Part shown: positions 1 through 64,000 of the stretch, in pieces | Numbering within the stretch: position 1 is the first letter of the stretch | Layout: the number at the start of each line of letters is the position of its first letter | NCBI GenBank assembly: GCA_964582615.1 | Contig: CAZORP010000002.1 | Span: 38,865 to 102,864 of the forward strand | DNA from: an uncultured Gammaproteobacteria bacterium | GTDB taxonomy: Bacteria; Patescibacteriota; Patescibacteriia; UBA9934 | DNA: 64,000 nt | Direction: 5' to 3' | Made by a program: the position numbers and the translations under genes | The notes under the pieces: generated by a model | The model's input: the letters and a program-made list of their open reading frames with translations, nothing else | The model's database searches: none | Told to the model about the DNA's origin: nothing

Positions 1-786
1 TCTTCTCAGCTCCAAAAACTTCAGGATATTTTGAAAAATCCAAAACAACGAGGAATTCTTGGGGAATATTACCTTGAAACACTCTTAAAAAACGTCCTTC
101 CTCCAGAAAGCTACGCCATGCAGTATAAACTTGGAAAAAATGGGGAGGGGAAGGATCTCATCCCTGATGCTGTGGTCTTCGTAAAAGACACTATTATTCC
201 CATCGATTCGAAGTTTTCCCTAGAAAACTACAATCGCTGCATTGAAAGCGAGCAACCAACCGACAAGGCGATGTACGAAAAGCTCTTTTTGAAAGATATT
301 AAGGGAAGAATCCAGGAAACCGCGCAGTATATTCAACCAGAAAAAGGAACTACCGATTTTGCGTTCATGTTTATTCCACACGAAGCTCTCTATTACGACC
401 TTCTTACAAATAAAATAGGGGGATCGGATGATGAAAGTGGTGAGAACATCCTCCAACGAGCCGCAAGTAAGTACCGCGTTATCCTCGTATCTCCCACAAA
501 TTTTCTCGCCTATCTACAGACCATCCTTCAGGCGCTTAACGCTCTCAAGATCGAAAAAAACGCCGAGGAGATTAAGAAATACGTCAAAGATCTTCATCGA
601 CATTTCTCTGCATTTGCCGATGTTCACGATCGCATGGGAAAGAATCTTAGCACTGCCGTAAGTCAATACAATCAATCCGCCGATGAACTTCGCAAATTAT
701 CACGCGATGTTCTCAAAATAACTTCAGGTGAAGTTGCCGAGCTTCCCGAAATGAAGAAACTCGAAAAGCCGGAACTTGGCGAATAA
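1..786 (+). CDS. rmuC: DNA recombination protein RmuC, C-terminal part; the ORF runs off the 5' window edge (frame 1 is open from base 1)
   Basis: Translation GEYYLETLLKNVLPPESYAMQYKLG...FMFIPHEALYYDLL matches the RmuC-family fold. No start codon lies inside the window, so the gene is truncated. Confidence 0.65.
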   Translation, partial: SSQLQKLQDILKNPKQRGILGEYYLETLLKNVLPPESYAMQYKLGKNGEGKDLIPDAVVFVKDTIIPIDSKFSLENYNRCIESEQPTDKAMYEKLFLKDIKGRIQETAQYIQPEKGTTDFAFMFIPHEALYYDLLTNKIGGSDDESGENILQRAASKYRVILVSPTNFLAYLQTILQALNALKIEKNAEEIKKYVKDLHRHFSAFADVHDRMGKNLSTAVSQYNQSADELRKLSRDVLKITSGEVAELPEMKKLEKPELGE

Positions 787-815
787 AAAAACTCCCCCAG
801 AAGGGGAGTTTTTCG
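785..815. terminator. Bidirectional rho-independent terminator between convergent rmuC and rpsT
   Basis: ACTCCCC-cagaa-GGGGAGT hairpin with an A-run on the 5' side and a T-run on the 3' side. Confidence 0.5.
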
Positions 816-1082
816 TTACTTAACCAAAGCGTTTAACTTCTTTGCTGCACGGCTCTTGATACGTGCCGCGGTGTTAAGCTTAACCACCTTTTTGGTTACC
901 GCCTTGTCGAGAGACTTGGTGAGATCGCTCATAAGCTTTTGAGCTTCAGCGAATTGCTTTGCTTCGAGGAGCTTGCGGAATGCGCGACGAACGTAGCTGA
1001 TGTGCTCACGAATCGCGGTGTTGCGCTCAGCGCGAACGATGCTTTGGCGAAGTGCCTTTTTAGCATTATTCAAATTTGGCAT
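816..1082 (-). CDS. rpsT: 30S ribosomal protein S20
   Basis: 88-aa basic protein MPNLNNAKKALRQSIVRAERN...AARIKSRAAKKLNAL, typical S20 sequence and length. Confidence 0.9.
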   Translation of the reverse strand: MPNLNNAKKALRQSIVRAERNTAIREHISYVRRAFRKLLEAKQFAEAQKLMSDLTKSLDKAVTKKVVKLNTAARIKSRAAKKLNALVK

Positions 1083-1125
1083 AGAAAAGTGTTGAAAGGA
1101 TAGCCAAATTCTTTAAGCTCGTCAA

Positions 1126-2106
1126 CTAGGAAGCTTTTCTTATGGAAAGAAAGAGCGCCGCGAGTCTTCTTGCGAGGATGTCGGCATCACCACCATATTT
1201 TGCTGAGAGATCCCACGAGCAGACTTCCGCATACGCGCTCTCAAGACGATGAATATCAATAAATTTTGCAGAGGTTAGCGCTTTTTGAACAACAAATGGG
1301 TGGATATCGAGAATCTTCGCGATATCTTGTGGCGAGTTTTTTTCTTGAGAAAGTTTTACAACCTCAAGAAGAACCCTTGCGTGACGCAAAAAACCACCAA
1401 GAAGGGCATATCCATCAGATCCCGAGGAAAACTCTCGTTCCAAGCGATTAAGGAAGCTTGCAGGGGTATCCTGCGTGCTTGCATCCATAAGCCCAAAGAA
1501 ATCTCCCGTTATCGTTCTTGGCGAAAGTCGCTCACACATTTCTGTCGTACAAGCACCTCCACGCGCATATGCGGAGAGCTTCTCAATTTCATGCGCAAGA
1601 AGCTCTGTCTCAGTCCCTACGCGATCGATGAGCATTTGTGCAACCTCTGGAGAGCACGAAGATCCAAGCGCCTGCATTCTTGCCTGAACCCACGCCTTTC
1701 GTTCCTGTGAAGTAAGCTCCTCAATGGGAAACATCTTTTGTCTATCGCGAGAAATATCTCCCGCCATCCATGCCACGAGCGGCATTTTTTCTAAGGCTTT
1801 TTTATCTTCGTACTCTACAAAACAAAGAACCGTTTCAATATCTTTTCGAAGAAGTGCCTCTTGCCAAAATGGAAGATCCGCCTTCTTTACTTCATCAAGA
1901 AGACCAAAGAGTACGACGTATCTTTTCTGCGCTAAAAATGGTGCGGCCTGTATACGCAACACAATTTCTTCTCGTGAAAGATCTTTGCAAAAAACCCTTT
2001 CGCCATTAAGGCGCTGAGGGTCATATTTTTCAAAAAATTTTTCAAGAAGATCGTCTGCATGTCGACGAACACGGTAACGATCCTTTCCAAAGACAAAGAG
2101 AAACAT
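1126..2106 (-). CDS. holA: DNA polymerase III delta subunit (HolA-like)
   Basis: 326 aa with an N-terminal AAA-like delta fold (RYVVLFG, clamp-loader delta pattern), immediately adjacent to polA. Confidence 0.55.
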   Translation of the reverse strand: MFLFVFGKDRYRVRRHADDLLEKFFEKYDPQRLNGERVFCKDLSREEIVLRIQAAPFLAQKRYVVLFGLLDEVKKADLPFWQEALLRKDIETVLCFVEYEDKKALEKMPLVAWMAGDISRDRQKMFPIEELTSQERKAWVQARMQALGSSCSPEVAQMLIDRVGTETELLAHEIEKLSAYARGGACTTEMCERLSPRTITGDFFGLMDASTQDTPASFLNRLEREFSSGSDGYALLGGFLRHARVLLEVVKLSQEKNSPQDIAKILDIHPFVVQKALTSAKFIDIHRLESAYAEVCSWDLSAKYGGDADILARRLAALFLSIRKAS

Positions 2107-2108
2107 AG

Positions 2109-4811
2109 CTACTCAATCTCTCCCCATGATCGGCCACTTGCAACATCGACCACAAGAGGCACTGAAAACTTTGAAACCACCTTGCTCATACTCTCGCGAA
2201 CAATCGCCTCAACGCGATCCCTGTCTTCCTCGTGAACTTCAAAAATAATTTCATCATGCACCTGTAGAATAAGTCTTGCTCGCAAACCCTCAGCTAAAAT
2301 AGTGTTCACACAAGAAATCATGGCCATTTTCATGATATCAGCCTGCGTTCCTTGAATGGGCATGTTCATCGCCATACGCTCCGCCGCGGCAACAAGCTGA
2401 GGAACTCCCGAAGTGATATCAGGAAGATATCTTCGACGGCCAAATATCGTCTGAACGTATCCCTCCGTACGCGCCTTGAGTTTCATGGCGTCAATGTAAG
2501 ATTGGATACCGGGATGAACTGCAAAGTACTTGGCAATAAATGCACGCGCCTCTTCAAATTGCATACCCGTTGATTTTGCTAGCGCGCGTGGACCTACACC
2601 GTAGAGAATGCTAAAGTTGATCGCCTTCGCGGCGGCTCGTTGCTCTTTTGTTACTGCCTCTTCAGAAATATTCCACACCTCAGCGGCCGTTCTTCGATGG
2701 ACGTCAGCGCCATCAAGAAAAGCACGTATAAGAGCTTCATCTTTTGCGAGTTCAGCGGCAAGACGAAGTTCTATTTGAGAATAGTCCGCAGAAAGAAGAA
2801 GGTGTTTTTCGGGCGCAATAAATGCATGACGAATGCGCCGTCCAAGCTCAGTTCTTACAGGAATATTTTGCAAGTTTGGATTTGAGGAAGAGAGCCTTCC
2901 CGTAGCGGCAATTGTTTGATTGAACTGCGCATGAATTCTTCCGTCTTCATGAACTAATTGCGGGAGAACCTCGATGTACGTAGAGGAAAGCTTTGCGAGC
3001 TCTCGATAGTCTTCGATGCGCGCAATGATGGGGTGCAAATCCCAAAGTTTCTCAAGCTCAGGAGCCGCAGTGGAAAATCCTGTTTTAGTTTTTTTAATGC
3101 CCTTTGTAGGGAGTTGGAGTTTTTCAAAAAGAATATCCGCAAGCTGTGATGGGGAATTGATATTAAAAACACCCCCTGCAAGTTCGTGAATTTCTTTCGT
3201 TAAGCGATCAAGTTCATGAAGGCAGTGCTGAGAAAGCTTCGAGAACATGCCACGATCAACAAGAATTCCAGCCCTCTCCATACCGTAAAGAACCGAGATG
3301 AGCGGCATTTCAGTCTGAAGATAGAGATCCTCCATACCTTGCTCGTGAAGAAGCTCTCGAAGAACTCCCCCAAGACGCGCAAGTCCAAGAGACTGATCAT
3401 GAAGAGACGACACTTGAATGTGCAGATAGTCAAGAATGATTCCCTCGAGAGGAAAAGTTCTTCCCGATGAATTGAGCATGTACGCTATAACCTCTGTATC
3501 GTAAAGGCGTTGATGTTCTTGAAGAATCTTCGAAGAGACATTCGCGAGATCGAGCGCCCGAAAGAACGCCTTTGCCCCATGAATAACAACGTTTTCTGCT
3601 TGCCCAAGAACGCGCAGTGCCTGCTCGATAATTTCCAGCGATGGGTGCTCAGCAATCCATAGGCGCTTACCATCAGAGAGCATGAGCGATCGAAATACGC
3701 CACCAAACATGTCAGGTTGCTGAATATCTGCAAGAATACTTATCCATGGACCCATGACCCCCTCAGGTGTTGCAACGGTAATGGCTCCAATAGCATCTGG
3801 TGATGATGATTTTTTTTGGGGAACCTGCTCTTGAGTCACCACCGCTTCATCCGAACTTCCTCCATACTTCTTTTCAAGCGCAGAGAATGCGAGGTCGGAA
3901 AAAAGTGCACGCAAGCGAGCGGTATCTTTCTCTTGAAAAAGCGCGCGATCAAAGACACCCTCATCCAGAGGAACCGTTCGAACAACCTCAACCATTCTAC
4001 GCATGAGACGAAGATGATCTTCATTTCCAAGAATTTTTTTTGCAAATTTTTCAGGAACTTCCCCGCGTTCAAGAGCAAGGAGAAGCTCCGTTGTTGTACC
4101 AAATGTTCTTACAAGTTCCTGGGCGGCTTTTTCTCCCAATCCTACGATTCCGGGAAGATTATCTGAGGAATCACCCATAATAGCCTTCATTTCAGGAAGC
4201 AGACGAGGGGAAACTCCGTACTTTTTCTCAACTTCCTGCACGTTATAAAGTACGGTCTGTGAAATTCCTTTCACAAAAAAGAGGACGTGAACATTTTCTC
4301 CAACAAGTTGAAGTGCATCGCGATCTCCCGTGACGATATATACCGGCATTTCCTGACCACGATAGTGCTCGGCGAGTGTTGCCAAAACATCGTCAGCTTC
4401 AAAACCTTCGGCGCTTACGGAAGGAATCCCATACGCTTGAAGGACCTCTTGAATGCGAGGAATTTGCTCATAAAGCTCATCAGCCTTTTTTTCTCGCTGT
4501 GCCTTGTAGGGAACATAGAGCTCGTGACGGAATGTTCCCCCGGGAAGATCCCAAGCAACCACAATACCCGAAGGGCTGTAGGTTGAAAGAAGCCTTTCGA
4601 TGATCATCGTAAAGCCATATACCGCATTAACCATACGCCCATCACGCGTTGTTAGCGGAGGAATAGCATGCCACGCACGGTGAAGGAGTGCGTTTCCATC
4701 AAGAAGGAGAAGGGGAGCTTGAGATGCCATATTGGCAGGAGCATAACAAAAAAGAGAATTTCTTGCCTCTTTTTGGAAAAGTATGCTACCATCTTGCTCG
4801 GTAAATGCCAT
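2109..4811 (-). CDS. polA: DNA polymerase I
   Basis: 900 aa. 5'-3' exonuclease motifs (LLLLDGNALLHRAWHA) and polymerase motifs (RRAAKAINFSILYGVGPRALA, LQVHDEIIFEV). Confidence 0.95.
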   Translation of the reverse strand: MAFTEQDGSILFQKEARNSLFCYAPANMASQAPLLLLDGNALLHRAWHAIPPLTTRDGRMVNAVYGFTMIIERLLSTYSPSGIVVAWDLPGGTFRHELYVPYKAQREKKADELYEQIPRIQEVLQAYGIPSVSAEGFEADDVLATLAEHYRGQEMPVYIVTGDRDALQLVGENVHVLFFVKGISQTVLYNVQEVEKKYGVSPRLLPEMKAIMGDSSDNLPGIVGLGEKAAQELVRTFGTTTELLLALERGEVPEKFAKKILGNEDHLRLMRRMVEVVRTVPLDEGVFDRALFQEKDTARLRALFSDLAFSALEKKYGGSSDEAVVTQEQVPQKKSSSPDAIGAITVATPEGVMGPWISILADIQQPDMFGGVFRSLMLSDGKRLWIAEHPSLEIIEQALRVLGQAENVVIHGAKAFFRALDLANVSSKILQEHQRLYDTEVIAYMLNSSGRTFPLEGIILDYLHIQVSSLHDQSLGLARLGGVLRELLHEQGMEDLYLQTEMPLISVLYGMERAGILVDRGMFSKLSQHCLHELDRLTKEIHELAGGVFNINSPSQLADILFEKLQLPTKGIKKTKTGFSTAAPELEKLWDLHPIIARIEDYRELAKLSSTYIEVLPQLVHEDGRIHAQFNQTIAATGRLSSSNPNLQNIPVRTELGRRIRHAFIAPEKHLLLSADYSQIELRLAAELAKDEALIRAFLDGADVHRRTAAEVWNISEEAVTKEQRAAAKAINFSILYGVGPRALAKSTGMQFEEARAFIAKYFAVHPGIQSYIDAMKLKARTEGYVQTIFGRRRYLPDITSGVPQLVAAAERMAMNMPIQGTQADIMKMAMISCVNTILAEGLRARLILQVHDEIIFEVHEEDRDRVEAIVRESMSKVVSKFSVPLVVDVASGRSWGEIE

Positions 4812-4886
4812 GGCGGCTATAGCTCAATGGTAGAGCACTGGGTTGTGGTCCCAGCTACACGAGTTCGATCCTCGTTAGTCGCCCCA
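4812..4886 (+). tRNA. tRNA-His (anticodon GTG) with encoded G-1 and CCA
   Basis: Cloverleaf by hand. G-1 pairs with discriminator C73, acceptor GCGGCTA/TAGTCGC, anticodon loop TTGTGGT, T-arm ACGAG-TTCGATC-CTCGT, 3' CCA. Abuts the polA start codon. Confidence 0.8.
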
Positions 4887-4887
4887 G

Positions 4888-4921
4888 AAAAAACCCTCGA
4901 TGAATTTCGAGGGTTTTTTCT
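4888..4921 (+). terminator. Rho-independent terminator after tRNA-His
   Basis: CCCTCGA-tgaattt-TCGAGGG stem followed by TTTTTTC. Confidence 0.6.
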
Positions 4922-4986
4922 TTAAATTTGGCAAACATCATCCACCGATAACGTATTATTGGTTATCGGTATCGAATAAAAACAAA

Positions 4987-5040
4987 AGCGCACCCGGTAA
5001 GAGCGGCGAGCCGGATGGCTTCTGCCGCGCGGGTGCGCGA
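4987..5040 (-). terminator. GC-rich hairpin plus T-tract on the minus strand, downstream of the islet lipoprotein gene
   Basis: GCGCACCCG...CGGGTGCGC 9-bp stem; on the minus strand it is followed by TTTTGTTTTTATT. Confidence 0.4.
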
Positions 5041-5045
5041 GATGT

Positions 5046-5840
5046 CTACTCGACGATGGTGTAGCTGACCTTGTTATCGATGCCCGACCAGTCCCAGACG
5101 ATGTTGCCCGTGGTAGCATCCGTCCACTGCGAGTTGCCGAGGATGATGCTGATCGTGGATCCCACGGGGATGGTCTCGGTCGCAGTGAAGTCAAACTGGA
5201 TGATCTTGGTCGTGCCCGCGCTGACGTGGATCGTGCTCATGTTCCCGTTCACGCCGTTGAGCGGCGATCCCTGGTTGCTCACCTCATCCTTCCATACGTA
5301 GATGAGGTTGTTCACTTGCTGATCCAGGTCGTAGGGGCTGAACGTGATCCCGTCCGTGACGCTGGTGAAGTACATGGGGATGTTGCTGAGAGCGAGGTCG
5401 TCGATCCAGCAGACACCCGCTTCACACACCGAGTCCTGGACTTCGAACAGCGCGAGGTTCAGGTCGATGTCCCCGCACTCCAGCGCCGTCACCGCGATCT
5501 GATAGCGCGCCATCTCGCCCTGACGGATCTCGACGGCTGTATCGCCGATGTTGGAGAAGACCGCGAGCGATTCGGTCTCCACGTCGGGATTGGCGTACGG
5601 CTGGTTAACCAGGAAGCCGCACTCGTCGGAGGAGACGGGCTCGTCGCTCGCATCCTCTTCGGTCGTGGCGGTGTCGGTGGGATCCTCGGCTTCCACGCCC
5701 TCCTCGTTCGTCTCCGGCTCGCCACCGGTGACATCCGAGTTGGACGTGACGGGGGCGGCATCCTCGGTCTTCTGCGGCGCGAGGTTGTACTCGGAGCAGG
5801 CGGCGAGCAGGGGGAAAGAAACGGGGAGAATGGAACGCAT
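5046..5840 (-). CDS. Predicted secreted lipoprotein (lipobox LLAAC), acidic low-complexity linker plus beta-rich C-terminal domain; sits in a G+C-rich islet
   Basis: N-terminus MRSILPVSFPLLAACSE. GGAG ribosome-binding site 8 nt upstream. G+C is much higher than in the flanks, and ORFs are open on all frames across the locus. Confidence 0.55.
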   Translation of the reverse strand: MRSILPVSFPLLAACSEYNLAPQKTEDAAPVTSNSDVTGGEPETNEEGVEAEDPTDTATTEEDASDEPVSSDECGFLVNQPYANPDVETESLAVFSNIGDTAVEIRQGEMARYQIAVTALECGDIDLNLALFEVQDSVCEAGVCWIDDLALSNIPMYFTSVTDGITFSPYDLDQQVNNLIYVWKDEVSNQGSPLNGVNGNMSTIHVSAGTTKIIQFDFTATETIPVGSTISIILGNSQWTDATTGNIVWDWSGIDNKVSYTIVE

Positions 5841-5947
5841 GATAAACTCCGGGGGTTGAACCCAAGGGCGAAATGCCCATCTCTAGCCACCACAACATGG
5901 TGAATACAGATGGACACATTGCCTTAGGACCTCATCCCGAACTAGAA

Positions 5948-5976
5948 AATATAGCAAAAAAATGCACTTTTGTCAA
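5948..5976 (-). promoter_or_regulatory. Near-consensus sigma70-type promoter (TTGACA-17-TATATT) reading toward the islet lipoprotein gene
   Basis: Minus strand reads TTGACAaaagtgcatttttttgcTATATT. Confidence 0.4.
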
Positions 5977-6011
5977 TCAAAAATATCGTAAAAAAACTAA
6001 TAACTGATAAC

Positions 6012-6048
6012 GTTTTTCATAAAAAAACACCAAAAAAATTTGGTGTTT
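6012..6048 (-). terminator. Terminator hairpin 3' of tRNA-Arg
   Basis: AACACC-aaaaaaattt-GGTGTT with a T-run on the minus strand. Confidence 0.4.
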
Positions 6049-6050
6049 TG

Positions 6051-6127
6051 TGGTGCCTCGGGCAGGAATTGAACCTGCGACCTTGAGCTTAGAAGTCTCC
6101 TGCTCTATCCAACTGAGCTACCGAGGC
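6051..6127 (-). tRNA. tRNA-Arg (anticodon TCT) with encoded CCA; the anticodon stem has two terminal mismatches
   Basis: Reverse complement reads GCCTCGG-TA-GCTC-AGTTGGATA-GAGC-A-GGAGA-CTTCTAA-GCTCA-AGGTC-GCAGG-TTCAATT-CCTGC-CCGAGGC-A-CCA. Confidence 0.7.
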
Positions 6128-6175
6128 AAAAACAGGCTGAGTGTACGTGGTTTTTGCCAGGAGTACAATACCTCC

Positions 6176-6514
6176 ATGCTCACAACCGCCATCATTCTTT
6201 TTGGGGGACTTTTTGGCCTTGCGTTTCTTGGGGCACGTTTTCATGTTGTGCCTATCGCGCATTCGGCAATCTTCATAGCACTCGCTCTTTGCGGAATTGT
6301 CATCACATTTTCTCTCGCGCAAAAAAAATCTCGCACCATCCTTCCCAAGCAAAAATCATTCAATCCCATGGAAAAAAAATCCCAATCCCAATCCCAATCC
6401 CAATCCCAATCCCAATCCCAATCCCAGTCCGACGACCACGATCCATACCTCACCGATCTACTTGCACGCTTTGCGCGGCACCACGAATCTCAAGAAATCA
6501 AAAAAGAAGGTTAG
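6176..6514 (+). CDS. Small two-pass membrane protein with a C-terminal (SQ)8 repeat
   Basis: ATG at 6176 is in frame with the long ORF whose 5' part overlaps the tRNA. Translation MLTTAIILFGGLFGLAFLG...KKSQSQSQSQSQSQSQSDDHDPYLTDLL. Confidence 0.4.
   Translation: MLTTAIILFGGLFGLAFLGARFHVVPIAHSAIFIALALCGIVITFSLAQKKSRTILPKQKSFNPMEKKSQSQSQSQSQSQSQSQSDDHDPYLTDLLARFARHHESQEIKKEG
6378..6425 (+). repeat. Perfect hexanucleotide microsatellite (AATCCC/CCCAAT) x8 inside a coding region
   Basis: Direct read: aatcccaatcccaatccc..., 48 nt, encodes SQSQSQ. Confidence 0.95.
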
Positions 6515-7470
6515 TCCTTCTTTTTTCGTTCAGCATCATGAAATGCCTGATGAATTCGTTTAAGCTCTCGGTCAGTGACGTGCGTATACACCTGCGTTGT
6601 CGTGATCGACTCGTGGCCTAACATGGTTTGAACCGCGCGAATATCCGCGCCGTTACGCAAAAGATCCGTAGCAAACGTATGTCGAAGCGTATGTGGAGTT
6701 ACCGGCTTCGTAATGCCCGCCATTCGCGCATAGCGATCAACAAGACGCTGTACCGAACGAGGTGTAAGCGGCTTAGAAACGTCTCCCGCTTGAGATCCGC
6801 GACGCGCCTTGTCGTGACGAACAAAGAGAAAAGGCGCCACATCATCACGCTTTGCAAGATATGTTTTAATGGCATCCTTCGCCTCTCCTGAGAGAAATAC
6901 AAGGCGGTGTTTTTTACCTTTTCCAAGAACGGTAAATTCATCTCTCTCGAGGTTAATATGCTCAATGCGAAGTCCCGCAAGTTCCGAAACACGAAGTCCA
7001 GTAGAGAAAAAGAGCTCAAGAATGGCGCGATCACGATAGCCAAGAATCGTAGGGTCTTTCGACGGCTCATCAAGAATACGACGAAGTTCATCGCGCTCAA
7101 GAAACTCCACACTTCGAGATCCCTGCTTTGCAAGTTCGATTTTCTCGGGAGAAAGGGTTTTAACGTCGCGCTTTGCGAGATATTTTAAAAATGCCCGCAA
7201 GGCAATGAGGTGATAGTTTTGCGTGGCCTTGGCAAGCGAAGCGTCTTCACGACCAGCGATGTCTCGATTTAAAAATAAGCGAAAGTTTCTCACCATTTCA
7301 GCATCAATTTCCAGCGGAGCAGGGGACTTTGCCCATGTACTAAAGCGGCTCAAATAAAACCCGTAGTTTTTTACGGTCTTTTCCGAACGCCCACGCTCGA
7401 TTTCGAGATATTCAAGAAATTCTTTAATAAACGGCTCAAGACGCTTTCCCATAGGCTTACAGTATAGCAC
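6511..7470 (-). CDS. xerC: Tyrosine site-specific recombinase, XerC/XerD family
   Basis: 319 aa. C-terminal catalytic region reads LRHTFATDLLRNGADIRAVQTMLGHESITTTQVYTHV; a SAM-like N-terminal domain is present. Confidence 0.85.
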   Translation of the reverse strand: MLYCKPMGKRLEPFIKEFLEYLEIERGRSEKTVKNYGFYLSRFSTWAKSPAPLEIDAEMVRNFRLFLNRDIAGREDASLAKATQNYHLIALRAFLKYLAKRDVKTLSPEKIELAKQGSRSVEFLERDELRRILDEPSKDPTILGYRDRAILELFFSTGLRVSELAGLRIEHINLERDEFTVLGKGKKHRLVFLSGEAKDAIKTYLAKRDDVAPFLFVRHDKARRGSQAGDVSKPLTPRSVQRLVDRYARMAGITKPVTPHTLRHTFATDLLRNGADIRAVQTMLGHESITTTQVYTHVTDRELKRIHQAFHDAERKKKD

Positions 7471-7539
7471 TACGCGTCGTAAAAGATTACCGACTTGAAA
7501 TATGCGGAAAAATTTGCTAGGGTTAGCTACGGAGGTGCA

Positions 7540-7911
7540 ATGTCTCAGACCGAGAGGGCTCTAGCCCTCATCGTGGCGGTCGTTTGGCTAGCGATCGCCG
7601 CATTCAACGCGGCCGCGGGGGTCTCGGTTGGGACCCTCGCAAAAAACGTCGCCAAGGCGATCGCCACAGCCTTGGCTTTTTTCTTCGCCCTCACCTTGAG
7701 CGCCCTCGTGGCGTATGGGGTGGGTTACGAAGGAGTTTCCTTCTTTGGTCACCTGTGGGTGGCCAAAGAGATCTCGTGGGAGGCGGCCAAGTGTGGGACG
7801 GCCGTCTCCCTCATCACCGCCCTCGTCGCCGGCGTTTACACGCTGGCGACGATCGCCGGGTTGCTCGAAAGAGTGCCCGGCAAAAGCTTCCCGTCCCACA
7901 GGGAAGCCTAG
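7540..7911 (+). CDS. Small Ala/Val/Gly-rich polytopic membrane protein in G+C-rich islet 2; start uncertain (7495 or 7540)
   Basis: Translation MSQTERALALIVAVVWLAIAAFNAAAGVSVG.... Elevated G+C with ORFs open on several frames; followed by a strong terminator. Confidence 0.4.
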   Translation: MSQTERALALIVAVVWLAIAAFNAAAGVSVGTLAKNVAKAIATALAFFFALTLSALVAYGVGYEGVSFFGHLWVAKEISWEAAKCGTAVSLITALVAGVYTLATIAGLLERVPGKSFPSHREA

Positions 7912-7914
7912 GGT

Positions 7915-7952
7915 CTCACCCGATGTCGCATCTGCGTCATCGGGTCTTTTTT
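7915..7952 (+). terminator. Rho-independent terminator
   Basis: CACCCGATG-tcgcatctgcgt-CATCGGGT plus TCTTTTTT. Confidence 0.6.
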
Positions 7953-7983
7953 ATTGACGTTTTTTCTTTTCTTTTGTATACTC
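7953..7983 (+). promoter_or_regulatory. Candidate promoter for rpsO (TTGACG-19-TATACT)
   Basis: Hexamers read directly from the sequence; spacer slightly long. Confidence 0.3.
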
Positions 7984-8065
7984 TTACCGTCATTCTTATC
8001 ATGATTTTTTGTCTTGGTTTGGGGGTTGAGCTCCCTTTACTCAGCAAATAATCCATCTATGTCCT

Positions 8066-8332
8066 ATGCTCGCTAAAGAAAAAAAGGCAAAACTTATTAA
8101 GAAATTCCGAACGCACGATGCGGACACGGGATCCCCTCAGGTACAGGTAGCTATCCTTACCGAAGAAGTAAAGGAGCTTACCGCGCACCTCAAAACTCAC
8201 CGCAAGGACTTCAGCTCTCGCCGAGGATTGCTCAAGAAGGTCGCAGAACGCCGCCGCTTGCTCAAGTATCTCGAACGCGAAGATGCAAAAGCCTACGCAG
8301 AACTCATCGAGGCCTTGAACCTCAAGAAATAG
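8066..8332 (+). CDS. rpsO: 30S ribosomal protein S15
   Basis: 88 aa, ...GSPQVQVAILTEEVKELTAHLKTHRKDFSSRRGLLKKVAERRRLLKYL... Confidence 0.9.
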   Translation: MLAKEKKAKLIKKFRTHDADTGSPQVQVAILTEEVKELTAHLKTHRKDFSSRRGLLKKVAERRRLLKYLEREDAKAYAELIEALNLKK

Positions 8333-8338
8333 TAGAAG

Positions 8339-8368
8339 CCCCGCTCTTTGCCGAGTGGGGTTTTCTTC
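8339..8368 (+). terminator. Terminator or processing hairpin downstream of rpsO
   Basis: CCCCGCTC-tttgcc-GAGTGGGG (one G-U pair) plus TTTTCTTC. Confidence 0.4.
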
Positions 8369-8378
8369 ATATTTACCT

Positions 8379-8978
8379 ATGTTGCAATTTTCTTACGAAC
8401 ACCGTCGCGTTGGCGTTTTTATCGACGTGCAAAACATGTATTACAGCGCAAGAAATTTATTTACTCAAAAAGTGCATTTTGGAAATATCGTTCGTGAGGG
8501 CGTTGGAAAGCAAAAACTCGTTCGCGCCATCGCATACACTATCGCTACAAAACAAGGCGAGGAAGCGCCTTTCTTCGAAGCACTCAGCGGCATGGGGATC
8601 GAGCTCATGACAAAAGATCTTCTTGAGTACGAAGGAGGTCACAAGAAGGGGGATTGGGATGTCGGCATGACTATTGATATCGTTCGCATGCTTGATATGC
8701 TTGACGTCGTCATCCTTGTTTCAGGTGACGGCGACTACGTACCTCTTGGAGAATACGTTAAACAACGGGGAAGAATTTTTCACGTCATGTCGTTTCGCGA
8801 GTCAACATCGGGAAAACTTGTTTCTTGCGCAGATATTTATACCAATCTCTCGGAACGCCCAGACCTTTTTCTTCTTCGCGATCACCGTCGAGGATCTTCA
8901 CGAACATCTCAAAAAAAATCTTCACCTCCTAAATCACCTTCACAATCACCTTATGACTCAGAAATCTTATTCACGTAA
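8379..8978 (+). CDS. NYN-domain (LabA/PIN-like) putative RNase; probable start at the M of MLQFSYEHRR
   Basis: Motifs VGVFIDVQNMYY and DVVILVSGDGDY, with a low-complexity S/P-rich tail. Its 3' end overlaps the pnp start by 26 nt. Confidence 0.65.
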   Translation: MLQFSYEHRRVGVFIDVQNMYYSARNLFTQKVHFGNIVREGVGKQKLVRAIAYTIATKQGEEAPFFEALSGMGIELMTKDLLEYEGGHKKGDWDVGMTIDIVRMLDMLDVVILVSGDGDYVPLGEYVKQRGRIFHVMSFRESTSGKLVSCADIYTNLSERPDLFLLRDHRRGSSRTSQKKSSPPKSPSQSPYDSEILFT

Positions 8979-11163
8979 CTGGGGAGGGAAGACGCTCACT
9001 ATTGAAATTGGCCGCCTTGCAAAAGCCGCAAATGGAAGCTGTGTTGTTCGATACGGAGACACCGTACTTCTTGCAACCGCCGTCATGGCAAAAGAAGCAA
9101 AGCCAAATGCGGGTTTTTTTCCTCTCATGGTTGAATTCGAGGAACGTCTTTATGCGGCGGGACGCATCAAAGGATCTCGATTCATCAAGCGCGAAGGCAA
9201 GCCAACCGACGAGGCTGTTCTTACTTCACGCTTTATCGATCGCGCAATTCGCCCTCTTTTTGATAAGCGCATGGAAAACGACGTACAAGTCATCGTGACC
9301 GCGCTCGCTTTTGATGGAAAAAATGACGCCGACATTCCTGCACTTATTGCGGCATCATGCGCACTCCACATTTCTGACATTCCTTGGAATGGACCTCTTG
9401 CAGGGGCTCGCATTGCTCTTGGTGATGGTGAGAAAATTCTCAACCCCACCTATGAAGAGCGCGCTCGTTATCGCTGTGATATTGACGTTGCAGGAACAAA
9501 AGAAAAAACCATCATGCTCGAAGCATCTTGCGATGAAGCTCGCGAGGAAGATGTTTTTTCCGCTATTGTTTTTGGGCAACAATCACTGCAACCCGTCATT
9601 GAACTCATTGAAGAAGTCCGTCGCGACGTAGGAAAAGAAAAAGCTGATATCTTCCGCCTAAAAACCGATGCGCAACGCAGTGCCTTTGAGAAAAAGACCG
9701 CGGTCGCCACAGCGCTTCGACCATTTCTTGTTGAGCGCATTCATGAAACATTTTTCAACGTTCCTCATGCAACAAAAGCTGAGCGATCAGCAGCAAAAGA
9801 TGCGCTTAAAAAAGCCTCAGCAAGTCATCTCACCGAGCTTGGCTATGATGATGAGGCGATAAAAATGGGGCTCAGCACGGTAACCGAAGTTCTTGAAGCC
9901 GAAATCACTCGACGAATTCTTGATGAAGGACGCCGTGTTGACGGAAGAGGCCTCTACGACATTCGACCGCTTTTTGCAGAAGCGGCAGTTCTTCCCTGCG
10001 TTCACGGATCTGCACTTTTTGAGCGAGGAGAAACGCAAGTGCTTTCTGTGTGTACGCTTGGTGCTCCGGGAGACAAACAGACTCTCGATGGCATGGAACT
10101 TGTTGGAGAAAAGCGCTTCATGCATCACTATAACTTTCCACCCTATGCCGTTGGCGAAGCAAAGCCTGTACGCGGAACGGGACGTCGAGAAATTGGCCAC
10201 GGAGCACTAGCAGAAAAGGCCCTTGCCTTTATGATTCCCGAAAAGGAATCTTTCCCTTACGCAATTCGCGTCGTTTCTGAAACGCTTGGATCAAACGGTT
10301 CAAGCTCCATGGCTTCAACCTGCGGTGCAACGCTTGCACTCATGGATGCTGGAGTTCCCATAAAAGCTCCTGTTGGCGGCATTGCCATGGGACTTGCAAG
10401 CGATGGATCTCGCTATCAGGTCATTACCGATCTTCAAGACCTTGAAGACGGTGAAGGTGGTATGGATTTCAAAATCACCGGAACAAGAAAGGGTATTACT
10501 GCAATTCAACTCGATACTAAAACTGACGGACTTCCCGAAGAAATTATTCGAGAAACCCTCACCCGTGCACACACCGCGCGCATGCAGGTTCTTGATGTCA
10601 TGCAACAAGCCCTCACAGCTCCCCGTGCAGAGCTTTCGCCGAATGCCCCTCGCATTCTTCAACTCACCATTCATCCAGACAAAATTCGTGAAGTTATTGG
10701 ATCTGGAGGAAAAACTATCAACGAAATTATTGCAAAGACAGGTGTTATCACCATCGACATTGAGCAAACTGGCTTGGTGATGATTACTGCCGCAACCAAA
10801 GCATCTGCTGACGCGGCATATACTTGGATATATAATCTTACACGAGAGGTGACCGCCGGCGAGCTTTTTCAGGGTAAGGTTACAAGAATTATGGATTTCG
10901 GAGCCTTCGTTGAAGTTCTCCCCGGAAAAGAAGGGCTCGTTCACATTTCAGAACTTGCACCTTGGCGCGTTGAAAAGCCTCAGGATATCGTCACCGAGGG
11001 CGCTCTTGTTCACGTAAAAGTCCTCGAGATCGACGAGAAGGGGCGTATTAATCTCTCAATGAAAAAAGCTGAAGGAAATACCTACACCGACGAAATGCGT
11101 GCTAAGGCTCAAAAATCTCCAGCGCCACAAGCACCAAAGCCTGCACCACGGCAAACGCCATAA
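8953..11163 (+). CDS. pnp: Polynucleotide phosphorylase
   Basis: Two RNase PH domains, a KH domain and a C-terminal S1 domain (GKVTRIMDFGAFVEVLPGKEGLVHISEL). Start chosen at MTQKSYSRNWGGKTL; the longer ORF extension upstream is not supported. Confidence 0.95.
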   Translation: MTQKSYSRNWGGKTLTIEIGRLAKAANGSCVVRYGDTVLLATAVMAKEAKPNAGFFPLMVEFEERLYAAGRIKGSRFIKREGKPTDEAVLTSRFIDRAIRPLFDKRMENDVQVIVTALAFDGKNDADIPALIAASCALHISDIPWNGPLAGARIALGDGEKILNPTYEERARYRCDIDVAGTKEKTIMLEASCDEAREEDVFSAIVFGQQSLQPVIELIEEVRRDVGKEKADIFRLKTDAQRSAFEKKTAVATALRPFLVERIHETFFNVPHATKAERSAAKDALKKASASHLTELGYDDEAIKMGLSTVTEVLEAEITRRILDEGRRVDGRGLYDIRPLFAEAAVLPCVHGSALFERGETQVLSVCTLGAPGDKQTLDGMELVGEKRFMHHYNFPPYAVGEAKPVRGTGRREIGHGALAEKALAFMIPEKESFPYAIRVVSETLGSNGSSSMASTCGATLALMDAGVPIKAPVGGIAMGLASDGSRYQVITDLQDLEDGEGGMDFKITGTRKGITAIQLDTKTDGLPEEIIRETLTRAHTARMQVLDVMQQALTAPRAELSPNAPRILQLTIHPDKIREVIGSGGKTINEIIAKTGVITIDIEQTGLVMITAATKASADAAYTWIYNLTREVTAGELFQGKVTRIMDFGAFVEVLPGKEGLVHISELAPWRVEKPQDIVTEGALVHVKVLEIDEKGRINLSMKKAEGNTYTDEMRAKAQKSPAPQAPKPAPRQTP

Positions 11164-11172
11164 CTATAACCT

Positions 11173-12252
11173 GTGATTTCTCACGCGAACATTCCCCTTG
11201 CAACACCTTCAAAAACCCGCCAGTTACCCTGGCGGGTTCTTTGGACGTTTGCACTCTTTTTCGTGAGCATGTACTCCGGCTTTACCTTTGCAACATGGGT
11301 TCACGAAGGATTTTATCTTGCAAGAGCCGAGGGATCATCTGGCGTGAGCGCGCGTCTAACGCCAACAACAAAGCTCTGGATCGCTGAACATCTTGGCGGA
11401 TATATCATCGATTCATCATGTGCATTCAATCTTCCTCATCTCCTTTCAAAAAGTTCAGCGTCTCGCATTGTCGTTTCTTCCGAGAACAACAACATGAACG
11501 TATCACTCGAACACACAAAAGAAATACCGTGCACCACAACGCCACAAAATGACTCATGGTCATCGCTTGGAAATACCTCATTGGTGCATATTGAAAATTC
11601 TTTCTCTCTTCCCAAGAGAACTCCTTGGCTTTGGGATGCTCAGGGAAACACGTTACCGCTCACACTTCTGCGCGAAGGTGTAAGCTTTACGACTCCAGAA
11701 CTATCAAAACGGCACATGCTTGCCCCTGCAACGTACCTCAATGAAGCGTTGCCATTTTCTCAAAACATCTCTCTTCCTTCGCTACAATTCATGACACCAA
11801 GGCTTATGAAGGACCACGAAGGCATGATGTTTTCTTGGCGAACATCGGAAGGTGATTTAGCCTACGGTTACACATTCTCTCCACCACTTGAAGAGCATGA
11901 GGCTACCGGGGTTTGTTACGAACTTCTTGGAGCTCAAAAAGAAGCTTCTACATTCACAAGAACCGACGGTGGATCATTCTTCGCAACAACCTACGAGGAT
12001 CTCTCATTTTTACAACCCTTTTCAAAAGAGCAACCAACCTCGCTCTACGGCGCAGATGGAAAACCCGCGTGCTTTCTTTCGTATCAAGAAGGGATGACAA
12101 CAATTTCATCTTCTGAAATATCCTGGAGCGTGCAGAGTGCTCGGTGGCAAGGCGCACTCAAGCAGTCGAACACTCTTCTTTCACCACAAACACTCTCAAA
12201 TTACGGATCAACATTTTTGCGCACAAAAAAGAGTATAAAAATTCTGGAATAA
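11173..12252 (+). CDS. Hypothetical protein with an N-terminal transmembrane anchor
   Basis: Long ORF with no recognisable family; one hydrophobic helix near the N-terminus. Confidence 0.45.
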   Translation: MISHANIPLATPSKTRQLPWRVLWTFALFFVSMYSGFTFATWVHEGFYLARAEGSSGVSARLTPTTKLWIAEHLGGYIIDSSCAFNLPHLLSKSSASRIVVSSENNNMNVSLEHTKEIPCTTTPQNDSWSSLGNTSLVHIENSFSLPKRTPWLWDAQGNTLPLTLLREGVSFTTPELSKRHMLAPATYLNEALPFSQNISLPSLQFMTPRLMKDHEGMMFSWRTSEGDLAYGYTFSPPLEEHEATGVCYELLGAQKEASTFTRTDGGSFFATTYEDLSFLQPFSKEQPTSLYGADGKPACFLSYQEGMTTISSSEISWSVQSARWQGALKQSNTLLSPQTLSNYGSTFLRTKKSIKILE

Positions 12253-12621
12253 TGTTGTGCTATACTTTTCTTATCGTTCTTTTTCAATATCGTTTGGTGT
12301 GGCGATGATTATTCACTCCTCCTTTCGTGAAACTCATTCGCACGCAAAGCTCCTTTGAAGGATACGACATATGAATTCTGTGGCACTCTAGGAATATCTC
12401 ACCCTTCTCACATCGCTTTGCGATACCATCCATGATCTCCAAAGAATATTTAGATGTTGTGTAGGGCGCAGAACAGCGTTGTGCACCATACCCAACATCC
12501 ACTATTCCTTGGCGCACATGAAAAAAGAAGAAAAGGCTCTTAAGAGATTCGCGCCGCAAAGGCCATCTTACTCAGAGTGTCCCTTTTCTTTTTTTTATTA
12601 TTGCGTATTATATAAAAAACT

Positions 12622-12993
12622 ATGGCATCTCAAGCTCTTTCTGCAAAATTTCTTGAAGAAATTCGCACACTTCTCACCGAAGAACAACGCCGACTCGAAA
12701 AAGAGTTAGCAAATTTCACGCACCGTGACCCCGAAAAAGCAGGAGACAATGACTTTGGCGTCGACGAGGGGGAGAATGCCGCACGTATTGCTCAACTCGG
12801 AGACGATATCTCTCTCGAGGAAGAGCTCAATAAGGCAGTGAAGGATGTTGAGAGCGCTCTTAAAGCACTTGACTCTGGAGAATACGGTCGATGCAAATAC
12901 TGCAAACAGATCATCGACGAAACTCGACTTCGCATCCGCCCAACATCAACATCCTGTGTTGCCTGCAAGCGAACCCTCACGCAAGAGTTATAA
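12622..12993 (+). CDS. DksA/TraR-family C4 zinc-finger protein
   Basis: Coiled-coil N-terminus plus CKYCKQ...CVACKR Cys4 motif. Confidence 0.8.
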   Translation: MASQALSAKFLEEIRTLLTEEQRRLEKELANFTHRDPEKAGDNDFGVDEGENAARIAQLGDDISLEEELNKAVKDVESALKALDSGEYGRCKYCKQIIDETRLRIRPTSTSCVACKRTLTQEL

Positions 12994-13039
12994 GCTCTTT
13001 GAAAAAGACTCTCTCCAACACGGCGCATATCTTTGCGCC

Positions 13040-13444
13040 GTGCTTTTCTTTTGCATCGACATCGTTGCAAAATACTTCTTCTTCACTCATCAAACCTTTA
13101 TCGTAGGTGGAGACATTGTAAATCTTTCTTATTTTGCAAATACAGGAATCGCCTTCAGCCTTCCTCTCCCCAGAGAAATAACCCTCGTACTCACAGGAGG
13201 CATCCTTCTTCTTGCGCTACGCTATATCGTGCACCACCAACCATCACGAGAACATCTTGGCATCACCGCGCTTTTTTTAGGATCTCTGAGTAATTTTGGA
13301 GATAGAATACTGACCGCATCAACAACAGACTATCTCATTTTTTTTCAAACATCAGCAATAAATATCGCGGACATTCTCATTCTTTTTGGAATTGCAATTT
13401 TTGCGTGGTACCATCGATCTACAGACATTCCCAACGCCCAATAA
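13040..13444 (+). CDS. lspA: Lipoprotein signal peptidase II (probable GTG start; the 5' end of the frame overlaps the dksA-like gene)
   Basis: ANTGIAFSLP, GSLSNFGDRIL and DYLIFF motifs with four transmembrane segments. Confidence 0.7.
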   Translation: MLFFCIDIVAKYFFFTHQTFIVGGDIVNLSYFANTGIAFSLPLPREITLVLTGGILLLALRYIVHHQPSREHLGITALFLGSLSNFGDRILTASTTDYLIFFQTSAINIADILILFGIAIFAWYHRSTDIPNAQ

Positions 13445-13459
13445 ACTCCCCAAACGTTT

Positions 13460-14968
13460 ATGGGTTTCTCTTCACTCTCAAGCATTGCGCTCTTTGGCAT
13501 GCGTGGTGAGCTTGTGACTATCGAGTGTGACATTGCATTTGGACTTCCAAAATTTTCCATCGTGGGACTTCCCGATGCAGCCGTACAAGAAGCAAAAGAG
13601 CGTGTGCGAAGCGCTCTGACAAACAGCGATCTTCCATTTCCAAAAACAGCAATCACCGTCAATCTCGCACCTGCACACGAACGAAAGCAAGGATCTCATT
13701 ATGACCTTGCTATTGCACTGGCAATTCTCCAAGCGCAAGGCACAAAATTTTCCCAAGATTGGAAAACCTTTTTTCTTGCAGGGGAATTGAGTCTTTCAGG
13801 AAGAATTTGCCCGGTACGGGGAATTCTCCCTCTTGTTCTTGCGGCAAAAGAGCGGGGAATGACATGCATTGTTCTTGCAAAAGAAGATGCAGAACTTATC
13901 TCTTACGTTCCCGGAATATCCACCTATCCCTGCGAAACTCTTCGTGATGTAGTTAATCTCCTCACAGAAGAACATCTCCCACCACCTTCTCTTGCAACAA
14001 AAACTCCCAGCAACATTATCGCACTACAACATCCATTCTCACATATTCGAGGACATCGTCTTCCAAAGCGAGCATTAACCCTGTCACTTGCAGGAAAACA
14101 TCCCATACTTTTTATAGGACCTCCCGGAAGCGGAAAGACTCTTCTTGCAAAAACCGCCCAAGAACTCCTTCCGCTTCTTTCGCTAGAAGAAGCTCTCACC
14201 GTTGCATCGCTACACTCTCTTCAAGAGCGAGGCGGCATCTCAGAGCTTCACCTCAATCGTCCATTTCGCTCGCCACATCATCACACCAGCATCGCCGCAC
14301 TCATAGGGGGTGGGTCCCATCTTGTTCCAGGAGAAATCAGCCTTGCGCATCATGGAATTCTTTTTCTTGACGAGCTTCCAGAATTTCCACAAAAGACGCT
14401 TGAAGCACTTCGACAACCGCTAGAGGCTAAGGAGGTGCACATTGCTCGCGTTCGAGGACGCGCATCATTTCCCGCAGATCATCATCTTATTTGCGCAATG
14501 AATCCCTGTCCTTGTGGGTATTTTGGCGATCAGGAACGAGCGTGTTCTTGTGATAAGAAGATGGTTTCTCGTTATCAAGAAAGAATATCAGGGCCACTCC
14601 TTGATCGCATCGACATCTTCGTTGACGTTCCACGTATATCGTCACAGGAGCTTCTTTCACTTCATAATGAAGACGAGGGCGCTTATCCTTCAAAAGAAGA
14701 TTTGGAGCGCGTATATCGCCAACAAGAGCATCGCCTTCGTGAGTCCGAGGGGAAACTTTCAACGTATGAAGCACTGTGTCAAAAAACACCTCAAGCAACC
14801 TCGCTCTTTGAACGCGCCATCGAGCGCTTTCAACTCTCAGGAAGAGGCTATCGACGTCTTTTGCGAGTCAGTCGAACTATCGCCGATCTCGAAGCGTCAG
14901 AGCAACTCCTCCCCGATCACGTCAGTGAAGCATTAAGCTATCGATCACGACTTCTCCAGCGAGGATAG
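13460..14968 (+). CDS. yifB: YifB/ComM family Mg-chelatase-like AAA+ ATPase
   Basis: 502 aa with an N-terminal Lon-protease-like domain and Walker A GPPGSGKT; ILFLDELPEF. Confidence 0.85.
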   Translation: MGFSSLSSIALFGMRGELVTIECDIAFGLPKFSIVGLPDAAVQEAKERVRSALTNSDLPFPKTAITVNLAPAHERKQGSHYDLAIALAILQAQGTKFSQDWKTFFLAGELSLSGRICPVRGILPLVLAAKERGMTCIVLAKEDAELISYVPGISTYPCETLRDVVNLLTEEHLPPPSLATKTPSNIIALQHPFSHIRGHRLPKRALTLSLAGKHPILFIGPPGSGKTLLAKTAQELLPLLSLEEALTVASLHSLQERGGISELHLNRPFRSPHHHTSIAALIGGGSHLVPGEISLAHHGILFLDELPEFPQKTLEALRQPLEAKEVHIARVRGRASFPADHHLICAMNPCPCGYFGDQERACSCDKKMVSRYQERISGPLLDRIDIFVDVPRISSQELLSLHNEDEGAYPSKEDLERVYRQQEHRLRESEGKLSTYEALCQKTPQATSLFERAIERFQLSGRGYRRLLRVSRTIADLEASEQLLPDHVSEALSYRSRLLQRG

Positions 14969-16390
14969 TTAGCGTCGAATGTAATCCGCCGGGTTAAGGA
15001 ACTTCTTCGTAGCAATATCGATAACCTCAAAGTGCAAGTGAGTTCCCGAAGAATTTCCCGTCGATCCACAGCGACCAAGTGCGTCACCTGCGCTCACTTC
15101 ATCTCCCGTATGCACATAAAGCGAGTAGAAGTGTCCGTAGCGAGTTTTAAGACCATTTCCGTGGTCAATCTCAACCGTATTACCGTAACCATTTCTCACG
15201 CCCGCATACGTTACCGTTCCATCAGCCGCGGCGTAATTATCATTTGTTGATGTTCCGTTTGCATGACCATCGCAGTCAATGTCGTAGCCCGTATGCTTCC
15301 ATCCCAAACCACGCACAATGTAGGACAAATCCGTTGGCCAAACCATGGACATTCCCGATCCCGGCGTACGAGTTCCGCCACTTCCCGAAGGTGCAGAAGT
15401 AAAAATATCTTTAATTGTTGTCGTTGCAACCGCCGTAGAAGATCTTGGTGGAACACTTGTTGCAATAGGTGATCCTCCAGGAATGATAAATTCTTGACCA
15501 ATCTTCAAGGCATCCGAGGATGAAATGTTGTTGTACGCAAGAATTGTCGACGTATCAACGCCGTATTTTTTGGCTATTCCCAAAATCGTATCACCACTTT
15601 TTACCGTATGTGTAACGCCGGAAACCGGAAGAATAGTGAGTTGTTGACCAAGTTTTAGTACTGACTTTTGCGTTAAATTATTTGCCCAAAGTAGAGTATT
15701 AAGTGAAAGTGAGAATTTTTTTGCAATACCCGAAAGCGTGTCTCCACTTTCCACGGTGTACGCGATAATTCCCGTTCTTGGTGCGGCTACCTGAGTAGCC
15801 TGTGAAGAAGATGCGCTCGTCTCACGTATACGCATTTTTTCTTGCTGTTCAGGTGAGAGTATCGCAAAGTCGGTAACTACGCCTTCATCTTGAAGATCTG
15901 TGAGTGTCACCACCTCAAGGGGCGCCTCAGCACGAAGAACAACATCATCCTGCATGGTCATATCGTGGTACTCACCAAGAGCCGTAACATCAACAACTTC
16001 ATCAATAATCTCCGCGGGACGATCAACGATGAGTGCATAAAGAATACTCTGCTGACCAGGAACATCCGATTCAGCTCGAGCTGTGTAGCGACCAGAATTC
16101 ATCGTTGCGGTAAACACCACAATAAGCACCATCATCACCCACAAAGAAAATCGATTACTTACCAAAAACATCAAACGGTGCTTTACGGGGCGGTACATGT
16201 GCATCATTTTCCGCTGTATAAGAAATACTCCTCGATATCCCGGGACAAGAGCACGAAGAATTACCCTACCAACCCAGGTGATACCAGGGCGAACTCTTCT
16301 TGCACCTCGAAGTGCCAAAGACTTTGCCTTCAAAATACCCCCAACAACGAAACGACCCAAACGAACCGTAAGCGACGTAGGCTGTTGCAT
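14969..16390 (-). CDS. LysM-repeat M23 family metallopeptidase (start may be internal)
   Basis: Three LysM modules (DTLSGIAKKF..., DTILGIAKKY...) and a C-terminal M23 domain (GHANGTSTND...GSTGNSSGTHLHFEV). Confidence 0.85.
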   Translation of the reverse strand: MQQPTSLTVRLGRFVVGGILKAKSLALRGARRVRPGITWVGRVILRALVPGYRGVFLIQRKMMHMYRPVKHRLMFLVSNRFSLWVMMVLIVVFTATMNSGRYTARAESDVPGQQSILYALIVDRPAEIIDEVVDVTALGEYHDMTMQDDVVLRAEAPLEVVTLTDLQDEGVVTDFAILSPEQQEKMRIRETSASSSQATQVAAPRTGIIAYTVESGDTLSGIAKKFSLSLNTLLWANNLTQKSVLKLGQQLTILPVSGVTHTVKSGDTILGIAKKYGVDTSTILAYNNISSSDALKIGQEFIIPGGSPIATSVPPRSSTAVATTTIKDIFTSAPSGSGGTRTPGSGMSMVWPTDLSYIVRGLGWKHTGYDIDCDGHANGTSTNDNYAAADGTVTYAGVRNGYGNTVEIDHGNGLKTRYGHFYSLYVHTGDEVSAGDALGRCGSTGNSSGTHLHFEVIDIATKKFLNPADYIRR

Positions 16391-16467
16391 ACAACAATCA
16401 TCATACCGTTTTTTTAAAAACCAAGCAAGAAAAAATGCCTAAAATTCGCCAATATTAGCCAAAGAAT

Positions 16468-16496
16468 TTGACGGTTTTTTAGCCCCACCGTATACT
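16468..16496 (+). promoter_or_regulatory. Candidate sigma70-type promoter upstream of tig (TTGACG-17-TATACT)
   Basis: Hexamers read directly. Confidence 0.35.
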
Positions 16497-16514
16497 TCGC
16501 GAATATTTATCTCT

Positions 16515-17804
16515 ATGTCCTACACCATTGAAAAAACCGATAAGCAGTCTGTAAAAATTCACGTTACAATTCCCAAGGAACACGTCGTTGCAGGCATGGA
16601 ACACGCCGTTGAGCATCTTGGAGAATCAATGACCTTTCCTGGATTTAGAAAAGGACACGCTCCCGCGCATCTTGTTCGCGCAAAAGTAGGAGATCAGGCA
16701 CTTTTTGACCACGCGGCAGAGGAACTTATCAATGCGGCACTTTCTGAAGCGCTCATCGCAGAAGATCTTGAAATCGTTGGATCTCCATTTTTCTCCGCAG
16801 AGAAGATGGAGCCCGGACAAGAAATGATCTTCACGGCAGAAATTGCACTCATGCCAAGCGTTACCAAGCTTGCTGACTATAAAAAGCTCACAGTAAGCGC
16901 AGAGTCGGTAGAGCCCTCCGAAGAGCTTATTGAACAAGCACGCCGCGATCTTCGCACTCATCGTCAACAAGAAGTTCCAGCCCAAGAAGGGGAGGTTGTT
17001 GGAATGTCTCACAAGGCTGTTGTTGATCTTTCCATGAAGAAAGATGGTGTTGCTGTTGAGGGTGGTGATGCAAAAAATCACCATATCTACACACCAGAAA
17101 AACACTATATCCCGGGTTTTGTAGAAGCGCTTCTTGGTGCAAAAGTTGGCGAAGAGCGCACCTTTAACCTTCCTTTTCCCGAAGATCACTATCAAAAGCA
17201 CCTTGCAGGAAGCACGGTTGAATTCACGGTAAAGGTCAATAACCTCTTTACGCTCACGACTCCAGAAATCGATGACGCATTTGCGCAAAGCCTTGGACTC
17301 GCAAATGCTGCAGATCTCGAAGAAAAACTTAAAGAAAACCTTCGCCAAGAACGTCAAAACGAAGAAGATCGTCGTCAAGAAAAAGCTGTGCTTGAGCTCC
17401 TTGCAGAAAAATCAACATTTGAAGAAATTAACGAGCTTCTCGTCAATCAAGAAATCGACAAGATGGTTCATGAGCTTCGCGAATGGGTAACGCAAAATGG
17501 CATGGAATTTGATGAATACCTAAAATCCATCAACAAGAGCGTTGCTGATATGAAGCTTGATTTCACCCCACAGGCCATCACACGCATTAAGGTTGCGCTT
17601 GTTCTTAAGGAGGTTGCAAAGAAAGAAAAAATCTCCGTTGAAGAGTCGGCAATCGATGCAGAGCTCGACCGCATTGCGGCGCTTGTAAGCAAGGACCCAG
17701 AAGCGAAAGAACGCATCTATGCTCCTGCGTATCGCGCACGCGTCGAGCATCAACTTCTCAATCGTTTGGTTATTGATTTCCTTAAAAAAATCATGATCGC
17801 TTAA
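16515..17804 (+). CDS. tig: Trigger factor
   Basis: 429 aa with ribosome-binding N-domain, PPIase domain and C-terminal domain in the usual order. Confidence 0.9.
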   Translation: MSYTIEKTDKQSVKIHVTIPKEHVVAGMEHAVEHLGESMTFPGFRKGHAPAHLVRAKVGDQALFDHAAEELINAALSEALIAEDLEIVGSPFFSAEKMEPGQEMIFTAEIALMPSVTKLADYKKLTVSAESVEPSEELIEQARRDLRTHRQQEVPAQEGEVVGMSHKAVVDLSMKKDGVAVEGGDAKNHHIYTPEKHYIPGFVEALLGAKVGEERTFNLPFPEDHYQKHLAGSTVEFTVKVNNLFTLTTPEIDDAFAQSLGLANAADLEEKLKENLRQERQNEEDRRQEKAVLELLAEKSTFEEINELLVNQEIDKMVHELREWVTQNGMEFDEYLKSINKSVADMKLDFTPQAITRIKVALVLKEVAKKEKISVEESAIDAELDRIAALVSKDPEAKERIYAPAYRARVEHQLLNRLVIDFLKKIMIA

Positions 17805-17840
17805 GAAAAAACACCCTCGTCTTTCGGGGGTGTTTTTGTT
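17805..17840 (+). terminator. Rho-independent terminator after tig
   Basis: ACACCCTCG-tctttc-GGGGGTGT plus TTTTGTT. Confidence 0.55.
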
Positions 17841-17853
17841 ATGCTAAACATAT

Positions 17854-18393
17854 ATGCTTCCAAATATTTCCTCCATGGAGCGACTGCATACATCAGTACT
17901 GTTTACTCATGAAAAAATCTTTCTCATTGAATACGCTTTTCTCTACAGCAGTCCAGCGCTTATAGTCGCAAAAATTGTAGCCTTTTTTCTTGGAAGCTTT
18001 CTCATTATCGCGGCACTCAATCAAGCTCCAGAACTTTTTCATCCCGCTTTTATCATACAGTTTCTACTCTTTGTATCGAGTATTTTTTTTATAAGATACC
18101 TTCAGGAACAAGTTCATCTTCGTGACAGCTATGGAGGACTTCACCCAAAAGACACCGTTGCCTCCATCGATCGAAAGACCCGTGTAATGACTCTAGAGTG
18201 CGGTGGAAGAATTACCCAGGAACCGCTACCATTCACCGAAGATATGCTCAAATGCATTCATCGCGTAAAAAACGGAAAAAGTTGGCAACAACTCATGCTT
18301 GAGTTTGGCTGGCAAAGGCTTTATCTTGGTTACTTTTCAAGTAAAAATGAGGCCGAGAACATGCGTGTAAAAATACTTAATCTTCTTGCTTAG
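17854..18393 (+). CDS. Hypothetical membrane protein
   Basis: ORF with N-terminal transmembrane helices; no recognisable family. Confidence 0.4.
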   Translation: MLPNISSMERLHTSVLFTHEKIFLIEYAFLYSSPALIVAKIVAFFLGSFLIIAALNQAPELFHPAFIIQFLLFVSSIFFIRYLQEQVHLRDSYGGLHPKDTVASIDRKTRVMTLECGGRITQEPLPFTEDMLKCIHRVKNGKSWQQLMLEFGWQRLYLGYFSSKNEAENMRVKILNLLA

Positions 18394-18395
18394 TT

Positions 18396-19280
18396 ATGCG
18401 ATTTGGAGCTCATGTTTCTGCGTCAGGTGGAGTTTGGAATGCACCCATTTCCGGAGGAAAGCTTGGATGTGAAGTTATTCAATTTTTCTCACGATCACCA
18501 CAATCTTTCTCCGCAAAACCACTCACCGAGGAAGACTGTGAAAAATTTTCACAAGCCATGCGTGCGGCAAGTATTCAGGATGCGTATATTCACGCACCGT
18601 ACATTATCAACTTAGCCTCAGGAAATCCAAGGGTAAGATTTGGCTCGATAGGCATCCTCAAAGAAGAGCTTGCTCGAGGAAGTTCCCTCGGAGCGCGTGC
18701 GGTAATGTTTCATCCAGGATCTGCAAAAGATGTTGGCGAGGAAGAAGGTAGACGCATGGTTGTTGATGGACTCAACCGCATTCTCGATGGCTATACAGGA
18801 AGCTGCCAACTTCTTCTTGAAATCTCCGCAGGAGCTGGAGCGGTTCTTGGAGATACTTTTGAAGACATCGCCGTATTTCTTCACGAGCCAGAACGTGGAA
18901 AAGATCTTGGCGTCTGCTTTGATACGCAACACGCCTTCGCGTCTGGATACGATCTGCGCACGCAAGAAAGCCTTACAGAGACATTTTCAACCTTCAACAA
19001 GCTCATTGGGCTTGATCGCCTCGTTGCGAGTCACTGTAACGACTCAAAGGTTGAGTTCGGCTCACATAAAGATCGACACGAGCACCTTGGTCATGGATTC
19101 CTTGGCAAAGAATCTTTTGAATACCTCGTTCGACATCCAAACATTCAGCACATTGACCTTATTCTTGAAACGCCTTTTGACGAAGAAGAGGGCGAGAGTG
19201 AAACTTCAACAGGAGATCACGGCTCTCGAGAGGAGGATCTTGAACTATTAAAACGATATCGAGAATCAAATGTTGCGTAA
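18396..19280 (+). CDS. nfo: Endonuclease IV (AP endonuclease, TIM barrel)
   Basis: MRFGAHVSASGG...HAPYIINLAS...HPGS; Nfo-type metal ligands. Confidence 0.9.
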   Translation: MRFGAHVSASGGVWNAPISGGKLGCEVIQFFSRSPQSFSAKPLTEEDCEKFSQAMRAASIQDAYIHAPYIINLASGNPRVRFGSIGILKEELARGSSLGARAVMFHPGSAKDVGEEEGRRMVVDGLNRILDGYTGSCQLLLEISAGAGAVLGDTFEDIAVFLHEPERGKDLGVCFDTQHAFASGYDLRTQESLTETFSTFNKLIGLDRLVASHCNDSKVEFGSHKDRHEHLGHGFLGKESFEYLVRHPNIQHIDLILETPFDEEEGESETSTGDHGSREEDLELLKRYRESNVA

Positions 19281-19282
19281 AT

Positions 19283-19504
19283 ATGCGCTTTGTTGTTCAT
19301 GTAAAGCCCGGATCTCACCATGATGCCGTTGAAGATCTTGGAAATAACACCTACAACGTTCGTCTTCGCGCTCGCGCGAAAGATGGCGAGGCAAATGACG
19401 CACTTCTTCAAGTGCTCGCACATCATTTTGCATGCGCGCCATCATGCCTGAAGCTTCTCAGAGGTAAGAAAAGTCGCGTAAAGCACCTGCTCCGCTCCAT
19501 ATGA
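19283..19504 (+). CDS. DUF167/YggU-family small protein
   Basis: 73 aa, VKPGS...NDALLQVLA pattern. Confidence 0.6.
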   Translation: MRFVVHVKPGSHHDAVEDLGNNTYNVRLRARAKDGEANDALLQVLAHHFACAPSCLKLLRGKKSRVKHLLRSI

Positions 19505-20367
19505 CAAACCTTGCCCAACTCAAAGAAGAAATTGCTCGCCTAGCATCACCTGAACAAGCAAAGAGATCTTTGGTCTTTTTTAAAACCGGACCGGGAGAAT
19601 ACGCCGAAGGCGACGCTTTTCTTGGCATCACCGTTCCAAAATTGCGAAAACTCGCACGAAAAGCAGATAGGCTCTCTTTGGACGACACCATCTTACTTCT
19701 TCAGTCTCCATGGCACGAGGAACGCTTCCTTGGAGTTCTTATACTCATGTTTCGCTATACACGAGGTTCAAAATCCGAACGAAGTCACATTCTCACCATG
19801 TATATCAACGAGCTGGGAAAGGGAATTAACAATTGGGATCTCGTGGACGTAAGCGCGGCGCATATTCTTGGAAATGCAGAACTCGGAACTGATCGACGTC
19901 TCATATACGCCTTAGCGCGCGAAGAAAATCTCTGGAAAAAACGTGCGGCGCTTATTGCGACACACGCCTTCATTCATCTGAATGACCTTACCGACAGCCT
20001 CATTCTCTGTGAAGTTTTCATTCGAGACCCTCGCGATCTCATGCGCAAGGCTTGCGGATGGACCCTGCGTGAGGTTGGAAAACGCGATATAAAGCTATTA
20101 AAAGCGTTTCTCCGAAAGCATTTTTACCATCTTCCAAGAGTCACTCTCCGATATGCTATCGAGCGCATGTCTAAAGACGAACGAGCTTCTTACATGTCTC
20201 GACCTAGGGTTCGTCGTGTCCGCCAGAAGCCCACGGATGACAACGACATATTCGCCAAATTCCCCGCATATATCCAGGCACCACACCATATTTCCTCACC
20301 GCCCGCACGGCGTACTCGGAACACGTCGGGTAAAAAGGGCAGTACCCATGAGGATATAGCACTTTAA
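19501..20367 (+). CDS. AlkD-like DNA alkylation repair glycosylase (HEAT-like repeats). Recognisable homology probably ends near 20200; the frame then stays open through the antisense strand of yidD.
   Basis: WHEERFLGVLIL, NNWDLVD and GWTLREVGKRD motifs typical of the AlkC/AlkD family. Confidence 0.6.
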   Translation: MTNLAQLKEEIARLASPEQAKRSLVFFKTGPGEYAEGDAFLGITVPKLRKLARKADRLSLDDTILLLQSPWHEERFLGVLILMFRYTRGSKSERSHILTMYINELGKGINNWDLVDVSAAHILGNAELGTDRRLIYALAREENLWKKRAALIATHAFIHLNDLTDSLILCEVFIRDPRDLMRKACGWTLREVGKRDIKLLKAFLRKHFYHLPRVTLRYAIERMSKDERASYMSRPRVRRVRQKPTDDNDIFAKFPAYIQAPHHISSPPARRTRNTSGKKGSTHEDIAL

Positions 20368-20443
20368 GCGGTCCGTGATCGTACGAGAGTGTTTTTTGAT
20401 AAAGAAGAATTGGCAAAACCGCAACTTCTCGAAAAATGTTCAT
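20204..20443 (-). CDS. yidD: Membrane protein insertion efficiency factor YidD
   Basis: 79 aa with the CPFYPTCSEYA signature; canonical position downstream of rnpA. Confidence 0.85.
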   Translation of the reverse strand: MNIFREVAVLPILLYQKTLSYDHGPLKVLYPHGYCPFYPTCSEYAVRAVRKYGVVPGYMRGIWRICRCHPWASGGHDEP

Positions 20444-20446
20444 ATC

Positions 20447-20785
20447 CTAGCGCAAGAGCCCCGCTTTAGACAGCACCCCAGCAAGACCTTCTCGTCGCTG
20501 TGCTTGCGTCATACTTTTCGCAGAAATACCCACAAGAAGCGCAATGTCGGCACATGCGAGCCTTGGTAAAAACTCCTTACATAGCTCTCGATATTGTCTA
20601 CGCAAATGATTTCTCACCACAGAACGCTTATCAACCTTCGTACTAACAACAATGACAAATCTTGGAACACCTTGTTCATGAACATGGTATTTAACACCGC
20701 AAACACGATCAAAAATCGTCTTCTTCGATCGTAGAAGACGGGTTATATCTTGCTCAGACCCAATTCGATGTTCACGAGAAAACAT
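20447..20785 (-). CDS. rnpA: RNase P protein component
   Basis: 112-aa basic protein; follows rpmH in the canonical order. Confidence 0.85.
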   Translation of the reverse strand: MFSREHRIGSEQDITRLLRSKKTIFDRVCGVKYHVHEQGVPRFVIVVSTKVDKRSVVRNHLRRQYRELCKEFLPRLACADIALLVGISAKSMTQAQRREGLAGVLSKAGLLR

Positions 20786-20829
20786 AGTATTATTGTATCA
20801 AAATACTCCGCTTTCGCGGAGTATTTTTT

Positions 20830-20982
20830 CTAACGAGGTCGCGCAGTAACCACAAGGCGCTTACGTCCTTTTGCACGGCGGCGTTTGAGAACATTGCGGC
20901 CGTCCTTGGTTTTCATGCGTGCTCGGAACCCATGAACCTTCGCGCGACGGCGTTTCTTGGGTTGATATGTACGCTTTGGCAT
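20830..20982 (-). CDS. rpmH: 50S ribosomal protein L34 (below the 60-aa cutoff of the ORF track)
   Basis: Hand translation of the minus strand gives [50 protein letters not shown]. Confidence 0.9.
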
Positions 20983-21094
20983 AAAAGTACACGTAGCATA
21001 CGCTTCACAGTCACCAATGTCAACTTATTGGCTTAAACTCGCGAACAAAAACGGAGCTTTGGGGTGAAGTTATAGGAAAAGAGAAAAAAACTTG

Positions 21095-21174
21095 TTATGC
21101 ACAAGTTATCCACAACCCCTGTGGAAAAGGGTAATTTTTAGCTAATCTTCGCAAGATTGTACCCTGTGGATAAA
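21095..21174. promoter_or_regulatory. DnaA-box cluster upstream of dnaA
   Basis: TTATGCACA, TTATCCACA and TGTGGATAA read directly from the sequence. Confidence 0.55.
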
Positions 21175-21231
21175 ATGGGTATTATCCTCGCAGTCATCTT
21201 TTATTCCCCCGCTAGAAAAAGGTTCTTCGAT

Positions 21232-22608
21232 ATGAATACTCACGAGCTTTGGGAGGCCGTCCTTGCAGAACTTGAACTAAAACTCAGTAGAGCAAATTTT
21301 ACCACATGGTTTAATAAGACCTTTATCGCCGAATACCACATGGGGGATGTGGTCATCGGAACGCCAAATACTATCAATGCGTCTTGGCTTGAAAAGCGCC
21401 ACCATAAAGACATCATTAATGCGATTGAAAATGTCACCAATCAGCCCGTAAGAAGCCTCGGTTATCGCGTTGAAACAAAAAGCACCGGTCCTCAACCGCT
21501 TGTTCTTGAGCAACAAAAAACCACACCTCAAGACCTTGGCTTTAGCACTGGTCCCGATATTCCACCACCATCAGGAAATATCGCCATCAATCCTCAACAA
21601 ACCTTTGGAACATTCGTGGTAGGAAAACAGAACGAACTCGCTCACGCGGCGGCACAAGCAGTTGCTTCGCATCCCGGAGGAACCTACAATCCTCTTTTTA
21701 TTTACGGAGGTGTCGGACTTGGAAAAACCCACCTTCTCCACGCAATCGCTAATGAAATCCGTCGAAAGTGGCAAAGTGCCCGCATTATGTATGTTACTTG
21801 TGAGCACTTCACAAATGATTTTATTCACTCCGTACGATCGGGAAAAGGAAAGGAGTTCAAAGATCGCTACCGCAACGTTGACCTTCTTCTTATTGATGAC
21901 ATTCAGTTCATTACAGGAAAAGAGGGGACTCAGGAGGAGTTTTTTCACACGTTTAATGCACTTCATCAAGACAACCGCCAGATCGTCATTTCTTCCGACA
22001 GGCCTCCGAAATCCATCGCGGGGCTCGAAAAACGCCTTCAGTCTCGCCTTGAGTGGGGAATGCTCGTTGACGTAGGAACTCCAGACCTCGAAACACGCAT
22101 CGCTATTCTTGAGAGAAAATGCTCAGAAAAACAAGCAAATCTTTCTTCGGACATCCTTCACTATATCGCAGGAAATATCGTTTCAAACATTCGTGAACTT
22201 GAAGGGGCTCTCAATAAAATCATCGCCGTACACGAATTTCGAAACATGCCACCAACACTCGAATCCATAAAGCCAATCATTGCGAGCTTCGAATCTGAAA
22301 ATATTAAAAAAACCGTTACACCAAAGCAGGTTATCAGCGTTGTCGCAGAATATTTCGATATCACCACTGATGATGTTCTTGGAAAAAGCCGCGAGAAACG
22401 CCTCGCTTTTCCTCGACAAATCATCATGTATCTTCTGCGAGAAGAGATGAGTTCCTCCTATCCAACCATTGGAGCCGAGCTTGGCGGCCGTGATCACACG
22501 ACCGCCATGCATGCCCATGGAAAGATTAAGGAGCTTCTCGAGGTTGGGGACGAGAAGCTTATCAAAGACCTCGAACTCATTCGCCAACGTCTTTACATGG
22601 GTGCTTAA
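21232..22608 (+). CDS. dnaA: Chromosomal replication initiator DnaA (start at MNTHELWEAVL)
   Basis: AAA+ Walker A GGVGLGKTHL, sensor motifs and a C-terminal DNA-binding domain. Confidence 0.95.
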   Translation: MNTHELWEAVLAELELKLSRANFTTWFNKTFIAEYHMGDVVIGTPNTINASWLEKRHHKDIINAIENVTNQPVRSLGYRVETKSTGPQPLVLEQQKTTPQDLGFSTGPDIPPPSGNIAINPQQTFGTFVVGKQNELAHAAAQAVASHPGGTYNPLFIYGGVGLGKTHLLHAIANEIRRKWQSARIMYVTCEHFTNDFIHSVRSGKGKEFKDRYRNVDLLLIDDIQFITGKEGTQEEFFHTFNALHQDNRQIVISSDRPPKSIAGLEKRLQSRLEWGMLVDVGTPDLETRIAILERKCSEKQANLSSDILHYIAGNIVSNIRELEGALNKIIAVHEFRNMPPTLESIKPIIASFESENIKKTVTPKQVISVVAEYFDITTDDVLGKSREKRLAFPRQIIMYLLREEMSSSYPTIGAELGGRDHTTAMHAHGKIKELLEVGDEKLIKDLELIRQRLYMGA

Positions 22609-22609
22609 C

Positions 22610-22920
22610 TTATCCACAACTTCATCCACATGTGGATAAAACGTTCGGTTTTTGTCGGTGTGGATAACGTCGGGATAAGTCTCTGGATAACTTGTGGGTA
22701 TGTCTGTGGGTATCTTGTGGATGAAGTGTGGAGAACTTTCACTGGGATTTCCCTTCGAAAAGGTTATCCCCATTCTCCACAGAGTTATCCCCCAAGGGTG
22801 TGGAAAACTTTTTTAAAAAATCCCTTTATTCCGTGGGTTTTTAAGAAGTTATCCCCGCTATCCACAAGCTTACTATTACTATCTTTATTTATAAATAATT
22901 AAAACCTGTTAGGCTAGGCA
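22610..22920. promoter_or_regulatory. Putative oriC: DnaA-box array plus AT-rich unwinding element between dnaA and dnaN
   Basis: At least six TTATCCACA/TGTGGATAA boxes and variants (22610, 22631, 22659, 22763, 22785, 22866), followed by ctatctttatttataaataattaaaac. Confidence 0.65.
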
Positions 22921-22954
22921 CAGCACTTTCCTTATCAACCATAAACCGTATTCT

Positions 22955-24088
22955 GTGAAATTTTCCTGTACAAAAGATAACTTCCACATCGGTCTTGCAC
23001 TTACAGGTCATTTAGGTGCAAAAAATGCCAACCTCCCGGTTCTTAACAATATCCTTCTCCAAGCAGAAGTTGGTGGAGTTCGTCTTACGGCAACAAACCT
23101 TGATATTACGGTCTCATGCACAATGCGAGCCAAGGTTGATCAAGCGGGATCCTACACACTTCCCGCAAAGCTTCTTACTGAATACGTTGGCCTTCTTCCG
23201 GATGACCGTGTAGATGTAGATCTGCTTGATACTTCCGTTTCTCTTCGTTCAGCGGGTTCGCGAACAAAAATGCACGGCCTTTCTGCGGCTGAATTTCCTG
23301 CAATTCCTCGAGTAAGTGGAGGTACGGTATATACCGTTGCAGCACAAAAATTTGACGAAGCTCTTGGGCAAACGCTTTTTGCAGTTTCAACAAGTGAAGC
23401 TCGACAGATTCTCACAGGAGCCTTTTTGCATTTTCACGGAGATACAAAGACGGTAACCGTCGCCGCTACGGATAGTTATCGCCTTGGCGAAAAGAGCGCC
23501 CCGCTTGTCAGTGAAACACTTGGTGAGCGAAAGGTTGTCGTTCCCGCTCGAACACTTTCTGAAGTTCGAAGAATTCTCAGTGTGCTTCGTGGAAGTTCTG
23601 AACCCGTTGAGACGATTGATGTTGAACTTACGGAAAATCAAATAGCATTTCGTTGTGGAACGGTTGAACTTTCTTCAAGAACAATTGATGGCGTCTATCC
23701 AGACTATCGTCAAATTATTCCAAAGACATTTACCACGGAGCTTGTTGTTGAGAGGGGTGCGCTGATTCAGGCGGTAAAGCGTACGGCGCTTTTTGCGAAA
23801 AATGGACTCTTTGATGTTCGCTTTGAAGTGGTTCCTGATGAGAAAATTCTTCGTCTTACAGCAAATGATGTTGGTCGTGGAGAAAATGAAGTGACTATTC
23901 CCGCGGAGATTGTGGGAAATGCAAACGCGGTGACACTCAATTTCCGTTATCTCCTTGATGGTGCGCTGGCAATTGGTTCAGAATCTTTGCGTATAAAGAT
24001 GATCGATGCAATGAATCCTTGTATTCTTCTTCCGCAGGGTCAGGAAAAGGCTGAGTACTTCTATATCGTCATGCCAATTCGACAGTAG
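22955..24088 (+). CDS. dnaN: DNA polymerase III beta sliding clamp
   Basis: 377 aa with the three-domain clamp pattern; MKFSCTKDNF N-terminus. Confidence 0.9.
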   Translation: MKFSCTKDNFHIGLALTGHLGAKNANLPVLNNILLQAEVGGVRLTATNLDITVSCTMRAKVDQAGSYTLPAKLLTEYVGLLPDDRVDVDLLDTSVSLRSAGSRTKMHGLSAAEFPAIPRVSGGTVYTVAAQKFDEALGQTLFAVSTSEARQILTGAFLHFHGDTKTVTVAATDSYRLGEKSAPLVSETLGERKVVVPARTLSEVRRILSVLRGSSEPVETIDVELTENQIAFRCGTVELSSRTIDGVYPDYRQIIPKTFTTELVVERGALIQAVKRTALFAKNGLFDVRFEVVPDEKILRLTANDVGRGENEVTIPAEIVGNANAVTLNFRYLLDGALAIGSESLRIKMIDAMNPCILLPQGQEKAEYFYIVMPIRQ

Positions 24089-24090
24089 GT

Positions 24091-24627
24091 TTACTTTTCG
24101 TAGTAAATTTCAATAGCAACAGATTTTTTGACGCCAAACTGGCGAGCTTCTTGGTAATGCTCCATCCAAATGTCGACACGTTGCGTGTAGCGTGCATTCA
24201 TGCGGTCCTCGACGATAAAAACTTCATCACCAAAGAGCTCGGGAATTTTGATATATGTTCCAAGTGGCACGAAATTTGCCGCAACAATTCCCCTGCGGGT
24301 CGTTGATCCCATGGCGGTAATAAAAGGCGTGTCGTCGGTTTGGTTGGGGAGTGAATTGTAGGCGGTCATGGCCACATGCATGACTCTATCAGGACCTCCC
24401 TTAAGATTATTTTTTGGCAAGCGACCAAAAGATGCGGTGGAATTTTTTTGTGCGTCGGTAAGGAGGGATAGTGCCGCATGTTTTGAAGTGTCTTCGGAAA
24501 GAAGTGGGGAAGCGCTTGCGACATTTCCAAGGAGCGATCCTCCGGTAATGCAGACCGCAAGTGCAAGAAGAGCGAAGTAATTTTTGGTAACCGTGAAAGC
24601 TTTTTCCAAAAAATGTTCGTTTTTCAT
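24091..24627 (-). CDS. Secreted 3D-domain (MltA-like cell-wall binding) protein
   Basis: Signal peptide and C-terminal 3D-domain pattern TAYNSLPNQTDDTPFITAMG...IVEDRMNARY. Confidence 0.6.
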   Translation of the reverse strand: MKNEHFLEKAFTVTKNYFALLALAVCITGGSLLGNVASASPLLSEDTSKHAALSLLTDAQKNSTASFGRLPKNNLKGGPDRVMHVAMTAYNSLPNQTDDTPFITAMGSTTRRGIVAANFVPLGTYIKIPELFGDEVFIVEDRMNARYTQRVDIWMEHYQEARQFGVKKSVAIEIYYEK

Positions 24628-24751
24628 AACGAATAAGTATAGCGTAAAATACCCTTTTTGTCAAGGATAAAATGCTAAAATTTGGCTAATTTTAGCCAAA
24701 AATAGATCACATTTCTTTTTTCGTTTTTTCGGGGTATGATGGATTCACTGT

Positions 24752-27649
24752 ATGTATCGCTACGCTCAGGGAAGAACCCCTCAACGCCAACTTTCACTTC
24801 GCGCATTTCGTCGATGGTTTTCTAAAATCGACAAAAAAGCCCTGACGCTTTTTCTTGGACTACTCACCCTTGCTGGAGTGTTTCTTGGGGGAATCGTTCT
24901 TCTTGGAGTTTTTGCTTGGTATTCTCGCGATCTTCCTGATCCTCAACAGCTTATTGATCGTACGGTTGCGCAGGCGACCAAGATTTACGATCGTACGGGA
25001 AAACACCTTCTTTATGAGATTTACGGCGATGAAAATCGCACGATTGTTCATCTTCAACAAGGAATATGTGACCCTCAAGATCCAGAGCTTACAACCGACA
25101 CAGAGGGAATACCACTTATTCTTTCTCAGGCGGTTATTGCGGCCGAGGATAGATCTTTTTGCACGCACCACGGATTTAGCATTAAGGGTCTTTTGCGTGC
25201 GGTGATTTTCATGGGTGACCGTGGGGGAGGATCGACACTTACACAGCAGTTGGTAAAAAACGCACTGCTATCAAACGAACATAGGATTTCTCGAAAAATC
25301 AAGGAGCTCATGGTTTCTCTTGCGCTTGAGAGAAAATACTCAAAAGACCAGATACTTCAAATCTACTTTAATGAAATAGGATACGGATCGGTGTATTACG
25401 GCGTTCAATCAGCCGCTGAAAATTTTTACGGAAAAAAAGTAAACGAACTTACGCTTGCTGAGGCGGCAACGCTTGCGGGAATTCCTCAGCGACCAACGAC
25501 ATTTATTAATAATCCAGATCTTCTTAAAGAGCGTCGGGACTGGATTCTTTCAAGCATGGCGGAACTTGGGTATATTTCCGAAGAAGCCGCACGCGCGGCA
25601 CAGGCTGAATCAACACCGATTCACCTTAAGAGCGATGCATCGTTTGTCGCGCCGCACTTTGTCATGTGGGTTCGCGCGATGCTCGAGGAGCAGTTTGGAA
25701 CGAGTGCCTTGGAAACGGGTGGCTTGAAGGTCATCACAACGCTTGACTATGATAAGCAGGTGATCGCTGAAACCGCAGTTAAGGATGGCGTTGAGGCTCG
25801 TGGTGAGACGTATCAGTTCTCAAATGCAGGACTTCTCGCGCAAGATCCAAGAACGGGTGAGATTCTCGCTATGGTTGGATCCCCTGATTTTAGTAATGAC
25901 GCCATTGATGGACAGGTTAACGTCACCCTGCAGAAACTTCAGCCGGGATCGAGTATTAAGCCGATTATTTATACCGCCGCGTTTGAGCGAGGTTTTACGC
26001 CAAACACGGTTCTTTGGGATGTAAAAACGGAATTCGTGACAGAAACTGCCCCTTACATTCCCCTTAACTACGACGAAAAAGAGCATGGACTTATTTCATT
26101 GCGCGATGCACTGCAGGGGTCTCTTAACATTCCCGCAGTAAAGGTGTTGGCGTTGGTTGGTATTGATGATGCAATAGCTTTTGCGCAACGTCTTGGATAT
26201 ACCACGTTTACTGATCGTTCCCGCATAGGTCTTTCCATGGTTCTTGGCGGAGCTGAGGTGACGATGCTTGATCATATTGGTGGATACAGCACGTTTGCGT
26301 CAGGTGGTGTTCGTCGCCATCCTCAGGCTCTTCTGAGAGTTGAAGACGCTCAAGGCAATGAACTTTTCGCACTGAAAGACAAAGATACCGCGGGGGAGAA
26401 GGTTCTTGATGAGCATATTACCGCAATGATTTCCAATGTGCTCTCAGATAATGCGGCCCGTGCCTATGTATTTGGACCAAATAATTATCTTGTACTGAGC
26501 GATAGACCAGTTGCCGCAAAGACAGGAACGACAAATAACTATAAAGACGCTTGGACGGTTGGTTACACACCCTCGCTTACTGCGGCGGTGTGGGTTGGAA
26601 ACGCATCCGGCGCGCTTATGAGCAAGGGTGCTGATGGATCGAAGATTGCCGCGCCAATATGGAATGCTTTCATGAAAGAGTCGCTTGCAGGGACTCCGGC
26701 TGAAGCCTTCCCTGATCCTCAGATACCAGAGACTGGAAAATCAATTCTTGATGGAAAGCTTCAGACGACAAACGTTACCATTGATAAGGCCTCCGGAAAG
26801 CTTGCGACAGACCTCACGCCAGAATCGTTTAAAGAAACACTCGCATGTGGAGAGTTTAAGACAATTCTTGCGTACATCGACCCTAAAAATCCCCTTGGAG
26901 ATCCTCCCGAGCACCCAGAAGAGCACGAGCAATATGCCGCTTGGGAACATGGTATTGAGGACTATATTGCCCGTCACAACGCAGAACTGAAGCCTGGTGA
27001 GGCTCCCCTGACAACATGCACGCCTCCCACGGAAGAGGATGACGTCCATACAAAAAGAAATGAGCCAATGGTGAAGATTCTTAGTCCTCAGAAGGGGGAT
27101 ACTATTGGTGAAGTTCTGACGGTTTCGTACCAAGGTGAGGTTCGAAGAACTTTCCAGAGAACAGAGTTTCTTTTAGATGGAGTTTACCTTGGTCAATCAG
27201 CATCGCTTGATAGCGCAACGCTTGAAATTCCTTCATGGGTGACGCAAGGTGAGCATACACTCTCGGTTCGTGTTTATGATGACGTTGATAATGTTGGTGA
27301 AGCTTTGGTAAAAATCTCGATTGAAAGGTCTTCATCTTTTGATGGTCCTCGTGTAACAAATCCTTTTCCCGATCAGGTTATTCAAAGAACAGATGATTTT
27401 CATGCGTACACGATTGCTGTAGAACTTCCTCATCCTGAGGAATATACGTCACTTACTGTGCGTGCACGTCATGCGCAGACAGGAGAAGAGGTTATTCTTG
27501 GATCATACATATCGCCAAACGCAATACTCTCAGTATCTTGGGAGCTCCCACAGAATGCTGGAACGTATATTCTTTCTGCGGATGCAATCTCTTCAAAAAA
27601 TGGAGAGGCGGTACATGCAAAGCCTGTTGCGGTTACAGTTCGTAAATAA
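24752..27649 (+). CDS. Class A penicillin-binding protein (GT51 glycosyltransferase plus transpeptidase) with a long C-terminal extension
   Basis: GT51 motifs AAEDRSFCTHHGFS and GGSTLTQQLVKN; transpeptidase motifs SSIKP and KTGT. Confidence 0.9.
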   Translation: MYRYAQGRTPQRQLSLRAFRRWFSKIDKKALTLFLGLLTLAGVFLGGIVLLGVFAWYSRDLPDPQQLIDRTVAQATKIYDRTGKHLLYEIYGDENRTIVHLQQGICDPQDPELTTDTEGIPLILSQAVIAAEDRSFCTHHGFSIKGLLRAVIFMGDRGGGSTLTQQLVKNALLSNEHRISRKIKELMVSLALERKYSKDQILQIYFNEIGYGSVYYGVQSAAENFYGKKVNELTLAEAATLAGIPQRPTTFINNPDLLKERRDWILSSMAELGYISEEAARAAQAESTPIHLKSDASFVAPHFVMWVRAMLEEQFGTSALETGGLKVITTLDYDKQVIAETAVKDGVEARGETYQFSNAGLLAQDPRTGEILAMVGSPDFSNDAIDGQVNVTLQKLQPGSSIKPIIYTAAFERGFTPNTVLWDVKTEFVTETAPYIPLNYDEKEHGLISLRDALQGSLNIPAVKVLALVGIDDAIAFAQRLGYTTFTDRSRIGLSMVLGGAEVTMLDHIGGYSTFASGGVRRHPQALLRVEDAQGNELFALKDKDTAGEKVLDEHITAMISNVLSDNAARAYVFGPNNYLVLSDRPVAAKTGTTNNYKDAWTVGYTPSLTAAVWVGNASGALMSKGADGSKIAAPIWNAFMKESLAGTPAEAFPDPQIPETGKSILDGKLQTTNVTIDKASGKLATDLTPESFKETLACGEFKTILAYIDPKNPLGDPPEHPEEHEQYAAWEHGIEDYIARHNAELKPGEAPLTTCTPPTEEDDVHTKRNEPMVKILSPQKGDTIGEVLTVSYQGEVRRTFQRTEFLLDGVYLGQSASLDSATLEIPSWVTQGEHTLSVRVYDDVDNVGEALVKISIERSSSFDGPRVTNPFPDQVIQRTDDFHAYTIAVELPHPEEYTSLTVRARHAQTGEEVILGSYISPNAILSVSWELPQNAGTYILSADAISSKNGEAVHAKPVAVTVRK

Positions 27650-27678
27650 AAAATCTCCTCAGATGAGGAGATTTTTTG
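27648..27678 (+). terminator. Rho-independent terminator after the PBP gene
   Basis: TCTCCTC-agat-GAGGAGA plus TTTTTT. Confidence 0.6.
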
Positions 27679-27753
27679 GAGGCCACAGCCGGGCTTGAAC
27701 CGGCGAATAGCGGTTTTGCAGACCGCCGCGTTAACCAACTTCGCCATATGGCC
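27677..27753 (-). tRNA. tRNA-Cys (anticodon GCA), CCA encoded
   Basis: Reverse complement reads GGCCATA-TG-GCGA-AGTTGGTTA-ACGC-G-GCGGT-CTGCAAA-ACCGC-TATTC-GCCGG-TTCAAGC-CCGGC-TGTGGCC-T-CCA. Confidence 0.85.
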
Positions 27754-27829
27754 GAACCAAAAGGAGTGTAGCAAATTCTTTTTTTTCCGTAAAGAAAAAA
27801 GTGAACGAGTATTTGCTATACTCAAGAAC

Positions 27830-29635
27830 ATGAAAAAAATCGAACAGTCACCAGTTCCTCTTGCAACTATTCGAAACTACCTCATCCCATCATTTTCTGG
27901 AACCTCAAAAAAATACGTGGTTATTTTGCTATTTTTGACAATTTCTTCACTTTCGGGACTTGTTGAGCCGCTTATTTACGGAAGAATTGTTGATGAGCTC
28001 ATTGGCGGAGTGCAGGGTGAAGTTGGTGATCTTTTTATGGCAACCCTTCCGCTTCTTGGTCTTTGGATAGGGTGCGATCTTCTTCAGGGTGCAACACGTG
28101 AAGGCGCTAATCTTCTTTCGTGGAAAGTTGCTGATACAGTATGGGGTCATTTTTGGAAGGTTACCCTAGGAAGGGTACTGTCATGGGATCCTCAAAGATT
28201 CACCATGCTTCCCGCCGGAGCACTTGCAAAACAGTTAGATAACGCAGGGAATGCGGTTTGGCGAGTTTCGGGAACAACCTTACAGAGAGTCGTTCCCATG
28301 GTGCTTACCGCGGTAGTTTTTATTATCGGTGGCATGATGTTTGATTGGCGAATGACACTCGCGTCGCTTGCGGGAATTCCACTTCTTTTTTTCATGGTTT
28401 TTGTCGCGCAACGAGCGGTTGAGAAAAAACAAGACGCAATGAGTGAGGCTTGGGAGAATTTTTTGCAAAAGTTCGTTGAGATACTTGCAAACATCGTTCC
28501 CATTCAATCATTTGGAGCGGAAGATCGCATGGCTCAGATGCACATGCACATTGGTGACGAGGCGATGTTGCGACAGCGAAGGGTGAATGCACTTTGGGCG
28601 CTTCTTTCGTTTTCGACGTCATTCGCAAGATTCTTTGCCAGGTTTATTCTTCTCACGGTTGGCGTTTGGCTTATTGCACGAGAGGAGATAACTATCGGTG
28701 TTCTTATTTCGTTCATGGGAATGTTGGATATTGTGCTATCACCGTTTGAGCATATGCTCTCGGATCTTATGCGATCAATGAGTGAAACTCGTTCCGCGTT
28801 CGCGAGAGTACTCCCAGAACTCATGAAGGAAAATCTTATTCAAAGTCCTGAGACTCCAAAAAAGCTTCGCGGCATTCGTGGTGAACTTACCTTTGACCAT
28901 GTTGGATACCGCTATCCCGAAAAAGATGAAGATGCACTTATAGATATTAATCTTGAAATTCCTGCGGGAAAAAGTTTGGCCATTGTGGGAAGGTCGGGAA
29001 GTGGAAAATCAACGCTGGTAAAGTTCATCAATCGTTTTCTCGATCCAACAACCGGACGGGTGCTTTTCGATGGAAGGGATATTCGGGAGTTTTCTTTGCA
29101 GGATGTGAGAAAAAATATTGGATTCGTGCACCAAGAGTCAGTTCTTTTTAACGAGTCTCTCTATGAGAATATTCGTTTTGCAAAACCTCGCGCAACAAGA
29201 AGAGAAGTTGAAGAGGCTTGTAAAAAAGCTCAGGCGCACGAGTTTATTTCGCGACTTCCCGATGGTTACGATACGGTCATTGGGGAAAGGGGTGTTCGTC
29301 TTTCTGGCGGCGAACGACAGCGTATTGCCATTGCACGAGTTCTTCTTGCAAACCAGCCGATTCTTGTTCTTGATGAATCAACAAGCGCACTTGATTCGGA
29401 AACTGAATTTGCACTTCAGGAAGCTCTGAAGAAGGCTATGGAGGGAAGAACGACAATCATCATTGCGCATAGACTTTCAACCATTTATATGGCCGATGCC
29501 ATTGCGGTTCTTGAGCGGGGTAAGGTTGTTGAATATGGAAATCATGAGGAACTCCTCACGCGCAAAGGTGTCTACGAACGTTTGTGGAGCATGCAAAGTG
29601 GCGGATACATCACCGAATTATCATCCCTCGAATAA
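27830..29635 (+). CDS. ABC transporter, fused permease/ATPase exporter (MsbA-like); start at MKKIEQSP, since the longer frame overlaps tRNA-Cys
   Basis: Six-helix transmembrane domain, Walker A GRSGSGKST, signature LSGGERQR, Walker B ILVLDEST. Confidence 0.85.
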   Translation: MKKIEQSPVPLATIRNYLIPSFSGTSKKYVVILLFLTISSLSGLVEPLIYGRIVDELIGGVQGEVGDLFMATLPLLGLWIGCDLLQGATREGANLLSWKVADTVWGHFWKVTLGRVLSWDPQRFTMLPAGALAKQLDNAGNAVWRVSGTTLQRVVPMVLTAVVFIIGGMMFDWRMTLASLAGIPLLFFMVFVAQRAVEKKQDAMSEAWENFLQKFVEILANIVPIQSFGAEDRMAQMHMHIGDEAMLRQRRVNALWALLSFSTSFARFFARFILLTVGVWLIAREEITIGVLISFMGMLDIVLSPFEHMLSDLMRSMSETRSAFARVLPELMKENLIQSPETPKKLRGIRGELTFDHVGYRYPEKDEDALIDINLEIPAGKSLAIVGRSGSGKSTLVKFINRFLDPTTGRVLFDGRDIREFSLQDVRKNIGFVHQESVLFNESLYENIRFAKPRATRREVEEACKKAQAHEFISRLPDGYDTVIGERGVRLSGGERQRIAIARVLLANQPILVLDESTSALDSETEFALQEALKKAMEGRTTIIIAHRLSTIYMADAIAVLERGKVVEYGNHEELLTRKGVYERLWSMQSGGYITELSSLE

Positions 29636-30043
29636 AATTCTAATAATCGACTTTTCTTCCATTGCGATGAGATTTTTAGGAACAATTTTCTTTAGTGACT
29701 TTTCAAGGGACTTTGGGATAAGCTCCTGAAAAATTGGTCGATGAATTTCTGGAAGGCAAATAAGAATTTCCTGAGCCTGCTTCTTTGAAATTACTTTTTC
29801 CATGTAGGAAAAAAGATTTCCAAAAAAGGATCGCAAAGCGAGATCATCTCCAAGAGTGTCTTCAGATGTTGTTATTGGCTTTTGTTCATCAAAAGCATGA
29901 TCGTGTGCAAAAAAACAACGAGCGCGCTCATGATTGAGGATCATTACAAGGGTTTTTTGTGGGAAACCTGAGTAATGGTCAGAGATGTGCATAGCGTTAT
30001 AAAAATAATAACGAAAGTTTGGAAAAAGGGGAAGGTGTCTCAT
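29621..30043 (-). CDS. Hypothetical protein
   Basis: 140-aa ORF with no recognisable family. Confidence 0.35.
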   Translation of the reverse strand: MRHLPLFPNFRYYFYNAMHISDHYSGFPQKTLVMILNHERARCFFAHDHAFDEQKPITTSEDTLGDDLALRSFFGNLFSYMEKVISKKQAQEILICLPEIHRPIFQELIPKSLEKSLKKIVPKNLIAMEEKSIIRILFEG

Positions 30044-30069
30044 GAAAAGAGAGGTATACTAGGCTTGCT

Positions 30070-30759
30070 ATGGCGATAGAGAAAGAACTCGAGGTCTATG
30101 TTCGCGAAGTTGTCTTTGGATTAGAAGATAGCTTTGTTTCAACCATGGGCACACTCTCTGGAGTTGCTGTTGGCAGCGGTGACCGTCAAGCGGTGCTTCT
30201 TGCAGGGATTGTAGTCGTTGTCGTTGAGGCGCTTTCTATGGCGGCGGGCAGTTACCTTTCTTCAAAGTCCGCAAATGAATTGTATGAAGATCGTTTGCGA
30301 AGAGATGGTATTCGTATTTTAGACGAGCGATTAAGCGACAAAGAGTCGTTGCGAGATTTTTTTCTACGAAAAGGTTTTTCAAAGAAAGAAGTTGCGCTGG
30401 TGTTGAAGACGATGGTGAAGGAGCGTGCGCTCTGGCTTGATGAAGTCGCTCGATCATCTTATGAAACCGCTCCAGCACTTCATGAAAATCCACTTCGTGC
30501 GGCGTCGATCATGGGAGCATTTTATCTTTTGGGAGGATTTTTGGTACTCCTTCCGTACGTACTCCTTCCGCTTGCATATGCGCTTCCTGTGACGCTTTTA
30601 TTTACCGCGGGACTGCTGTTTATTCTTGGTGTATGGAAGGCGAGAATTTCAGGAACACGAGCCTTGAGCAGTGGTCTTGAAATGGTTATTGTCGCCTTTT
30701 CTGCGGGTGTCATTGGTATGATTGTAGGAAGATTGTACGTTGGAGTTTCTTTGCTATGA
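30070..30759 (+). CDS. VIT1/CCC1-family iron/manganese transporter
   Basis: FGLEDSFVSTMGTLSGVAVG...EALSMAAGSYLS followed by C-terminal transmembrane helices. Confidence 0.75.
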   Translation: MAIEKELEVYVREVVFGLEDSFVSTMGTLSGVAVGSGDRQAVLLAGIVVVVVEALSMAAGSYLSSKSANELYEDRLRRDGIRILDERLSDKESLRDFFLRKGFSKKEVALVLKTMVKERALWLDEVARSSYETAPALHENPLRAASIMGAFYLLGGFLVLLPYVLLPLAYALPVTLLFTAGLLFILGVWKARISGTRALSSGLEMVIVAFSAGVIGMIVGRLYVGVSLL

Positions 30760-31745
30760 ACTCAGCGATATTACATGGATGTGTTCGAGAGATGCCGGAA
30801 ATTCCCACGGATCTTATTTGGGTATCTCAGAAAATCTCCTCTCTTCGTGAATTGAGAGGGTCTGTTGTTGTGATTTATGTTTGGAATGCAAGTACGTTTG
30901 CGTCGTACGATCTTCCTGAGCGCATGGAGCGCCTGCATGATGCGTATAAAGATCGAGGTGTTCAGGTTATTGGAATTCACGAGCCAGAACTTCATCGGGA
31001 ACGGGACGTTGAAATCGTGAAAGATATTTGGAAGCGTCACGAACTTCATCATGCGTGTGCACATGATGAAAAAAGAATGGTGAGCAGAAGATTTGGCCAA
31101 CGAAGCCCACTTCGCTTTATCGTTCTTGGAGTTGATGGCTGTGTGGTGTATGAACACGCGGGTGATCGTATGAATGCGGCGTTAGAGCTCGCTATTCAAG
31201 AGGCGCTTCCACGTGCTTCATCAGAAAAACTTCCTGCACTTTCTTACGACTCAGCATTTTCTGGGGAACATCTTTATCCATCACAAGCTGATGACTATCT
31301 CGGATATCTCCAGTCTCACTACGAAGTTTCAAAAGACTTTTTTCCTCAGCGAGTGTGCGCCTTTACTGACTCTGGCAAAGATCGCATGGCACTGCATGGT
31401 CACTGGAGTGTTCGTGAAGAATGTTGTGTGCATGAAGTTGCTACGTCTGGGTATCGCGAGTATCTTCGCGTTCGATATCGAGCGCTGGGCGTTGCTCTTT
31501 TTGCAGAGTCAAAAAAATCCGCCCTTCTTGAAGTAACACAGGGAAAACTCCCTATATCGCATGATTTTATTGGAAGAGATGTGGTGGTAAAAAATGATAA
31601 GACGTATATTCAGGTCGATAGACCGAGGTTATATGAAATTATAAAAGCACCTGTATATCACGAGGGAAGTCTTGAAATTCTCGTTGCAAACGCTGACGTT
31701 TCCCTGTACGTTGTCCGCTATAGAACCGTCGATACTGTTGTATGA
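30756..31745 (+). CDS. Thioredoxin-fold (redoxin-like) N-domain protein with an uncharacterised C-terminal domain
   Basis: VVVIYVWNASTFASYDLPERMERLHDAYKDRGVQVIGIH resembles an AhpC/TSA fold but lacks the Cys pair. Confidence 0.45.
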   Translation: MNSAILHGCVREMPEIPTDLIWVSQKISSLRELRGSVVVIYVWNASTFASYDLPERMERLHDAYKDRGVQVIGIHEPELHRERDVEIVKDIWKRHELHHACAHDEKRMVSRRFGQRSPLRFIVLGVDGCVVYEHAGDRMNAALELAIQEALPRASSEKLPALSYDSAFSGEHLYPSQADDYLGYLQSHYEVSKDFFPQRVCAFTDSGKDRMALHGHWSVREECCVHEVATSGYREYLRVRYRALGVALFAESKKSALLEVTQGKLPISHDFIGRDVVVKNDKTYIQVDRPRLYEIIKAPVYHEGSLEILVANADVSLYVVRYRTVDTVV

Positions 31746-32848
31746 AGAGAATTTATCTTGACTACGCCGCCGCGACCCCTATCGATCCACGCGTCCTAGA
31801 GGTCATGTTGCCATTCTTTTCTCAACACTTTGGAAACCCCTCAAGCATTCACAAGGAAGGGGTTATTGCTCAGGAGGCCATTCGTTGTGCGCGTGGACAT
31901 GTTGCGACGCTTCTTCGTGCTCGACCTGAAGAAATTATTTTTACCAGCGGAACAACCGAGTCAATCAATCTCGCCATGCAGGGATTTCTCAAAGCCCACG
32001 GGGGAGGCGTTGCACGATCGTCGTTTGAGCATCGCTCGGGTTTTTCCTCGTCACATGCAAAGGTTTTTTCTTCGGTGGATGAATTTCAAGATTTACTTCA
32101 AGGTGGAGTGAGTCTTTTTTCCATGCTCTGGGTGAATAATGAAACAGGTGCTATATCGCCAATTCACACCTACGCCCAACAGCTTCAACGAACCGCTAAG
32201 CGTCTTGGCGTGAGGGCTTTTTTTCATGTTGACGCGGCTCAAGCAGTTGGAACTGAGGATATTTCTTGTGAAAAAACTCCCTATGATTTCTTAAGTTTTG
32301 GTTCTGCGAAAATTTACGGACCAAAAGGTGTTGGAGCGTTGTTTATAAGAAAGGGGACGCCATTTTTCCGTTTGTGGGAGGGTGGAAATCAAGAACAGGG
32401 ACTTCGTCCGGGAACTGAAAATGTTCCGGGAATTGTTGGTTTTGGAGAGGCGTGTCGTCTCCTTACACAAGAGCGTCATGATCGAAGGATAAAACTTTCG
32501 CATCTACGTAATGAATTTATCTCTCATCTTACAAAACATGGTATTCGTTTTCGAATAAACGATGGAGAGCATGAAAGTCCTGCCATTGTAAGCGTTACAT
32601 TTTTTGGAACAGTAGCCGAAGAGATCGTTCTTCGTCTTGATGCGGTTGGGGTTGCGTGTTCTGCCGCGGCCGCCTGTAAGCGGGCGGGTGAGCGAAGTGC
32701 GGTATTGCGTGCACTTGGAATGCCCGAGGAGGAAATTGGCGCGACGGTGAGATTTTCTTTTGGTCTTGGCCTTTCTCTTGAGGATATTCAATCTTCCGCC
32801 ATGTTGACGGCTCAAGTTGTGAAACGTATGCTACGGGAAGATGTATGA
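31742..32848 (+). CDS. Cysteine desulfurase-like class V aminotransferase (NifS/IscS family)
   Basis: LDYAAATPIDPRVLEVM..., SFGSAKIYGPKGVGALFIRKG (PLP lysine), Cys loop ACSAAAACKRA. Confidence 0.8.
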   Translation: MKRIYLDYAAATPIDPRVLEVMLPFFSQHFGNPSSIHKEGVIAQEAIRCARGHVATLLRARPEEIIFTSGTTESINLAMQGFLKAHGGGVARSSFEHRSGFSSSHAKVFSSVDEFQDLLQGGVSLFSMLWVNNETGAISPIHTYAQQLQRTAKRLGVRAFFHVDAAQAVGTEDISCEKTPYDFLSFGSAKIYGPKGVGALFIRKGTPFFRLWEGGNQEQGLRPGTENVPGIVGFGEACRLLTQERHDRRIKLSHLRNEFISHLTKHGIRFRINDGEHESPAIVSVTFFGTVAEEIVLRLDAVGVACSAAAACKRAGERSAVLRALGMPEEEIGATVRFSFGLGLSLEDIQSSAMLTAQVVKRMLREDV

Positions 32849-33105
32849 AATACCGCATTGTTGTAGACCCTGATTTGTGTATCGGTGCCGCAAGTTGTGC
32901 AACGCTTGCGCCTCTTGCTTTTGTGATGAATGGCGAAAATAAAGCAGAAGTTCTTGATCATGGAAATGATCATGGAATCCCATCTTTTTCTCGAGAAGTT
33001 GATTTGTCTGAGGATGAGCTCGAGACGGTTATCATGGGTGCCCAATCTTGTCCTACGATGGCAATTGAGATTTTTGATGCCGAGGGAACGAGGCTTTACC
33101 CGTAG
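32845..33105 (+). CDS. Small [Fe-S] ferredoxin
   Basis: VDPDLCIGAASCATLAP...QSCPTMAI. Confidence 0.65.
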   Translation: MKYRIVVDPDLCIGAASCATLAPLAFVMNGENKAEVLDHGNDHGIPSFSREVDLSEDELETVIMGAQSCPTMAIEIFDAEGTRLYP

Positions 33106-33108
33106 TAC

Positions 33109-34272
33109 ATGAGAAAGACCGTAGTAATCGTTGGTGGAGGAATTGCAGGTGTTACCGTCGCTGAAACGCTGAGACTAAAAGGCGGGGATTTTCGTATTCT
33201 CATTCTTGAGAAAGAGTCTGAGCCACTCTACTCGCGAGTACTTTTGCCGCACTATATTAAGGGCGCCATTCCTCGGGAGAAGCTTTTTTTAAAAAGTTGG
33301 TCTTGGTATGAGTCCATGGGAATAGAATATCTTCACGGTCCATCTGGAACGGTTGAGAAAATTCTCGCTCAAGAAAAAAAAGTACTGCTTTTGGATGGGG
33401 GAACTATTGATTTTGACATTCTCATCCTTGCAACGGGAACCTCTCCAAGAATTCCCGAATCCCTGCCTCCTCGCGCGCATACACTATTTACACTTGCCGA
33501 TGCAGAATCCTTGAAAGAGGATCTTGAACGTATTCCTCGCGGTGAGGAGGCACTTGTTCTTGGTGGAGGTTTTATCGCTTCAGAACTGCTCACGATTTTT
33601 GCAAAAAGAAACATTCCTACAAAACTTATTCTTCGTGGATCAGGCTTTTGGTCATCCATGTTACTTCCCGAAGCTCAGGAGTATGTTTTGGAAAAAGTTC
33701 AAAATTCCGGGGTTGATATTGAGCACAATCAAGGAAATGGTATGTTGTTTTCCCATGAGCGAGGAGTTCGTTTTTTGGGAGAGTTTGGGGATGAATTTTT
33801 TGGATATTGTGCAGGAGTTGCAATTGGTGCGTCTCCAGAGCTTGCACTTGCACATTCTGCCGGAATTACGTGTACTGAGGGTGTTGTAACGCAACAGGGA
33901 AAAACATCTTGTGAGGATATTTTTGCAGTTGGTGATGTCGCAGAATCTTCCGAAGGGTATGCGTGGGCTCCTGCTCGATTGCATGGAAATTGGGCGCACG
34001 CACAGCAAGAAGCTCGCGCACTTGGAGCCTATCTTGCAACGGGAGAGTGGCTGAATGTGCCAATCTCTCAATACAGTACGTCAATGGCCGGTGGTCACTT
34101 TGCGTTTCTTGGAGATACAAGAAAGGTTGTCGCCGATGAACTTCGAGGGTATTTTCAAGGAGGCGGCTATGTGCAGGAATTTATAAAAGAGGGTATGCTC
34201 GTTGGGTGCGCACTTCTTTGGGATGTTCGCGAACGCGCGACCCACATGGCTCGCCTCGGAAAGCTTGTGTAA
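33109..34272 (+). CDS. FAD-dependent pyridine nucleotide-disulfide oxidoreductase (ferredoxin-reductase-like)
   Basis: VVIVGGGIAGVTVAE...; second Rossmann motif ALVLGGGFIASELL; FAVGDVAE. Confidence 0.8.
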   Translation: MRKTVVIVGGGIAGVTVAETLRLKGGDFRILILEKESEPLYSRVLLPHYIKGAIPREKLFLKSWSWYESMGIEYLHGPSGTVEKILAQEKKVLLLDGGTIDFDILILATGTSPRIPESLPPRAHTLFTLADAESLKEDLERIPRGEEALVLGGGFIASELLTIFAKRNIPTKLILRGSGFWSSMLLPEAQEYVLEKVQNSGVDIEHNQGNGMLFSHERGVRFLGEFGDEFFGYCAGVAIGASPELALAHSAGITCTEGVVTQQGKTSCEDIFAVGDVAESSEGYAWAPARLHGNWAHAQQEARALGAYLATGEWLNVPISQYSTSMAGGHFAFLGDTRKVVADELRGYFQGGGYVQEFIKEGMLVGCALLWDVRERATHMARLGKLV

Positions 34273-34276
34273 CGTT

Positions 34277-35350
34277 ATGCATTATCTTGACTCTGAAAAA
34301 TCTTATCTCCTTCACGATGCTGACGATGTTGGTTTTGGTATAGATCGTCTTTCTGAACAGCTTCGCATAGCTTGGCATGACGCCCAAGCCCTCATATTTC
34401 CTAAGCGATACGCAAAAAGTACAGGTATCGCTTGTGTTGGTATGGGTGGTTCTGCGCTTGGAGCCGAGATGGCTGAAATGGTTGCTCTTAAAAGAGCAAA
34501 GGTTCCCATGGCGATTGTCCGAGACTATCAACTGCCTGCATGGATACAGCAAAAAACTCTTGTTATTTTAGTGAGTTTTTCTGGATCAACTGAAGAGGTT
34601 CTTGCCGCCGCAGAGGATGCCTTGCGAAGAAAATCAAATATCGTAGTTGTTGCCACGGGAGGGCCTTTGGTAATGTGGGCGGAAGAACAGGGGATTCCTG
34701 CATACACATTTTCTCCCGGAGAGCTTGCAAAACAGCCGCGCTTTGGAACAGGATTTCTTTTTGCGGGAATTCTTGGAATACTTGCAAAGAATAGCCTTAT
34801 TTCCCTTAAGGAGGACGAGCTTCGTCGTGGACTTTCTGCGATGAGTGAAGTTACCGATCTTTGCGCAAGTGACGTAGGATTTTCTGAAAATCCTGCCAAG
34901 CAAGTTGCTGATGCACTTTCTGAAAGAGAGGTCATTGTGTTTGCCGCCGAGCATCTCTGCGCACATGCGCACGTGCTTGTAAATAATCTTCATGAAACTG
35001 CAAAACAACGAGCGGTAGTTGAGCTTCTTCCCGAGGCAAACCACCACCTTCTTGAAAGTTTTTCTCATCCACAAGGGAGTGCTGACCGTACGACTGGGCT
35101 TTTCTTTCACTCAGAACTTTATCACCCGCGCATTCGCCGAAGAACGGCGCTAACCGCTGATATTCTTGAAGAGCGTGGTGTTCGAGTTGTGGATTACGTT
35201 GCTCGTGGAAAAGATTTTTTTGAAGAAATGTGTGAAGTTTTGCAGTTTTCTTATTACGTAGCGTGGTACACGGCGATTCTTCACAAAGAATGTACGACGG
35301 AGATTCCTTACGTTGATGCCTTTAAGCAGGCTATGGCAAAAAAGGGGTAG
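34277..35350 (+). CDS. Bifunctional phosphoglucose/phosphomannose isomerase (archaeal-type, SIS domains); start at MHYLDSEKSY
   Basis: GMGGSALGAEM and LVILVSFSGSTEE SIS motifs. Confidence 0.7.
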   Translation: MHYLDSEKSYLLHDADDVGFGIDRLSEQLRIAWHDAQALIFPKRYAKSTGIACVGMGGSALGAEMAEMVALKRAKVPMAIVRDYQLPAWIQQKTLVILVSFSGSTEEVLAAAEDALRRKSNIVVVATGGPLVMWAEEQGIPAYTFSPGELAKQPRFGTGFLFAGILGILAKNSLISLKEDELRRGLSAMSEVTDLCASDVGFSENPAKQVADALSEREVIVFAAEHLCAHAHVLVNNLHETAKQRAVVELLPEANHHLLESFSHPQGSADRTTGLFFHSELYHPRIRRRTALTADILEERGVRVVDYVARGKDFFEEMCEVLQFSYYVAWYTAILHKECTTEIPYVDAFKQAMAKKG

Positions 35351-35351
35351 T

Positions 35352-35645
35352 ATGTTTTTTGGGAAGGATACTCGGGTTGCGGGGGAGCTTGATATCGTCG
35401 CTCTTCAAAGAGAGCTTCCCTTTGTTGATCTTCACGGATGTACATCGGAAAATTTTTCTTGGGACCTTGATCTTGCGTTATTTCGAGAGAAAGAGCGTTA
35501 CTTGAGGGTTATTTTTGGTCATGGATCGGGGATTCTTAGAAAAGCAGTTCTTTTGCACTTACAGGATTTAGCCGAGAGAGATCGTCCATTTCTGCGTGGT
35601 GTCATGCTTGAATCACATGGGGGAAGTTGCATTGTTGCGTTGTAA
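35352..35645 (+). CDS. Smr-domain protein (start at MFFGKDTRV)
   Basis: LDLHGCTSENF...IFGHGSGILRKAV Smr signature. Confidence 0.65.
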   Translation: MFFGKDTRVAGELDIVALQRELPFVDLHGCTSENFSWDLDLALFREKERYLRVIFGHGSGILRKAVLLHLQDLAERDRPFLRGVMLESHGGSCIVAL

Positions 35646-35687
35646 ATTTGTCAGAACTTCAAAAATACCGTACCCTAGCTCGTGCTT

Positions 35688-35777
<90 letters not shown>

Positions 35778-35796
35778 GGACAGTGTTTTATCAAGA

Positions 35797-35880
35797 AACT
35801 CACGTGCGTTTCGTGCACGTGAGGCGTCTCTAGAGCCTTGTCCTAAACAAAACAACCCTTTGCGGGGTTGTTTTGTTGTA
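35797..35880 (+). terminator. Two strong hairpins downstream of tRNA-Ser
   Basis: CTCACGTGC-gtttcgt-GCACGTGAG, then AACAAAACAACCC-ctttgc-GGGGTTGTTTTGTT. Confidence 0.4.
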
Positions 35881-35981
35881 TTGGAAGGTGCTTTACAGAA
35901 CAGAGGGTGACGGATATGGCGGCTGGATATGCCTATGGCGTATATCGGTACTTTCTATTTGCTATACTTTTATAAAATAGT

Positions 35982-38900
35982 ATGCAGGAAAAAGAGAGAA
36001 GTTCGAAAAGATTTGAAGTCAAGCTTGGTCTTCAAGAGGTTGCTGAAAATGAGGAAGAGCAAAAGCTCAAAATAGACGGCTTAGTTGATGCGTTATTTTT
36101 AGCCATAGAAAAAAATGACCCCTATTTCCAGACATCGTTTGCACGATCGGAAATGACACACATAATGAATGGACTATTTTCCCCTCGAGATCGGGAGTAT
36201 TTTCTTGTTGGTGTTCTTAAAAAAAATCCTGAGCTTGCGTTGGGTTTTGGAAAATTTTTTCAAGAGTCCGAATCGATTGTATTGAAATATTTATGTGATG
36301 AAAATCTTGATGAATCGACAAGGTTGAGAATTTCTGAAGCGGCAATCGGGGCCTTTGATGTTATACATAACATACGTCTTTTAGAGGCTATCGAGAAACA
36401 GCTTTCATTTGAAAGTTTGTGGAGATTTAGGAAAAAATTTGGATATAGCGACGAATCTTTTGTGAGAATGCATGGAGTTATTAGTTTTATTAGGAATAGA
36501 TTTTTTTCTGATATTCCTTCTTGGCTAAGAGAGGAAATAAAACGCAAATCTCTAGAGGTTATTGTCTATTCAGATGAGTTTATATTTTGGGAGATCATGG
36601 ACAATCTAGAAAATATCGGAATTTCTCACGATGAAATTTACGATAAATTCGCTTCAAAGGGAAAGCTTCATGTACTTGCCCCCTATGTAAAACTCTTCTC
36701 AAGAGAAAAGCATGAGGGCATCCTTGAGTCATGTCTTAAACACGATAAACATTCTCTTAATAAATATTGGCAAAATTTTTATATTCATGATTTAAGAAAA
36801 TTTCTTAAAAGAGTTCTTGATTTAGACTGTGAGATTTTTGGATTTGATGCGCGTAGCTTCTCTTCGTTCTTCAGTCGGCGCCAAGAATTTTTTCACGAAG
36901 AAGAGTCTCATGCGGAAGGTTATTCGCATGATCTTCAAGGTGAATATGAGGCTTGTATAAATTTTTTTATAGAAAGCTCCTTGCCAAAAGAATTCTTTGA
37001 ATTTTGCAAACTTCAAAAAATTCACATCCAAGAAGATTGGATTAAAAGAATTGCAGAAAAATATAAGGGGGATTTATTCATTATCCAAAATCTTCCCATG
37101 TTGCGACATATTAGAAAACTTCCAGAGATTTCTTCTTTGTCAATTCATGAATTTTTAGATTCGTATTTTCGCTATAATCTTGGCGAAGCACCGATTGTAG
37201 AGATCTTCTTAAGAAGACATGATTTTCCAGAATTAGTCACTAATGAAACATTTCTCGCATACTTTGGTAATACGAAATTCTTTTGGAAGAATTTTGAAGC
37301 GCTTGATATTCCAAATAAAGAAAAATTTTTACGAGTATCATACATAAGCGATGCCTTACTAGAACATTTTGAAGCTTTGAATGAGCCTACGAAGAAAATT
37401 CTCGTTCGCAATCTTCTAGATGAATGTTTGCATCACCAAGGCCTGATTAATATCGAGAATTTTTTTCAAAATGAAGAAAAAAGAAAATACCTCAGCGACA
37501 AGGATATTGTTGATGTTATTTTCGGCAACGATACTCGTTTTTACTGGAGCCAAGATTTTCTTCAAGATTTATTGATGAGTCGAAGGAACTCAAAAGAACT
37601 TGCGCAGAAGATTCTTGAAGGTAATCTTTCTGAAGGTCGTCAAGAAGAAGAGTGGAATGCTTACACTATTAATTTTATACTGACAAATTTTGAGGTAAAA
37701 ATACATGATAAGCCTTTTCTTTTTTGTAAAGAAAATATTGGTAATTTCTTTTCAAAAAAAACCTATCATGCAGTTAAAGATATTTTTCTTGGAAAAAAAG
37801 ATTCAGAAGCTTGCGCGGATTTCTGTATCACCGAAAGCGGTGATAAAGCACTTCTACAACTTCGAAAAAAAATTCAAGAGATGAAGTTGCGAATGTATAA
37901 TCCAAATTTTCTTGATAAAGACCTTTTTGAAAATAATGTCTATCTTGAAATTTTTAAAAATGCGGTAAGATTTTCTGAGGCACAATTTCATGGCGATAAT
38001 CCCACGATTCATAGAATTATTTCAAATTTTTACAATGCAGAATCTTTAGGTGAAGTGAAGTCCCTTGATCCCTATTATCAATACAATTTATCAGAGAAGG
38101 TAGAAAGGCTTCGTACTGTTAAAGTTGAAGATTTTTCTGATGGTTCACGAGTTCGGTATGGGTATCTCAAAAGTCGCATTATGGCGGCGGGTGAATTAGC
38201 AAAAAGGAGTGATATTTTTTCTTTTTCAGTGAAAAAAATTGAAGAAAAAATTTCTCATGAAATCAAGCGTCTCAACGATCTTCTTGAAAAACTAAAAAAC
38301 CCCATCGCTCGTGAGAATGTTTTTAAAAAAATTCTAGATTTACAGAATATCAAGCTAAGAAGTTTGGAAAGTTTTCAGGAAAATTTTCACAAGATCTGTT
38401 CTGAAAATATTGCCAATGACGATGTTCTTGAAATGCTTTTTGCGTATGCGCTTCGGAAAGTGCCAGACAACCAATCTCCGCTCATCGCTTTGCGAGGATC
38501 CAAGAGTCCTAGCATCGAGGATATGAGTCGAGTTGTTGAGTTCTGCGAACATGTTGTTGTTGATATGGTTTGGAAGAGATTTTTTACTCAAAAAGAGTAT
38601 AGAAAAACACTTTTTGGCATAGCTAATTGCAATGCACTCACAGACGAGATTGTTCGTTCGCAAAATGCCGAGTCGAGGGGTTTTATCGATATGGAATTCT
38701 TTGCTACGAGAGGGATTCTTATGGAGTTTTCTGGTCACTTCTCCGATGCATGTTGGGCTGGAAAATATGGTAGCATCGCCAAAAATTTTCCTAACATGTT
38801 TACGTCAGTTTTTGTACAAAATAAAGGAACGAAGTACGAGCGTATAGTCGGATGTTCAATGTTTATTGAAACGGTTGCCGTTGATGGGACTCCGCTTCTT

Positions 38901-39296
38901 GTTATACGAGGACTAAATCCTTTAGAGAATGTTATTAACCACCTTTCAGCAAGGAGTTTTTTCACGGCATTTATAAAATATGCAAACGAACTCGCTCAAA
39001 GATCGGGAAGGGTCTTGGCTATTGTTATTGATGATCATTGTGGAGGATCGTCTACAAATAGACCTGTCATGTATGAGCTTCTTGCGAGTTTGCGAAGTTC
39101 GCTTGAGAAGGTGACGCTCAAATCGCCTCAAGATACCACGTTTAATGGTTATAACATTGTTAACGAAACATATTTTGTTTCAGAGGAACTCCTAGGGGAT
39201 CAAAATGACTATTCTTATGGTAGAGAATTTCCTGGATTTGGGAAAATGAAGGAGATTTTTCCTAAAGATTTTTCTCTAAAACCTCAAGCTCGTTAA
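35982..39296 (+). CDS. Large (1104 aa) orphan cytoplasmic protein rich in K/E/F/N/L/I, probably alpha-helical; no recognisable family
   Basis: Single uninterrupted ORF, A+T-richer than the neighbouring genes, no signal peptide. The C-terminal third carries Cys/His motifs (SDACWAGKYG, VIDDHCGG). Confidence 0.6.
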   Translation: MQEKERSSKRFEVKLGLQEVAENEEEQKLKIDGLVDALFLAIEKNDPYFQTSFARSEMTHIMNGLFSPRDREYFLVGVLKKNPELALGFGKFFQESESIVLKYLCDENLDESTRLRISEAAIGAFDVIHNIRLLEAIEKQLSFESLWRFRKKFGYSDESFVRMHGVISFIRNRFFSDIPSWLREEIKRKSLEVIVYSDEFIFWEIMDNLENIGISHDEIYDKFASKGKLHVLAPYVKLFSREKHEGILESCLKHDKHSLNKYWQNFYIHDLRKFLKRVLDLDCEIFGFDARSFSSFFSRRQEFFHEEESHAEGYSHDLQGEYEACINFFIESSLPKEFFEFCKLQKIHIQEDWIKRIAEKYKGDLFIIQNLPMLRHIRKLPEISSLSIHEFLDSYFRYNLGEAPIVEIFLRRHDFPELVTNETFLAYFGNTKFFWKNFEALDIPNKEKFLRVSYISDALLEHFEALNEPTKKILVRNLLDECLHHQGLINIENFFQNEEKRKYLSDKDIVDVIFGNDTRFYWSQDFLQDLLMSRRNSKELAQKILEGNLSEGRQEEEWNAYTINFILTNFEVKIHDKPFLFCKENIGNFFSKKTYHAVKDIFLGKKDSEACADFCITESGDKALLQLRKKIQEMKLRMYNPNFLDKDLFENNVYLEIFKNAVRFSEAQFHGDNPTIHRIISNFYNAESLGEVKSLDPYYQYNLSEKVERLRTVKVEDFSDGSRVRYGYLKSRIMAAGELAKRSDIFSFSVKKIEEKISHEIKRLNDLLEKLKNPIARENVFKKILDLQNIKLRSLESFQENFHKICSENIANDDVLEMLFAYALRKVPDNQSPLIALRGSKSPSIEDMSRVVEFCEHVVVDMVWKRFFTQKEYRKTLFGIANCNALTDEIVRSQNAESRGFIDMEFFATRGILMEFSGHFSDACWAGKYGSIAKNFPNMFTSVFVQNKGTKYERIVGCSMFIETVAVDGTPLLVIRGLNPLENVINHLSARSFFTAFIKYANELAQRSGRVLAIVIDDHCGGSSTNRPVMYELLASLRSSLEKVTLKSPQDTTFNGYNIVNETYFVSEELLGDQNDYSYGREFPGFGKMKEIFPKDFSLKPQAR

Positions 39297-39525
39297 GGTA
39301 TTTAGGCGCTTTTCGTGGTGAAGATTTTGCGCTGAAGCTGGGAGATGATGGGTGAAATCCGAAAATTCTTCTGGAAATCTGATAGACATATTTGCAGCGA
39401 GTCTTTATAAGGCAAGATGAAATCTTGCTCTTGCAGGTAAGAGCTTGTGTATCTATGCTTGTGGTTGAAATGGTAAAATGCAAAATTAATATAAATATTG
39501 AAAAGTTTTTTACACAAAAATAACC

Positions 39526-39768
39526 ATGAATCATCCCCATAAAACATCAGCGGAAATAAGATCTTTTCTTCATGAGTACAGTCTTGAAAAGATTTGGGAA
39601 ACGCTCACGCCGCTTGGAAGAAATGAATATCTTTGCTGGATTGGTTCGGCAAAACAGGAAGTAACTCATCTCAAGCGACTTCATCGTTTAAAAAGCGATC
39701 TTCTTTCAGGAAAACGTCGTCCTTGTTGTTGGCCGGGGTGTCCTCATCGAGAAAAGAATGGAACATAA
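39526..39768 (+). CDS. Small protein resembling the YdeI/OmpD-associated (DUF1801-like) family
   Basis: NEYLCWIGSAKQEVTHLKRLHRLKSDLLSGKR pattern with a C-terminal CCWPGCPHR. Confidence 0.45.
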   Translation: MNHPHKTSAEIRSFLHEYSLEKIWETLTPLGRNEYLCWIGSAKQEVTHLKRLHRLKSDLLSGKRRPCCWPGCPHREKNGT

Positions 39769-39795
39769 AAACCAGCAAAATTCGCTGGTTTTTAT
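39767..39795. terminator. Bidirectional terminator hairpin, copy 1
   Basis: aaaaACCAGCaaaattcGCTGGTtttttat, immediately after the stop codon. Confidence 0.55.
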
Positions 39796-39951
39796 AGAGT
39801 AGTAACAGGAATGTGACTAGATGATCATCCAGCCGCCATCGCATCCATGTCCAAGGATTGGGAAGGAAAACATAGGTTTTTGTTTAAAAATAAGTGTGGG
39901 ATAGTAACGCGAGTATCGTAATATGGGAAAATATCTATCGTCAACAATGAA

Positions 39952-39980
39952 AAAAACCAGCAAAATTCGCTGGTTTTTAT
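39952..39980. terminator. Bidirectional terminator hairpin, copy 2 (identical 29-mer)
   Basis: Exact repeat of the 39767-39795 sequence. Confidence 0.55.
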
Positions 39981-40080
39981 TATGGACGGAAGTCTGGCCA
40001 ATCACCGTCAATGTCCCAAAGAATAGGAATGAAAATCATATGTGGCTAATATTAGCAAAAAATAAACCTATTGTCAAAGA

Positions 40081-41520
40081 TTACCAGGTTGCTACAAGGC
40101 TATTTCCCCAAAGCGTGGCACCTTTTCTTGTGGCAAAAGTTCCTTGATCGCGAAGCTCTCCGGTAAGTCCTTGCATGATACGATACTTTGTTCCACAACC
40201 AATAAGTACATAAGACGTCGCCTGTATGGGGGTCGCTACACACGCGCCAAGGTTTTGCGGCATGGCATTGTAGCGAAATACCGATGTATCGCGATAGTGT
40301 ACAAGAATGGAGCCTTGATACATAGAAAATCCTACAATCGCTGTACTGGTTTTTGGATCTTCGAGAGAATATAGGGGATGAAGGCCATTTTCTTGGAGAG
40401 TATTCCACTCATCAGATCTTGCATCGCCATCATTGTCGCTTCCATCTCCTGAAAGTTCAATTTTTGCCGTATCGTAAAGATCGCTACTATTGGTTACGTA
40501 GCCTTGCGGAGGTGTGTTTTGGCAAAACGATCCCGATTGAAGAAGGTTTCCATAGCCGTCACCGTCACCATCCCTATAGTAGGTGACATTTGTTGCAATG
40601 GTGGCGTCGTTATCGTTGCAGTCATACGTCGCTGACACACCGTCCCCATCGGCATCAACAGGTGCAACGCATGGTGTGGGAAAATCTTTATACGTAAAAA
40701 TATGACCAGCGTCATCTGCAATGGTAACGGTTGAGAGTTCGGTGGTGCAATCGGTGACTACGGCGATACCTTCTTGGTCTGAAGACGGCATAGTGTATTC
40801 GGCGACTTCGTTTCCTCCCGTTGGGGAATATTCTTGAAGCATGTCCCAGCTGTCGTACACGCTGAAAATGCTTTGTGTATCAGGGTTGTAGTCAATCCCT
40901 GCGACATCAGTGTAATCCACTGAGGTCACGATGCCGCCTTTTGCGGTTACACCACCCTGAGCGTCGGGAATAAACGCATAGAGATTGCCATCATTTTGCC
41001 ACCCACAAAGAAAAATTCCTCCCATGGGAGTTGTACCAAAAGCATGCTGTCCATCGGGGATCCACTCAAGTCCCTCAATGCCAAGGTTATTTGCATAAGA
41101 GAGATATGGACTTATATCCCACGTGGTTCCAGAGATCGTTTCGGTTGTAAGTGAAAATGCATGAATGACGTTGGTATTTTCATCGACAAGATAGACGGCA
41201 TCACCCGTGCGTTCGGGAATAGCGACTCCCTCAAGATTGAGTCCGGTATTCCAAATATGCTCTAAGGATCCGGTTTCGGTTATTTCCGCAAGATTTCCTC
41301 CGTCATCAGCAACGAAAAACGTTTGACGGTCTTTGTGCCAACTTATGCCGCTTGGTTCAAATCCACTGTCGTAAGCGAGAATATCCTGCGATATGTCGGT
41401 TCCTGAAGTGTCCCACGTTGGCCAAGCTGATGGACTTATGGCTTGTGCGTGAAGCGTAGGAAGTAATGTGCAGAGTGTCAGCAAGAAAGATGTCACTCGT
41501 GAAAAATGAGAGATATGCAT
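40081..41520 (-). CDS. Secreted protein: predicted beta-propeller (SdiA-regulated/phytase-like) N-domain plus Asp/Gly-rich Cys-containing metal-binding-like repeats
   Basis: Signal peptide MHISHFSRVTSFLLTLCTLLPTLHAQA; DADGDGVSATYDCNDND and YYRDGDGDGYG motifs. Confidence 0.55.
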   Translation of the reverse strand: MHISHFSRVTSFLLTLCTLLPTLHAQAISPSAWPTWDTSGTDISQDILAYDSGFEPSGISWHKDRQTFFVADDGGNLAEITETGSLEHIWNTGLNLEGVAIPERTGDAVYLVDENTNVIHAFSLTTETISGTTWDISPYLSYANNLGIEGLEWIPDGQHAFGTTPMGGIFLCGWQNDGNLYAFIPDAQGGVTAKGGIVTSVDYTDVAGIDYNPDTQSIFSVYDSWDMLQEYSPTGGNEVAEYTMPSSDQEGIAVVTDCTTELSTVTIADDAGHIFTYKDFPTPCVAPVDADGDGVSATYDCNDNDATIATNVTYYRDGDGDGYGNLLQSGSFCQNTPPQGYVTNSSDLYDTAKIELSGDGSDNDGDARSDEWNTLQENGLHPLYSLEDPKTSTAIVGFSMYQGSILVHYRDTSVFRYNAMPQNLGACVATPIQATSYVLIGCGTKYRIMQGLTGELRDQGTFATRKGATLWGNSLVATW

Positions 41521-41597
41521 AACTGATAAGCATAGAGTAAAGAGTCCGCTTCGTCAAAATTTTCCTCATCAAGATAATCAAGTACAATACGAGCACT

Positions 41598-42482
41598 ATG
41601 CGTATTCGTAAAGCAATTATTCCCGTTGCAGGCATGGGCACGCGATTTCTTCCCGCAACAAAAGCTCAGCCAAAAGAAATGCTGACCGTCGTTGATAAGC
41701 CGGTTATTCAATACATTGTAGAGGAGGCGGTTTCTGCGGGTATCGAAGAAATTATTTTTGTTACAGCACTTGGAAAGCGTGCGATTGAAGATCATTTTGA
41801 TAGAAATTTTGAATTAGAATTTCGCCTCGAGCAGAAGCAGAAGCTCCGCGAGTTAGAAGGCATTCAAGCCATCGGAAAGCTTGCTAAGTTTGCATTTGTT
41901 CGTCAGCAAACTCCCATGGGCGATGGTCACGCGCTTTTGGCGGCACATCCTTTCATAGGAAAGGATGAGGCTGTTGCAGTACTTTTTGGTGATGACATTA
42001 TCTCGGGGGAGGTTCCCGCTATCGGTGAAATGATAGAAGAGTTTGAGCGTCGTGGATCTTGTAATCCCGTGGTTGCACTTCAGGAGGTTTCTCGTGAGGA
42101 TGTTCGTCAGTACGGTATTGTTGATGGTTCTCGCGTGAGTGATGATGTTGTTGAGATTCATAAGTTCATCGAGAAACCTTCTCCCGAGGAGGCTCCGTCG
42201 TGTCTTGCGGCGGTTGGAAGATACGTGCTTACACCCGAAGTTTTTACTCGACTTCTCACGCAGTCTCCCGGAAAGGATGGAGAAATTCGTCTCGCGGATG
42301 CTTTTTCGGGACTTCTTCGCGATGGACAGCAATTGTGGGGGAGAAGATTTTCTGGAAAGCGTTACGACTGTGGGAACAAGTTGCAGTTTCTTATCGCGCA
42401 AATAGAACTCGGATGTCGCCATCCTGAACTTGGAAAAGATCTTTCCGCATACCTTAAAAACATGAGCGGTGATTGCATATGA
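41598..42482 (+). CDS. galU: UTP--glucose-1-phosphate uridylyltransferase
   Basis: KAIIPVAGMGTRFLPATKAQPKEMLTVVDKPVIQY. Confidence 0.9.
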   Translation: MRIRKAIIPVAGMGTRFLPATKAQPKEMLTVVDKPVIQYIVEEAVSAGIEEIIFVTALGKRAIEDHFDRNFELEFRLEQKQKLRELEGIQAIGKLAKFAFVRQQTPMGDGHALLAAHPFIGKDEAVAVLFGDDIISGEVPAIGEMIEEFERRGSCNPVVALQEVSREDVRQYGIVDGSRVSDDVVEIHKFIEKPSPEEAPSCLAAVGRYVLTPEVFTRLLTQSPGKDGEIRLADAFSGLLRDGQQLWGRRFSGKRYDCGNKLQFLIAQIELGCRHPELGKDLSAYLKNMSGDCI

Positions 42483-43051
42483 CATTCTGGCTCTTGTTTG
42501 CGCTTTTTTTGTCCGTTGGAATGTTTATTGCCCTCGTTGGACTTTTTCTTTTATGGGCGATGAGTATTCTTGGTTCGTGGAAAGCGCCCTACGTTCCACT
42601 GCCAAAAGAAGCGCTTCCCGGCATTGTGGAAGCATTATCCATAGATCCCGGAAATGTAGTGTATGATATAGGGTGTGGCGATGGTCGCATTCTGCGTGCT
42701 TGCGCGGAACGATCTCCTCACGCAACGTATAAGGGTATCGAGCGTGCGTGGTTTCCTTACCTCATCGCGCGCCTTCATCGATCCCATCCTTCCGTTCTTT
42801 TCGTCCGGGGTGACGCAACGCTTGCGTCATTTACAGATGCACACCGCGTTGTGCTTTATCTGCTTCCCGGGTTCGTAGACGTCATTGGTGAAAAAATCCG
42901 TAGAGAATGTGCGCCAGGAGCGCGTGTGATTTCGGTGGATTTCCCCATAGCGTCATGGGTACCGGTACAGGTCATTGAACAGCGCCACCTGCCGCAGCGT
43001 ATGCGGGGAAGACTCATGTATGTGTACATCTTGGAAAAAGATTCAGCGTAG
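42473..43051 (+). CDS. Class I SAM-dependent methyltransferase with an N-terminal transmembrane helix
   Basis: VYDIGCGDGRIL motif I. Confidence 0.7.
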   Translation: MHMTFWLLFALFLSVGMFIALVGLFLLWAMSILGSWKAPYVPLPKEALPGIVEALSIDPGNVVYDIGCGDGRILRACAERSPHATYKGIERAWFPYLIARLHRSHPSVLFVRGDATLASFTDAHRVVLYLLPGFVDVIGEKIRRECAPGARVISVDFPIASWVPVQVIEQRHLPQRMRGRLMYVYILEKDSA

Positions 43052-44429
43052 CCTTACATCCATTATTATTGGATGTTCGTTGTTTGCCACCCTGGGAGCA
43101 GGTTGTGGTCAAACCTCGCAAAAGCCAGGATCTGCCGAGAAAGTGACACTTACCTATTGGAGGGTCTTTGATGGTGATGATGCGTTCGATGAAATAGTGA
43201 GTGCCTACGAGGCATTGCATCCGTACGTTACAATCGACTATCGCGTATTGCGATACGATGAGTACGAGAGTGCGCTTCTTCGTTCTTTGGCAAAGGGTGA
43301 GGGTCCGGATATGTTCACGGTGCACAATACGCACATTGGAGAGTATCGCGATTTGCTACTTCCCATGCCTGCGTCGGTTACGGTAAAGACACTTGAAACG
43401 GTAGGAAGTTTGCGAAAAGAAACCGTCCTTTCAGAGAAAAAGACAACCATGCCTTCCTTGCGAAGTATTCGTGAGAATTTTGTGGATGTCGTTGGTCAAG
43501 ACGTGATTTTTTCGGAAACTGATGATTCGGGAAAAGAAGAAGAGCGTGTTTATGGTCTTCCTCTTGCACTTGATACACTTGCCTTGTATTACGACAAGGA
43601 TTTGTTTAATGCTGCTGGAATTGCTGAACCTCCTGCTACGTGGTCGGATGTGAGTGATGTTGTCAAAAAAATGACAACCTACGATGATAAGGGCGAGGTT
43701 GTACAGTCTGCTCTTGGTATGGGTACCGGTGAAAATGTGGAGCGATCTGCCGACATCATGCAGGTGCTCATGATGCAGAATGGAACGCACATGGTTGACG
43801 ATCGTCAGCGCGTTGCCTTCCATGAAATTCCCGATACCATTGCAGATGGTGTATATCCTGGACTTGATGCAGTCCGTTTTTATACAGACTTCGCGAATCC
43901 AGTAAAAGACACCTATACATGGAACGATACATATCCTCGTAATCTCGAAGCTTTTGCTTCAGGATCTACGGCGATGTTTTTAGGGTATAGCTATCATGCT
44001 CCGCTTATTAAAGCGTTAGCGCCGGGAAAAAATATTGGCATTGCAAAGCTTCCTCAGATTGGAAGCGGTGCTAAAGAGGTAAATATTGCAAACTATTGGG
44101 TTGAAGGCGTTTCTCGTTCAAGTAAGCATCATGATGAAGCTTGGGATTTTCTTGCATTCGCAACCAGTCAGGACCATGTTCTTTCGTATCTTCAAGAAAC
44201 ACAGAAGCCTACCGCGCTTCGCGCACTCATTGATGATCAAATTGAAGATCCTGTGCTAAATCCGTTTGTGAGTCAGGTTCTTACTTCTCAAAGCTGGTAT
44301 CACGGTAATGATGCCGATGCTATGGAGGAGGCTTTTATTCAACTTGCTGAAATGGTACTTTCGGGAAACCGCAAGGCTGAAGACGCAATACAAAATGCGG
44401 CAAAAATTGTTGCCCAGACGTATAAGTAG
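43020..44429 (+). CDS. ABC transporter extracellular solute-binding lipoprotein (carbohydrate-type); start uncertain (43020 or later)
   Basis: Lipobox LGAGCGQ, then a family-1 SBP fold (TLTYWRVFDGDD...). Confidence 0.7.
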   Translation: MCTSWKKIQRSLTSIIIGCSLFATLGAGCGQTSQKPGSAEKVTLTYWRVFDGDDAFDEIVSAYEALHPYVTIDYRVLRYDEYESALLRSLAKGEGPDMFTVHNTHIGEYRDLLLPMPASVTVKTLETVGSLRKETVLSEKKTTMPSLRSIRENFVDVVGQDVIFSETDDSGKEEERVYGLPLALDTLALYYDKDLFNAAGIAEPPATWSDVSDVVKKMTTYDDKGEVVQSALGMGTGENVERSADIMQVLMMQNGTHMVDDRQRVAFHEIPDTIADGVYPGLDAVRFYTDFANPVKDTYTWNDTYPRNLEAFASGSTAMFLGYSYHAPLIKALAPGKNIGIAKLPQIGSGAKEVNIANYWVEGVSRSSKHHDEAWDFLAFATSQDHVLSYLQETQKPTALRALIDDQIEDPVLNPFVSQVLTSQSWYHGNDADAMEEAFIQLAEMVLSGNRKAEDAIQNAAKIVAQTYK

Positions 44430-44430
44430 T

Positions 44431-44991
44431 ATGCGTACATTACCTTCAAGACTTGCAGGTTTTGCCATAGGATCGTTACTCGCCGTATCAATACATACGC
44501 CTGTTTTTGCGCAGAGCAGCTCGGGTCCTATTGAAGCGAGCTATCAGAGCATCATGAAAAGTGGGATTATTTTTGGAAATATTTGTAGTGACGCACCTCC
44601 GGTTACAGGGGCCGATTCTTGCGCATGTCGTTCTTCTGGTCAGTGCTCCCTCACCGACCTTCTTCAGGTTGCGGTGAATATTATCAACTTTATTTTAGGA
44701 ATATCGGGATCTGTAGCGCTTGTGATGTTTGTTTATGGGGGATTTCTCTGGGTTTTTGCTCAAGGAAGATCCGAGTACATAGCAGAAGGACAGGCTACGC
44801 TTAAGCATGCCATTCTTGGACTTGCGATTATTTTTGGCGCCTATGCGCTCATCGCAATGACGCTACGCATGATAGGAGGACTCGATCCTTCAGGTGCCAG
44901 CCTCGAGAGCACTATTCAAAGTCTTGATGTTGAGGAAAATGGTGCCAAGCAGCCGCTTAATACGGACGAAATTTTTCAGACCACTCAATAA
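44431..44991 (+). CDS. Pilin-like small secreted membrane protein (TrbC/VirB2-like), paralog 1
   Basis: Signal peptide MRTLPSRLAGFAIGSLLAVSIHTPVFAQ, two hydrophobic helices around VYGGFLWVFAQG, Cys-rich loop. Confidence 0.6.
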   Translation: MRTLPSRLAGFAIGSLLAVSIHTPVFAQSSSGPIEASYQSIMKSGIIFGNICSDAPPVTGADSCACRSSGQCSLTDLLQVAVNIINFILGISGSVALVMFVYGGFLWVFAQGRSEYIAEGQATLKHAILGLAIIFGAYALIAMTLRMIGGLDPSGASLESTIQSLDVEENGAKQPLNTDEIFQTTQ

Positions 44992-45000
44992 ACAAGCATT

Positions 45001-45342
45001 ATGTATATACGCAAAATTCTTTCTCCGCTCATATCAGGAGTGCTCATTCTCGCACCTCTTATAACACACGCCGAGGTGGTGTACCTTATCAATCCACTTG
45101 GAGAAACCGATCCTCGTATTTTGATTGCTCGCATTATCAAGGCAATTCTTTCAATCCTCGGATCTCTTTCTCTTCTTATGCTCGTGTATGCGGGTGTCCT
45201 TTGGATTACCGCTCAGGGTGATGCTAAGAAGGTTGAACGCGGAAAGCACATTATGACATGGGTTGTTGCAGGAATTGCGCTCATTGCTGGGTCGTATGTC
45301 ATTGTAAACGCACTCATCGCGGCATTTACGACAGCCGCATAG
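45001..45342 (+). CDS. Pilin-like protein, paralog 2
   Basis: Signal peptide plus LLMLVYAGVLWITAQGDAKKVERGK...IAGSYVIV. Confidence 0.6.
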   Translation: MYIRKILSPLISGVLILAPLITHAEVVYLINPLGETDPRILIARIIKAILSILGSLSLLMLVYAGVLWITAQGDAKKVERGKHIMTWVVAGIALIAGSYVIVNALIAAFTTAA

Positions 45343-45416
45343 AGGGCAACCTTTCCTCAGGTTTTCAACAGAAGAAAAAAAGAAAGTGGTATACTCTTGA
45401 GGTAATTCTTTTTTCT

Positions 45417-45812
45417 ATGATGAAACGTCTTTTCCGCTTTTTTGTTAGCGCCGCACTCGGCGTTGCTTGTGCGCTTCCGTTTACGCGTATCGCGGCTCCT
45501 GTTTATGCCCAGCCTCTCGAAGCTGAAGATTTTCTCAATGAAGATTTTTCTGATGCCACGGGACTTGGTCAGGCTGATCTTCAAGAAACCATTGGAAACC
45601 TTATTCGTGTTGCTTTGAGTTTCTTGGGTGTAGTTGCGGTGTGTATCGTGCTTTATGGTGGATTTAAGTGGATGACTGCGGGTGGTAATGACGAAAAGGT
45701 TGGGGAGGCAAAGCGTTTAATGATCTCTGGACTCATTGGTCTTGCAATTATCATGTCTTCTTACGCGATTGCAAGCTTTGCGATTACCTCTATTCTTGAA
45801 GCTACGGCATAA
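45417..45812 (+). CDS. Pilin-like protein, paralog 3
   Basis: MMKRLFRFFVSAALGVACALPFTRIAAPVYAQ...VLYGGFKWMTAGGNDEKVGEAK. Confidence 0.6.
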   Translation: MMKRLFRFFVSAALGVACALPFTRIAAPVYAQPLEAEDFLNEDFSDATGLGQADLQETIGNLIRVALSFLGVVAVCIVLYGGFKWMTAGGNDEKVGEAKRLMISGLIGLAIIMSSYAIASFAITSILEATA

Positions 45813-45834
45813 GCGTGCCGCATGCAGGTCATGT

Positions 45835-46203
45835 ATGTCGGTAAAATCTCTTCTTTTCTGTGTTGCCATTGCCGTGCTTACGATGCCTGCATCGGTCTAC
45901 GCACAGCTTGGAACGCAAGATACGGGACTGCAGGCTACGGTACAAAGTGGTTATGGCGTTTCGGGCACTATTATTGGTCTTCCGGAATTTATTGGAAAAT
46001 ACATCATCAATCCGATACTTGGGTTATCGGGAACGATCATCTTCTTTTTAATGGCGTGGGCAGGATTCCTCTGGATGACCGCCGCGGGAGATACCAAGCG
46101 TGTTGAAAAATCAAAGATGATCCTTTCGCAGTGTGTTGTTGGATTGGTGATTCTTGTGGGTTCCTACGCGCTGACAAATTACCTTATCACAATCTTTGCG
46201 TAA
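45835..46203 (+). CDS. Pilin-like protein, paralog 4
   Basis: MSVKSLLFCVAIAVLTMPASVYAQ...AWAGFLWMTAAGDTKRVEKSK. Confidence 0.6.
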   Translation: MSVKSLLFCVAIAVLTMPASVYAQLGTQDTGLQATVQSGYGVSGTIIGLPEFIGKYIINPILGLSGTIIFFLMAWAGFLWMTAAGDTKRVEKSKMILSQCVVGLVILVGSYALTNYLITIFA

Positions 46204-46867
46204 TATGACGTTGCTGAAGAAAGGATTCCTCGTTCTTGCCCTTACTTTTGGAATTTCTCTTGGTGGAGGGGGTATCGCGCATGGTGTTGATTTAGGGTGG
46301 GGAAATCTCAATGAATCTGCAAATGAAGCTGGTTTGAGCGGTTCGGATAGTTTGACGGATATGGTGGCCCTCGTTATCAATTCTGTTTTGAGTATTTCAG
46401 GTGCACTCCTTTTTATCTACTTCATCTACGCAGGATTCCTCTGGATGACCGCCGCGGGAGATACTAAGAATGTCGACAAAGCAAAGACCATCATGCGCAA
46501 CGCTGTTGTTGGACTGGTTGTCCTCATGGCATCGTATGCACTCGCGCTTTTTGTTGCTAAGTCGCTTGGAATTAAGACTACGAGAATGACTGAGGTTGCC
46601 AGTGGTTCTGGACTGTCAACGAATGGAGAGCTTGTTCCATTTGTTGGAGATCTTATTGCAAAGCTCGTTTCATTTGCGGGAGTCATCGTTTTTATCATCT
46701 TCATTTACGCAGGATTCCTCTGGATGACCGCCGCGGGAGATACTAAGAATGTCGACAAAGCAAAGACCATCATGCGCAACGCTGTTGTTGGACTCGTGGT
46801 GCTTTTACTCGCATATGCACTTACGGATTTCGTTGTGACACTTCTTTCACAGGCAGAGGTTACATAG
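46196..46867 (+). CDS. Pilin-like protein, paralog 5, with a tandemly duplicated pilin module
   Basis: AGFLWMTAAGDTKNVDKAKTIMRNAVVGLVVL occurs twice. Confidence 0.6.
   Translation: MRNMTLLKKGFLVLALTFGISLGGGGIAHGVDLGWGNLNESANEAGLSGSDSLTDMVALVINSVLSISGALLFIYFIYAGFLWMTAAGDTKNVDKAKTIMRNAVVGLVVLMASYALALFVAKSLGIKTTRMTEVASGSGLSTNGELVPFVGDLIAKLVSFAGVIVFIIFIYAGFLWMTAAGDTKNVDKAKTIMRNAVVGLVVLLLAYALTDFVVTLLSQAEVT
46427..46515 (+). repeat. 89-nt direct repeat, copy 1 (identical to 46706-46794)
   Basis: Exact nucleotide identity read by eye; the 279-nt spacing preserves the reading frame. Confidence 0.85.
46706..46794 (+). repeat. 89-nt direct repeat, copy 2
   Basis: Identical to 46427-46515. Confidence 0.85.
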
Positions 46868-46929
46868 TCCTATCCACAGGATCGTGAATACAGAGAAAAA
46901 CATGTTACAATATCCCTATAAAATATTTT

Positions 46930-47316
46930 ATGAAAAATTGGAAACATCTCATCGCAGGCGCAGCGCTTGCAACGGCACCTTTAGCGGCTACGGTTCCAGC
47001 TTTTGCGGTAGGCAACATTGACCTCAATGATCAGCTTTCAAATGTTAACGACAATGCTGGATTCAATGATGGTCCTCTTACCGACACACTTGGTTCGCTC
47101 ATTAATGTAGCACTTGGACTTCTTGGTATCGTCTTCCTTCTCCTTACGCTTTACGCTGGATGGCTTTGGATGACGGCGGCGGGAGATGCAAAGAATACCG
47201 AAAAAGCAAAGAATATTCTTGTTACCGCAGTTGTTGGTTTGGTTATTCTTCTCTCCGCATACGCAATCTCGTCGTTCGTTATTGAAAATGTTACCAACGC
47301 AGTTAACGGAGCGTAA
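46930..47316 (+). CDS. Pilin-like protein, paralog 6
   Basis: Signal peptide plus TLYAGWLWMTAAGDAKNTEKAKN. Confidence 0.6.
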   Translation: MKNWKHLIAGAALATAPLAATVPAFAVGNIDLNDQLSNVNDNAGFNDGPLTDTLGSLINVALGLLGIVFLLLTLYAGWLWMTAAGDAKNTEKAKNILVTAVVGLVILLSAYAISSFVIENVTNAVNGA

Positions 47317-47327
47317 TACGCGTTCAG

Positions 47328-47358
47328 TAAAAAAACTGGCATCATGCCAGTTTTTTTG
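47328..47358. terminator. Bidirectional terminator
   Basis: aaaaaaCTGGCATcATGCCAGttttttt. Confidence 0.6.
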
Positions 47359-48571
47359 TTGTTGAAGTTTGTATAGCTAGCGCAAGGAAAAAGAGTGTGA
47401 GAAAGGCAAGGTCGTTCTTAAGGAAAGGAACGTCAACGAGTCCGTGAATGAGAAGTGTGAGTATTGCAGGAGCCCATAAGGCGCTCTCAGGAAGGTCTTT
47501 TGTAAGAAATATAAGACGCACAAGCCACGCGGAGATGCAAAGAAGAGAGAGTGCTCCAAAAAGACCATACTCAACCCAAAAGTTTAGGATCCAAGTGTGG
47601 GGATATTGAAAGAGCTCATACTCCTTGGCGATGTGGTAGGGAATAAGTGCTGAGGGAAAGTTTCCTATTCCCGCACCAAGTATTGGGGCGTCACGAAGAA
47701 GGTTAATGGTCTCTCCCCATTGAGACCGTCTAACCATACCGGAGTCGTCACAAAGAAATATTTTTGCTCGGATATCTCCAAAGAGAAGACTCCCACTAAA
47801 AAGAAGAAAACCACTCAAGAGTATGAGTTGCTTGTGGCGTTGTTTTTTTGTAGACAACCAAATCCACACTGCGAGCGAAAGAATGATTGCAAGAATTCCT
47901 GCTTCGGTTTTTGCAAGCACTACGCCAAGAAACATCCAAAGGCTTGCGAGTATGAGAAGAATGCGTTCTCGTGTGATGTTGTTCCTTATCGCGAGCGCTA
48001 TTCCTGAGGCAATAAGAGGCGATAGGAAGAGTCCAAGAGCATTGGGGTAGGGAAAGATGCTTGTACTGCGTCGTTCTGCGAGCCAGGCGATAGGAAGACT
48101 TGTTCCGCTTATATATTGAAAAACTGCAAAGGCTGTTAGTACACAACCGCAGAGCATGAGTGAAAAAAGCCCATATCGACGATCTTCTTGATGTATGAGA
48201 GTTGCTCTAACAATAAAAAGAAACAGCGTCGGTTCAAGAAGATAAGCTCTCCAGAGCCCAAGTGACGAGAGAAGACTCTCTTGAGGAACAATGAGAAAAC
48301 TCGTAAAAAGAGGAATGATTATAAAAAGTAGGGTGGTACCCATTTGTCGAAGTATCTTGTTTTTTTGAGGATGCTTTGCGAGATCTATCATCCAGAAAAA
48401 TGTGAGAATAAAAAAGATTCCCTCAAGAAATGTTGTTGGAAGTGGTCCAATATTGTAGCGAATGAGGTAAGTGGGAAGTAGGCCGAGAAAAAGTAAGACT
48501 CCATCGCGAAGGCGATAAGCTGTGACAATGGCAAAGCCTAAAAGGCCAAGCACTATAAGAAGTGTCGTCAT
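47342..48571 (-). CDS. O-antigen ligase-like (Wzy_C family) polytopic membrane protein
   Basis: About 10 transmembrane helices with a central large periplasmic loop. Confidence 0.55.
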   Translation of the reverse strand: MTTLLIVLGLLGFAIVTAYRLRDGVLLFLGLLPTYLIRYNIGPLPTTFLEGIFFILTFFWMIDLAKHPQKNKILRQMGTTLLFIIIPLFTSFLIVPQESLLSSLGLWRAYLLEPTLFLFIVRATLIHQEDRRYGLFSLMLCGCVLTAFAVFQYISGTSLPIAWLAERRSTSIFPYPNALGLFLSPLIASGIALAIRNNITRERILLILASLWMFLGVVLAKTEAGILAIILSLAVWIWLSTKKQRHKQLILLSGFLLFSGSLLFGDIRAKIFLCDDSGMVRRSQWGETINLLRDAPILGAGIGNFPSALIPYHIAKEYELFQYPHTWILNFWVEYGLFGALSLLCISAWLVRLIFLTKDLPESALWAPAILTLLIHGLVDVPFLKNDLAFLTLFFLALAIQTSTTKKLA

Positions 48572-50040
48572 AGATCGTGAGCATTTGCGAAGAAGAGTTT
48601 TTTGTATTCTCCAAGATAGCGCTGTTTAAGTGTTCCAAGAGCAATGGCGTAGCTTGCGATGCCAAAAAAGAATAGTGGGAGGATGGCGGTTGGAAAAAAA
48701 TATTGCCCCGCCAGAAGAATAAGGGACATGAAGATACTTGCTCGTAGTGCGGGAAATATCACGCGAAGAGAAAACTTCTCTTTCCAAGATCTTCGAATAG
48801 TTACAAGTGCAAGTAGTGCTATGGAGAATTCTGAAAGAAGCGTAACAAGCGAGGCTCCCCAGGCTCCATACGTAGGGATGAGCCATACGTAACCAAAAAG
48901 CGCACCAAGTGCAACGGCAATGTAGCACCATGTCATGCGATGTTGCTCTTGTACTGCAACAACAACGTGTCCAAAAAGCGTTCCAAAAAACACGCATACT
49001 GCCGCGGGAACAAGGACGTGAAGAAGTTCTCCTGCAAGAAAAAGATCAGATTTTAGTACAAGCATGAGCTTTGGTCCGAGAATCCATCCACCAAAAAGCA
49101 GGGGGAGGCCAAGGAAAATAAAAAGATCAAATGTTTTCTGAAGGTACTGGGTGAAGCGCGTGGTATCACCTTCTGACCAAAGTCTACTTAAAAGAGGAAG
49201 AAGAAGTCCCATAAAAGTCATGGGAACCATGGTGAGAATTTCAACGACTTTATATGCCGCGGCATATTGCCCGATCTCCTCACTTGTTCTTCCAAGAATC
49301 CAAAGAAAAAGAATGTCTCCCTTGAGGTAGAGAAGGTTGAAGAATATGGAGATGGCGATGGGCCAACTTCGGTAGATAATTGAACGCCAGAGTGATATTT
49401 CGCAACGCGGACGAAGTGGGGTAATGGTACGTGCGTAAAGAAACATCACAGAACACTGGGCTAGTGAGCCAATGGTAAATGCCAGTGTAGCAAGAAGAAG
49501 CGATGGATGATACGCGCCAACAAGAATAATTCCCCCAAGGCTGAGCGCTCGATTGAGCATCTCAGCAAAAACCGGAATACCAAGAGAAAGCCGTTTTTGA
49601 AAAACGCCAAGGAGCATTTGTCCAAGGGATCCAAAGAAATAGGTTAGCGATGCGGCGATAATAAGAGGGAGGAGTTCTTGCTCGTTTTTTGCAAAAAGAA
49701 AGAAGAGAAGTGGTGCAAGTGACATGAAGACTCCCGCGCTGAGAATACGAAGACCGAAAAGATTTCCAAGAATACGTTCTTCGTCCGCACCCTTTTCTGC
49801 AATCATCTGCGCTGTAGTGATAGTGAGACCGAAGTCAACAACAATGGAAAAGAATGTAACGTATGTGAGCGCTGTGGAAAATATCCCGTAACCTTCTGGG
49901 TGAAAAATCCGCAACATGAGAGAAAATGTTGCAAGTCCAAAGAGTACGCCGAGAAGCTTCCCGAAGATGTGAAGGAGTGAGCTTTTTGCAAGGGATCCCA
50001 TAGTTCTTGGTATACTAGCATTATATGCGTTTTTGGACAC
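48568..50040 (-). CDS. Polysaccharide/oligosaccharide flippase (Wzx/MOP family)
   Basis: 490 aa, about 12-14 transmembrane helices, MOP-like N-terminus. Confidence 0.65.
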   Translation of the reverse strand: MSKNAYNASIPRTMGSLAKSSLLHIFGKLLGVLFGLATFSLMLRIFHPEGYGIFSTALTYVTFFSIVVDFGLTITTAQMIAEKGADEERILGNLFGLRILSAGVFMSLAPLLFFLFAKNEQELLPLIIAASLTYFFGSLGQMLLGVFQKRLSLGIPVFAEMLNRALSLGGIILVGAYHPSLLLATLAFTIGSLAQCSVMFLYARTITPLRPRCEISLWRSIIYRSWPIAISIFFNLLYLKGDILFLWILGRTSEEIGQYAAAYKVVEILTMVPMTFMGLLLPLLSRLWSEGDTTRFTQYLQKTFDLFIFLGLPLLFGGWILGPKLMLVLKSDLFLAGELLHVLVPAAVCVFFGTLFGHVVVAVQEQHRMTWCYIAVALGALFGYVWLIPTYGAWGASLVTLLSEFSIALLALVTIRRSWKEKFSLRVIFPALRASIFMSLILLAGQYFFPTAILPLFFFGIASYAIALGTLKQRYLGEYKKLFFANAHDL

Positions 50041-51875
50041 GTTTTTCTACGACGGTGAGTATCGCAGTGGCACTTCTTTCTGGAGGAATATTTCACGTTC
50101 CTTTTGTGCAGGCGGCCGCACTTGAGGCGGAGTCGTCAGCGGTGCTCGATGATGTTGATGCGATTCTTGAGCCTGGTCAATTGGTAACGGTAAAAGCAAA
50201 TTTTACCAATACAGGAACGTTGTCTTGGAAAAACGATGGTCAGGGATATGTTTCGTTGTACACTTTTGAGCCAAAGTATCGCATAAGCGCATGCGATCCG
50301 GGAACGTGGCTTTCGCCGGAGCAGATTCGTCGCATTGAGCAGGAGAGTGTTCTTCCGGGTGGTCGCGCGTCAATTTCCTTCGCCCTTCGTGCTCCTCAAG
50401 AGGAGGGGGATTATACGGAAACATTTTCGCTCGCCTCGGAAGATACGGCATGGATTTCCGGGGGAGTTATAAAAGTTTCTTTCACCGTGAAAGTTAAAGA
50501 GAATACGTCAAAAGAAGAAGTTACCACAACGCAAACGCAAGAGGTTGTACAGGAGGAGAAGCTCACGTCGGCGAGTTCACTAGCTTCTGTGCAAACCGCT
50601 CAGGTGAAGGCGGGGAAATATCTTGCTGTTAATTTTCTTTTAAAAAACACGGGAGAAACATCTCTTCGCGATCTCACGCTTCGCGACACCTCTTCCTACT
50701 ATATCCCAAGGACAAATGAAGATCTTGTTTTTGGGGGAGATCAGCGTTCTCCTTCGAGAATTCTCGGCGCAATAAATGATGAATTAGTTCCGGGATCGAC
50801 ACTTGCGATGACAGGAATGATTTTCTCTCCCGAAATAGAAGGAGAGTATCGCGTTCCCTACGCATTTTTCTCGGAAGGCGAGGAGATTCCCGGATCGTCG
50901 GGTGAAATTATCCTTCGAGTAATTGAAGGCGATCGCGCTCGCGGTGATGCGCTTCCTAGAATTCGAGAAGATGTAGCGACTGAAGAAGTCTTCTCCCAAG
51001 AAGAGCCTGATATTCGTGTTGGCGTTCTTCTTGTTGATGAGGAGACGAATTGGGAGGTTGTTATTGGATCTTACGAGTCCGACGTTGATGTGTATACAGC
51101 CACAGGTGAGCTTCTTCAGGAAATTCCCAAGGGAACTTTTCTCAGGGCGGCGTATGAGCACGGAGCGTATGTCTATGGATCTGGAGGCTCCGCCAAGACG
51201 ACGTCATCTCCAATAAGATTCATTCCTCGTCAAAAAAACGCCGTTCTTGAAATTAAGAATTTTGACAGAAGAATAACTCGCGATACGCAATACGCAAATA
51301 ATACCTTTAGAAACATTCTTGAGCTTCGATATAACGAAGACAAGGATAGAACGTGGATTATCAATGAGCTTCCCATCGAATTCTATCTTCGCGGACTTGC
51401 TGAAACTTCAAACTCATCTCCTGAAGAATTTCAAAAAGCTCTACTTACGGCGGCAAGAACCTATGCGTACTACCACATGCTTAATCCTGGAAAGCACGCT
51501 GCTGAGGGGTATCACGTTGATGCATATCGCGATCAGGTGTATTGGGGTTACGGACAGGAAGAGCGAAATCCCGGAATAACTCAAGGCGTCGAAGCTTCTC
51601 GAGGGACGTTGGTGTTTTATGGGGATGAGCTCGCGGTGACATCGTATTTTTCTCGATCCGATGGAAGGACGAGGAATTGGAGCGATGTTTGGGGAAGGGA
51701 CGTTCCCTATGCAGTGTCAGTTCCTGTTCCTTGCGACGTGGGAAAGACCCTCTGGGGTCATGGTGTTGGAATGTCAGCATCGGGAGCGATTTGTATGGCA
51801 AATGAGGGAAGTTCCTGGGAGGATATCCTTCACTATTTCTACACCGGTGTTACCCTCAAAAAGACTTGGAAATAA
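50025..51875 (+). CDS. SpoIID/LytB-domain protein with a signal peptide and N-terminal beta-rich domains
   Basis: C-terminal SpoIID signature ...YYHMLNPGKHAAEGYHVDAYRDQVYWGYGQE...SRSDGRTRNWSDVWG. Confidence 0.7.
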   Translation: MRFWTRFSTTVSIAVALLSGGIFHVPFVQAAALEAESSAVLDDVDAILEPGQLVTVKANFTNTGTLSWKNDGQGYVSLYTFEPKYRISACDPGTWLSPEQIRRIEQESVLPGGRASISFALRAPQEEGDYTETFSLASEDTAWISGGVIKVSFTVKVKENTSKEEVTTTQTQEVVQEEKLTSASSLASVQTAQVKAGKYLAVNFLLKNTGETSLRDLTLRDTSSYYIPRTNEDLVFGGDQRSPSRILGAINDELVPGSTLAMTGMIFSPEIEGEYRVPYAFFSEGEEIPGSSGEIILRVIEGDRARGDALPRIREDVATEEVFSQEEPDIRVGVLLVDEETNWEVVIGSYESDVDVYTATGELLQEIPKGTFLRAAYEHGAYVYGSGGSAKTTSSPIRFIPRQKNAVLEIKNFDRRITRDTQYANNTFRNILELRYNEDKDRTWIINELPIEFYLRGLAETSNSSPEEFQKALLTAARTYAYYHMLNPGKHAAEGYHVDAYRDQVYWGYGQEERNPGITQGVEASRGTLVFYGDELAVTSYFSRSDGRTRNWSDVWGRDVPYAVSVPVPCDVGKTLWGHGVGMSASGAICMANEGSSWEDILHYFYTGVTLKKTWK

Positions 51876-51904
51876 AAAATACCGCCATGAGCGGTATTTT
51901 TTAT
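51872..51904. terminator. Bidirectional terminator
   Basis: aaaaaATACCGCcatgaGCGGTATttttt. Confidence 0.6.
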
Positions 51905-52446
51905 GAGCTGTGCTTGTGTTCGTGTTTGCAAATGGTAATGAGTTCGCCGATTTTTATTTTTATCGTATCGGGATTGTCGATATTTTTAAAGAGGAAGCGC
52001 TCTCTGCTTGCCGCGGTTTGAATGTAGACGTTTCCAAAGGTGAGGAATGTTCCAAGGAGTCCGATTTGTTCACTGGTAATGTCTTGGATTTGTTTAAGAT
52101 GAACTTCTGAAACAATGCGATTAAAAAGTCCGTGCTGTTCAGAGTTGATAATGCGCTCATTGGTAACAATCCAGACATCAAGCCAGTAGTCGGTTATTTC
52201 GGTGATGGTTACCGTTGCAACGATAAGAAGGTAGCTTCCTAAAAGTGAAATAACAAGAGGGTAAAAAATATGGTGCGTGATGAGTATGGAGTCAAAGAAG
52301 ACAAGTGTTCCTCCAACAAATACCGGTGCAAGAAAAAGAATTCCTGAAACACTTATAAAACGCAGAACATCAATCCAGTGTCGACGAAGAAAGAGCTCAA
52401 CTTTTTCTCCCGGACGGCCATTGGGAAGGCTATTAAGATGCATCAT
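51901..52446 (-). CDS. Bacterial PH-domain (YdbT/bPH_2-like) membrane protein
   Basis: Two transmembrane helices followed by a PH-like domain. Confidence 0.5.
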   Translation of the reverse strand: MMHLNSLPNGRPGEKVELFLRRHWIDVLRFISVSGILFLAPVFVGGTLVFFDSILITHHIFYPLVISLLGSYLLIVATVTITEITDYWLDVWIVTNERIINSEQHGLFNRIVSEVHLKQIQDITSEQIGLLGTFLTFGNVYIQTAASRERFLFKNIDNPDTIKIKIGELITICKHEHKHSS

Positions 52447-52751
52447 AGACCAAAGGAAGAAGACCGACTTGATGTCGGAAGAAGTTCATTAAGAGAAAAA
52501 GATCCATCCCACGAAATGTTTCCTAAAAGAAGGAGTGTTCCAAGGAGAATTACCGCGTAAAGAGCTACGTAAAGCATGATGAGTGAAATTGTGCCCCAAC
52601 CCTCAATGCCATACCTCCAAAGGTGAAAAATGTTGAAAAAAAGAAACACGCCTCCAAAAAGCGCTGCTGCCGCAAGCGGAATGAGAAGGACGATATAGGG
52701 AATATCCATATGAAAAAGTATAGCAGGTTTAAACTTCGCGAAGTTTTCCAA
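52443..52751 (-). CDS. Small membrane protein
   Basis: 102 aa with three hydrophobic helices. Confidence 0.35.
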
Positions 52752-53757
52752 GGTGCGTATAGGCTTTTGAAGTCGCTACGCGTCCACGAGGGGTTCGCTC
52801 GAGAAAGCCTATTTGTAAGAGGTAAGGCTCGTAAACTTCTTCAATGGTTGCGGGTTCTTCTTGCGTTGCCGCCGCGAGCGTTGTGAGTCCAACGGGTCCT
52901 CCTTGGAAATGATCAATAAGCGCAAGGAGCAATCGACGATCGGAGATGTCGAGGCCAAGCGGATCTATCGCTAAAAGATCAAGTGCGGTTTGTGCAACTT
53001 CTCGAGTGATGATCCCGTCATTTTTTACTTGGGCAAAATCTCGAACGCGTTTAAGAAGACGGTTAGCAATGCGAGGAGTTTTTCTTGCGCGTTCCGCAAT
53101 AGCTTGCGCGGAATGATGATCAAGTGAAAAACCAAGTAGTGCGGCGCTTCTTGTTACAATGCGCTCCATGTCTTCATCGGTATAAAACTCAAGTTGAAAA
53201 ATGCTTCCAAATCGATCGCGTAGTGGGGCTGAAAGTAATGAAAGTCGCGTGGTCGCACCCACGATGGTAAAAGGCTCGAGAGTGAGTCGAAGTGTTCTTG
53301 CGGTTGGTCCTTTTCCAACGACAACATCAAGGCAAAAGTCTTCCATTGCTGGATACAGAACCTCCTCGATAGCCTTATTCATGCGATGAATTTCGTCGAT
53401 AAAAAGAATATCGCCACGTTGCAGGTTGGAAAGAATAGCGGCGAGATCCCCCACGCGTTCAAGTGCCGGTCCGCTAGTTACTCGAACAGTGCTCTCCATC
53501 TCTCGTCCAATGATATGGGCAAGAGTTGTTTTTCCAAGTCCAGGATTTCCATAGAGAAGAAGATGTTCAAGCGGCTCTTTTCGGCTCTTTGCAGCGGCTA
53601 TGGAAATATCAAGATTTGCTCGAAGATTTTTTTGACCAATAAAATCACTTAATCGCTGTGGTCGAAGGGTGATCTCTTGTTGTTGTTCTTGCTCTTGAAC
53701 TTCTGGAGCGATTTCGCGCTGAGGTTCTTGGGGGGGTGCGTGTTCCTCGATTGCCAT
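52729..53757 (-). CDS. ruvB: Holliday junction branch-migration helicase RuvB (start at MAIEEHAPP)
   Basis: Walker [24 protein letters not shown], sensor motifs. Confidence 0.9.
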
Positions 53758-53848
53758 AGGAGGACATTCTATCGGTTTTTGTTCGGTATGCCCATGAGGG
53801 TTGCGGAAAAGCGTAAAACATGAAAAAATACCCATCGTTAAATGATGA

Positions 53849-53934
53849 GCCGGGGTGATGGAATGGTAGACATAGGGGACTTAAAATCCCCAGGCAGAAA
53901 TGCCGTGCGGGTTCAATTCCCGCCCTCGGTACCA
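53849..53934 (+). tRNA. tRNA-Leu (anticodon TAA), type II, CCA encoded
   Basis: GCCGGGG...GGGGA-CTTAAAA-TCCCC-long variable arm-GCGGG-TTCAATT-CCCGC-CCTCGGT-A-CCA. Confidence 0.8.
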
Positions 53935-53983
53935 AAAGCGTCTTTACGGGCGCTTTTTTATGTAAGAAAAATTTTGCTAGACT

Positions 53984-54481
53984 GTGGTATCTATGGAAAA
54001 ACAATTTCGTCAGAATGCGGCGGTGATCATTATCAATAGCAAACAGCAGGTACTGCTTTGCGAACGAGGATTTCCTGGATATGCTGAAAGAACTTTGCAA
54101 ACCGTGCAAGGTGGTATTGATCCTGGAGAAACGCCGCAAGAAGCGGCTGAGCGAGAGCTCTGCGAAGAGCTTGGTGTTACTTCTCAGGACTTTGTTATTC
54201 TCAAAAAACTTCCAGAAACATTTTCGTACGAATGGCCAAAGGAGTACATTGAAGAGTCTCGAGAAAAATATCCAAATAATCCCTATATCGGACAAGAACA
54301 GCATTTTTTTCTTGCACGCATGAGGGATGATGTTCACTTTAATCTTGACGCAACACATCGAGAGTTTGATCGAGTGTATTGGGGGAGTGCAAAAGAGCTT
54401 TATGAGGGCGTATGGGAAGCGAAGCGTCCGGGAATTTCCGCGGCATTACGTGGATTTGGCCTTATGGAGATCTCGGGATAA
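53984..54481 (+). CDS. NUDIX hydrolase
   Basis: Nudix box GGIDPGETPQEAAERELCEELGV. Confidence 0.8.
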   Translation: MVSMEKQFRQNAAVIIINSKQQVLLCERGFPGYAERTLQTVQGGIDPGETPQEAAERELCEELGVTSQDFVILKKLPETFSYEWPKEYIEESREKYPNNPYIGQEQHFFLARMRDDVHFNLDATHREFDRVYWGSAKELYEGVWEAKRPGISAALRGFGLMEISG

Positions 54482-55517
54482 TCCAAGGTTTGGCAATTGA
54501 TTGTCCAAGCCAAGATTCCGTTTTCCTCGTAAGAAGCTCTTCGTTGTCAAGAAAGACCTGACGATTCGCAATGGTGAGCGGAAGAAAAGTGACATGAAAA
54601 GCGTCTTCGTAAATAGTAACGTCAGCAAGAACACCGTGTTGCGTTTCGTATGAAAAGTCCTGATCAAAAAGAAGGTTTCCAAGAGAGTAAATAACAGGAA
54701 TTCCTGAGCGAACCTCACTCTGCTGAACGACGTGTGGGTGAGCTCCGATGATAAGATCTGCTCCTGCAGAAATCCAGACATCCGCGGCGTATTCTTGTGC
54801 TAAGCTCGGCGCGTTCTCGTACTCATTTCCCCAGTGAGGGAAGACGATGACAGTGTCTCCACGCTTTTTTGCTTCTTGAATTTCTTGAGAGAGATTTTCC
54901 GGATCTTCACCAAATGCATGAAAACCAATAAGTGTTATAGGAATTTCAGCATCAATATGTGCAGTAAAGTCTTCGCTTCTGAATGGATCGCCAAAGGGAA
55001 TGACACCTTGTTGTGCCAGTGCCAAGCGAGTTCCCTCGGTGACCTGATCTCCAAAGTCATCAGCGTGATTATTGGCAAGTGAAAGATGGGTAAAGCCTTC
55101 GCTTGCAAGTGACGGAAGATTTTTTGGAAGTGTATCGAATGCCATGACATTGGTTTTTTCAATGTGATACGCGTCTCGCACCGTTCCTTCGAAATTTGCA
55201 ATAATCGCATCGTAAGGTTGGGTAATAGCAAACTTTTCCCATGGATAAGAAGAATCGTGTTCCTCGATGCTCCACTCTACGGCTCGTGCGAGCATAATAT
55301 CTCCTCCAAAAAGAAGATGAACTTCTTTTTGCTTATTAGTCAGCACTTCTGCCCCAATAAGAGGCTCTGGTGGAGTGATGATCTTTTCCGGTGAAGAGTT
55401 CTCAGTAAAAGAAGTGGAATATGTTCGAGAAAAGAAAAACGTCGCAAAGAAGCCCAGAAAAGCGATACAGCTTATTGTGAAAAATGGCCACAAGAGCCAA
55501 CGTTTGACGTTTTCCAT
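54462..55517 (-). CDS. CapA/PGA_cap-family metallophosphatase-like protein
   Basis: LLFGGDIML...ANFEGT...LSLANNH...IGAHPHVVQ. Confidence 0.75.
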   Translation of the reverse strand: MENVKRWLLWPFFTISCIAFLGFFATFFFSRTYSTSFTENSSPEKIITPPEPLIGAEVLTNKQKEVHLLFGGDIMLARAVEWSIEEHDSSYPWEKFAITQPYDAIIANFEGTVRDAYHIEKTNVMAFDTLPKNLPSLASEGFTHLSLANNHADDFGDQVTEGTRLALAQQGVIPFGDPFRSEDFTAHIDAEIPITLIGFHAFGEDPENLSQEIQEAKKRGDTVIVFPHWGNEYENAPSLAQEYAADVWISAGADLIIGAHPHVVQQSEVRSGIPVIYSLGNLLFDQDFSYETQHGVLADVTIYEDAFHVTFLPLTIANRQVFLDNEELLTRKTESWLGQSIAKPWIIPRSP

Positions 55518-55572
55518 ACGAGGACGTATAATATGTCACGAATTGTTCATGTGCAAGCATGAATATTCTCGA

Positions 55573-55647
<75 letters not shown>

Positions 55648-55744
55648 GAAAAACCTTTCACTTCGGTGAAGGGTTTTTCTTTTTTGAGAAAAAAATTTTC
55701 AACAATAAAGCATTTTTCATGAAAAATCAAGGCATGCTATTCTG

Positions 55745-56155
55745 TTGAAGACTATGATTTCCATTCTCTTATCAGTTATTTTTAGTATTATTCTCGGATC
55801 TCTTTGGTATTCTCCAGCTACTCCCATGGGAACATACTGGATGAACGTGATGGGCTTTTCTCGTCCAAAGACCATGACCTCCGAAGTTAAAAAGAGCATG
55901 TACAGGGCATATCTCGGGTCCATGCTTTCCTCAACGATACTTTTCACTGTATATACAACACTTTCCCGCATGATTGGATCGGTGACATTGGAGGAATATC
56001 TTCTACTTGCGGGAATGTTGTGGATTGGATGTTTTGTTCCCGCGTTTGGCGGAAGTGTTCTTTGGGAGGGGAAGCCTTTCAAGCTCTATGCGGTCCATGT
56101 TGGATACTACCTCGCCCTTCTCCTTGGATGCGCAATAATTACGGCGGCGTTATAA
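55745..56155 (+). CDS. Small polytopic membrane protein (DUF1761-like)
   Basis: 136 aa with four hydrophobic helices. Preferred over the antisense ORF 55717..56082. Confidence 0.4.
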   Translation: MKTMISILLSVIFSIILGSLWYSPATPMGTYWMNVMGFSRPKTMTSEVKKSMYRAYLGSMLSSTILFTVYTTLSRMIGSVTLEEYLLLAGMLWIGCFVPAFGGSVLWEGKPFKLYAVHVGYYLALLLGCAIITAAL

Positions 56156-56160
56156 GGAAA

Positions 56161-56196
56161 GAAAAAAACCACGAGACGATGCTCGTGGTTTTTTAT
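56161..56196. terminator. Bidirectional terminator
   Basis: aaaaaaACCACGAGacgatgCTCGTGGTtttttatt. Confidence 0.6.
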
Positions 56197-56402
56197 TATG
56201 CTACCGATGGAGCGCCTTGCTCTTCGCGCATCTTTCTATACACCCAACTAATGCCGGATTTGTTTCCCACACGAAACTGATCTCGAGCAACCGAGAAAAC
56301 AAAATTTCTCAGTTCAACTTGCATATCTTCTGGCATATCAAATTTTCGCATGAGAGCTTCAAAGTTGTCTGAAATTTTTTCGTACCAAGATTGTTTTTCC
56401 AT
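56196..56402 (-). CDS. Small hypothetical protein (start at MEKQSWYEK)
   Basis: Short ORF downstream of the LTD gene. Confidence 0.3.
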   Translation of the reverse strand: MEKQSWYEKISDNFEALMRKFDMPEDMQVELRNFVFSVARDQFRVGNKSGISWVYRKMREEQGAPSVA

Positions 56403-56409
56403 AGAGAGA

Positions 56410-58809
56410 TTAAAAAGAAAAAAGATGTCGTTTATTTCTGAATACCCAGTACCCACCAGCGCCAAGAGTTCCGAGAATTCCTGATCCGCCAAGTGCGAAT
56501 GAAAAGGGAACTGAGGGTTCTTTGGCGTGAATTTCTTCAGATGGTCTTAAGGGTTGTGCCGGTGTTTGTGATAGTGATCCTGTTATTTTTGAGATTATAG
56601 GTGAATGTTCTTGTTTGGTGATTTTTTGCACATCATTAAAGGATCTTGGAAGAAGAATAAGCTTTCCATCTTCATGGCGAGATATTCCAACGATATGAAA
56701 TCGATCGCCAACGGAGAGTCCGCTAAACGCCTTTGTCTTTGCGTCATCTCTTCCAAAGAAAGTGTCACCTTCGGTGGTGAGAAATTGAAAGAGCCCATCT
56801 TCTTTTCCCTGAAGAGATCCTTCCGCAAAGAGTAATGATGATTCGTAAGATGTGATTTTTGAATCTTCCGCAATCGCCTCGGATGCGGTTTCGTGAACGA
56901 TGAAGATGTCATCTGCTGAAGTTATGACAATTCTTGGAACATCCTCCTGAAGGGTGATTTTTCCTTGAACGCGAAGTGTCATTTCTTGAGTGATTGTTGG
57001 CCATGAGGCTTTGTAAAAATATACCTGTATACCCTGAAGGTACATTGTTCGTTTTCCAAAGATTCCGGGAACCGCAAGAACATTTCCTTGGTAGCTCACA
57101 AGTTCTCCTTCGGCAAGTGAAGAAATTTCCTCGCGAAGAATTGATCGATAAGATGAAGGGATTTTTTCTTCATCACGTTGTTTCTCCTTGACTGATATTT
57201 TTGGTGATTCTTTTACTTGTGTGAAAGATATTTCCTGAACTTGAGGTGCTTCAATTAGGGATGTTTTGGTCTGAGAATGATTTGCTCCTGAAGAAGTTTC
57301 TTCAGGGGAAGGAGAAGCTCCTTGAGTGGGTGAAGGCTCGTTGATGGATTCGGTGATCGTGGTTTTGATGATTTCATACGTGGGAATCATGGGTGATTCG
57401 TTTGATTTCTCTTCTAGTGAAGAAGTTGTTTGAGTTTGTTGTGTTGTGCAAATATTTTCTCCCTCGGGAGTCGGCGTGAGCGGCATTTTCCAAGCATCAT
57501 TACAGCGTCCTGCGGAAAAGCCTTTTGGTGGTGCGGGAAAAGTTTCTGTTCCGTACGTGAGGGTAAAGAATACGGTTCCATCAATAGTTTTAAGCTGAAG
57601 AGTATCTCCGTTGTTGTTAAGTTTTCCTTTTGGATTTCTAAGAAGGAGAAGGTGATGCGCGGGAAGCATTTCTTCGATAACCGTTTGTTTTCCTGAGCCT
57701 TCTTCAAACACAACGCTTCCTGAGGGAACATCTGCATTACCGGTATTTTCTATCTCAACCCATTCATCTTCCGAGATGGGGGAGCTAAGAAATTCTTGAA
57801 TGTGCACGCCAATAAGCGAAATGATTTCTCGTGGCGACGGTGATGGTGTGGGAAGTGGGTGTGGATCATCTTCTTGCATGGGTTCTTCCGCGACTTCTTC
57901 CGATGAAGTTACTATCAAAGGTTCTGGAAGAAGAAAATCCTGCATTGACGTCACTTCCTCATCTTCAGAAGGATCTTTTTGAGGTTCTTGAACGAGTTCC
58001 TCGGTGAGATCTTCTTCGTGAGGATCTATTGCACTATCGAGAGAATCTTCTTGCGGGTCATATTCTTCGATAGTTGCTTCGGTGTCTGTAGAGGCCTCCT
58101 CCCGAGTCTCGATTTCTATAAGCGTGTCTTCTGTGGAGGGTGTAGCACTCCCCGGAACCTCATTTTCTGAGGATGAAGGCGTCTCTAAGGTGGGACTGTT
58201 ATTTGCAAGAGAAGACTCCTCAGAGATCTCGGCTTCCGCGATCAAAAAGAATTCTTCAGGTGGAGCTCCGGGTGTTCCGCACCACGCTCCATGCAAATCG
58301 TCGTAGCATTGTTGCGATGTTTTCCACGCTCCCCATTCTCCTTGCTCTGCGCTTGCGTGAGGATTTGTTCTCCCAAAACTCGGGGTTGTGTAGGTAAAGC
58401 TATCAAGAATATTTCCTTGAACATCTTTGAGCTGAAGATTTCCCTGTGTATTGGGAATACTCAAATGTGCAGTAACAAGGTTTGGCGCTACGCTAAGTAC
58501 ACTCTTAGCGTCGCCAAGATTGTAATTGGCGACAAGAAATACTTGATGTGAGTTAAGTTCGTAGGCGGGAAGTACGAGAGGATCACTTCCTGATGCGCCA
58601 GTCACAACAATGCCGTCAAGATTTATGGCGCTGTTGGTTGGATTGAAGATTTCCAACCACTCATCGGCGGTTGATAGAGGAGATCCTCCCCATGCGACTT
58701 CTGAAAAAATGAGTCGGTAGTCTTCTTTTTGGATTTCCTGCGCACGTGCAGAAAGAGCACCGAAGAAGAGCATAATGCTAAGGATTCCTGTGCGAATAAC
58801 ATAGCTCAT
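56410..58809 (-). CDS. Surface protein with two lamin-tail-domain (LTD)-like modules, a long acidic/Pro-rich linker and a C-terminal transmembrane anchor
   Basis: Signal peptide MSYVIRTGILSIMLFFGALSARAQE. LTD-like segments EVAWGGSPLSTADEWLEIFNPTNSAINLDGIVV and HIQEFLSSPISEDEWVEIENTGNADV. C-terminus GILGTLGAGGYWVFRNKR. Confidence 0.55.
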   Translation of the reverse strand: MSYVIRTGILSIMLFFGALSARAQEIQKEDYRLIFSEVAWGGSPLSTADEWLEIFNPTNSAINLDGIVVTGASGSDPLVLPAYELNSHQVFLVANYNLGDAKSVLSVAPNLVTAHLSIPNTQGNLQLKDVQGNILDSFTYTTPSFGRTNPHASAEQGEWGAWKTSQQCYDDLHGAWCGTPGAPPEEFFLIAEAEISEESSLANNSPTLETPSSSENEVPGSATPSTEDTLIEIETREEASTDTEATIEEYDPQEDSLDSAIDPHEEDLTEELVQEPQKDPSEDEEVTSMQDFLLPEPLIVTSSEEVAEEPMQEDDPHPLPTPSPSPREIISLIGVHIQEFLSSPISEDEWVEIENTGNADVPSGSVVFEEGSGKQTVIEEMLPAHHLLLLRNPKGKLNNNGDTLQLKTIDGTVFFTLTYGTETFPAPPKGFSAGRCNDAWKMPLTPTPEGENICTTQQTQTTSSLEEKSNESPMIPTYEIIKTTITESINEPSPTQGASPSPEETSSGANHSQTKTSLIEAPQVQEISFTQVKESPKISVKEKQRDEEKIPSSYRSILREEISSLAEGELVSYQGNVLAVPGIFGKRTMYLQGIQVYFYKASWPTITQEMTLRVQGKITLQEDVPRIVITSADDIFIVHETASEAIAEDSKITSYESSLLFAEGSLQGKEDGLFQFLTTEGDTFFGRDDAKTKAFSGLSVGDRFHIVGISRHEDGKLILLPRSFNDVQKITKQEHSPIISKITGSLSQTPAQPLRPSEEIHAKEPSVPFSFALGGSGILGTLGAGGYWVFRNKRHLFSF

Positions 58810-59003
58810 GGAATTAAATACAGGTGAATAAAACGACGTCGTGCAAAACAAAAACTCCCAAACATCGCAAAAATTGCGACGGGGAGTTTTGTCTGCCAAT
58901 CTACATTACCACGGTATTCTTCCGCGCATGGATGCCTGTGGAAAAGAAAAAACCGACCCCTACGTGTAAGGGTCGGTGCAGGGTGCGGCACCTATGATGG
59001 CCT

Positions 59004-59255
59004 CTATCGCCAAGGACGCTGGTGTGCCCTTGGGAAGGTTGAGCGCCTTTCGTGTCGCCGCGCATCCCTCAGATCAATGTGGACCGTCCGTTCGACGACG
59101 TCCACACTGTCGCTTGCCCTAGCCTCTTCGAGCAAGCGGAGAAGTCCTTCGCCGTCGCCTCGTATGACGACAGCGATGACGTGTTTTTTTCCATCACCGC
59201 CTGTGAAGGCGACGATGATGGAGGTGGTGCCTTGTGTCCGCGGTGGGTCGGACAT
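59004..59255 (-). CDS. Small (84 aa) hypothetical protein in G+C-rich islet 3
   Basis: Strong AAGGAGA ribosome-binding site 6 nt upstream of the ATG. Translation MSDPPRTQGTTSIIVAFTGGDGKKHVIAVVIRGDGEGLLRLLEEA... Confidence 0.45.
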   Translation of the reverse strand: MSDPPRTQGTTSIIVAFTGGDGKKHVIAVVIRGDGEGLLRLLEEARASDSVDVVERTVHIDLRDARRHERRSTFPRAHQRPWR

Positions 59256-59348
59256 TTCTCTCCTTGTTTTTCCCGAAATTGAGAAAAACATCACAGGTTA
59301 GCATATTTTTTGCTTTTTTTCAAGAGGAGCCTAAAAGGTCCTCGATAA

Positions 59349-59383
59349 TAAAAAACAACAAAGACATTCTTTGTTGTTTTTTT
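59349..59383. terminator. Bidirectional terminator abutting the tRNA-Leu 3' end
   Basis: aaaaAACAACAAAGacattCTTTGTTGTTttttt. Confidence 0.55.
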
Positions 59384-59467
59384 GGTGGGCGAGAAGAGAC
59401 TCGAACTCTTATGCATTACTGCACATGCTCCTAAGGCATGCGTGTATACCAATTCCACCACTCGCCC
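59383..59467 (-). tRNA. tRNA-Leu (anticodon TAG), type II, CCA encoded
   Basis: Reverse complement reads GGGCGAG-TG-GTG-GAATTGGTATA-CAC-G-CATGC-CTTAGGA-GCATG-TGCAGTAATGCATAA-GAGTT-CGAGTCT-CTTCT... with acceptor 3' CTCGCCC-A-CCA. Confidence 0.8.
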
Positions 59468-59529
59468 ATGGGTTTTATGAACATGTTCATGGTATCGAAT
59501 CTCGGAAAGTTGTGCAATAATCTCACTAT

Positions 59530-60639
59530 ATGGCTGATACATTCACTACGGTGACAAAGAAGGGGTACGGACAAAGACTTGCAGAGTCGGTAATGGGAGT
59601 TTTTTTGGGAATAGCCCTGTTTTTTGGATCGTTTGCAGTACTTTTTTCTAATGAGGGACGCCAAGATCTTGGGCGTATTGGGGAGGATTTTCTTCCTATT
59701 CAGCACGAAAGTGAACTTGGGGGCGTCTTGGGAAAAGGCGTTTCTTTTTCTGGAGAAGTAACAACGCAGGAGACGCTTCGTGATAGCCTCTATCTTCTCC
59801 CAGGATCGTATCTTGTCGTAGAAAGAATTCCTGAAATTTTTGCTTGGCAAGAAAATGCAACAACGCACAAGCAAGAGGCGGTTGGAGGAACCGAAACAAC
59901 GACAACGACATATACGTATACAACCGACTGGGTAACGCATCAAACGCCAACAACAAATTTTGCTCAACCCGTTGGTCACGATCAGGGTTTACAGCAGGAA
60001 TCTTCCGAGCGAAAACTTGCAGAACGTGTTGTTATGGGGTCTCGTGACCTCTCCCTTGCGGATGTTACACTTCCCGACTTTCAGCCGCTTGTGCTTTCCT
60101 CGGAAAATATCACCATTCCCGATCGTGCAGTTCTTGCGGGAAATATGCTCTATCTTCGTGGTGCCGATCCTCAGCATCCAAAAGTTGGAGATGAACGTGT
60201 GCGATTTTTAGTACTGCCAAGTGCCATGAGGGGAACCTTGTTTGCAGTTCCCTCGCAAACAAGCTGGGAGCCATTTGTAAAGAATGATATTCGCTTGTAC
60301 CGACTTTTTTCAGAGTCAAGAGAAGGGGCTCTTGCGCTTATGCATGGAGAATATCAGCATACACTTTGGGCATTTCGCATTCTTGGTTTTGTCATGATGT
60401 GGATGGGTCTTGGGTTAATGCTTGGGCCGCTACCTATGCTCCTTGCATTCTTTCCCTTTGCAAAAAATCTCGGAGGAGCGGTGGTGTTTGCAGTTACGGG
60501 GGCGGTCGCGCTCGTTCTTTCCGCAATCACCATACTTATTTCGGCATTTCTTCACAGTATTATCGCCATCGTGACAGTTGTAATATTGGTCGGATTAGGT
60601 TTTGGCGGAGTTTGGTATCGTCAGCGCACGGCTAAATAA
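59530..60639 (+). CDS. Membrane protein with one N-terminal and about three C-terminal transmembrane helices (TMEM43/DUF1625-like topology)
   Basis: 369 aa; large central soluble domain. Confidence 0.45.
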   Translation: MADTFTTVTKKGYGQRLAESVMGVFLGIALFFGSFAVLFSNEGRQDLGRIGEDFLPIQHESELGGVLGKGVSFSGEVTTQETLRDSLYLLPGSYLVVERIPEIFAWQENATTHKQEAVGGTETTTTTYTYTTDWVTHQTPTTNFAQPVGHDQGLQQESSERKLAERVVMGSRDLSLADVTLPDFQPLVLSSENITIPDRAVLAGNMLYLRGADPQHPKVGDERVRFLVLPSAMRGTLFAVPSQTSWEPFVKNDIRLYRLFSESREGALALMHGEYQHTLWAFRILGFVMMWMGLGLMLGPLPMLLAFFPFAKNLGGAVVFAVTGAVALVLSAITILISAFLHSIIAIVTVVILVGLGFGGVWYRQRTAK

Positions 60640-60640
60640 T

Positions 60641-61240
60641 ATGAGAATTCTTGGCGTTCATGGATTTCGCTCATCTCCACATCAGCATTTTTGGCCATGG
60701 CTCGTGCGCGAGCTTCGTGCGCAAGGACACGAGGTTATTGTTCCGGAATTACCAAACCCCGAAGCTCCAGATCCTGACGAGTGGACTAAAGTAATGCTTG
60801 ATGCGGCGCGTACGTTAAGCGACCAGGATATTCTTATTGGTCACAGTCTTGGCGGAGCTTTAGCTTTACGCTTTCTCGAAGCCGCAGAAGCTCGAACGGT
60901 GCCAAAGGCGTGCGTCCTCACATCCTCTCCCTGGCTTATTACTGATGAGCGTTTTCGTGGCTTTTTTCTCTCCGAGCTCGATCATGATGTGCTGATGTGG
61001 CGAGCTTCGCGCTTTGCGGTGATACACGCCAAGAACGATCCAGTAATACCTTATCGTCATGGAGAAAAGTATGCCGAGGTTTTTCATGCAAAGCTTTTTC
61101 TTCCCGAAGACGGCGGACATTTTAATGAACAAGAGTCTTATCCCATCATCCTTAACGTTCTCGAGGATCTCATTCGTGAGCCCATCGTATTCTCCCCAGG
61201 AAAAACACTTCCCGACGACTACGCAGACATTGTGCTGTAA
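60641..61240 (+). CDS. Alpha/beta serine hydrolase, RBBP9/YdeN-like (start at MRILGVHGF)
   Basis: Nucleophile elbow GHSLGG, followed by downstream Asp and His. Confidence 0.7.
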   Translation: MRILGVHGFRSSPHQHFWPWLVRELRAQGHEVIVPELPNPEAPDPDEWTKVMLDAARTLSDQDILIGHSLGGALALRFLEAAEARTVPKACVLTSSPWLITDERFRGFFLSELDHDVLMWRASRFAVIHAKNDPVIPYRHGEKYAEVFHAKLFLPEDGGHFNEQESYPIILNVLEDLIREPIVFSPGKTLPDDYADIVL

Positions 61241-61241
61241 A

Positions 61242-61270
61242 GAAAAAACGCCGAAATGGCGTTTTTGTTT
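61242..61270. terminator. Bidirectional terminator
   Basis: aaaaAACGCCgaaatGGCGTTtttg. Confidence 0.55.
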
Positions 61271-61694
61271 ATAGCGGCTCATCGCGATGATACGTTGATC
61301 CGTGAATGATGCTTAATCCCCGAAAGAGCTGTTCAAGAAGAAAAAGATGCGCAAGATCGTGTGTCGTGGTCATGGGTGAGAGGGAAATTTTTCTAAAGGG
61401 AGATTTTTCTTGTTGTGTAAAGCCATCGGGGCCACCAAGAATGCAGGTAAAAGTTTTTCCTGCATCGTTATATTCCTTAAGAACTTGAGAAAACTCTCGA
61501 GATGAAAAGAGTTTTCCAGCTTCATCAAGAAGGATGGCGTCGGACGGGGCTTTTTCAAGAAGAGCCTCTGACGTCTTATAAGAACGAATCTCAATGCTCG
61601 CGTATTTTTTTAAAGATCGAAGAAAGTTATCCCCAAGTTCACGAAATGCTCCCTGAGGAAGCGACCCTACGGTACACAGAATAATACGAAGCAT
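61269..61694 (-). CDS. rlmH: 23S rRNA (pseudouridine1915-N3)-methyltransferase RlmH (SPOUT)
   Basis: LLDEAGKLFSS...ILGGPDGF...SLSPMTTTHDLAHLFLLEQLFRG. Confidence 0.85.
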   Translation of the reverse strand: MLRIILCTVGSLPQGAFRELGDNFLRSLKKYASIEIRSYKTSEALLEKAPSDAILLDEAGKLFSSREFSQVLKEYNDAGKTFTCILGGPDGFTQQEKSPFRKISLSPMTTTHDLAHLFLLEQLFRGLSIIHGSTYHRDEPL

Positions 61695-61759
61695 AAGAAT
61701 AAATTTTAGCTAAAAAACGATGTTTTTAGAAGAGCAAAGTTTTGCACAGGGAGAAATGC

Positions 61760-61789
61760 TTGACAAGTTTTTTTAGAGGGGATACTATT
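61760..61789 (+). promoter_or_regulatory. Candidate rRNA promoter (TTGACA-18-TACTAT)
   Basis: Hexamers read directly, about 100 nt upstream of the 23S 5' region. Confidence 0.4.
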
Positions 61790-61889
61790 CTGCCGCACAT
61801 TCACAACTTCATATCGAGACGAAATCAAATGCATAATTTGCAATTCGCCAACCCACTCGAGCACAAAAAAGTTGTGCGTAGACAGTGGG

Positions 61890-64000
<2,111 letters not shown>

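Follow-up and report, generated by a model that had tools for sequence, protein, structure and literature searches.

The question raised by this locus is whether three short, G+C-rich segments, each holding one small gene, were acquired from elsewhere and, if so, what placed them where they lie. The first-pass annotation had read them as horizontally acquired cassettes, integrated at the 3′ ends of tRNA genes by a neighboring XerC-like recombinase or by a helper acting in trans. That account was partly confirmed as an observation and partly supported as an interpretation: the composition of the segments stood, as did their foreign character and lineage-specific occurrence, while the adjacency of the second segment to a tRNA gene and the proposed mechanism did not.

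Composition and context of the islets

In the window, meaning the whole stretch of 64 000 nucleotides analyzed, the G+C content was 45.6% (standard deviation 5.5% for 150-bp windows), and the only segments of at least 57% G+C longer than ~ 210 bp were the three that had been claimed: islet 1 (positions 4960–5924, 60.3%), islet 2 (7485–7970, 58.2%), and islet 3 (58907–59268, 58.0%). Each contained, as annotated, one small open reading frame (ORF), encoding 264 aa in islet 1 (5046–5840, minus strand), 123 aa in islet 2 (7540–7911, plus strand), and 83 aa in islet 3 (59004–59255, minus strand), and the expression signals ascribed to them were found as sequence motifs, namely the promoter and GGAG of islet 1, the terminator of islet 2, and the AAGGAGA of islet 3. 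The GC3 values of these ORFs were 0.87, 0.79, and 0.63, respectively, against ~ 0.39 in background genes; the other genes of the window ranged from 0.27 to 0.48, with rpsT and rpsO at 0.56–0.58. The three islets were unrelated to one another and therefore do not represent copies of a single cassette type.

The codon usage of islet 1 followed the pattern of a high-GC genome, with 4% A-ending codons and with GAG, CAG, CTG, and GCG favored, and its dinucleotide signature was an outlier matched by none of 300 random segments; both observations support the foreign composition that had been suggested. The dinucleotide signatures of islets 2 and 3 were not outliers. A different interpretation is that the islet genes are native and very highly expressed, their G+C content arising from translational selection for C- or G-ending codons. 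An expression-linked bias toward C-ending codons does exist in this genome, since the GC3 of rpsO and rpsT is raised, and in relatives of the islet 1 gene the G+C-rich stretch is limited to the coding region and mainly to third positions. However, the bias of the host ribosomal-protein genes consisted of a shift from T3 to C3 only, and these genes keep A-ending codons (A3 = 0.24; GAA, GCA, and GGA preferred), whereas islet 1 has an A3 of 0.04, uses codons (CTG, GAG, CAG, and GCG) that are rare in the host, and is G+C-rich in its 3′ untranslated region as well. With the islet genes also missing at syntenic sites in 80 relatives, and the islet 1 family lying at different loci in different genomes, native high expression is a very unlikely explanation.

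The gene order pnp-NYN-rpsO-xerC-tRNA-Arg was conserved in those 80 Uhrbacteria species, and none of the three islet-encoded proteins was found at their syntenic sites. Empty sites exist: the rpsO-xerC gap of L010 measured 395 bp at 44% G+C, and the convergent tRNA-Arg and tRNA-His genes were spaced by 69 bp in L029 and by 121 bp in L031. Both spacers vary widely in length across related genomes: rpsO and xerC lie between 147 bp and 6.8 kb apart, and tRNA-Arg and tRNA-His at distances from 2 bp up to over 7 kb. The G+C-rich stretches are genuine and are probably single-gene insertions specific to this lineage.

The window is part of a metagenome-assembled genome, and a chimeric assembly, in which fragments of a higher-GC organism were joined at conserved tRNA sequences, was considered as a source of such islets. 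Speaking against an artefact, separately assembled Logan contigs were 100% identical to the window over 4854–6107 and 56004–59450. However, the contig carrying islet 1 breaks off within the two tRNA genes, so that the link of islet 1 to the chromosome rests on the original assembly, and the islet 3 contig stops within tRNA-Leu. Family members were also mostly located on contigs of 1–3 kb. Nevertheless, the sharp transitions in G+C content fall inside single contigs: L090 spans both the AT-rich promoter spacer and the G+C-rich gene on one contig, and L007 joins islet 3 to the neighboring 829-aa gene. A G+C-rich gene in lower-GC flanks recurs, moreover, in long contigs and in one complete chromosome, and islet 2 is not flanked by tRNA genes at all. 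A chimera is accordingly a highly improbable origin.

The islet 1 unit and its relatives

The islet 1 gene (5046–5840, minus strand) encodes a lipoprotein precursor with a predicted signal peptide and lipobox LLAAC (Cys15), followed by an acidic, low-confidence linker of ~ 55 aa and a mature domain of ~ 190 aa with four cysteines, which the AF2 model places confidently (residues 73–264) in a beta sandwich. The domain gave a dN/dS of 0.11, and the fast-evolving linker one of 0.75. Upstream, a promoter-like site, TTGACA-17-TATATT with an upstream TG (5976 to 5948, minus strand; 11 of 12 matches), sits in AT-rich DNA outside the G+C-rich part. It is followed on the same strand by a 67-nt 5′ leader (5857–5923), comprising a conserved 19-bp hairpin and then GGGCAYYCGCCC, and by a GGAG Shine–Dalgarno motif (5849 to 5846). 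An RNAalifold analysis of four sequences detected compensatory changes at 8 of the 19 pairs of the leader hairpin, and a covariance model of the leader (R1) matched only at family loci in 1.45 Mb. The 3′ untranslated region (4989–5045, minus strand) holds a G+C-rich terminator hairpin, GCGCACCCG...CGGGTGCGC, then TTTTGTTTTT, the hairpin being homologous to the family terminators in L004, L008, L009, and L097. Judged by these motifs, islet 1 is a complete predicted unit of promoter, leader hairpin, lipoprotein ORF, and terminator. The entire unit is enclosed by a direct repeat, ACCGATAACGTATT (4944–4957) and ACTGATAACGTTTT (6003–6016), whose copies match at 12 of 14 positions; as repeats of at least 12/14 occurred in 21 of 90 control pairs with mismatched flanks, this one is possibly due to chance.

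All three products had been described as lacking an obvious family. This held for curated libraries but not for islet 1, which proved to be a member of an uncharacterized family: a word-indexed search returned 11 close relatives, and a profile search against 1.84 billion representatives recovered 56 clusters. Most members are nameless, and the organism names that were attached were only Patescibacteria or Uhrbacteria. From these searches, the islet 1 family would be a rare lipoprotein family, seen among named members only in Patescibacteria.

Family loci occupied differing chromosomal places and genomic contexts, and the terminator and leader were conserved across them. The islet 1 gene and L008 were 92% identical over the domain-coding part, and homology reached no further than the start codon on one side and 22 nt beyond the stop on the other. 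In the complete genome L096, a perfect 116-bp direct repeat lies on both sides of the family gene. Between L003 and L004, the flanks and the gene's first 147 nt are shared, while the mature domains are unrelated. L001 carries consecutive family ORFs parted by 66-nt imperfect hairpins with a conserved outer and a variable inner stem, the near-identical leader copies being 461 bp apart from start to start. These comparisons showed related units at different chromosomal places in other genomes, and a mature domain that is swappable behind a conserved signal-peptide region. Islet 1 is probably a surface-lipoprotein unit exchanged among candidate phyla radiation bacteria.

The origin of the high G+C content is a separate matter. 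GC3 was 0.63–0.93 in 12 of 12 family members with DNA, with no dependence on host G+C (0.43–0.59), and the G+C-rich stretch was limited to the gene. The search for a donor of higher G+C, as the first-pass annotation had envisaged, yielded relatives but no donor lineage among them, and as all members seen are GC-richer than their own host, recent arrival from a high-GC genome would be no more than a possibility for each of them. One could suppose instead that the G+C content arose and was kept up in place, as GC-biased gene conversion could do in very frequently recombining genes. The lack of a high-GC donor agrees with this, as do the high GC3 of all members, even deeply diverged ones and whatever the host G+C, and the signs of recombination within the family (the L003/L004 domain swap behind a conserved 5′ region and the near-identical leader copies in L001). 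However, the dinucleotide signature and the G+C-rich 3′ untranslated region fit import as well, and the first insertion at an empty site is left unexplained, so that an origin in place is rather improbable.

Coding potential and RNA folding of islets 2 and 3

The islet 2 ORF (7540–7911, plus strand) is preceded by a GGAGG Shine–Dalgarno motif (7531–7535) and has G+C contents of 0.59/0.50/0.79 by codon position; its product has three predicted membrane helices. The terminator (7918–7951, plus strand) consists of a 13-bp hairpin at 7918–7945 (ACCCGATGTCGCA/TGCGTCATCGGGT) and a T run, after which come the conserved rpsO promoter (7954–7982) and the rpsO leader. Relatives of islet 2 were not found anywhere searched, and it is regarded as an orphan unit for a putative three-helix membrane protein. 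The islet 3 ORF (59004–59255, minus strand; 0.67/0.50/0.63 by codon position) has an AAGGAGA ribosome-binding site (59265 to 59259), a 10-bp hairpin directly 5′ of it (59265–59290), and an intrinsic terminator (58952–58977), all on the minus strand. The database search for homologues of islet 3 returned itself as the sole match, making it likewise an orphan unit, with a putative 83-aa protein.

Both sequences are tiled by helices, 13 of 6–13 bp in islet 2 and others of 8–12 bp in islet 3. Against dinucleotide shuffles, islet 2 had folding z-scores of −9.8 to −9.95 and islet 3 of −7.3 to −7.4, while control segments averaged −1.5 (standard deviation 1.7) and −1.35 (2.4). With protein and codon usage kept, the scores were −7.4 and −4.85, compared with −0.5 for islet 1. 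The transcripts of islets 2 and 3 are exceptionally base-paired, which a simple transfer model does not predict; the pairing may point to an mRNA that is regulated or very stable, or to an RNA gene.

The last of these would make islets 2 and 3 structured noncoding RNA genes, their open frames being a by-product, because G+C-rich sequence has few stop codons. Besides the folding scores and their persistence under the coding constraint, it is in keeping with this that the two most negative placeable segments of a GC-matched control (−7.0 and −5.3) overlap tRNA genes, that each islet has its own terminator and several open frames, and that in islet 3 the coding strand folds much better than its complement, the third codon position is not the richest in G+C, and the AF2 model is poor. 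On the other side, no Rfam family matched either islet beyond noise, even at E ≤ 1, and no homologues that could show covariation were found. Both ORFs have strong, well-spaced Shine–Dalgarno sites, and in islet 2 the two strands fold equally well. Translated in its ORF frame, islet 2 yields a convincing membrane protein of three helices, poor in arginine and with the GC1 < GC3 of high-GC genes, while the other frames yield Arg/Gly/Pro-rich junk. An RNA-gene nature of these two islets is thus unlikely, though a serious alternative.

Placement of the islets and comparison with known systems

The islets had been described as lying 3′ of tRNA genes, which was found for islets 1 and 3 but not for islet 2, which adjoins no tRNA gene. 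The genes concerned, identified by ARAGORN and, for the first two, Rfam, are tRNA-His(GTG) (4813–4886, plus strand), tRNA-Arg(TCT) (6051–6127, minus strand), and tRNA-Leu(TAG) (59383–59467, minus strand), each with its own terminator-like hairpin (4886–4921, 6024–6049, and 59350–59382, respectively). As ~ 31% of the intergenic bases of the window lie in spacers touching a tRNA gene, the adjacency of two of three islets is within chance (P ~ 0.22–0.24). The xerC gene (6511–7470, minus strand) lies outside every islet and, by Pfam, NCBIfam, and synteny, encodes a conserved chromosomal Xer-type tyrosine recombinase, scoring below the NCBIfam integron-integrase cut-off.

Some mobile elements hijack Xer recombinases, and the site-specific integration proposed at first could also draw on the location of islets 1 and 3, on the presence of a tRNA gene within ~ 150 bp of two family members (L097 and L098), and on a 21-nt fragment upstream of the L097 gene that is identical at 20 of 21 positions to the T-arm of the downstream tRNA-Thr. 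However, copies of a tRNA 3′ end, the att repeats expected of such events, were absent from the boundaries of every islet, and the islets start past each tRNA gene's own terminator hairpin. Most family loci have no tRNA gene close by, the ~ 3 of 12 members with one being, like two of three islets, what chance (31%) would give. Nor was XerC borne out as the mover, as this housekeeping Xer protein occupies the same position in the 80 species without islet genes. Site-specific integration therefore deserves very little credence, and it appears that neither the nearby tRNA genes nor XerC placed the islets.

The explanation preferred here, at a probability of roughly 55%, is that three unrelated, self-contained units of foreign composition became fixed in permissive spacers, islet 1 as a member of a traveling family and islets 2 and 3 as orphans. 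The host would be a Candidatus Uhrbacteria chromosome of ~ 45% G+C, in which islet 1 would have settled in the gap between two convergent tRNA genes, flanked by their back-to-back terminators, islet 2 in the spacer that parts the start of the divergent xerC from the rpsO promoter, and islet 3 in the one bounded by a tRNA terminator and the end of a large gene for a surface protein. A member of the islet 1 family would travel as a unit of sigma-70-like promoter, 67-nt leader hairpin, Shine–Dalgarno site, ORF, and hairpin terminator, and such units would spread by horizontal transfer and recombination rather than by a tRNA-targeting integrase or XerC. The precursor would be exported and lipid-anchored at Cys15, and the ~ 55-aa acidic tether would hold the beta-sandwich domain, which could form disulfides, at the cell surface, where it would most plausibly serve as a binding or adhesion module in a host-dependent lineage.

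Among known systems, tRNA-associated integrative islands resemble the locus in lying close to tRNA 3′ ends, in their foreign composition, and in having a tyrosine recombinase gene nearby. They differ in that the islets have no att duplication or island-borne integrase, lie beyond the tRNA terminators beside a conserved housekeeping Xer gene, and measure 0.4–1 kb rather than several kilobases or more. Integron gene cassettes and attC arrays share the compact single-ORF format, the near-identical 66-nt imperfect hairpins parting the family ORFs of L001, and a genome-encoded recombinase of the Xer/IntI superfamily. In contrast to them, islet 1 is equipped with a promoter and a terminator of its own, and its hairpin forms a leader 5′ of the ORF. 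Inspection by eye showed no attC core sites, the recombinase falls below the integron-integrase cut-off, and the window contains no array.

The islet 1 family may also be likened to the variable surface lipoproteins of host-dependent bacteria, such as those of mycoplasma, in its conserved signal-peptide/lipobox region with diverse or exchangeable mature domains, its fast-evolving linker (dN/dS 0.75), and its small-genome, host-associated lineage, although the two have no sequence relationship and neither phase-variation machinery nor multigene arrays were evident in the window. Genomic islets, that is small acquired ORFan genes in variable intergenic hot spots, differ from the present islets, which are single-gene and carry no mobility gene, two of them being abnormally structured; in the islet 1 family, GC3 also stays high in all hosts examined, with no drift to host composition. 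They are alike in atypical G+C content and codon use, in the atypical dinucleotide signature of islet 1, in confinement to one lineage with absence from the syntenic sites of relatives, and in spacers of widely varying length and content among related genomes.

Composition and surroundings of the islets

The G+C content of the window is 45.6%, with a standard deviation of 5.5% across 150-bp windows, and the only segments of at least 57% G+C that are longer than ~210 bp are 4960-5924 (60.3%), 7485-7970 (58.2%) and 58907-59268 (58.0%). The three G+C-rich islets described in the first-pass annotation are real. The best ORF of islet 1 lies at 5046-5840 on the minus strand (264 aa; GC3, the G+C content at third codon positions, 0.87), that of islet 2 at 7540-7911 on the plus strand (123 aa, GC3 0.79) and that of islet 3 at 59004-59255 on the minus strand (83 aa, GC3 0.63). 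Elsewhere in the window GC3 is 0.27-0.48, with rpsT and rpsO at 0.56-0.58. All of the motifs named for the islets (promoters, Shine-Dalgarno sites and terminators) were found as sequence. GC3-rich outliers are rare in Uhrbacteria: of 1428 ORFs, no more than 8 exceed the local median by 0.3. These eight had no significant Pfam or PHROG match, and none showed islet 2-like folding (minimum z -4.7, where z compares folding energy with shuffled controls and more negative values mean stronger folding). Logan contigs from SRR16481183 are identical to window positions 4854-6107 and 56004-59450, so the G+C transitions there lie within single contigs; both ends of the islet 1 contig fall inside tRNA genes.

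An island of the opposite compositional sign was also observed, an ORF of 1104 aa (35982-39296; 35% G+C, GC3 0.29, no Pfam family) that starts ~200 bp 3' of tRNA-Ser(CGA) (35688-35777) in a low-G+C stretch running from 36351 to ~39640. Putative dnaA and dnaN genes, recognized by reading ORF translations, are located at 21157-24088 at the cumulative GC skew minimum, and the replication origin would therefore be near 22.7 kb. The 23S rRNA gene starts at 61886.

The window contains seven tRNA genes. tRNA-His (4813-4886, plus strand) and tRNA-Arg (6051-6127, minus strand) converge on islet 1, and tRNA-Leu(TAG) (59383-59467, minus strand) is encoded on the strand of islet 3, 128 nt upstream of it. 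The proposal that each islet sits 3' of a tRNA gene thus holds for islets 1 and 3, but not for islet 2, which has no tRNA neighbour and is flanked by the xerC start (7470) and the rpsO promoter (7954). A repeat search around the three islets revealed no att repeat of a tRNA 3' end at any border; the sole tRNA-His-like match (13/15) was inside the coding region and not at a border, and all of the tRNA-adjacent islets start past the tRNA's own terminator hairpin. When the islets are taken out, 31% of the 4370 intergenic bases of the window are in tRNA-touching spacers, so that two of three islets beside a tRNA would be expected with P ~0.22-0.24, and the adjacent tRNA of ~3 of 12 family members (relatives of the islet 1 gene) follows from the same baseline.

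Counterparts of the window XerC, 58-81% identical, were found in 80 species representatives titled Candidatus Uhrbacteria, Patescibacteria, Parcubacteria group or 'uncultured Gammaproteobacteria' (many of them TPA assemblies). The order pnp, NYN-domain gene, rpsO, xerC, tRNA-Arg(TCT), tRNA-His, polA is kept in most of the 80 loci whose contig is long enough, and no relative of any islet protein is encoded in the 80. The best model matches of the protein are XerC, XerD and XerA, and the integron-integrase subfamily model gave 143 bits, well below its cut-off of 265. This identifies the protein as a housekeeping chromosome-dimer recombinase. The idea that this enzyme moved the islets finds no support, as xerC lies outside them, is of Xer type and is found at an equivalent position in 80 species without them. 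A tRNA- or XerC-based integration mechanism for the islets is not supported, and a caution follows that, in compact genomes, proximity to a tRNA or recombinase gene is no evidence for site-specific integration.

The sites themselves vary widely among these relatives: rpsO and xerC are separated by 147 bp to 6.8 kb, and tRNA-Arg and tRNA-His, whose orientation changes, by anything between 2 bp and over 7 kb. In the closest relative, L010, the rpsO-xerC gap is empty (395 bp, 44% G+C), and in two others, L029 and L031, convergent tRNA-Arg and tRNA-His genes stand 69 and 121 bp apart with only two terminator hairpins between them. In relatives, G+C-rich stretches between rpsO and xerC were considered as islet 2 counterparts and rejected, being unrelated in sequence, with no clear ORF and ordinary folding (z +0.9 to -4.6). 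For the islet 3 site, a metagenome scan with the TMEM43-like neighbour gene gave no match. L010 and a second relative, L016, have kept the rpsO promoter (TTGACG-17-TATACT) and the segment GTCTTGGTTTGGGGGTTGAGCTCCCTTTACT of the leader (7954-8065), and this conservation sets the right-hand limit of islet 2. Between tRNA-Arg and xerC, a plus-strand ORF (6179-6514) contains a run of ~8 copies of the hexamer CCCAAT (6379-6427), which translates to an (SQ)n repeat.

Many Uhrbacteria were seen to carry G+C-rich stretches of 0.3-1.7 kb directly upstream of polA, 10-18 points above background, between the tRNA-Arg/His pair and polA (L012, L021, L023, L026, L034, L044, L046 and other loci), with ORFs of no known family. 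A 420-aa protein upstream of polA is common to L031, L046 and L050, and the adjoining gene in L046 has a GC3 of 0.98.

The islet 1 lipoprotein and its family

Searches of the three islet proteins against Pfam, PHROGs, NCBIfam and PADLOC were of no use, in keeping with the earlier statement that none has an obvious family, but the islet 1 protein does belong to a rare one. Eleven relatives were found in a word-indexed search of 5.8 billion proteins and 56 clusters, nearly all of ~260 aa, in a profile search of 1.84 billion representatives; the few members with organism names are from Patescibacteria or Uhrbacteria. When metagenomes were scanned with the family alignment, two loci only were found, and a viral-contig scan with the islet 1 protein gave no relatives. 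The N terminus, MRSILPVSFPLLAAC, is a signal peptide ending in the lipobox LLAAC, whose Cys15 is retained by 90% or more of the family sequences, and the product is accordingly predicted to be a bacterial lipoprotein. An acidic linker of low model confidence leads to a domain of ~190 aa, which AlphaFold2 predicts with confidence to be a beta sandwich (pLDDT ~85 for residues 73-264). Fold searches with this domain returned sandwiches of generic type (Ig-like, adhesin and toxin receptor-binding), none with a TM-score above ~0.5.

Compared with its relative in L008, the islet 1 gene is 92% identical over 624 nt, and homology stops at the start codon and 22 nt past the stop codon. Between the two genes, the domain has a dN/dS of 0.11 and the signal peptide plus linker one of 0.75; the gene is under purifying selection. 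Host ribosomal-protein genes show a shift from T-ending to C-ending codons with A-ending codons kept (A3 = 0.24). Islet 1 has A3 = 0.04 and uses GAG, CAG, CTG and GCG, a pattern that differs from the expression-linked bias of the host, and its dinucleotide signature deviates more than that of 300/300 random segments. The 12 family members with readable DNA have a GC3 of 0.63-0.93 in hosts with a median G+C of 0.43-0.59, and the G+C-rich stretch is essentially limited to the gene. That the family is GC3-rich in every host could mean either that it is supplied by an unseen high-G+C donor pool or that the composition is maintained by recombination-linked GC enrichment.

Several observations point to movement and recombination of the islet 1 unit. 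Family members occur in unrelated contexts, including near ychF, in the rplY/ftsW interval, beside a Fic gene, upstream of glmS and beside the ATP synthase operon. In the complete Patescibacteria chromosome OZ246408.1 (locus L096), the family gene upstream of glmS is bracketed by a perfect 116-bp direct repeat, one copy (5885-6000) ending exactly at the start codon and the other (6908-7023) starting 58 nt past the stop codon; the repeat was considered as a glmS ribozyme, which was rejected as it had no Rfam match. Two further family loci, L003 and L004, come from related genomes and align collinearly at 75-85% identity; the alignment takes in the first 147 nt of the gene, and the mature domains are unrelated. 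At L003 3962-4571 and L004 8147-8767, a lipoprotein gene fills the interval between rplY and a 94-aa gene that is followed by ftsW; the part encoding the signal peptide is common to the two, and the mature domain is swapped for an unrelated one.

The terminator hairpin is homologous among islet 1 and loci L004, L008, L009 and L097. Islet 1 also has a 67-nt leader (5857-5923, minus strand), a 19-bp hairpin followed by GGGCAYYCGCCC, which is common to the window, L004, L098 and L001 with compensatory changes at 8/19 pairs. A covariance model of the leader detected two more copies in 1.45 Mb, at L001 8805-8870 and L003 3748-3811, both family loci, and had no convincing match in the 80 xerC loci. 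This conserved leader RNA is a candidate cis-regulatory or recombination signal. L001 contains two near-identical 66-nt leader hairpins (8805-8870 and 9266-9331), 461 bp apart from start to start, which precede different consecutive ORFs, one for a soluble protein of ~117 aa and one for another lipoprotein; with the first lipoprotein gene added, these make up a small array of G+C-rich units. Upstream of the family gene in L097, a tRNA-3'-half-like fragment (2628-2666) was noted that matches the T-arm of the downstream tRNA-Thr (3732-3807) at 20/21 positions; it was not called as a tRNA or tmRNA by ARAGORN or Rfam, and a tmRNA identity was discarded as it had no Rfam match.

Folding of islets 2 and 3

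Protein searches gave no match for islet 2 and only itself for islet 3, and plasmid and phage BLAST searches (DNA and protein) and viral-contig scans found no relatives of either. Both are single-copy and they are unrelated to each other. Rfam gave nothing for them at gathering scores and only sub-threshold noise at E <= 1; across the window, the relatives and the family loci it reported tRNAs and rRNA only. Against dinucleotide shuffles, islet 2 folded with z -9.8 to -9.95 on the plus strand and -9.3 on the minus strand, and islet 3 with z -7.3 to -7.4 on the coding strand and -3.4 on the complement. The islet 1 halves gave z -1.2 to -2.1 on both strands, random window segments a mean of -1.5 (sd 1.7) and GC-matched Uhrbacteria segments a mean of -1.35 (sd 2.4), both of the most negative placeable segments in the last set overlapping tRNA genes. 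When shuffling preserved protein and codon usage, the excess remained in islet 2 (z -7.4) and islet 3 (z -4.85); islet 1 gave z -0.5. Uninterrupted helices number ~13, of 6-13 bp, across islet 2 and ~10 across islet 3.

The strength of folding in islets 2 and 3 suggests selection on nucleic-acid structure, and each may be either a heavily structured mRNA or an RNA gene. The islet 2 frame still has the look of a real membrane protein with three helices: Arg is scarce, GC1 is lower than GC3 and the ribosome-binding site is GGAGG. The case for the islet 3 ORF is weaker, since its third position is not the codon position highest in G+C and the single-sequence AF2 model was uninformative (pLDDT 55). 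Two of the three copies of the palindrome GCGATCGC in the entire window are in islet 2 (7591-7598 and 7657-7664); a cyanobacterial origin of the islet on this basis was dismissed as too weak, both copies encoding Ala-Ile-Ala.

Origin of the islets and likeness to known elements

Foreign composition together with absence from related genomes was found for the islet 1 and islet 2 sites. The view that the islets are foreign, lineage-specific genes is supported, and best for islet 1, from its codons, its dinucleotides and the lack of relatives in the 80 xerC loci. Most probably, self-contained units of one gene each were acquired horizontally and persist at places where an insertion does no harm. 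A more specific interpretation is that islet 1 belongs to a Patescibacteria-specific cassette system, in which hairpin-marked units with their own high GC3 are exchanged and stacked between genomes, and that islets 2 and 3 represent a new hyper-structured G+C-rich RNA or mini-gene element; we consider this improbable, at roughly one chance in eight. The cassette part is suggested by the L001 hairpins between consecutive ORFs, the 116-bp duplication in L096 and the domain swaps. A literature search found no report of this phenomenon. Bacteria of the candidate phyla radiation are host-dependent and very small in genome size, and to our knowledge the gain and variation of their surface proteins are poorly known. 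Here, a putative surface-lipoprotein unit of promoter, leader, gene and terminator recurs at unrelated chromosomal sites and retains a composition that differs from that of every host.

A tRNA-targeting integrative island likewise has foreign composition and is absent from relatives, as found for islets 1 and 2. However, such an island has an att repeat of the tRNA 3' end at its far border, which is absent from the islets, and carries its own integrase, whereas each islet has one small ORF. Integron gene cassettes need IntI, and the window XerC fails the integron-integrase model. A cassette ORF is promoterless and is followed by an attC site with inverse core and core sequences. Islet 1 has its own promoter, and the hairpin on its 3' side is a terminator that includes a T run. 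No attC core sites were noticed when the islet 1 sequence was read by eye. Miniature inverted-repeat and palindromic elements have terminal inverted repeats and are multicopy, unlike islets 2 and 3, which are single-copy in the 64-kb window and all fetched loci. Finally, a type I toxin is a membrane peptide of less than ~60 aa with an overlapping antisense RNA; the islet 2 ORF has 123 aa and three predicted helices, a promoter scan found no antisense promoter at the islet, and the likeness to this class lies only in the highly folded mRNA.

Follow-up and report, generated by a model that had tools for sequence, protein, structure and literature searches.

An array of six genes for predicted VirB2/TrbC-superfamily pilins, adjoining a sugar-binding lipoprotein gene, in a Patescibacterium judged to belong to class ABY1

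The window, by which we mean the whole 64-kb stretch of DNA that was analyzed, contains an array of six plus-strand genes (g1 to g6) that are predicted to encode seven pilin domains of the VirB2/TrbC superfamily, and our searches confirmed their assignment to the Patescibacteria-type family PF18895. The explanation that we favor, with moderate confidence when it is taken as a whole, is that these VirB2-like pilins are served by a VirB4-powered T4SS encoded elsewhere, that the paralogs are specialized and that the array is coupled to the genes for a solute-binding lipoprotein (SBP) and GalU. Points against it include the absence of T4SS genes from the window and from the surroundings (10 kb on either side) of 81 related loci, and the marginal match to PF04956, the TrbC/VirB2 model, which is reached only at its threshold by g1, the other genes falling below it. 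The closest relatives of the window are Ca. Uhrbacteria and Magasanikbacteria (class ABY1), from which the host is judged to be a small-genome Patescibacterium of that class; a small genome had been expected in the first-pass annotation. The locus lies on the chromosome, about 22 kb from dnaA/dnaN.

Table 1. Features of the pilin array and its surroundings, with coordinates in the window.
Feature	Coordinates	Strand	Description
Tyrosine recombinase	6511-7470		
galU (UTP-glucose-1-phosphate uridylyltransferase)	41598-42482	+	TIGR01099 327.4 bits (cutoff 326.8); PF00483 match
Candidate membrane-anchored methyltransferase	42473-43051	+	Weak Methyltransf_25 match; protein-lysine methyltransferase-like, 54.9 bits (cutoff 200)
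SBP, sugar/oligosaccharide SBP_bac_1 type	43020-44429	+	PF01547, PF13416; lipobox LGAGC
Pilin array	44431-47316	+	Six genes
g1	44431-44991	+	186 aa; Cys-rich N-terminal segment, hydrophilic C-terminal tail; PF18895 33.3 bits, PF04956 27.9 bits
g2	45001-45342	+	113 aa, shortest pilin-like protein; PF18895 31.7 bits
Extended -10-like box TGGTATACT, g2-g3 gap	45387-45395	+	Read from sequence; consensus-level match only
g3	45417-45812	+	131 aa, most conserved paralog; PF18895 35.1 bits
g4	45835-46203	+	122 aa; PF18895 27.6 bits
g5	46205-46867	+	220 aa from ATG, 223 aa from TTG at 46196; two PF18895 stretches, 61.5 bits
g5 internal DNA repeat	46407-46556 and 46686-46835		87% identity
Extended -10-like box TGTTACAAT before g6	46903-46911	+	Read from sequence; consensus-level match only
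g6	46930-47316	+	128 aa, second most conserved paralog; PF18895 36.6 bits, NF045849 43.7 bits
Probable bidirectional terminator (A-run/hairpin/T-run) between g6 and convergent Wzy gene	47325-47361		17-bp stem, -17.8 kcal/mol, z-score -4.46

The limits of the six genes (Table 1) match exactly the interval that had been described as six consecutive same-strand genes, and the intergenic gaps from g1 to g6 are 9, 74, 22, 1 and 62 nt. The size range of 110-190 aa given for their products holds for g1-g4 and g6; it does not hold for g5, which contains two complete pilin domains. The g5 protein is predicted to have four transmembrane helices, that is, two pilin hairpins fused in tandem, so that the array comprises seven domains in six genes. 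The fused form also occurs in three related loci (L003, L093 and L094), and therefore in four genomes including that of the window.

The family assignment was obtained with Pfam HMM searches. All six genes exceeded the PF18895 (T4SS_pilin) gathering cutoff of 26.6 bits, with scores of 27.6-61.5 bits that are far beyond chance. For PF04956, which has a gathering cutoff of 27.9 bits, g1 scored exactly at the cutoff (E 2.9e-6), g2 (14.8 bits) and g4 (17.0 bits) scored below it, and g3, g5 and g6 were absent from the match list. The cutoff of 40 for NF045849, the family of the pilin-like conjugal transfer protein of Mycoplasma ICEs (Mbov_0395/MMCAP2_0565), was passed by g5 and g6. A profile of the array proteins aligned colinearly with seven authentic VirB2/TrbC proteins in hhalign (P 1.3e-4, probability 54%, 57 columns). 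Together with the PF18895 matches and the g1 score, this alignment bears out the TrbC/VirB2-type family that had been proposed.

The architecture points in the same direction. Hydropathy analysis showed that all six proteins begin with a hydrophobic signal segment and continue with two hydrophobic helices, with predicted AxA-like cleavage sites (marked by a slash) at VFA/Q, THA/E, VYA/Q, VYA/Q, AHG/V and AFA/V for g1 to g6, which upholds the earlier description of a signal peptide and a second hydrophobic helix in each product. Judged from sequence, the proteins have the Sec signal peptide, two helices and short polar basic loop of a VirB2/TrbC-type pilin, and they resemble Agrobacterium VirB2 and RP4 TrbC (PF04956) in these features and in a length of about 70-100 residues after cleavage. 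They differ from them in their marginal sequence similarity (21% identity in the hhalign alignment), in a monoderm host and in the presence of many paralogs, where the Gram-negative systems have one major pilin. When the paralogs are aligned, eight columns (I, G, G, W, A, G, G, Y) are invariant and a common core emerges, Y-[AG]-G-[FWV]-x-W-[MVI]-x-A-x-G; the first-pass annotation had proposed such a shared core, but the K..K(A/S)K part of its motif is degenerate in g1-g3. Its exclusion of type IVa PilA stands, with none of the six proteins matching N_methyl (PF07963) and the class III G/FxxxE motif likewise absent from their sequences. True N_methyl proteins are present elsewhere in related loci.

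An AlphaFold 2 (AF2) model of g6 is a helical hairpin (residues 50-82 and 87-127, pLDDT about 90). A Foldseek search of the PDB with this model returned no match at E <= 0.001, and it was uninformative about the fold because only generic helical hairpins were returned; a profile search of PDB sequences gave no pilin match and only spurious matches to designer proteins. Such unspecific fold matches, together with weak sub-threshold matches to holin and other membrane families and the presence of a tyrosine recombinase in the window, could be taken to mean that the array encodes small membrane proteins of another kind, holin-like or similar, whose likeness to pilins is due to hydrophobic composition alone, or that the array is the decaying remnant of an integrated conjugative element. 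We regard this as extremely improbable and largely refuted. Each of the six proteins independently passes the curated PF18895 cutoff, and the conserved motif G-x-x-W-x-x-A-x-G-D is not hydrophobic and is not explained by composition. Holin, DctQ and other membrane families were rejected for the array proteins, with scores far below the cutoffs. The recombinase lies 37 kb from the array and no relaxase was found. A mobile-element origin was rejected because the cluster is syntenic amid housekeeping genes in dozens of genomes.

The array lies among envelope genes, as had been noted: a sugar-type SBP, Wzy, Wzx and SpoIID. To search for T4SS genes, large and mid-size neighboring ORFs were clustered and their representatives scanned with Pfam, a Walker-A filter was applied, and phmmer was run with T4SS proteins of pCF10. 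In agreement with the earlier reading of the window, VirB4, VirD4 and VirB6 were found neither in its 64 kb nor within 10 kb on either side of the 81 related loci. The only Walker-A ORFs of at least 400 aa in the window encode DnaA, a ComM-like protein and an ABC exporter, and phmmer with PrgJ, PcfC, PrgH, PrgI, PrgK and PrgL gave no match, either in the window or in the related loci. Pilin genes accompanied by VirB4 and other mating-pair-formation genes are thus not what is seen at this locus, and unlike the VirB2/TrbC plasmid loci that we examined, the array has no adjacent virB1, virB3 or virB4. Among Patescibacteria, 2417 of 3035 assemblies have VirB4. A published table records it for six of the seven named ABY1 assemblies with such arrays, and in these it is never near the array.

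What does recur beside the arrays is an SBP gene. Its relatives in the PDB are sugar-binding proteins (e.g., 4qrz and 5ci5), its stop codon is separated from the g1 start codon by 1 nt, and in 51 related array loci a homolog is the next gene upstream in the same orientation, the spacing being typically -4 to +30 nt. This tight coupling of an SBP lipoprotein gene to a pilin array is apparently an unreported detail. The first gene of the conserved cluster is galU, with a homolog upstream of the SBP gene and array in 46 related loci. Orthologs of the candidate methyltransferase are restricted to the closest relatives (present in L003, L004, L007 and L008; absent from L009, L010 and L013). We propose that the array may be co-transcribed or translationally coupled with the SBP and GalU genes in this lineage, and this coupling suggests that the filament cooperates with a glycan-binding surface protein at host contact.

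The recurrent SBP gene could also belong to an envelope module that is independent of any T4SS, in which the two-helix proteins assemble in the membrane as a hetero-oligomer of 14 helices that works directly with the SBP, for example in docking to or uptake of host glycans, and no pilus is made. The position of the SBP gene would agree with this, as would the finding that neither an ABC permease nor VirB4 recurs among the neighboring ORFs of the related arrays and that one related array-bearing assembly is listed without VirB4. We judge it decidedly unlikely, since no SBP-dependent transporter is known to use two-helix subunits only, homologous arrays of Saccharibacteria lie inside a T4SS cluster, VirB4 is recorded for most of the related assemblies, and the ABC importer that an SBP_bac_1 protein normally serves could be encoded elsewhere. 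A further possibility, which we consider unlikely, is that the GalU-SBP-pilin cluster of ABY1-type Patescibacteria constitutes a surface module in its own right, conserved in gene order and genetically uncoupled from T4SS genes, and that the SBP is the dedicated partner of a heteromeric VirB2-like filament, as a glycan-recognizing adhesin or tip or as a receptor for host-derived material, maybe even independently of VirB4. If true, this would give an ABC-type binding protein a new role and define a new class of pilin-based host-contact device.

The multiplicity of the pilin genes had been taken as a hint of antigenic or functional diversification, and the second of these fits better. The best matches of the window genes occupy the same array position in at least 15 genomes, and the positional orthology and fixed gene order persist even where the flanking SBP has no more than 40-62% identity. 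The four Cys residues and the tail of g1 are kept in 14 position-1 orthologs. Identities to orthologs are 41-63% for g2 and 37-56% for g4 (positions 2 and 4). For g3 they are 54-83% among the closer relatives and 50-63% at greater distance, which is the level of conservation of GalU. Antigenic or host-range variation as the main reason for the multiplicity, with the copies as interchangeable surface variants (an explanation advanced for VirB2 paralogs in Bartonella and Anaplasma), would be consistent with the low pairwise identity of the paralog domains (22-57%, mean 37%), the greater variability of the mature N-terminal segments relative to the core and the local conversion tracts between g4 and the two domains of g5 (g5a and g5b), and such a reading has been suggested in the literature. 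We nevertheless think it very unlikely. Every copy is complete and has a signal peptide, which leaves no silent cassettes, and conservation is position-specific, as in the g1 Cys motif and tail and in g3. As in the T4SS of Bartonella and Anaplasma, several divergent VirB2 copies here stand in tandem and the bacterium is host-associated; the positional orthology seen here argues for six ancient, order-conserved and individually specialized subunits with fixed roles rather than for interchangeable variants.

The likely roles of these specialized subunits are suggested by conservation and by promoter-like boxes, which, like the terminator, were found through reading and comparing sequences; with a sigma-70 and terminator scanner, promoter-like sites were not in excess and the terminator 3' of g6 was missed. 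A box similar to that between g2 and g3 is found in 9 of 10 aligned relatives, and a -10-like box lies 3' of the gene 2 stop codon in 13 of 23 six-gene arrays (background, 0.05 per window). Boxes similar to the one before g6 also occur in relatives, being found in 11 of the 23 six-gene arrays. These putative promoters make g3 and g6 look separately promoted. Because g3 and g6 are also the most conserved paralogs, they are likely the bulk subunits, with g3 as the candidate major subunit. Minor or adaptor functions are likely for g1, with its Cys-rich tip-like extension and C-terminal tail, for g2 and g4, and for the fused g5.

In the mechanism that we propose, each product would be exported by Sec and cleaved by signal peptidase I, and the mature pilin would form a helical hairpin in the cytoplasmic membrane, its two termini facing outward and its basic GD-K..K loop facing inward. 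Homology and the literature suggest that a monoderm-type (MPF-FATA-like), VirB4-powered T4SS encoded elsewhere in the chromosome would then extract the subunits and polymerize them into a filament or conduit at the cell surface. This would be built mainly from g3 and g6, with the remaining products in the minor or adaptor positions, and may act together with the glycan-binding SBP lipoprotein where the cell contacts its host. We know of no PF18895 protein for which a filament has been seen. In cultivated Saccharibacteria, the corresponding T4SS is essential for epibiotic growth.

The suggestion that the apparatus is uncharacterized did not survive comparison with the literature, where VirB2-like pilin arrays of Patescibacteria have already been published (PMC10633639, PMC12102498, PMC12857230). 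Ca. Southlakia epibionticum carries six essential PF18895 pilins, SEML1_0014-0019, in a T4SS cluster (Wang et al. 2023, PMC10633639), and a survey by Quinonero-Coronel et al. (2025, PMC12102498) reported 441 arrays of 2-11 genes, defined as at least two pilin genes in tandem or one gene apart, with a mean mutual identity of 25% and a maximum of 54%. The window array, with six adjacent genes and the domain identities given above, falls within that array definition. It shares with the published arrays the PF18895 domain with or without PF04956, tandem same-strand genes of low mutual identity, a Patescibacteria host and a chromosomal site fairly near the replication origin, and with that of Southlakia the number of six genes. 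It differs in not lying beside virB4, prgI or virB6, in its coupling to GalU and a sugar-binding lipoprotein and in having a fused double pilin as one member; the surveyed arrays are mostly from Microgenomatia and Saccharimonadia (PMC12102498), while this one is placed in ABY1 by its relatives. PrgF of pCF10, like the Mycoplasma ICE protein a small two-helix protein of a monoderm T4SS, was searched with phmmer against 5,945 ORFs and gave 45 matches, all PF18895 pilins and many of them position-3 orthologs (best E 1e-4). Unlike the window pilins, PrgF lacks both a cleavable signal peptide and an N-terminal extension; it is below every Pfam pilin cutoff, its hhalign comparison gave P 0.011, and no window gene was matched individually. 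PrgF as a formal homolog is suggestive but sub-threshold, and we keep it only as a lead.

Patescibacteria form a vast and largely uncultured radiation whose members depend on host cells, and in the one lineage that has been tested genetically this host-dependent lifestyle requires both the T4SS and its pilin array. The window array is an additional environmental example from ABY1, real but ordinary, and it leaves the current picture unchanged. The refinements that it offers are that the paralogs appear fixed and specialized, that g3 and g6 perhaps supply the bulk of the filament, and that in this clade the array seems to be wired to an SBP and not to a secretion ATPase. This narrows the choice of proteins to express, to model or to seek in cryo-ET of enrichment cultures.

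The six pilin-like genes g1 to g6 form a closely packed series on the + strand of the window (44431-47316) and encode proteins of common architecture. At the N-terminus of each product (6/6) is a hydrophobic signal segment with an AxA-like signal peptidase I site at its end; a polar segment of 10-60 residues comes next, and then two long hydrophobic helices with a short loop between them. The AlphaFold2 model of the g6 product is a helical hairpin (residues 50-82 and 87-127, pLDDT about 90). The paralog domains are 22-57% identical to each other (mean 37%) and share the core Y-[AG]-G-[FWV]-x-W-[MVI]-x-A-x-G-[DNR], with eight invariant columns in the alignment. Because g5 holds the unit twice, the locus comprises seven pilin-type domains in six genes.

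Coordinates of the features discussed (L, loci from other genomes; identities are those of orthologs in the same array position to the window gene)
Feature	Coordinates	Strand	Product	Remarks
dnaA	21157-22608
dnaN	22955-24088
Region of the 1104-aa ORF	35688-39296			low-GC stretch (0.34-0.38), surroundings about 0.46; directly after tRNA-Ser(cga)
ORF	35982-39296		1104 aa	no Pfam/NCBIfam match, no obvious signal peptide
Predicted secreted protein	40081-41520	-	479 aa	weak SdiA-regulated (propeller-like) match, Asp-rich DxDxDG-like repeats
galU	41598-42482	+		TIGR01099 at cutoff
Membrane-anchored methyltransferase	42473-43051	+		between galU and SBP
SBP, sugar/oligosaccharide solute-binding lipoprotein	43020-44429	+		stop codon 1 nt from g1 start
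g1	44431-44991	+	186 aa	orthologs 35-49%
g2	45001-45342	+	113 aa	orthologs 41-63%
g3	45417-45812	+	131 aa	orthologs 54-83%
g4	45835-46203	+	122 aa	orthologs 37-56%
g5 (fused position-5 pilin)	46205-46867	+	220 aa	223 aa if TTG 46196 is the start
g5 internal DNA repeat	46407-46556, 46686-46835			87% identical
g6	46930-47316	+	128 aa	orthologs 43-67%
A-run/hairpin/T-run, strong	47325-47361			between g6 and Wzy
Predicted secreted protein	56410-58899	-	829 aa	lamin-tail domain
23S rRNA gene, 5' two thirds	61886-64000
Fused position-5 pilin, L003	9232-9936
Fused position-5 pilin, L093	5241-5963
Fused position-5 pilin, L094	5256-5966
PrgF, L092 (pCF10)	9546-9773		75 aa

The products of g5 and g6 score above the cutoff of NCBIfam NF045849, a family of pilin-like proteins for conjugal transfer in Mycoplasma ICEs. 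Seven plasmids supplied authentic VirB2/TrbC genes, all located between virB1 and virB3; in a profile-profile comparison the window pilins aligned colinearly with their products over 57 columns covering both helices (P 1.3e-4, probability 54%). The type IV pilin N-methylation motif is absent from all six proteins. Together with the hairpin, these results bear out the first-pass annotation, which had described a real tandem array of VirB2/TrbC-like rather than PilA-like proteins. PDB fold and sequence searches with the window pilins returned nothing informative, as expected for a bare hairpin. All homologs carry the Pfam T4SS_pilin domain (PF18895) and come from Patescibacteria, those with names being Ca. 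Uhrbacteria. That the genes encode non-pilin membrane proteins or are the remnant of a mobile element is very improbable, since six above-cutoff matches and the chromosomal synteny speak against it.

The window is ordinary chromosome, encoding PolA, PNPase, a class A PBP, RuvB, trigger factor and seven tRNAs. The dnaA and dnaN genes lie at a GC-skew sign change (about 23 kb), which places the replication origin inside the window and the array ~22 kb from it on the leading strand. Protein-coding ORFs directly precede the 23S rRNA gene, and the 61 kb before it contain no 16S rRNA gene; the rRNA genes are thus not linked in this chromosome region. Downstream of the array are convergent Wzy and Wzx genes and then a SpoIID-domain gene. 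The methyltransferase gene upstream encodes an N-terminal membrane anchor, has orthologs only in the closest relatives, and shows weak likeness to archaeal protein-lysine N-methyltransferases (54.9 bits against a cutoff of 200). The 1104-aa ORF appears to have been acquired horizontally.

The array is a further example of the published patescibacterial VirB2-like pilin arrays. In Ca. Southlakia epibionticum, six PF18895 pilins (SEML1_0014-0019) are encoded within a T4SS cluster that also contains VirB4, PrgI and VirB6, and the pilins and cluster are all essential for epibiotic growth (Wang et al. 2023, PMC10633639); the window array, in contrast, has no T4SS genes nearby. A survey restricted to virB4 neighbourhoods (Quinonero-Coronel et al. 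2025, PMC12102498) reported VirB4 in 2417 of 3035 Patescibacteria assemblies. Of these VirB4-positive assemblies, 1948 also encoded VirB2-like pilins, in 1135 cases close to virB4, and the authors counted 441 arrays, each of 2-11 pilin genes, the mean identity being 25%; a 2025 review gives the same picture. Walker-A proteins of at least 400 aa in the window are limited to DnaA, a ComM-like ATPase and an ABC exporter, and phmmer searches with the pCF10 equivalents of VirB4, VirD4, VirB6, VirB3, VirB1 and VirB8 found no match there, confirming the earlier remark that the window lacks T4SS machinery. Neither a VirB4-like ATPase nor an ABC permease recurs within ±10 kb of related arrays, which were picked by similarity to g6, so that neighbourhood statements hold for this clade only. 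Of the seven named assemblies with array loci in our comparison, Table S1 of PMC12102498 lists six as VirB4-positive, and VirB4 is absent from the array stretches of all seven; the ATPase is therefore present in the clade and encoded away from the array.

PrgF, a two-helix protein of a Gram-positive T4SS (that of Enterococcus pCF10), gave 45 phmmer matches among the array loci, all of them PF18895 pilins and many of them position-3 orthologs (best E 1e-4; with Pfam and hhalign the similarity stays below threshold). These matches hint at a possible VirB2-like relative in monoderm T4SSs.

Scanning one genome for each species confirmed at least 573 sites; we fetched 79 loci, which come from Uhrbacteria, Magasanikbacteria and other 'Parcubacteria'-type MAGs; those listed in the published genome table belong to GTDB class ABY1. 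The domain HMM found arrays of 4-14 pilin genes in nearly every locus. The nearer relatives have six-gene arrays in which the best match of each window gene occupies the same position, even though identity of the flanking SBP amounts to only 40-62%. Variation is greatest at position 5. Position-1 proteins have four conserved cysteines (C..C-x-C-R-x2-G-x-C) before helix 1, and their C-terminal tail is conserved too. Four genomes (the window, L003, L093 and L094) have retained the fused position-5 pilin. Matching halves of the L003, L093 and L094 proteins are 60-65% identical across genomes, compared with 51-55% between the two halves of one protein; the fusion is therefore older than this sub-clade. 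In the window g5 the halves are 64% identical and share an identical ~90-nt stretch, which points to recent intragenic gene conversion; g4 also has a 35-nt core stretch in common with g5. The published work on VirB2-like pilins compared here contains no mention that we found of tandem-fused pilins. Positional orthology, the position-1 motif and tail, and the old fusion indicate that the array is an old set of non-interchangeable subunits, neither recently amplified nor made of antigenically varying cassettes. The antigenic diversification hinted at in the first-pass annotation is thus disfavoured, and it is quite unlikely that the multiplicity mainly reflects antigenic or host-range variation.

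In at least 14 related loci (L019-L022, L029, L037, L044, L053, L054, L064, L065, L074, L077 and L078; around position 10000 in most), a PF18895 domain lies near the N-terminus of a ~600-720-aa protein with a Big_5 Ig-like domain, beside a giant protein of 2,250-3,460 aa that also carries PF18895; genes for signal peptidase S26 and LytR_cpsA_psr are a recurrent feature close by. These large proteins look like pilin-anchored giant surface proteins. The Patescibacteria-type galU-SBP-pilin cluster also occurs in many MAG records titled 'uncultured Gammaproteobacteria bacterium' (L007, L009-L012 and others) and in single records titled Kapaibacterium and Acutalibacteraceae; such third-party titles are no reliable guide to taxonomy.

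In 51 loci the gene immediately before the array, on the same strand, encodes an SBP homolog, typically at a spacing of -4 to +30 nt, and 54 loci have such a homolog somewhere in the stretch compared; most of the others are contigs that start within the array. In 46 loci galU is upstream of the SBP. The gaps that precede genes 3 and 6 hold conserved extended -10-like boxes (TGnTAtAcT), which are consensus-level matches: among 23 six-gene arrays, a -10-like hexamer follows within 90 nt of the preceding stop in 13 at position 3 and 11 at position 6, against 0-3 at other positions and a background of 0.05 per window. This suggests three possible transcription units (galU-SBP-g1-g2, g3-g4-g5 and g6), and the two best-conserved paralogs, g3 and g6, are candidate bulk subunits. 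The main text of PMC12102498 does not mention solute-binding proteins, and we found neither the SBP coupling nor the putative promoter boxes described in the literature.

We favor, with some reserve, a reading in which the six products would be exported by Sec, processed and stored in the membrane as VirB2-like subunits, which a distantly encoded, VirB4-dependent T4SS of monoderm type would assemble into a heteromeric surface filament or conduit for host contact, each paralog having its own part, with the co-encoded sugar-binding lipoprotein acting at the same interface. A T4SS-independent membrane complex linked to the SBP is an unlikely alternative to this distal-T4SS filament. To what is known of these arrays the window adds, on a modest scale, the SBP coupling, the fused double pilin and apparent internal promoters, all of which may guide experiments.

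Follow-up and report, generated by a model that had tools for sequence, protein, structure and literature searches.

On the forward strand of the window, a term used here for the whole 64-kb stretch of DNA that was analyzed, six small genes encoding T4SS_pilin (PF18895) proteins are arranged in tandem. These are pilin gene 1 (44431..44991, 186 aa), gene 2 (45001..45342, 113 aa), gene 3 (45417..45812, 131 aa), gene 4 (45835..46203, 122 aa), gene 5 (46205..46867, 220 aa), and gene 6 (46930..47316, 128 aa), all of which are complete, with a start codon, a signal peptide, and a stop codon in each. The products of all six genes lie above the PF18895 cut-off of 26.6 bits, with scores of 33.3, 31.7, 35.3, 27.6, 61.5, and 36.6 bits, respectively (range 27.6–61.5), and the product of gene 1, which consists of a single module, also reaches the cut-off of the TrbC/VirB2 model PF04956 (27.9 bits). 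Gene 5 contains two PF18895 stretches and encodes a double pilin, in agreement with a preliminary description of this DNA in which two pilin modules had been recognized within one ORF. Directly 5' of the array, an SBP_bac_1 gene (43020..44429, forward strand; PF01547 and PF13416) encodes an extracellular solute-binding protein, which is probably a lipoprotein; the listed ORF starts with a TTG at 42975, whereas inspection of the translation showed an ATG at 43020 with an LGAGC lipobox after it. In 79 related loci, too, an SBP_bac_1 homolog immediately precedes the first pilin module. At the 3' end of the array, a hairpin between an A-run and a T-run (aaaaaaCTGGCAtcaTGCCAGttttttt, 47330..47357) was read from the sequence between the convergent pilin gene 6 and Wzy_C gene, and it is probably a bidirectional terminator that closes the array. 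A promoter/terminator consensus scan of 42900–47500 gave no more matches than shuffled sequence and missed this hairpin.

The cluster of dnaA, DnaA boxes, and dnaN is located at 21.1–24.1 kb of the window; the array lies approximately 22 kb from the dnaA/DnaA-box cluster and therefore approximately 22 kb from the replication origin. When 28 ORFs of the window, including all those of at least 600 aa, were compared with Pfam, neither a VirB4-like ATPase nor a T4SS channel family was found, and an ORF of 1104 aa at 35982–39296 had no Pfam match. The absence of T4SS machinery among the scanned ORFs weakens, rather than excludes, the putative PF18895/VirB2-like membership of the array; of 1948 assemblies in a published survey, only 1135 had the pilin gene close to virB4 (PMC12102498).

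The product of gene 5 is composed, in order, of a signal peptide, hairpin 1, a linker of approximately 22 aa, and hairpin 2. A conserved PGG/PGA/SAG motif is located in the linker behind the second helix, and the double pilin, if left uncut, would have a mass of approximately 19 kDa. In an AlphaFold2 model calculated with 22 homologs as input (mean pLDDT 70, approximately 80–90 within helices), the signal-peptide helix is followed by four long helices at residues 50–82, 87–120, 143–175, and 180–219, which form the two hairpins. Residues 1–27 resemble a signal peptide, the mature N-terminus is acidic, and each of the two loops (AAGDTKNVDKAKTIMR) possesses 4 K/R vs 2 D/E residues. According to the positive-inside rule, the termini of both hairpins would lie outside and the loops inside, and a tandem fusion would therefore be topologically consistent. 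A Foldseek search of the PDB with the model returned nothing at E ≤ 0.001, only generic helical bundles, and a profile search of PDB sequences returned signal-peptide-like noise only. These comparisons with solved structures were uninformative, and the assignment to the VirB2-like family is therefore based on the Pfam models. The proteins of the array may form a pilus.

Within gene 5, nucleotides 46427..46515 and 46706..46794 of the forward strand are identical at 89 of 89 positions. The offset between them is 279 nt, equal to 93 codons, both copies lie within ORF 46205–46867, and the repeat is in frame; the preliminary description was thus borne out on these points by direct comparison. The first copy, in module 1, encodes YAGFLWMTAAGDTKNVDKAKTIMRNAVVG. 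The identity extends no further on either side, although the single mismatch at 46426/46705 is preceded by 6 further matching bases (46420–46425). Between the two copies lies a divergent spacer of 190 nt (46516..46705, forward strand), which encodes the second helix of module 1, the linker, and the first helix of module 2; it shows 43–46% nucleotide identity to the corresponding flanks and contains neither a stop codon nor a hydrophobic remnant of a signal peptide. A 34-nt core of the repeat starts at 46430 and 46709 and also at 46060 in gene 4, where a stretch of 35 nt (46060..46094, forward strand) matches both gene 5 cores exactly. The presence of this core in gene 4 had been noted previously, with a start at 46063 that was 3 nt off. 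The 64-kb window contains no other direct-repeat family of at least 30 nt, and its exact repeats of at least 25 nt consist of the 89-nt family and a hexamer microsatellite only.

Aligned over 279 nt, module 1 and module 2 differ at 107 positions, all of which lie outside the repeat, and the remaining 190 nt are 44% identical (43% upstream and 46% downstream). When the 107 differences were permuted, a run of 89 was obtained in 0 of 200,000 permutations, with a maximum of 35, and the observed run of 29 at third codon positions alone was likewise reached in 0 of 200,000. Redrawing the codons with the encoded amino acids unchanged gave a run of 50 at most. A chance origin of the 89-nt identity is therefore excluded. 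The preliminary description had attributed the repeat to a very recent duplication, namely, a tandem duplication of a 279-nt pilin module that made the second copy. The exact in-frame spacing of 93 codons and the perfect identity of the cores would be expected from such an event; however, it should also leave the whole 279 nt near-identical, and with 107 of 279 positions different and 44% identity outside the repeat, a very recent duplication is excluded as stated.

The same conclusion is reached from the age of the two-module build. A protein search retrieved the exact gene 5 protein once and then 25 further proteins (P0002–P0026) of 187–266 aa with 32–51% identity, each of which possesses two W[MT][TM]A cores that are 96–114 residues apart; the named sources are Uhrbacteria, Falkowbacteria, Magasanikbacteria, and "Patescibacteria group" bins. 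Two of the related contigs (L001 and L003) match the gene order of the window, with an NTP-transferase gene, an SBP_bac_1 gene, six PF18895 genes, and, further downstream, Wzy_C. The pilins on these contigs are approximately 183, 112, 131, 123–133, 230–240, and 126 aa in length, and the double pilin is again at position 5. In an all-against-all comparison of the three arrays, bit scores were clearly highest on the diagonal, and genes 1–6 are therefore positional orthologs across the window, L001, and L003. Judged from this synteny, the double pilin has held position 5 since before the three lineages split. A module duplication as the source of the repeat is therefore almost certainly wrong, since the two-module build is common to 25 homologs with 32–51% identity and occupies the same position in syntenic arrays. 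No relative closer than approximately 50% amino acid identity was found in the protein database, species-representative genomes, or JGI metagenomes. In the species-representative and JGI scans, the best match showed 43–50% amino acid identity, and most of the matches represented a pair of neighboring single-module genes that tblastn had merged.

The window genome is represented by one assembly only, of the metagenome type and without an independent copy, and repeats are a classic source of consensus errors. The cores might accordingly have been equalized by mis-mapped reads, or the tandem might be a graph loop formed through a shared k-mer. Against an artifact, the tandem two-module build occurs with similar spacing in more than 20 independent assemblies, and the two-module structure is therefore real; moreover, the 190-nt spacer is uninterrupted homologous coding sequence. 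Furthermore, 89 nt is shorter than a typical read pair, polishing equalizes only cores that are already near-identical, which would still imply conversion, and comparable tracts are found in many unrelated assemblies. An assembly or polishing artifact is thus unlikely, albeit somewhat less so than the duplication.

The 89-nt repeat is very probably a recent intragenic gene conversion tract in an anciently fused double pilin, with transfer likely from module 2 to module 1. Gene conversion had been named in the preliminary description as the alternative to duplication, and it gained support from the mosaic identity of the modules, the identity at synonymous sites, a conflict between the affinities of flank and core, and the recurrence of such tracts in other arrays. 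In the core of 30 codons, 26 of the 27 codons that specify the same amino acid in both modules are identical, the sole exception being the boundary codon. Pooled over eight further two-module genes, the corresponding value is 69 of 140 (49%), and the median across 744 adjacent module pairs is 50%. Between their own cores, the other two-module homologs show 63–83% amino acid identity, with none above 83%, vs 100% for gene 5 of the window. A component of the recombination machinery, RuvB, is encoded at 52729–53835 of the window and was counted in favor of conversion.

The identity of the 89 nt could instead be maintained by selection, which might act on an element in the nucleotide sequence (for example, a recombination signal, a binding site, or an RNA structure) or on a need of the protein for two identical loops. 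In keeping with this explanation, the core is the most conserved part of the family, and loops co-vary between neighboring modules within a genome, as seen for GDPKQTQKA in L001 and GDSKATGKAKD in L003. The orthologous cores of L001 and L003, however, show 66–77% nucleotide identity to the window core and differ from it, and from each other, at about half of the synonymous codons (approximately 50% identical), which therefore indicates that there is no nucleotide-level constraint. Neither a conserved nucleotide motif nor a covarying structure was seen in the cores across species, and an Rfam search of the pilin array gave no match. On the protein side, other two-module genes tolerate the 63–83% amino acid identity between their own cores given above, and selection on the protein is unable to fix 26 of 27 synonymous codons. 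Selection as the cause of the repeat is therefore very improbable; it may favor the persistence of a converted allele but does not constitute the mechanism.

Returning to gene conversion, the direction of transfer was inferred from the affinities of flanks and cores. In 20 of 21 comparisons, the upstream flank of module 1 is more similar to the first than to the second module of the other protein. The gene 5 cores, over approximately 30 residues, are of the module-2 type in 15 comparisons vs 2 of the module-1 type, with 4 ties; the module-2-type features in the window cores include VDKAK and MRNA, and a module-1-type core is GDEKQVKKAKDIM-like. Since the flank of module 1 is of the module-1 type but its core is of the module-2 type, module 2 (46706..46794) is suggested as the donor and module 1 (46427..46515) as the recipient. 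The downstream flank of module 1 is also module-2-like (19 of 21 comparisons), and this affinity may, as a weak indication, mean that the history includes more than a single clean tract, namely, an older event of greater length followed by divergence. Of the 19 synonymous codons compared between genes 4 and 5, 16 are identical (background approximately 50%), and their 35-nt match is probably a second tract, either short or older. The pre-conversion state was not seen in any match; in the two collection scans, the best match has the 43–50% amino acid identity noted above.

A likely mechanism can be proposed from these features. Non-reciprocal homologous recombination would have copied the conserved center of one module onto the other, most likely from module 2 to module 1. 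The center concerned runs from the end of the first helix, which carries the YAGFLWMTA motif, through the positively charged loop into the beginning of the second helix. The tract would end where the modules are no longer similar enough in nucleotides for heteroduplex formation, and the N- and C-terminal parts would thus stay divergent. Because only the conserved core would keep enough identity between paralogs for heteroduplex formation, conversion would be confined to this segment and become self-reinforcing.

The recurrence of such tracts was investigated with an HMM built from the modules, which identified 1,031 modules in 163 sources; the window itself accounted for seven of these modules. 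Once duplicate loci had been removed, the 143 non-redundant locus-strands gave 2,939 within-locus module pairs for comparison in register, and the expected runs were obtained by redrawing codons from the usage of each locus with the amino acids kept (longest simulated run 50). Exact in-register runs of at least 30 nt were observed in 51 pairs, with 1.55 expected; runs of at least 40 nt in 27 pairs, with 0.25 expected; and runs of at least 80 nt in 8 pairs, with 0.0 expected. A run of at least 30 nt was present in only 0.02% of the between-locus module pairs. Nearly all of the long runs are between adjacent modules, and some of them are whole-gene duplicates (L057 and L047). The core-only pattern occurs in about nine, and at least seven, other Patescibacteria arrays, including L031 (113 nt), L136 (79 nt), L045 (62 nt), L026 (62 nt), L068, L109, and L140. 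These core-only tracts begin 0–15 nt before the Trp codon, and the adjoining N-terminal parts are 13–50% identical. In L003, the core of the second module of gene 5 is 81% identical to that of gene 6, with an exact run of 23 nt, and both have the lineage-specific loop GDSKATGKAKD; the corresponding pair in L001 has the GDPKQTQKA loop in common. Which modules are partners therefore varies with the lineage. Among the long tracts, the two copies lie in the same ORF only in the window.

The repeat might also represent a template/target pair for programmed pilin variation, either by cassette-based antigenic variation or by a diversity-generating retroelement (DGR). CPR genomes often carry DGRs, which would accord with this possibility. 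Tandem divergent pilin paralogs, furthermore, recall the virB2 arrays of Anaplasma and Bartonella (PMC12102498, PMC3556328). The transferred segment, however, is the conserved core and not a variable region, and all six genes (6/6) are full length with signal peptides, so that none of them is a silent cassette. As regards a DGR, no adenine-specific mismatches exist between the copies, which are identical over the most conserved residues, and no reverse transcriptase was found among the scanned ORFs, of which the small ones were scanned in part. The order of the array is also stable across distant relatives. Programmed variation is thus a most unlikely explanation, comparable in this respect to selection, and intragenic gene conversion is retained as the preferred one.

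The preliminary description had further proposed that the repeats could drive expansion or contraction of the array. In silico, recombination between the 89-nt copies gives products that are both in frame, namely, a one-module pilin of 127 aa or a three-module protein, and module number does vary between lineages; this part of the proposal stands, but no sign of current variation was found here. All of the homologs found for the window gene contain exactly two modules, and the arrays of L001 and L003 both consist of six genes. Repeat-mediated expansion or contraction of gene 5 is mechanistically possible. When 1.84 billion cluster representatives were searched in full with HMMER, 24,489 relatives were detected at E ≤ 0.001, and among the best 140 of these 24,489 representatives, a set biased toward the two-module query, at least two modules were present in 84 and at least three in 38. 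Several of the best 140 contain six to eight modules according to the module HMM, and one protein of 1775 aa contains 12 matched stretches. Two related loci place such proteins in the array context: in L163, a methyltransferase gene and an SBP gene are followed by three pilin genes, a six-module pilin gene (501 aa), and then more pilin genes, and in L164, an SBP gene is followed by 16 pilin genes, one of which encodes a four-module pilin of 427 aa. These multi-module ORFs are uninterrupted under translation table 11. L163 and L164 were also considered as cases of recent expansion and rejected as such, as their modules are only 60–78% identical and lack perfect tracts. With 2, 4, or 6 modules depending on the lineage in the SBP-linked array, module and gene number do change over evolutionary time in what is seemingly the same locus.

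A wider proposal, which is possible but rather doubtful, can be built on three observed features, namely, the occurrence of multi-module ORFs, the linkage to an SBP gene, and the surplus of core tracts. Covalently linked VirB2-like pilins, with 2 to at least 8 hairpins in one polypeptide, would be widespread, though apparently undescribed, in the conserved SBP-array locus of Patescibacteria. By conjecture, the YAGFLWMTA-loop core would act as a recombination hotspot that homogenizes the loops and, by unequal exchange, changes the number of modules and genes, and the resulting concatemers could enter a pilus-like filament as multi-protomer blocks. If this is true, a cytoplasm- or lumen-facing loop would be made uniform among neighboring modules by the core hotspot.

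In Patescibacteria, a survey of 3,035 genomes yielded 441 VirB2 arrays of 2–11 genes, with a mean within-array identity of 25% and a maximum of 54%, and its authors compared these arrays with the amplified virB2 genes of Bartonella and Anaplasma (PMC12102498). The arrays, so far described as simply divergent paralogs, are essential in the one species tested (PMC10633639), in which the cluster of six pilin genes of "Ca. Southlakia epibionticum" was concerned (PMC10633639, PMC12857230); their function is regarded as an open question, and filament assembly is treated as unproven (PMC12857230). The array of the window resembles the published PF18895 arrays in that it is chromosomal and consists of six small tandem genes, which are divergent paralogs with a signal peptide and a two-helix hairpin. 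It differs from them in the covalently fused double pilin, in the conserved upstream SBP_bac_1 neighbor, and in the lack of virB4 or T4SS machinery among the scanned ORFs of the 64 kb; furthermore, it appears to evolve partly in concert, whereas the published description stresses divergence only. Fused pilins, an SBP neighbor, and gene conversion are not mentioned in PMC12102498, PMC10633639, or PMC12857230. Full-text literature searches for conversion, internal duplication, or fusion of VirB2-type pilins or for SBP linkage in Patescibacteria likewise found nothing. New features of these arrays are the genetic fusion of double pilins, extending in other loci to pilins of up to at least eight modules, and the regular position of a solute-binding-protein gene ahead of the pilin genes. 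In addition, neighboring modules are inferred to exchange their conserved center by recombination, while the N-terminal parts, which are predicted to face outward, would stay distinct. A perfect short repeat inside a paralog family does not imply recent duplication.

Tandem VirB2 paralogs with a conserved center and hypervariable N- and C-proximal regions are found in A. phagocytophilum and A. marginale, in which the arrays adjoin virB4-2 and the virB2 copy number varies between strains of Anaplasma (PMC3556328). The multiple tandem paralogs with a conserved center are shared with the array of the window. In contrast to the Anaplasma clusters, the arrays of the window, L001, and L003 are fixed at six genes and are not located beside virB4, and fused modules are not reported for Anaplasma.

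Gene conversion between paralogs, or concerted evolution, operates on tuf genes, rRNA operons, and surface-protein families. The tract in gene 5 shares with these cases a short perfect match, diverged flanks, synonymous identity, core and flank affinities that disagree, and a bias toward neighboring copies. It is unlike them in that the donor and recipient lie inside one ORF and that the tract falls repeatedly on the same conserved segment of 30 codons in independent lineages. Covalent connection of hairpin ends, on the other hand, is known from the T-pilin of the Agrobacterium Ti system and the TrbC pilin of RP4, which are cyclized head to tail, with their termini close to each other on the same side. 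By analogy, a covalent link from hairpin to hairpin would therefore be topologically plausible. The link in T-pilin and TrbC is formed post-translationally within one subunit, whereas in the pilins described here, at least two subunits are joined genetically through a linker of approximately 20–35 residues.

The dnaA gene (21157-22608) and the dnaN gene (22955-24088) flank a 23-nt tandem repeat carrying TGTGGATAA DnaA-box motifs (22661-22727), and the region 21157-24088 composed of these three elements is the probable replication origin. The array of VirB2-like pilin genes is located approximately 22 kb downstream of this probable origin, a distance that agrees with a published note that in Patescibacteria type IV secretion system (T4SS) genes are frequently found close to dnaA. 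The gene immediately preceding the first pilin gene (43020-44429) encodes an SBP_bac_1 solute-binding protein, which possesses a signal sequence followed by a lipobox-like LGAGC motif. Homologs with 33-63% identity are found at the equivalent position in 79 related loci, representing most of the loci having enough upstream sequence, and a literature search found no mention of this linkage between SBP_bac_1 genes and pilin arrays.

Elsewhere in the window, an (AATCCC) hexamer microsatellite (6378-6430; 8.8 copies, 97% match) lies approximately 250 nt from a tRNA-Arg gene (6051-6127). The largest unannotated gene, an ORF encoding 1104 aa (35982-39296), matched no Pfam family at E ≤ 0.001. The window also encodes a protein of 829 aa containing a lamin-tail domain (LTD; 56410-58899, minus strand) and a TMEM43-family protein (59530-60639, plus strand); both annotations are unusual in a small bacterial genome. 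A 23S rRNA gene begins at 61886 and is incomplete, continuing past the window end at 64000. A search of the entire window, which includes the approximately 62 kb upstream of this gene, gave no match to 16S rRNA, so the rRNA genes appear to be unlinked.

In an alignment of the two-module pilin homologs, most members possess a small-residue motif, PGG, PGA, or SAG, in the linker that immediately follows the second helix in module 1. This helix has a signal-peptide-like orientation, its N terminus being inside and its C terminus outside. It is pure speculation that a cut at the linker motif would yield two separate pilins from one precursor. Many relatives are multi-module “poly-pilins” (proteins P0123-P0259 from the protein searches; locus L163, 5001-6506; locus L164, 5001-6284), in which one uninterrupted ORF encodes three or more hairpin modules, up to at least eight, and internal signal peptides are absent; one such protein of 1775 aa gave 12 matched stretches. 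In L163, a six-module gene lies within a methyltransferase-SBP-pilin array that is similar to that of the window.

In two other related loci, L057 (4568-5643) and L047 (5111-5600), whole pilin modules share 100% identity across 210 nt or more and are true recent gene duplications. Identity extends over whole modules in these two arrays, whereas in gene 5 of the window it is confined to a core-only tract.
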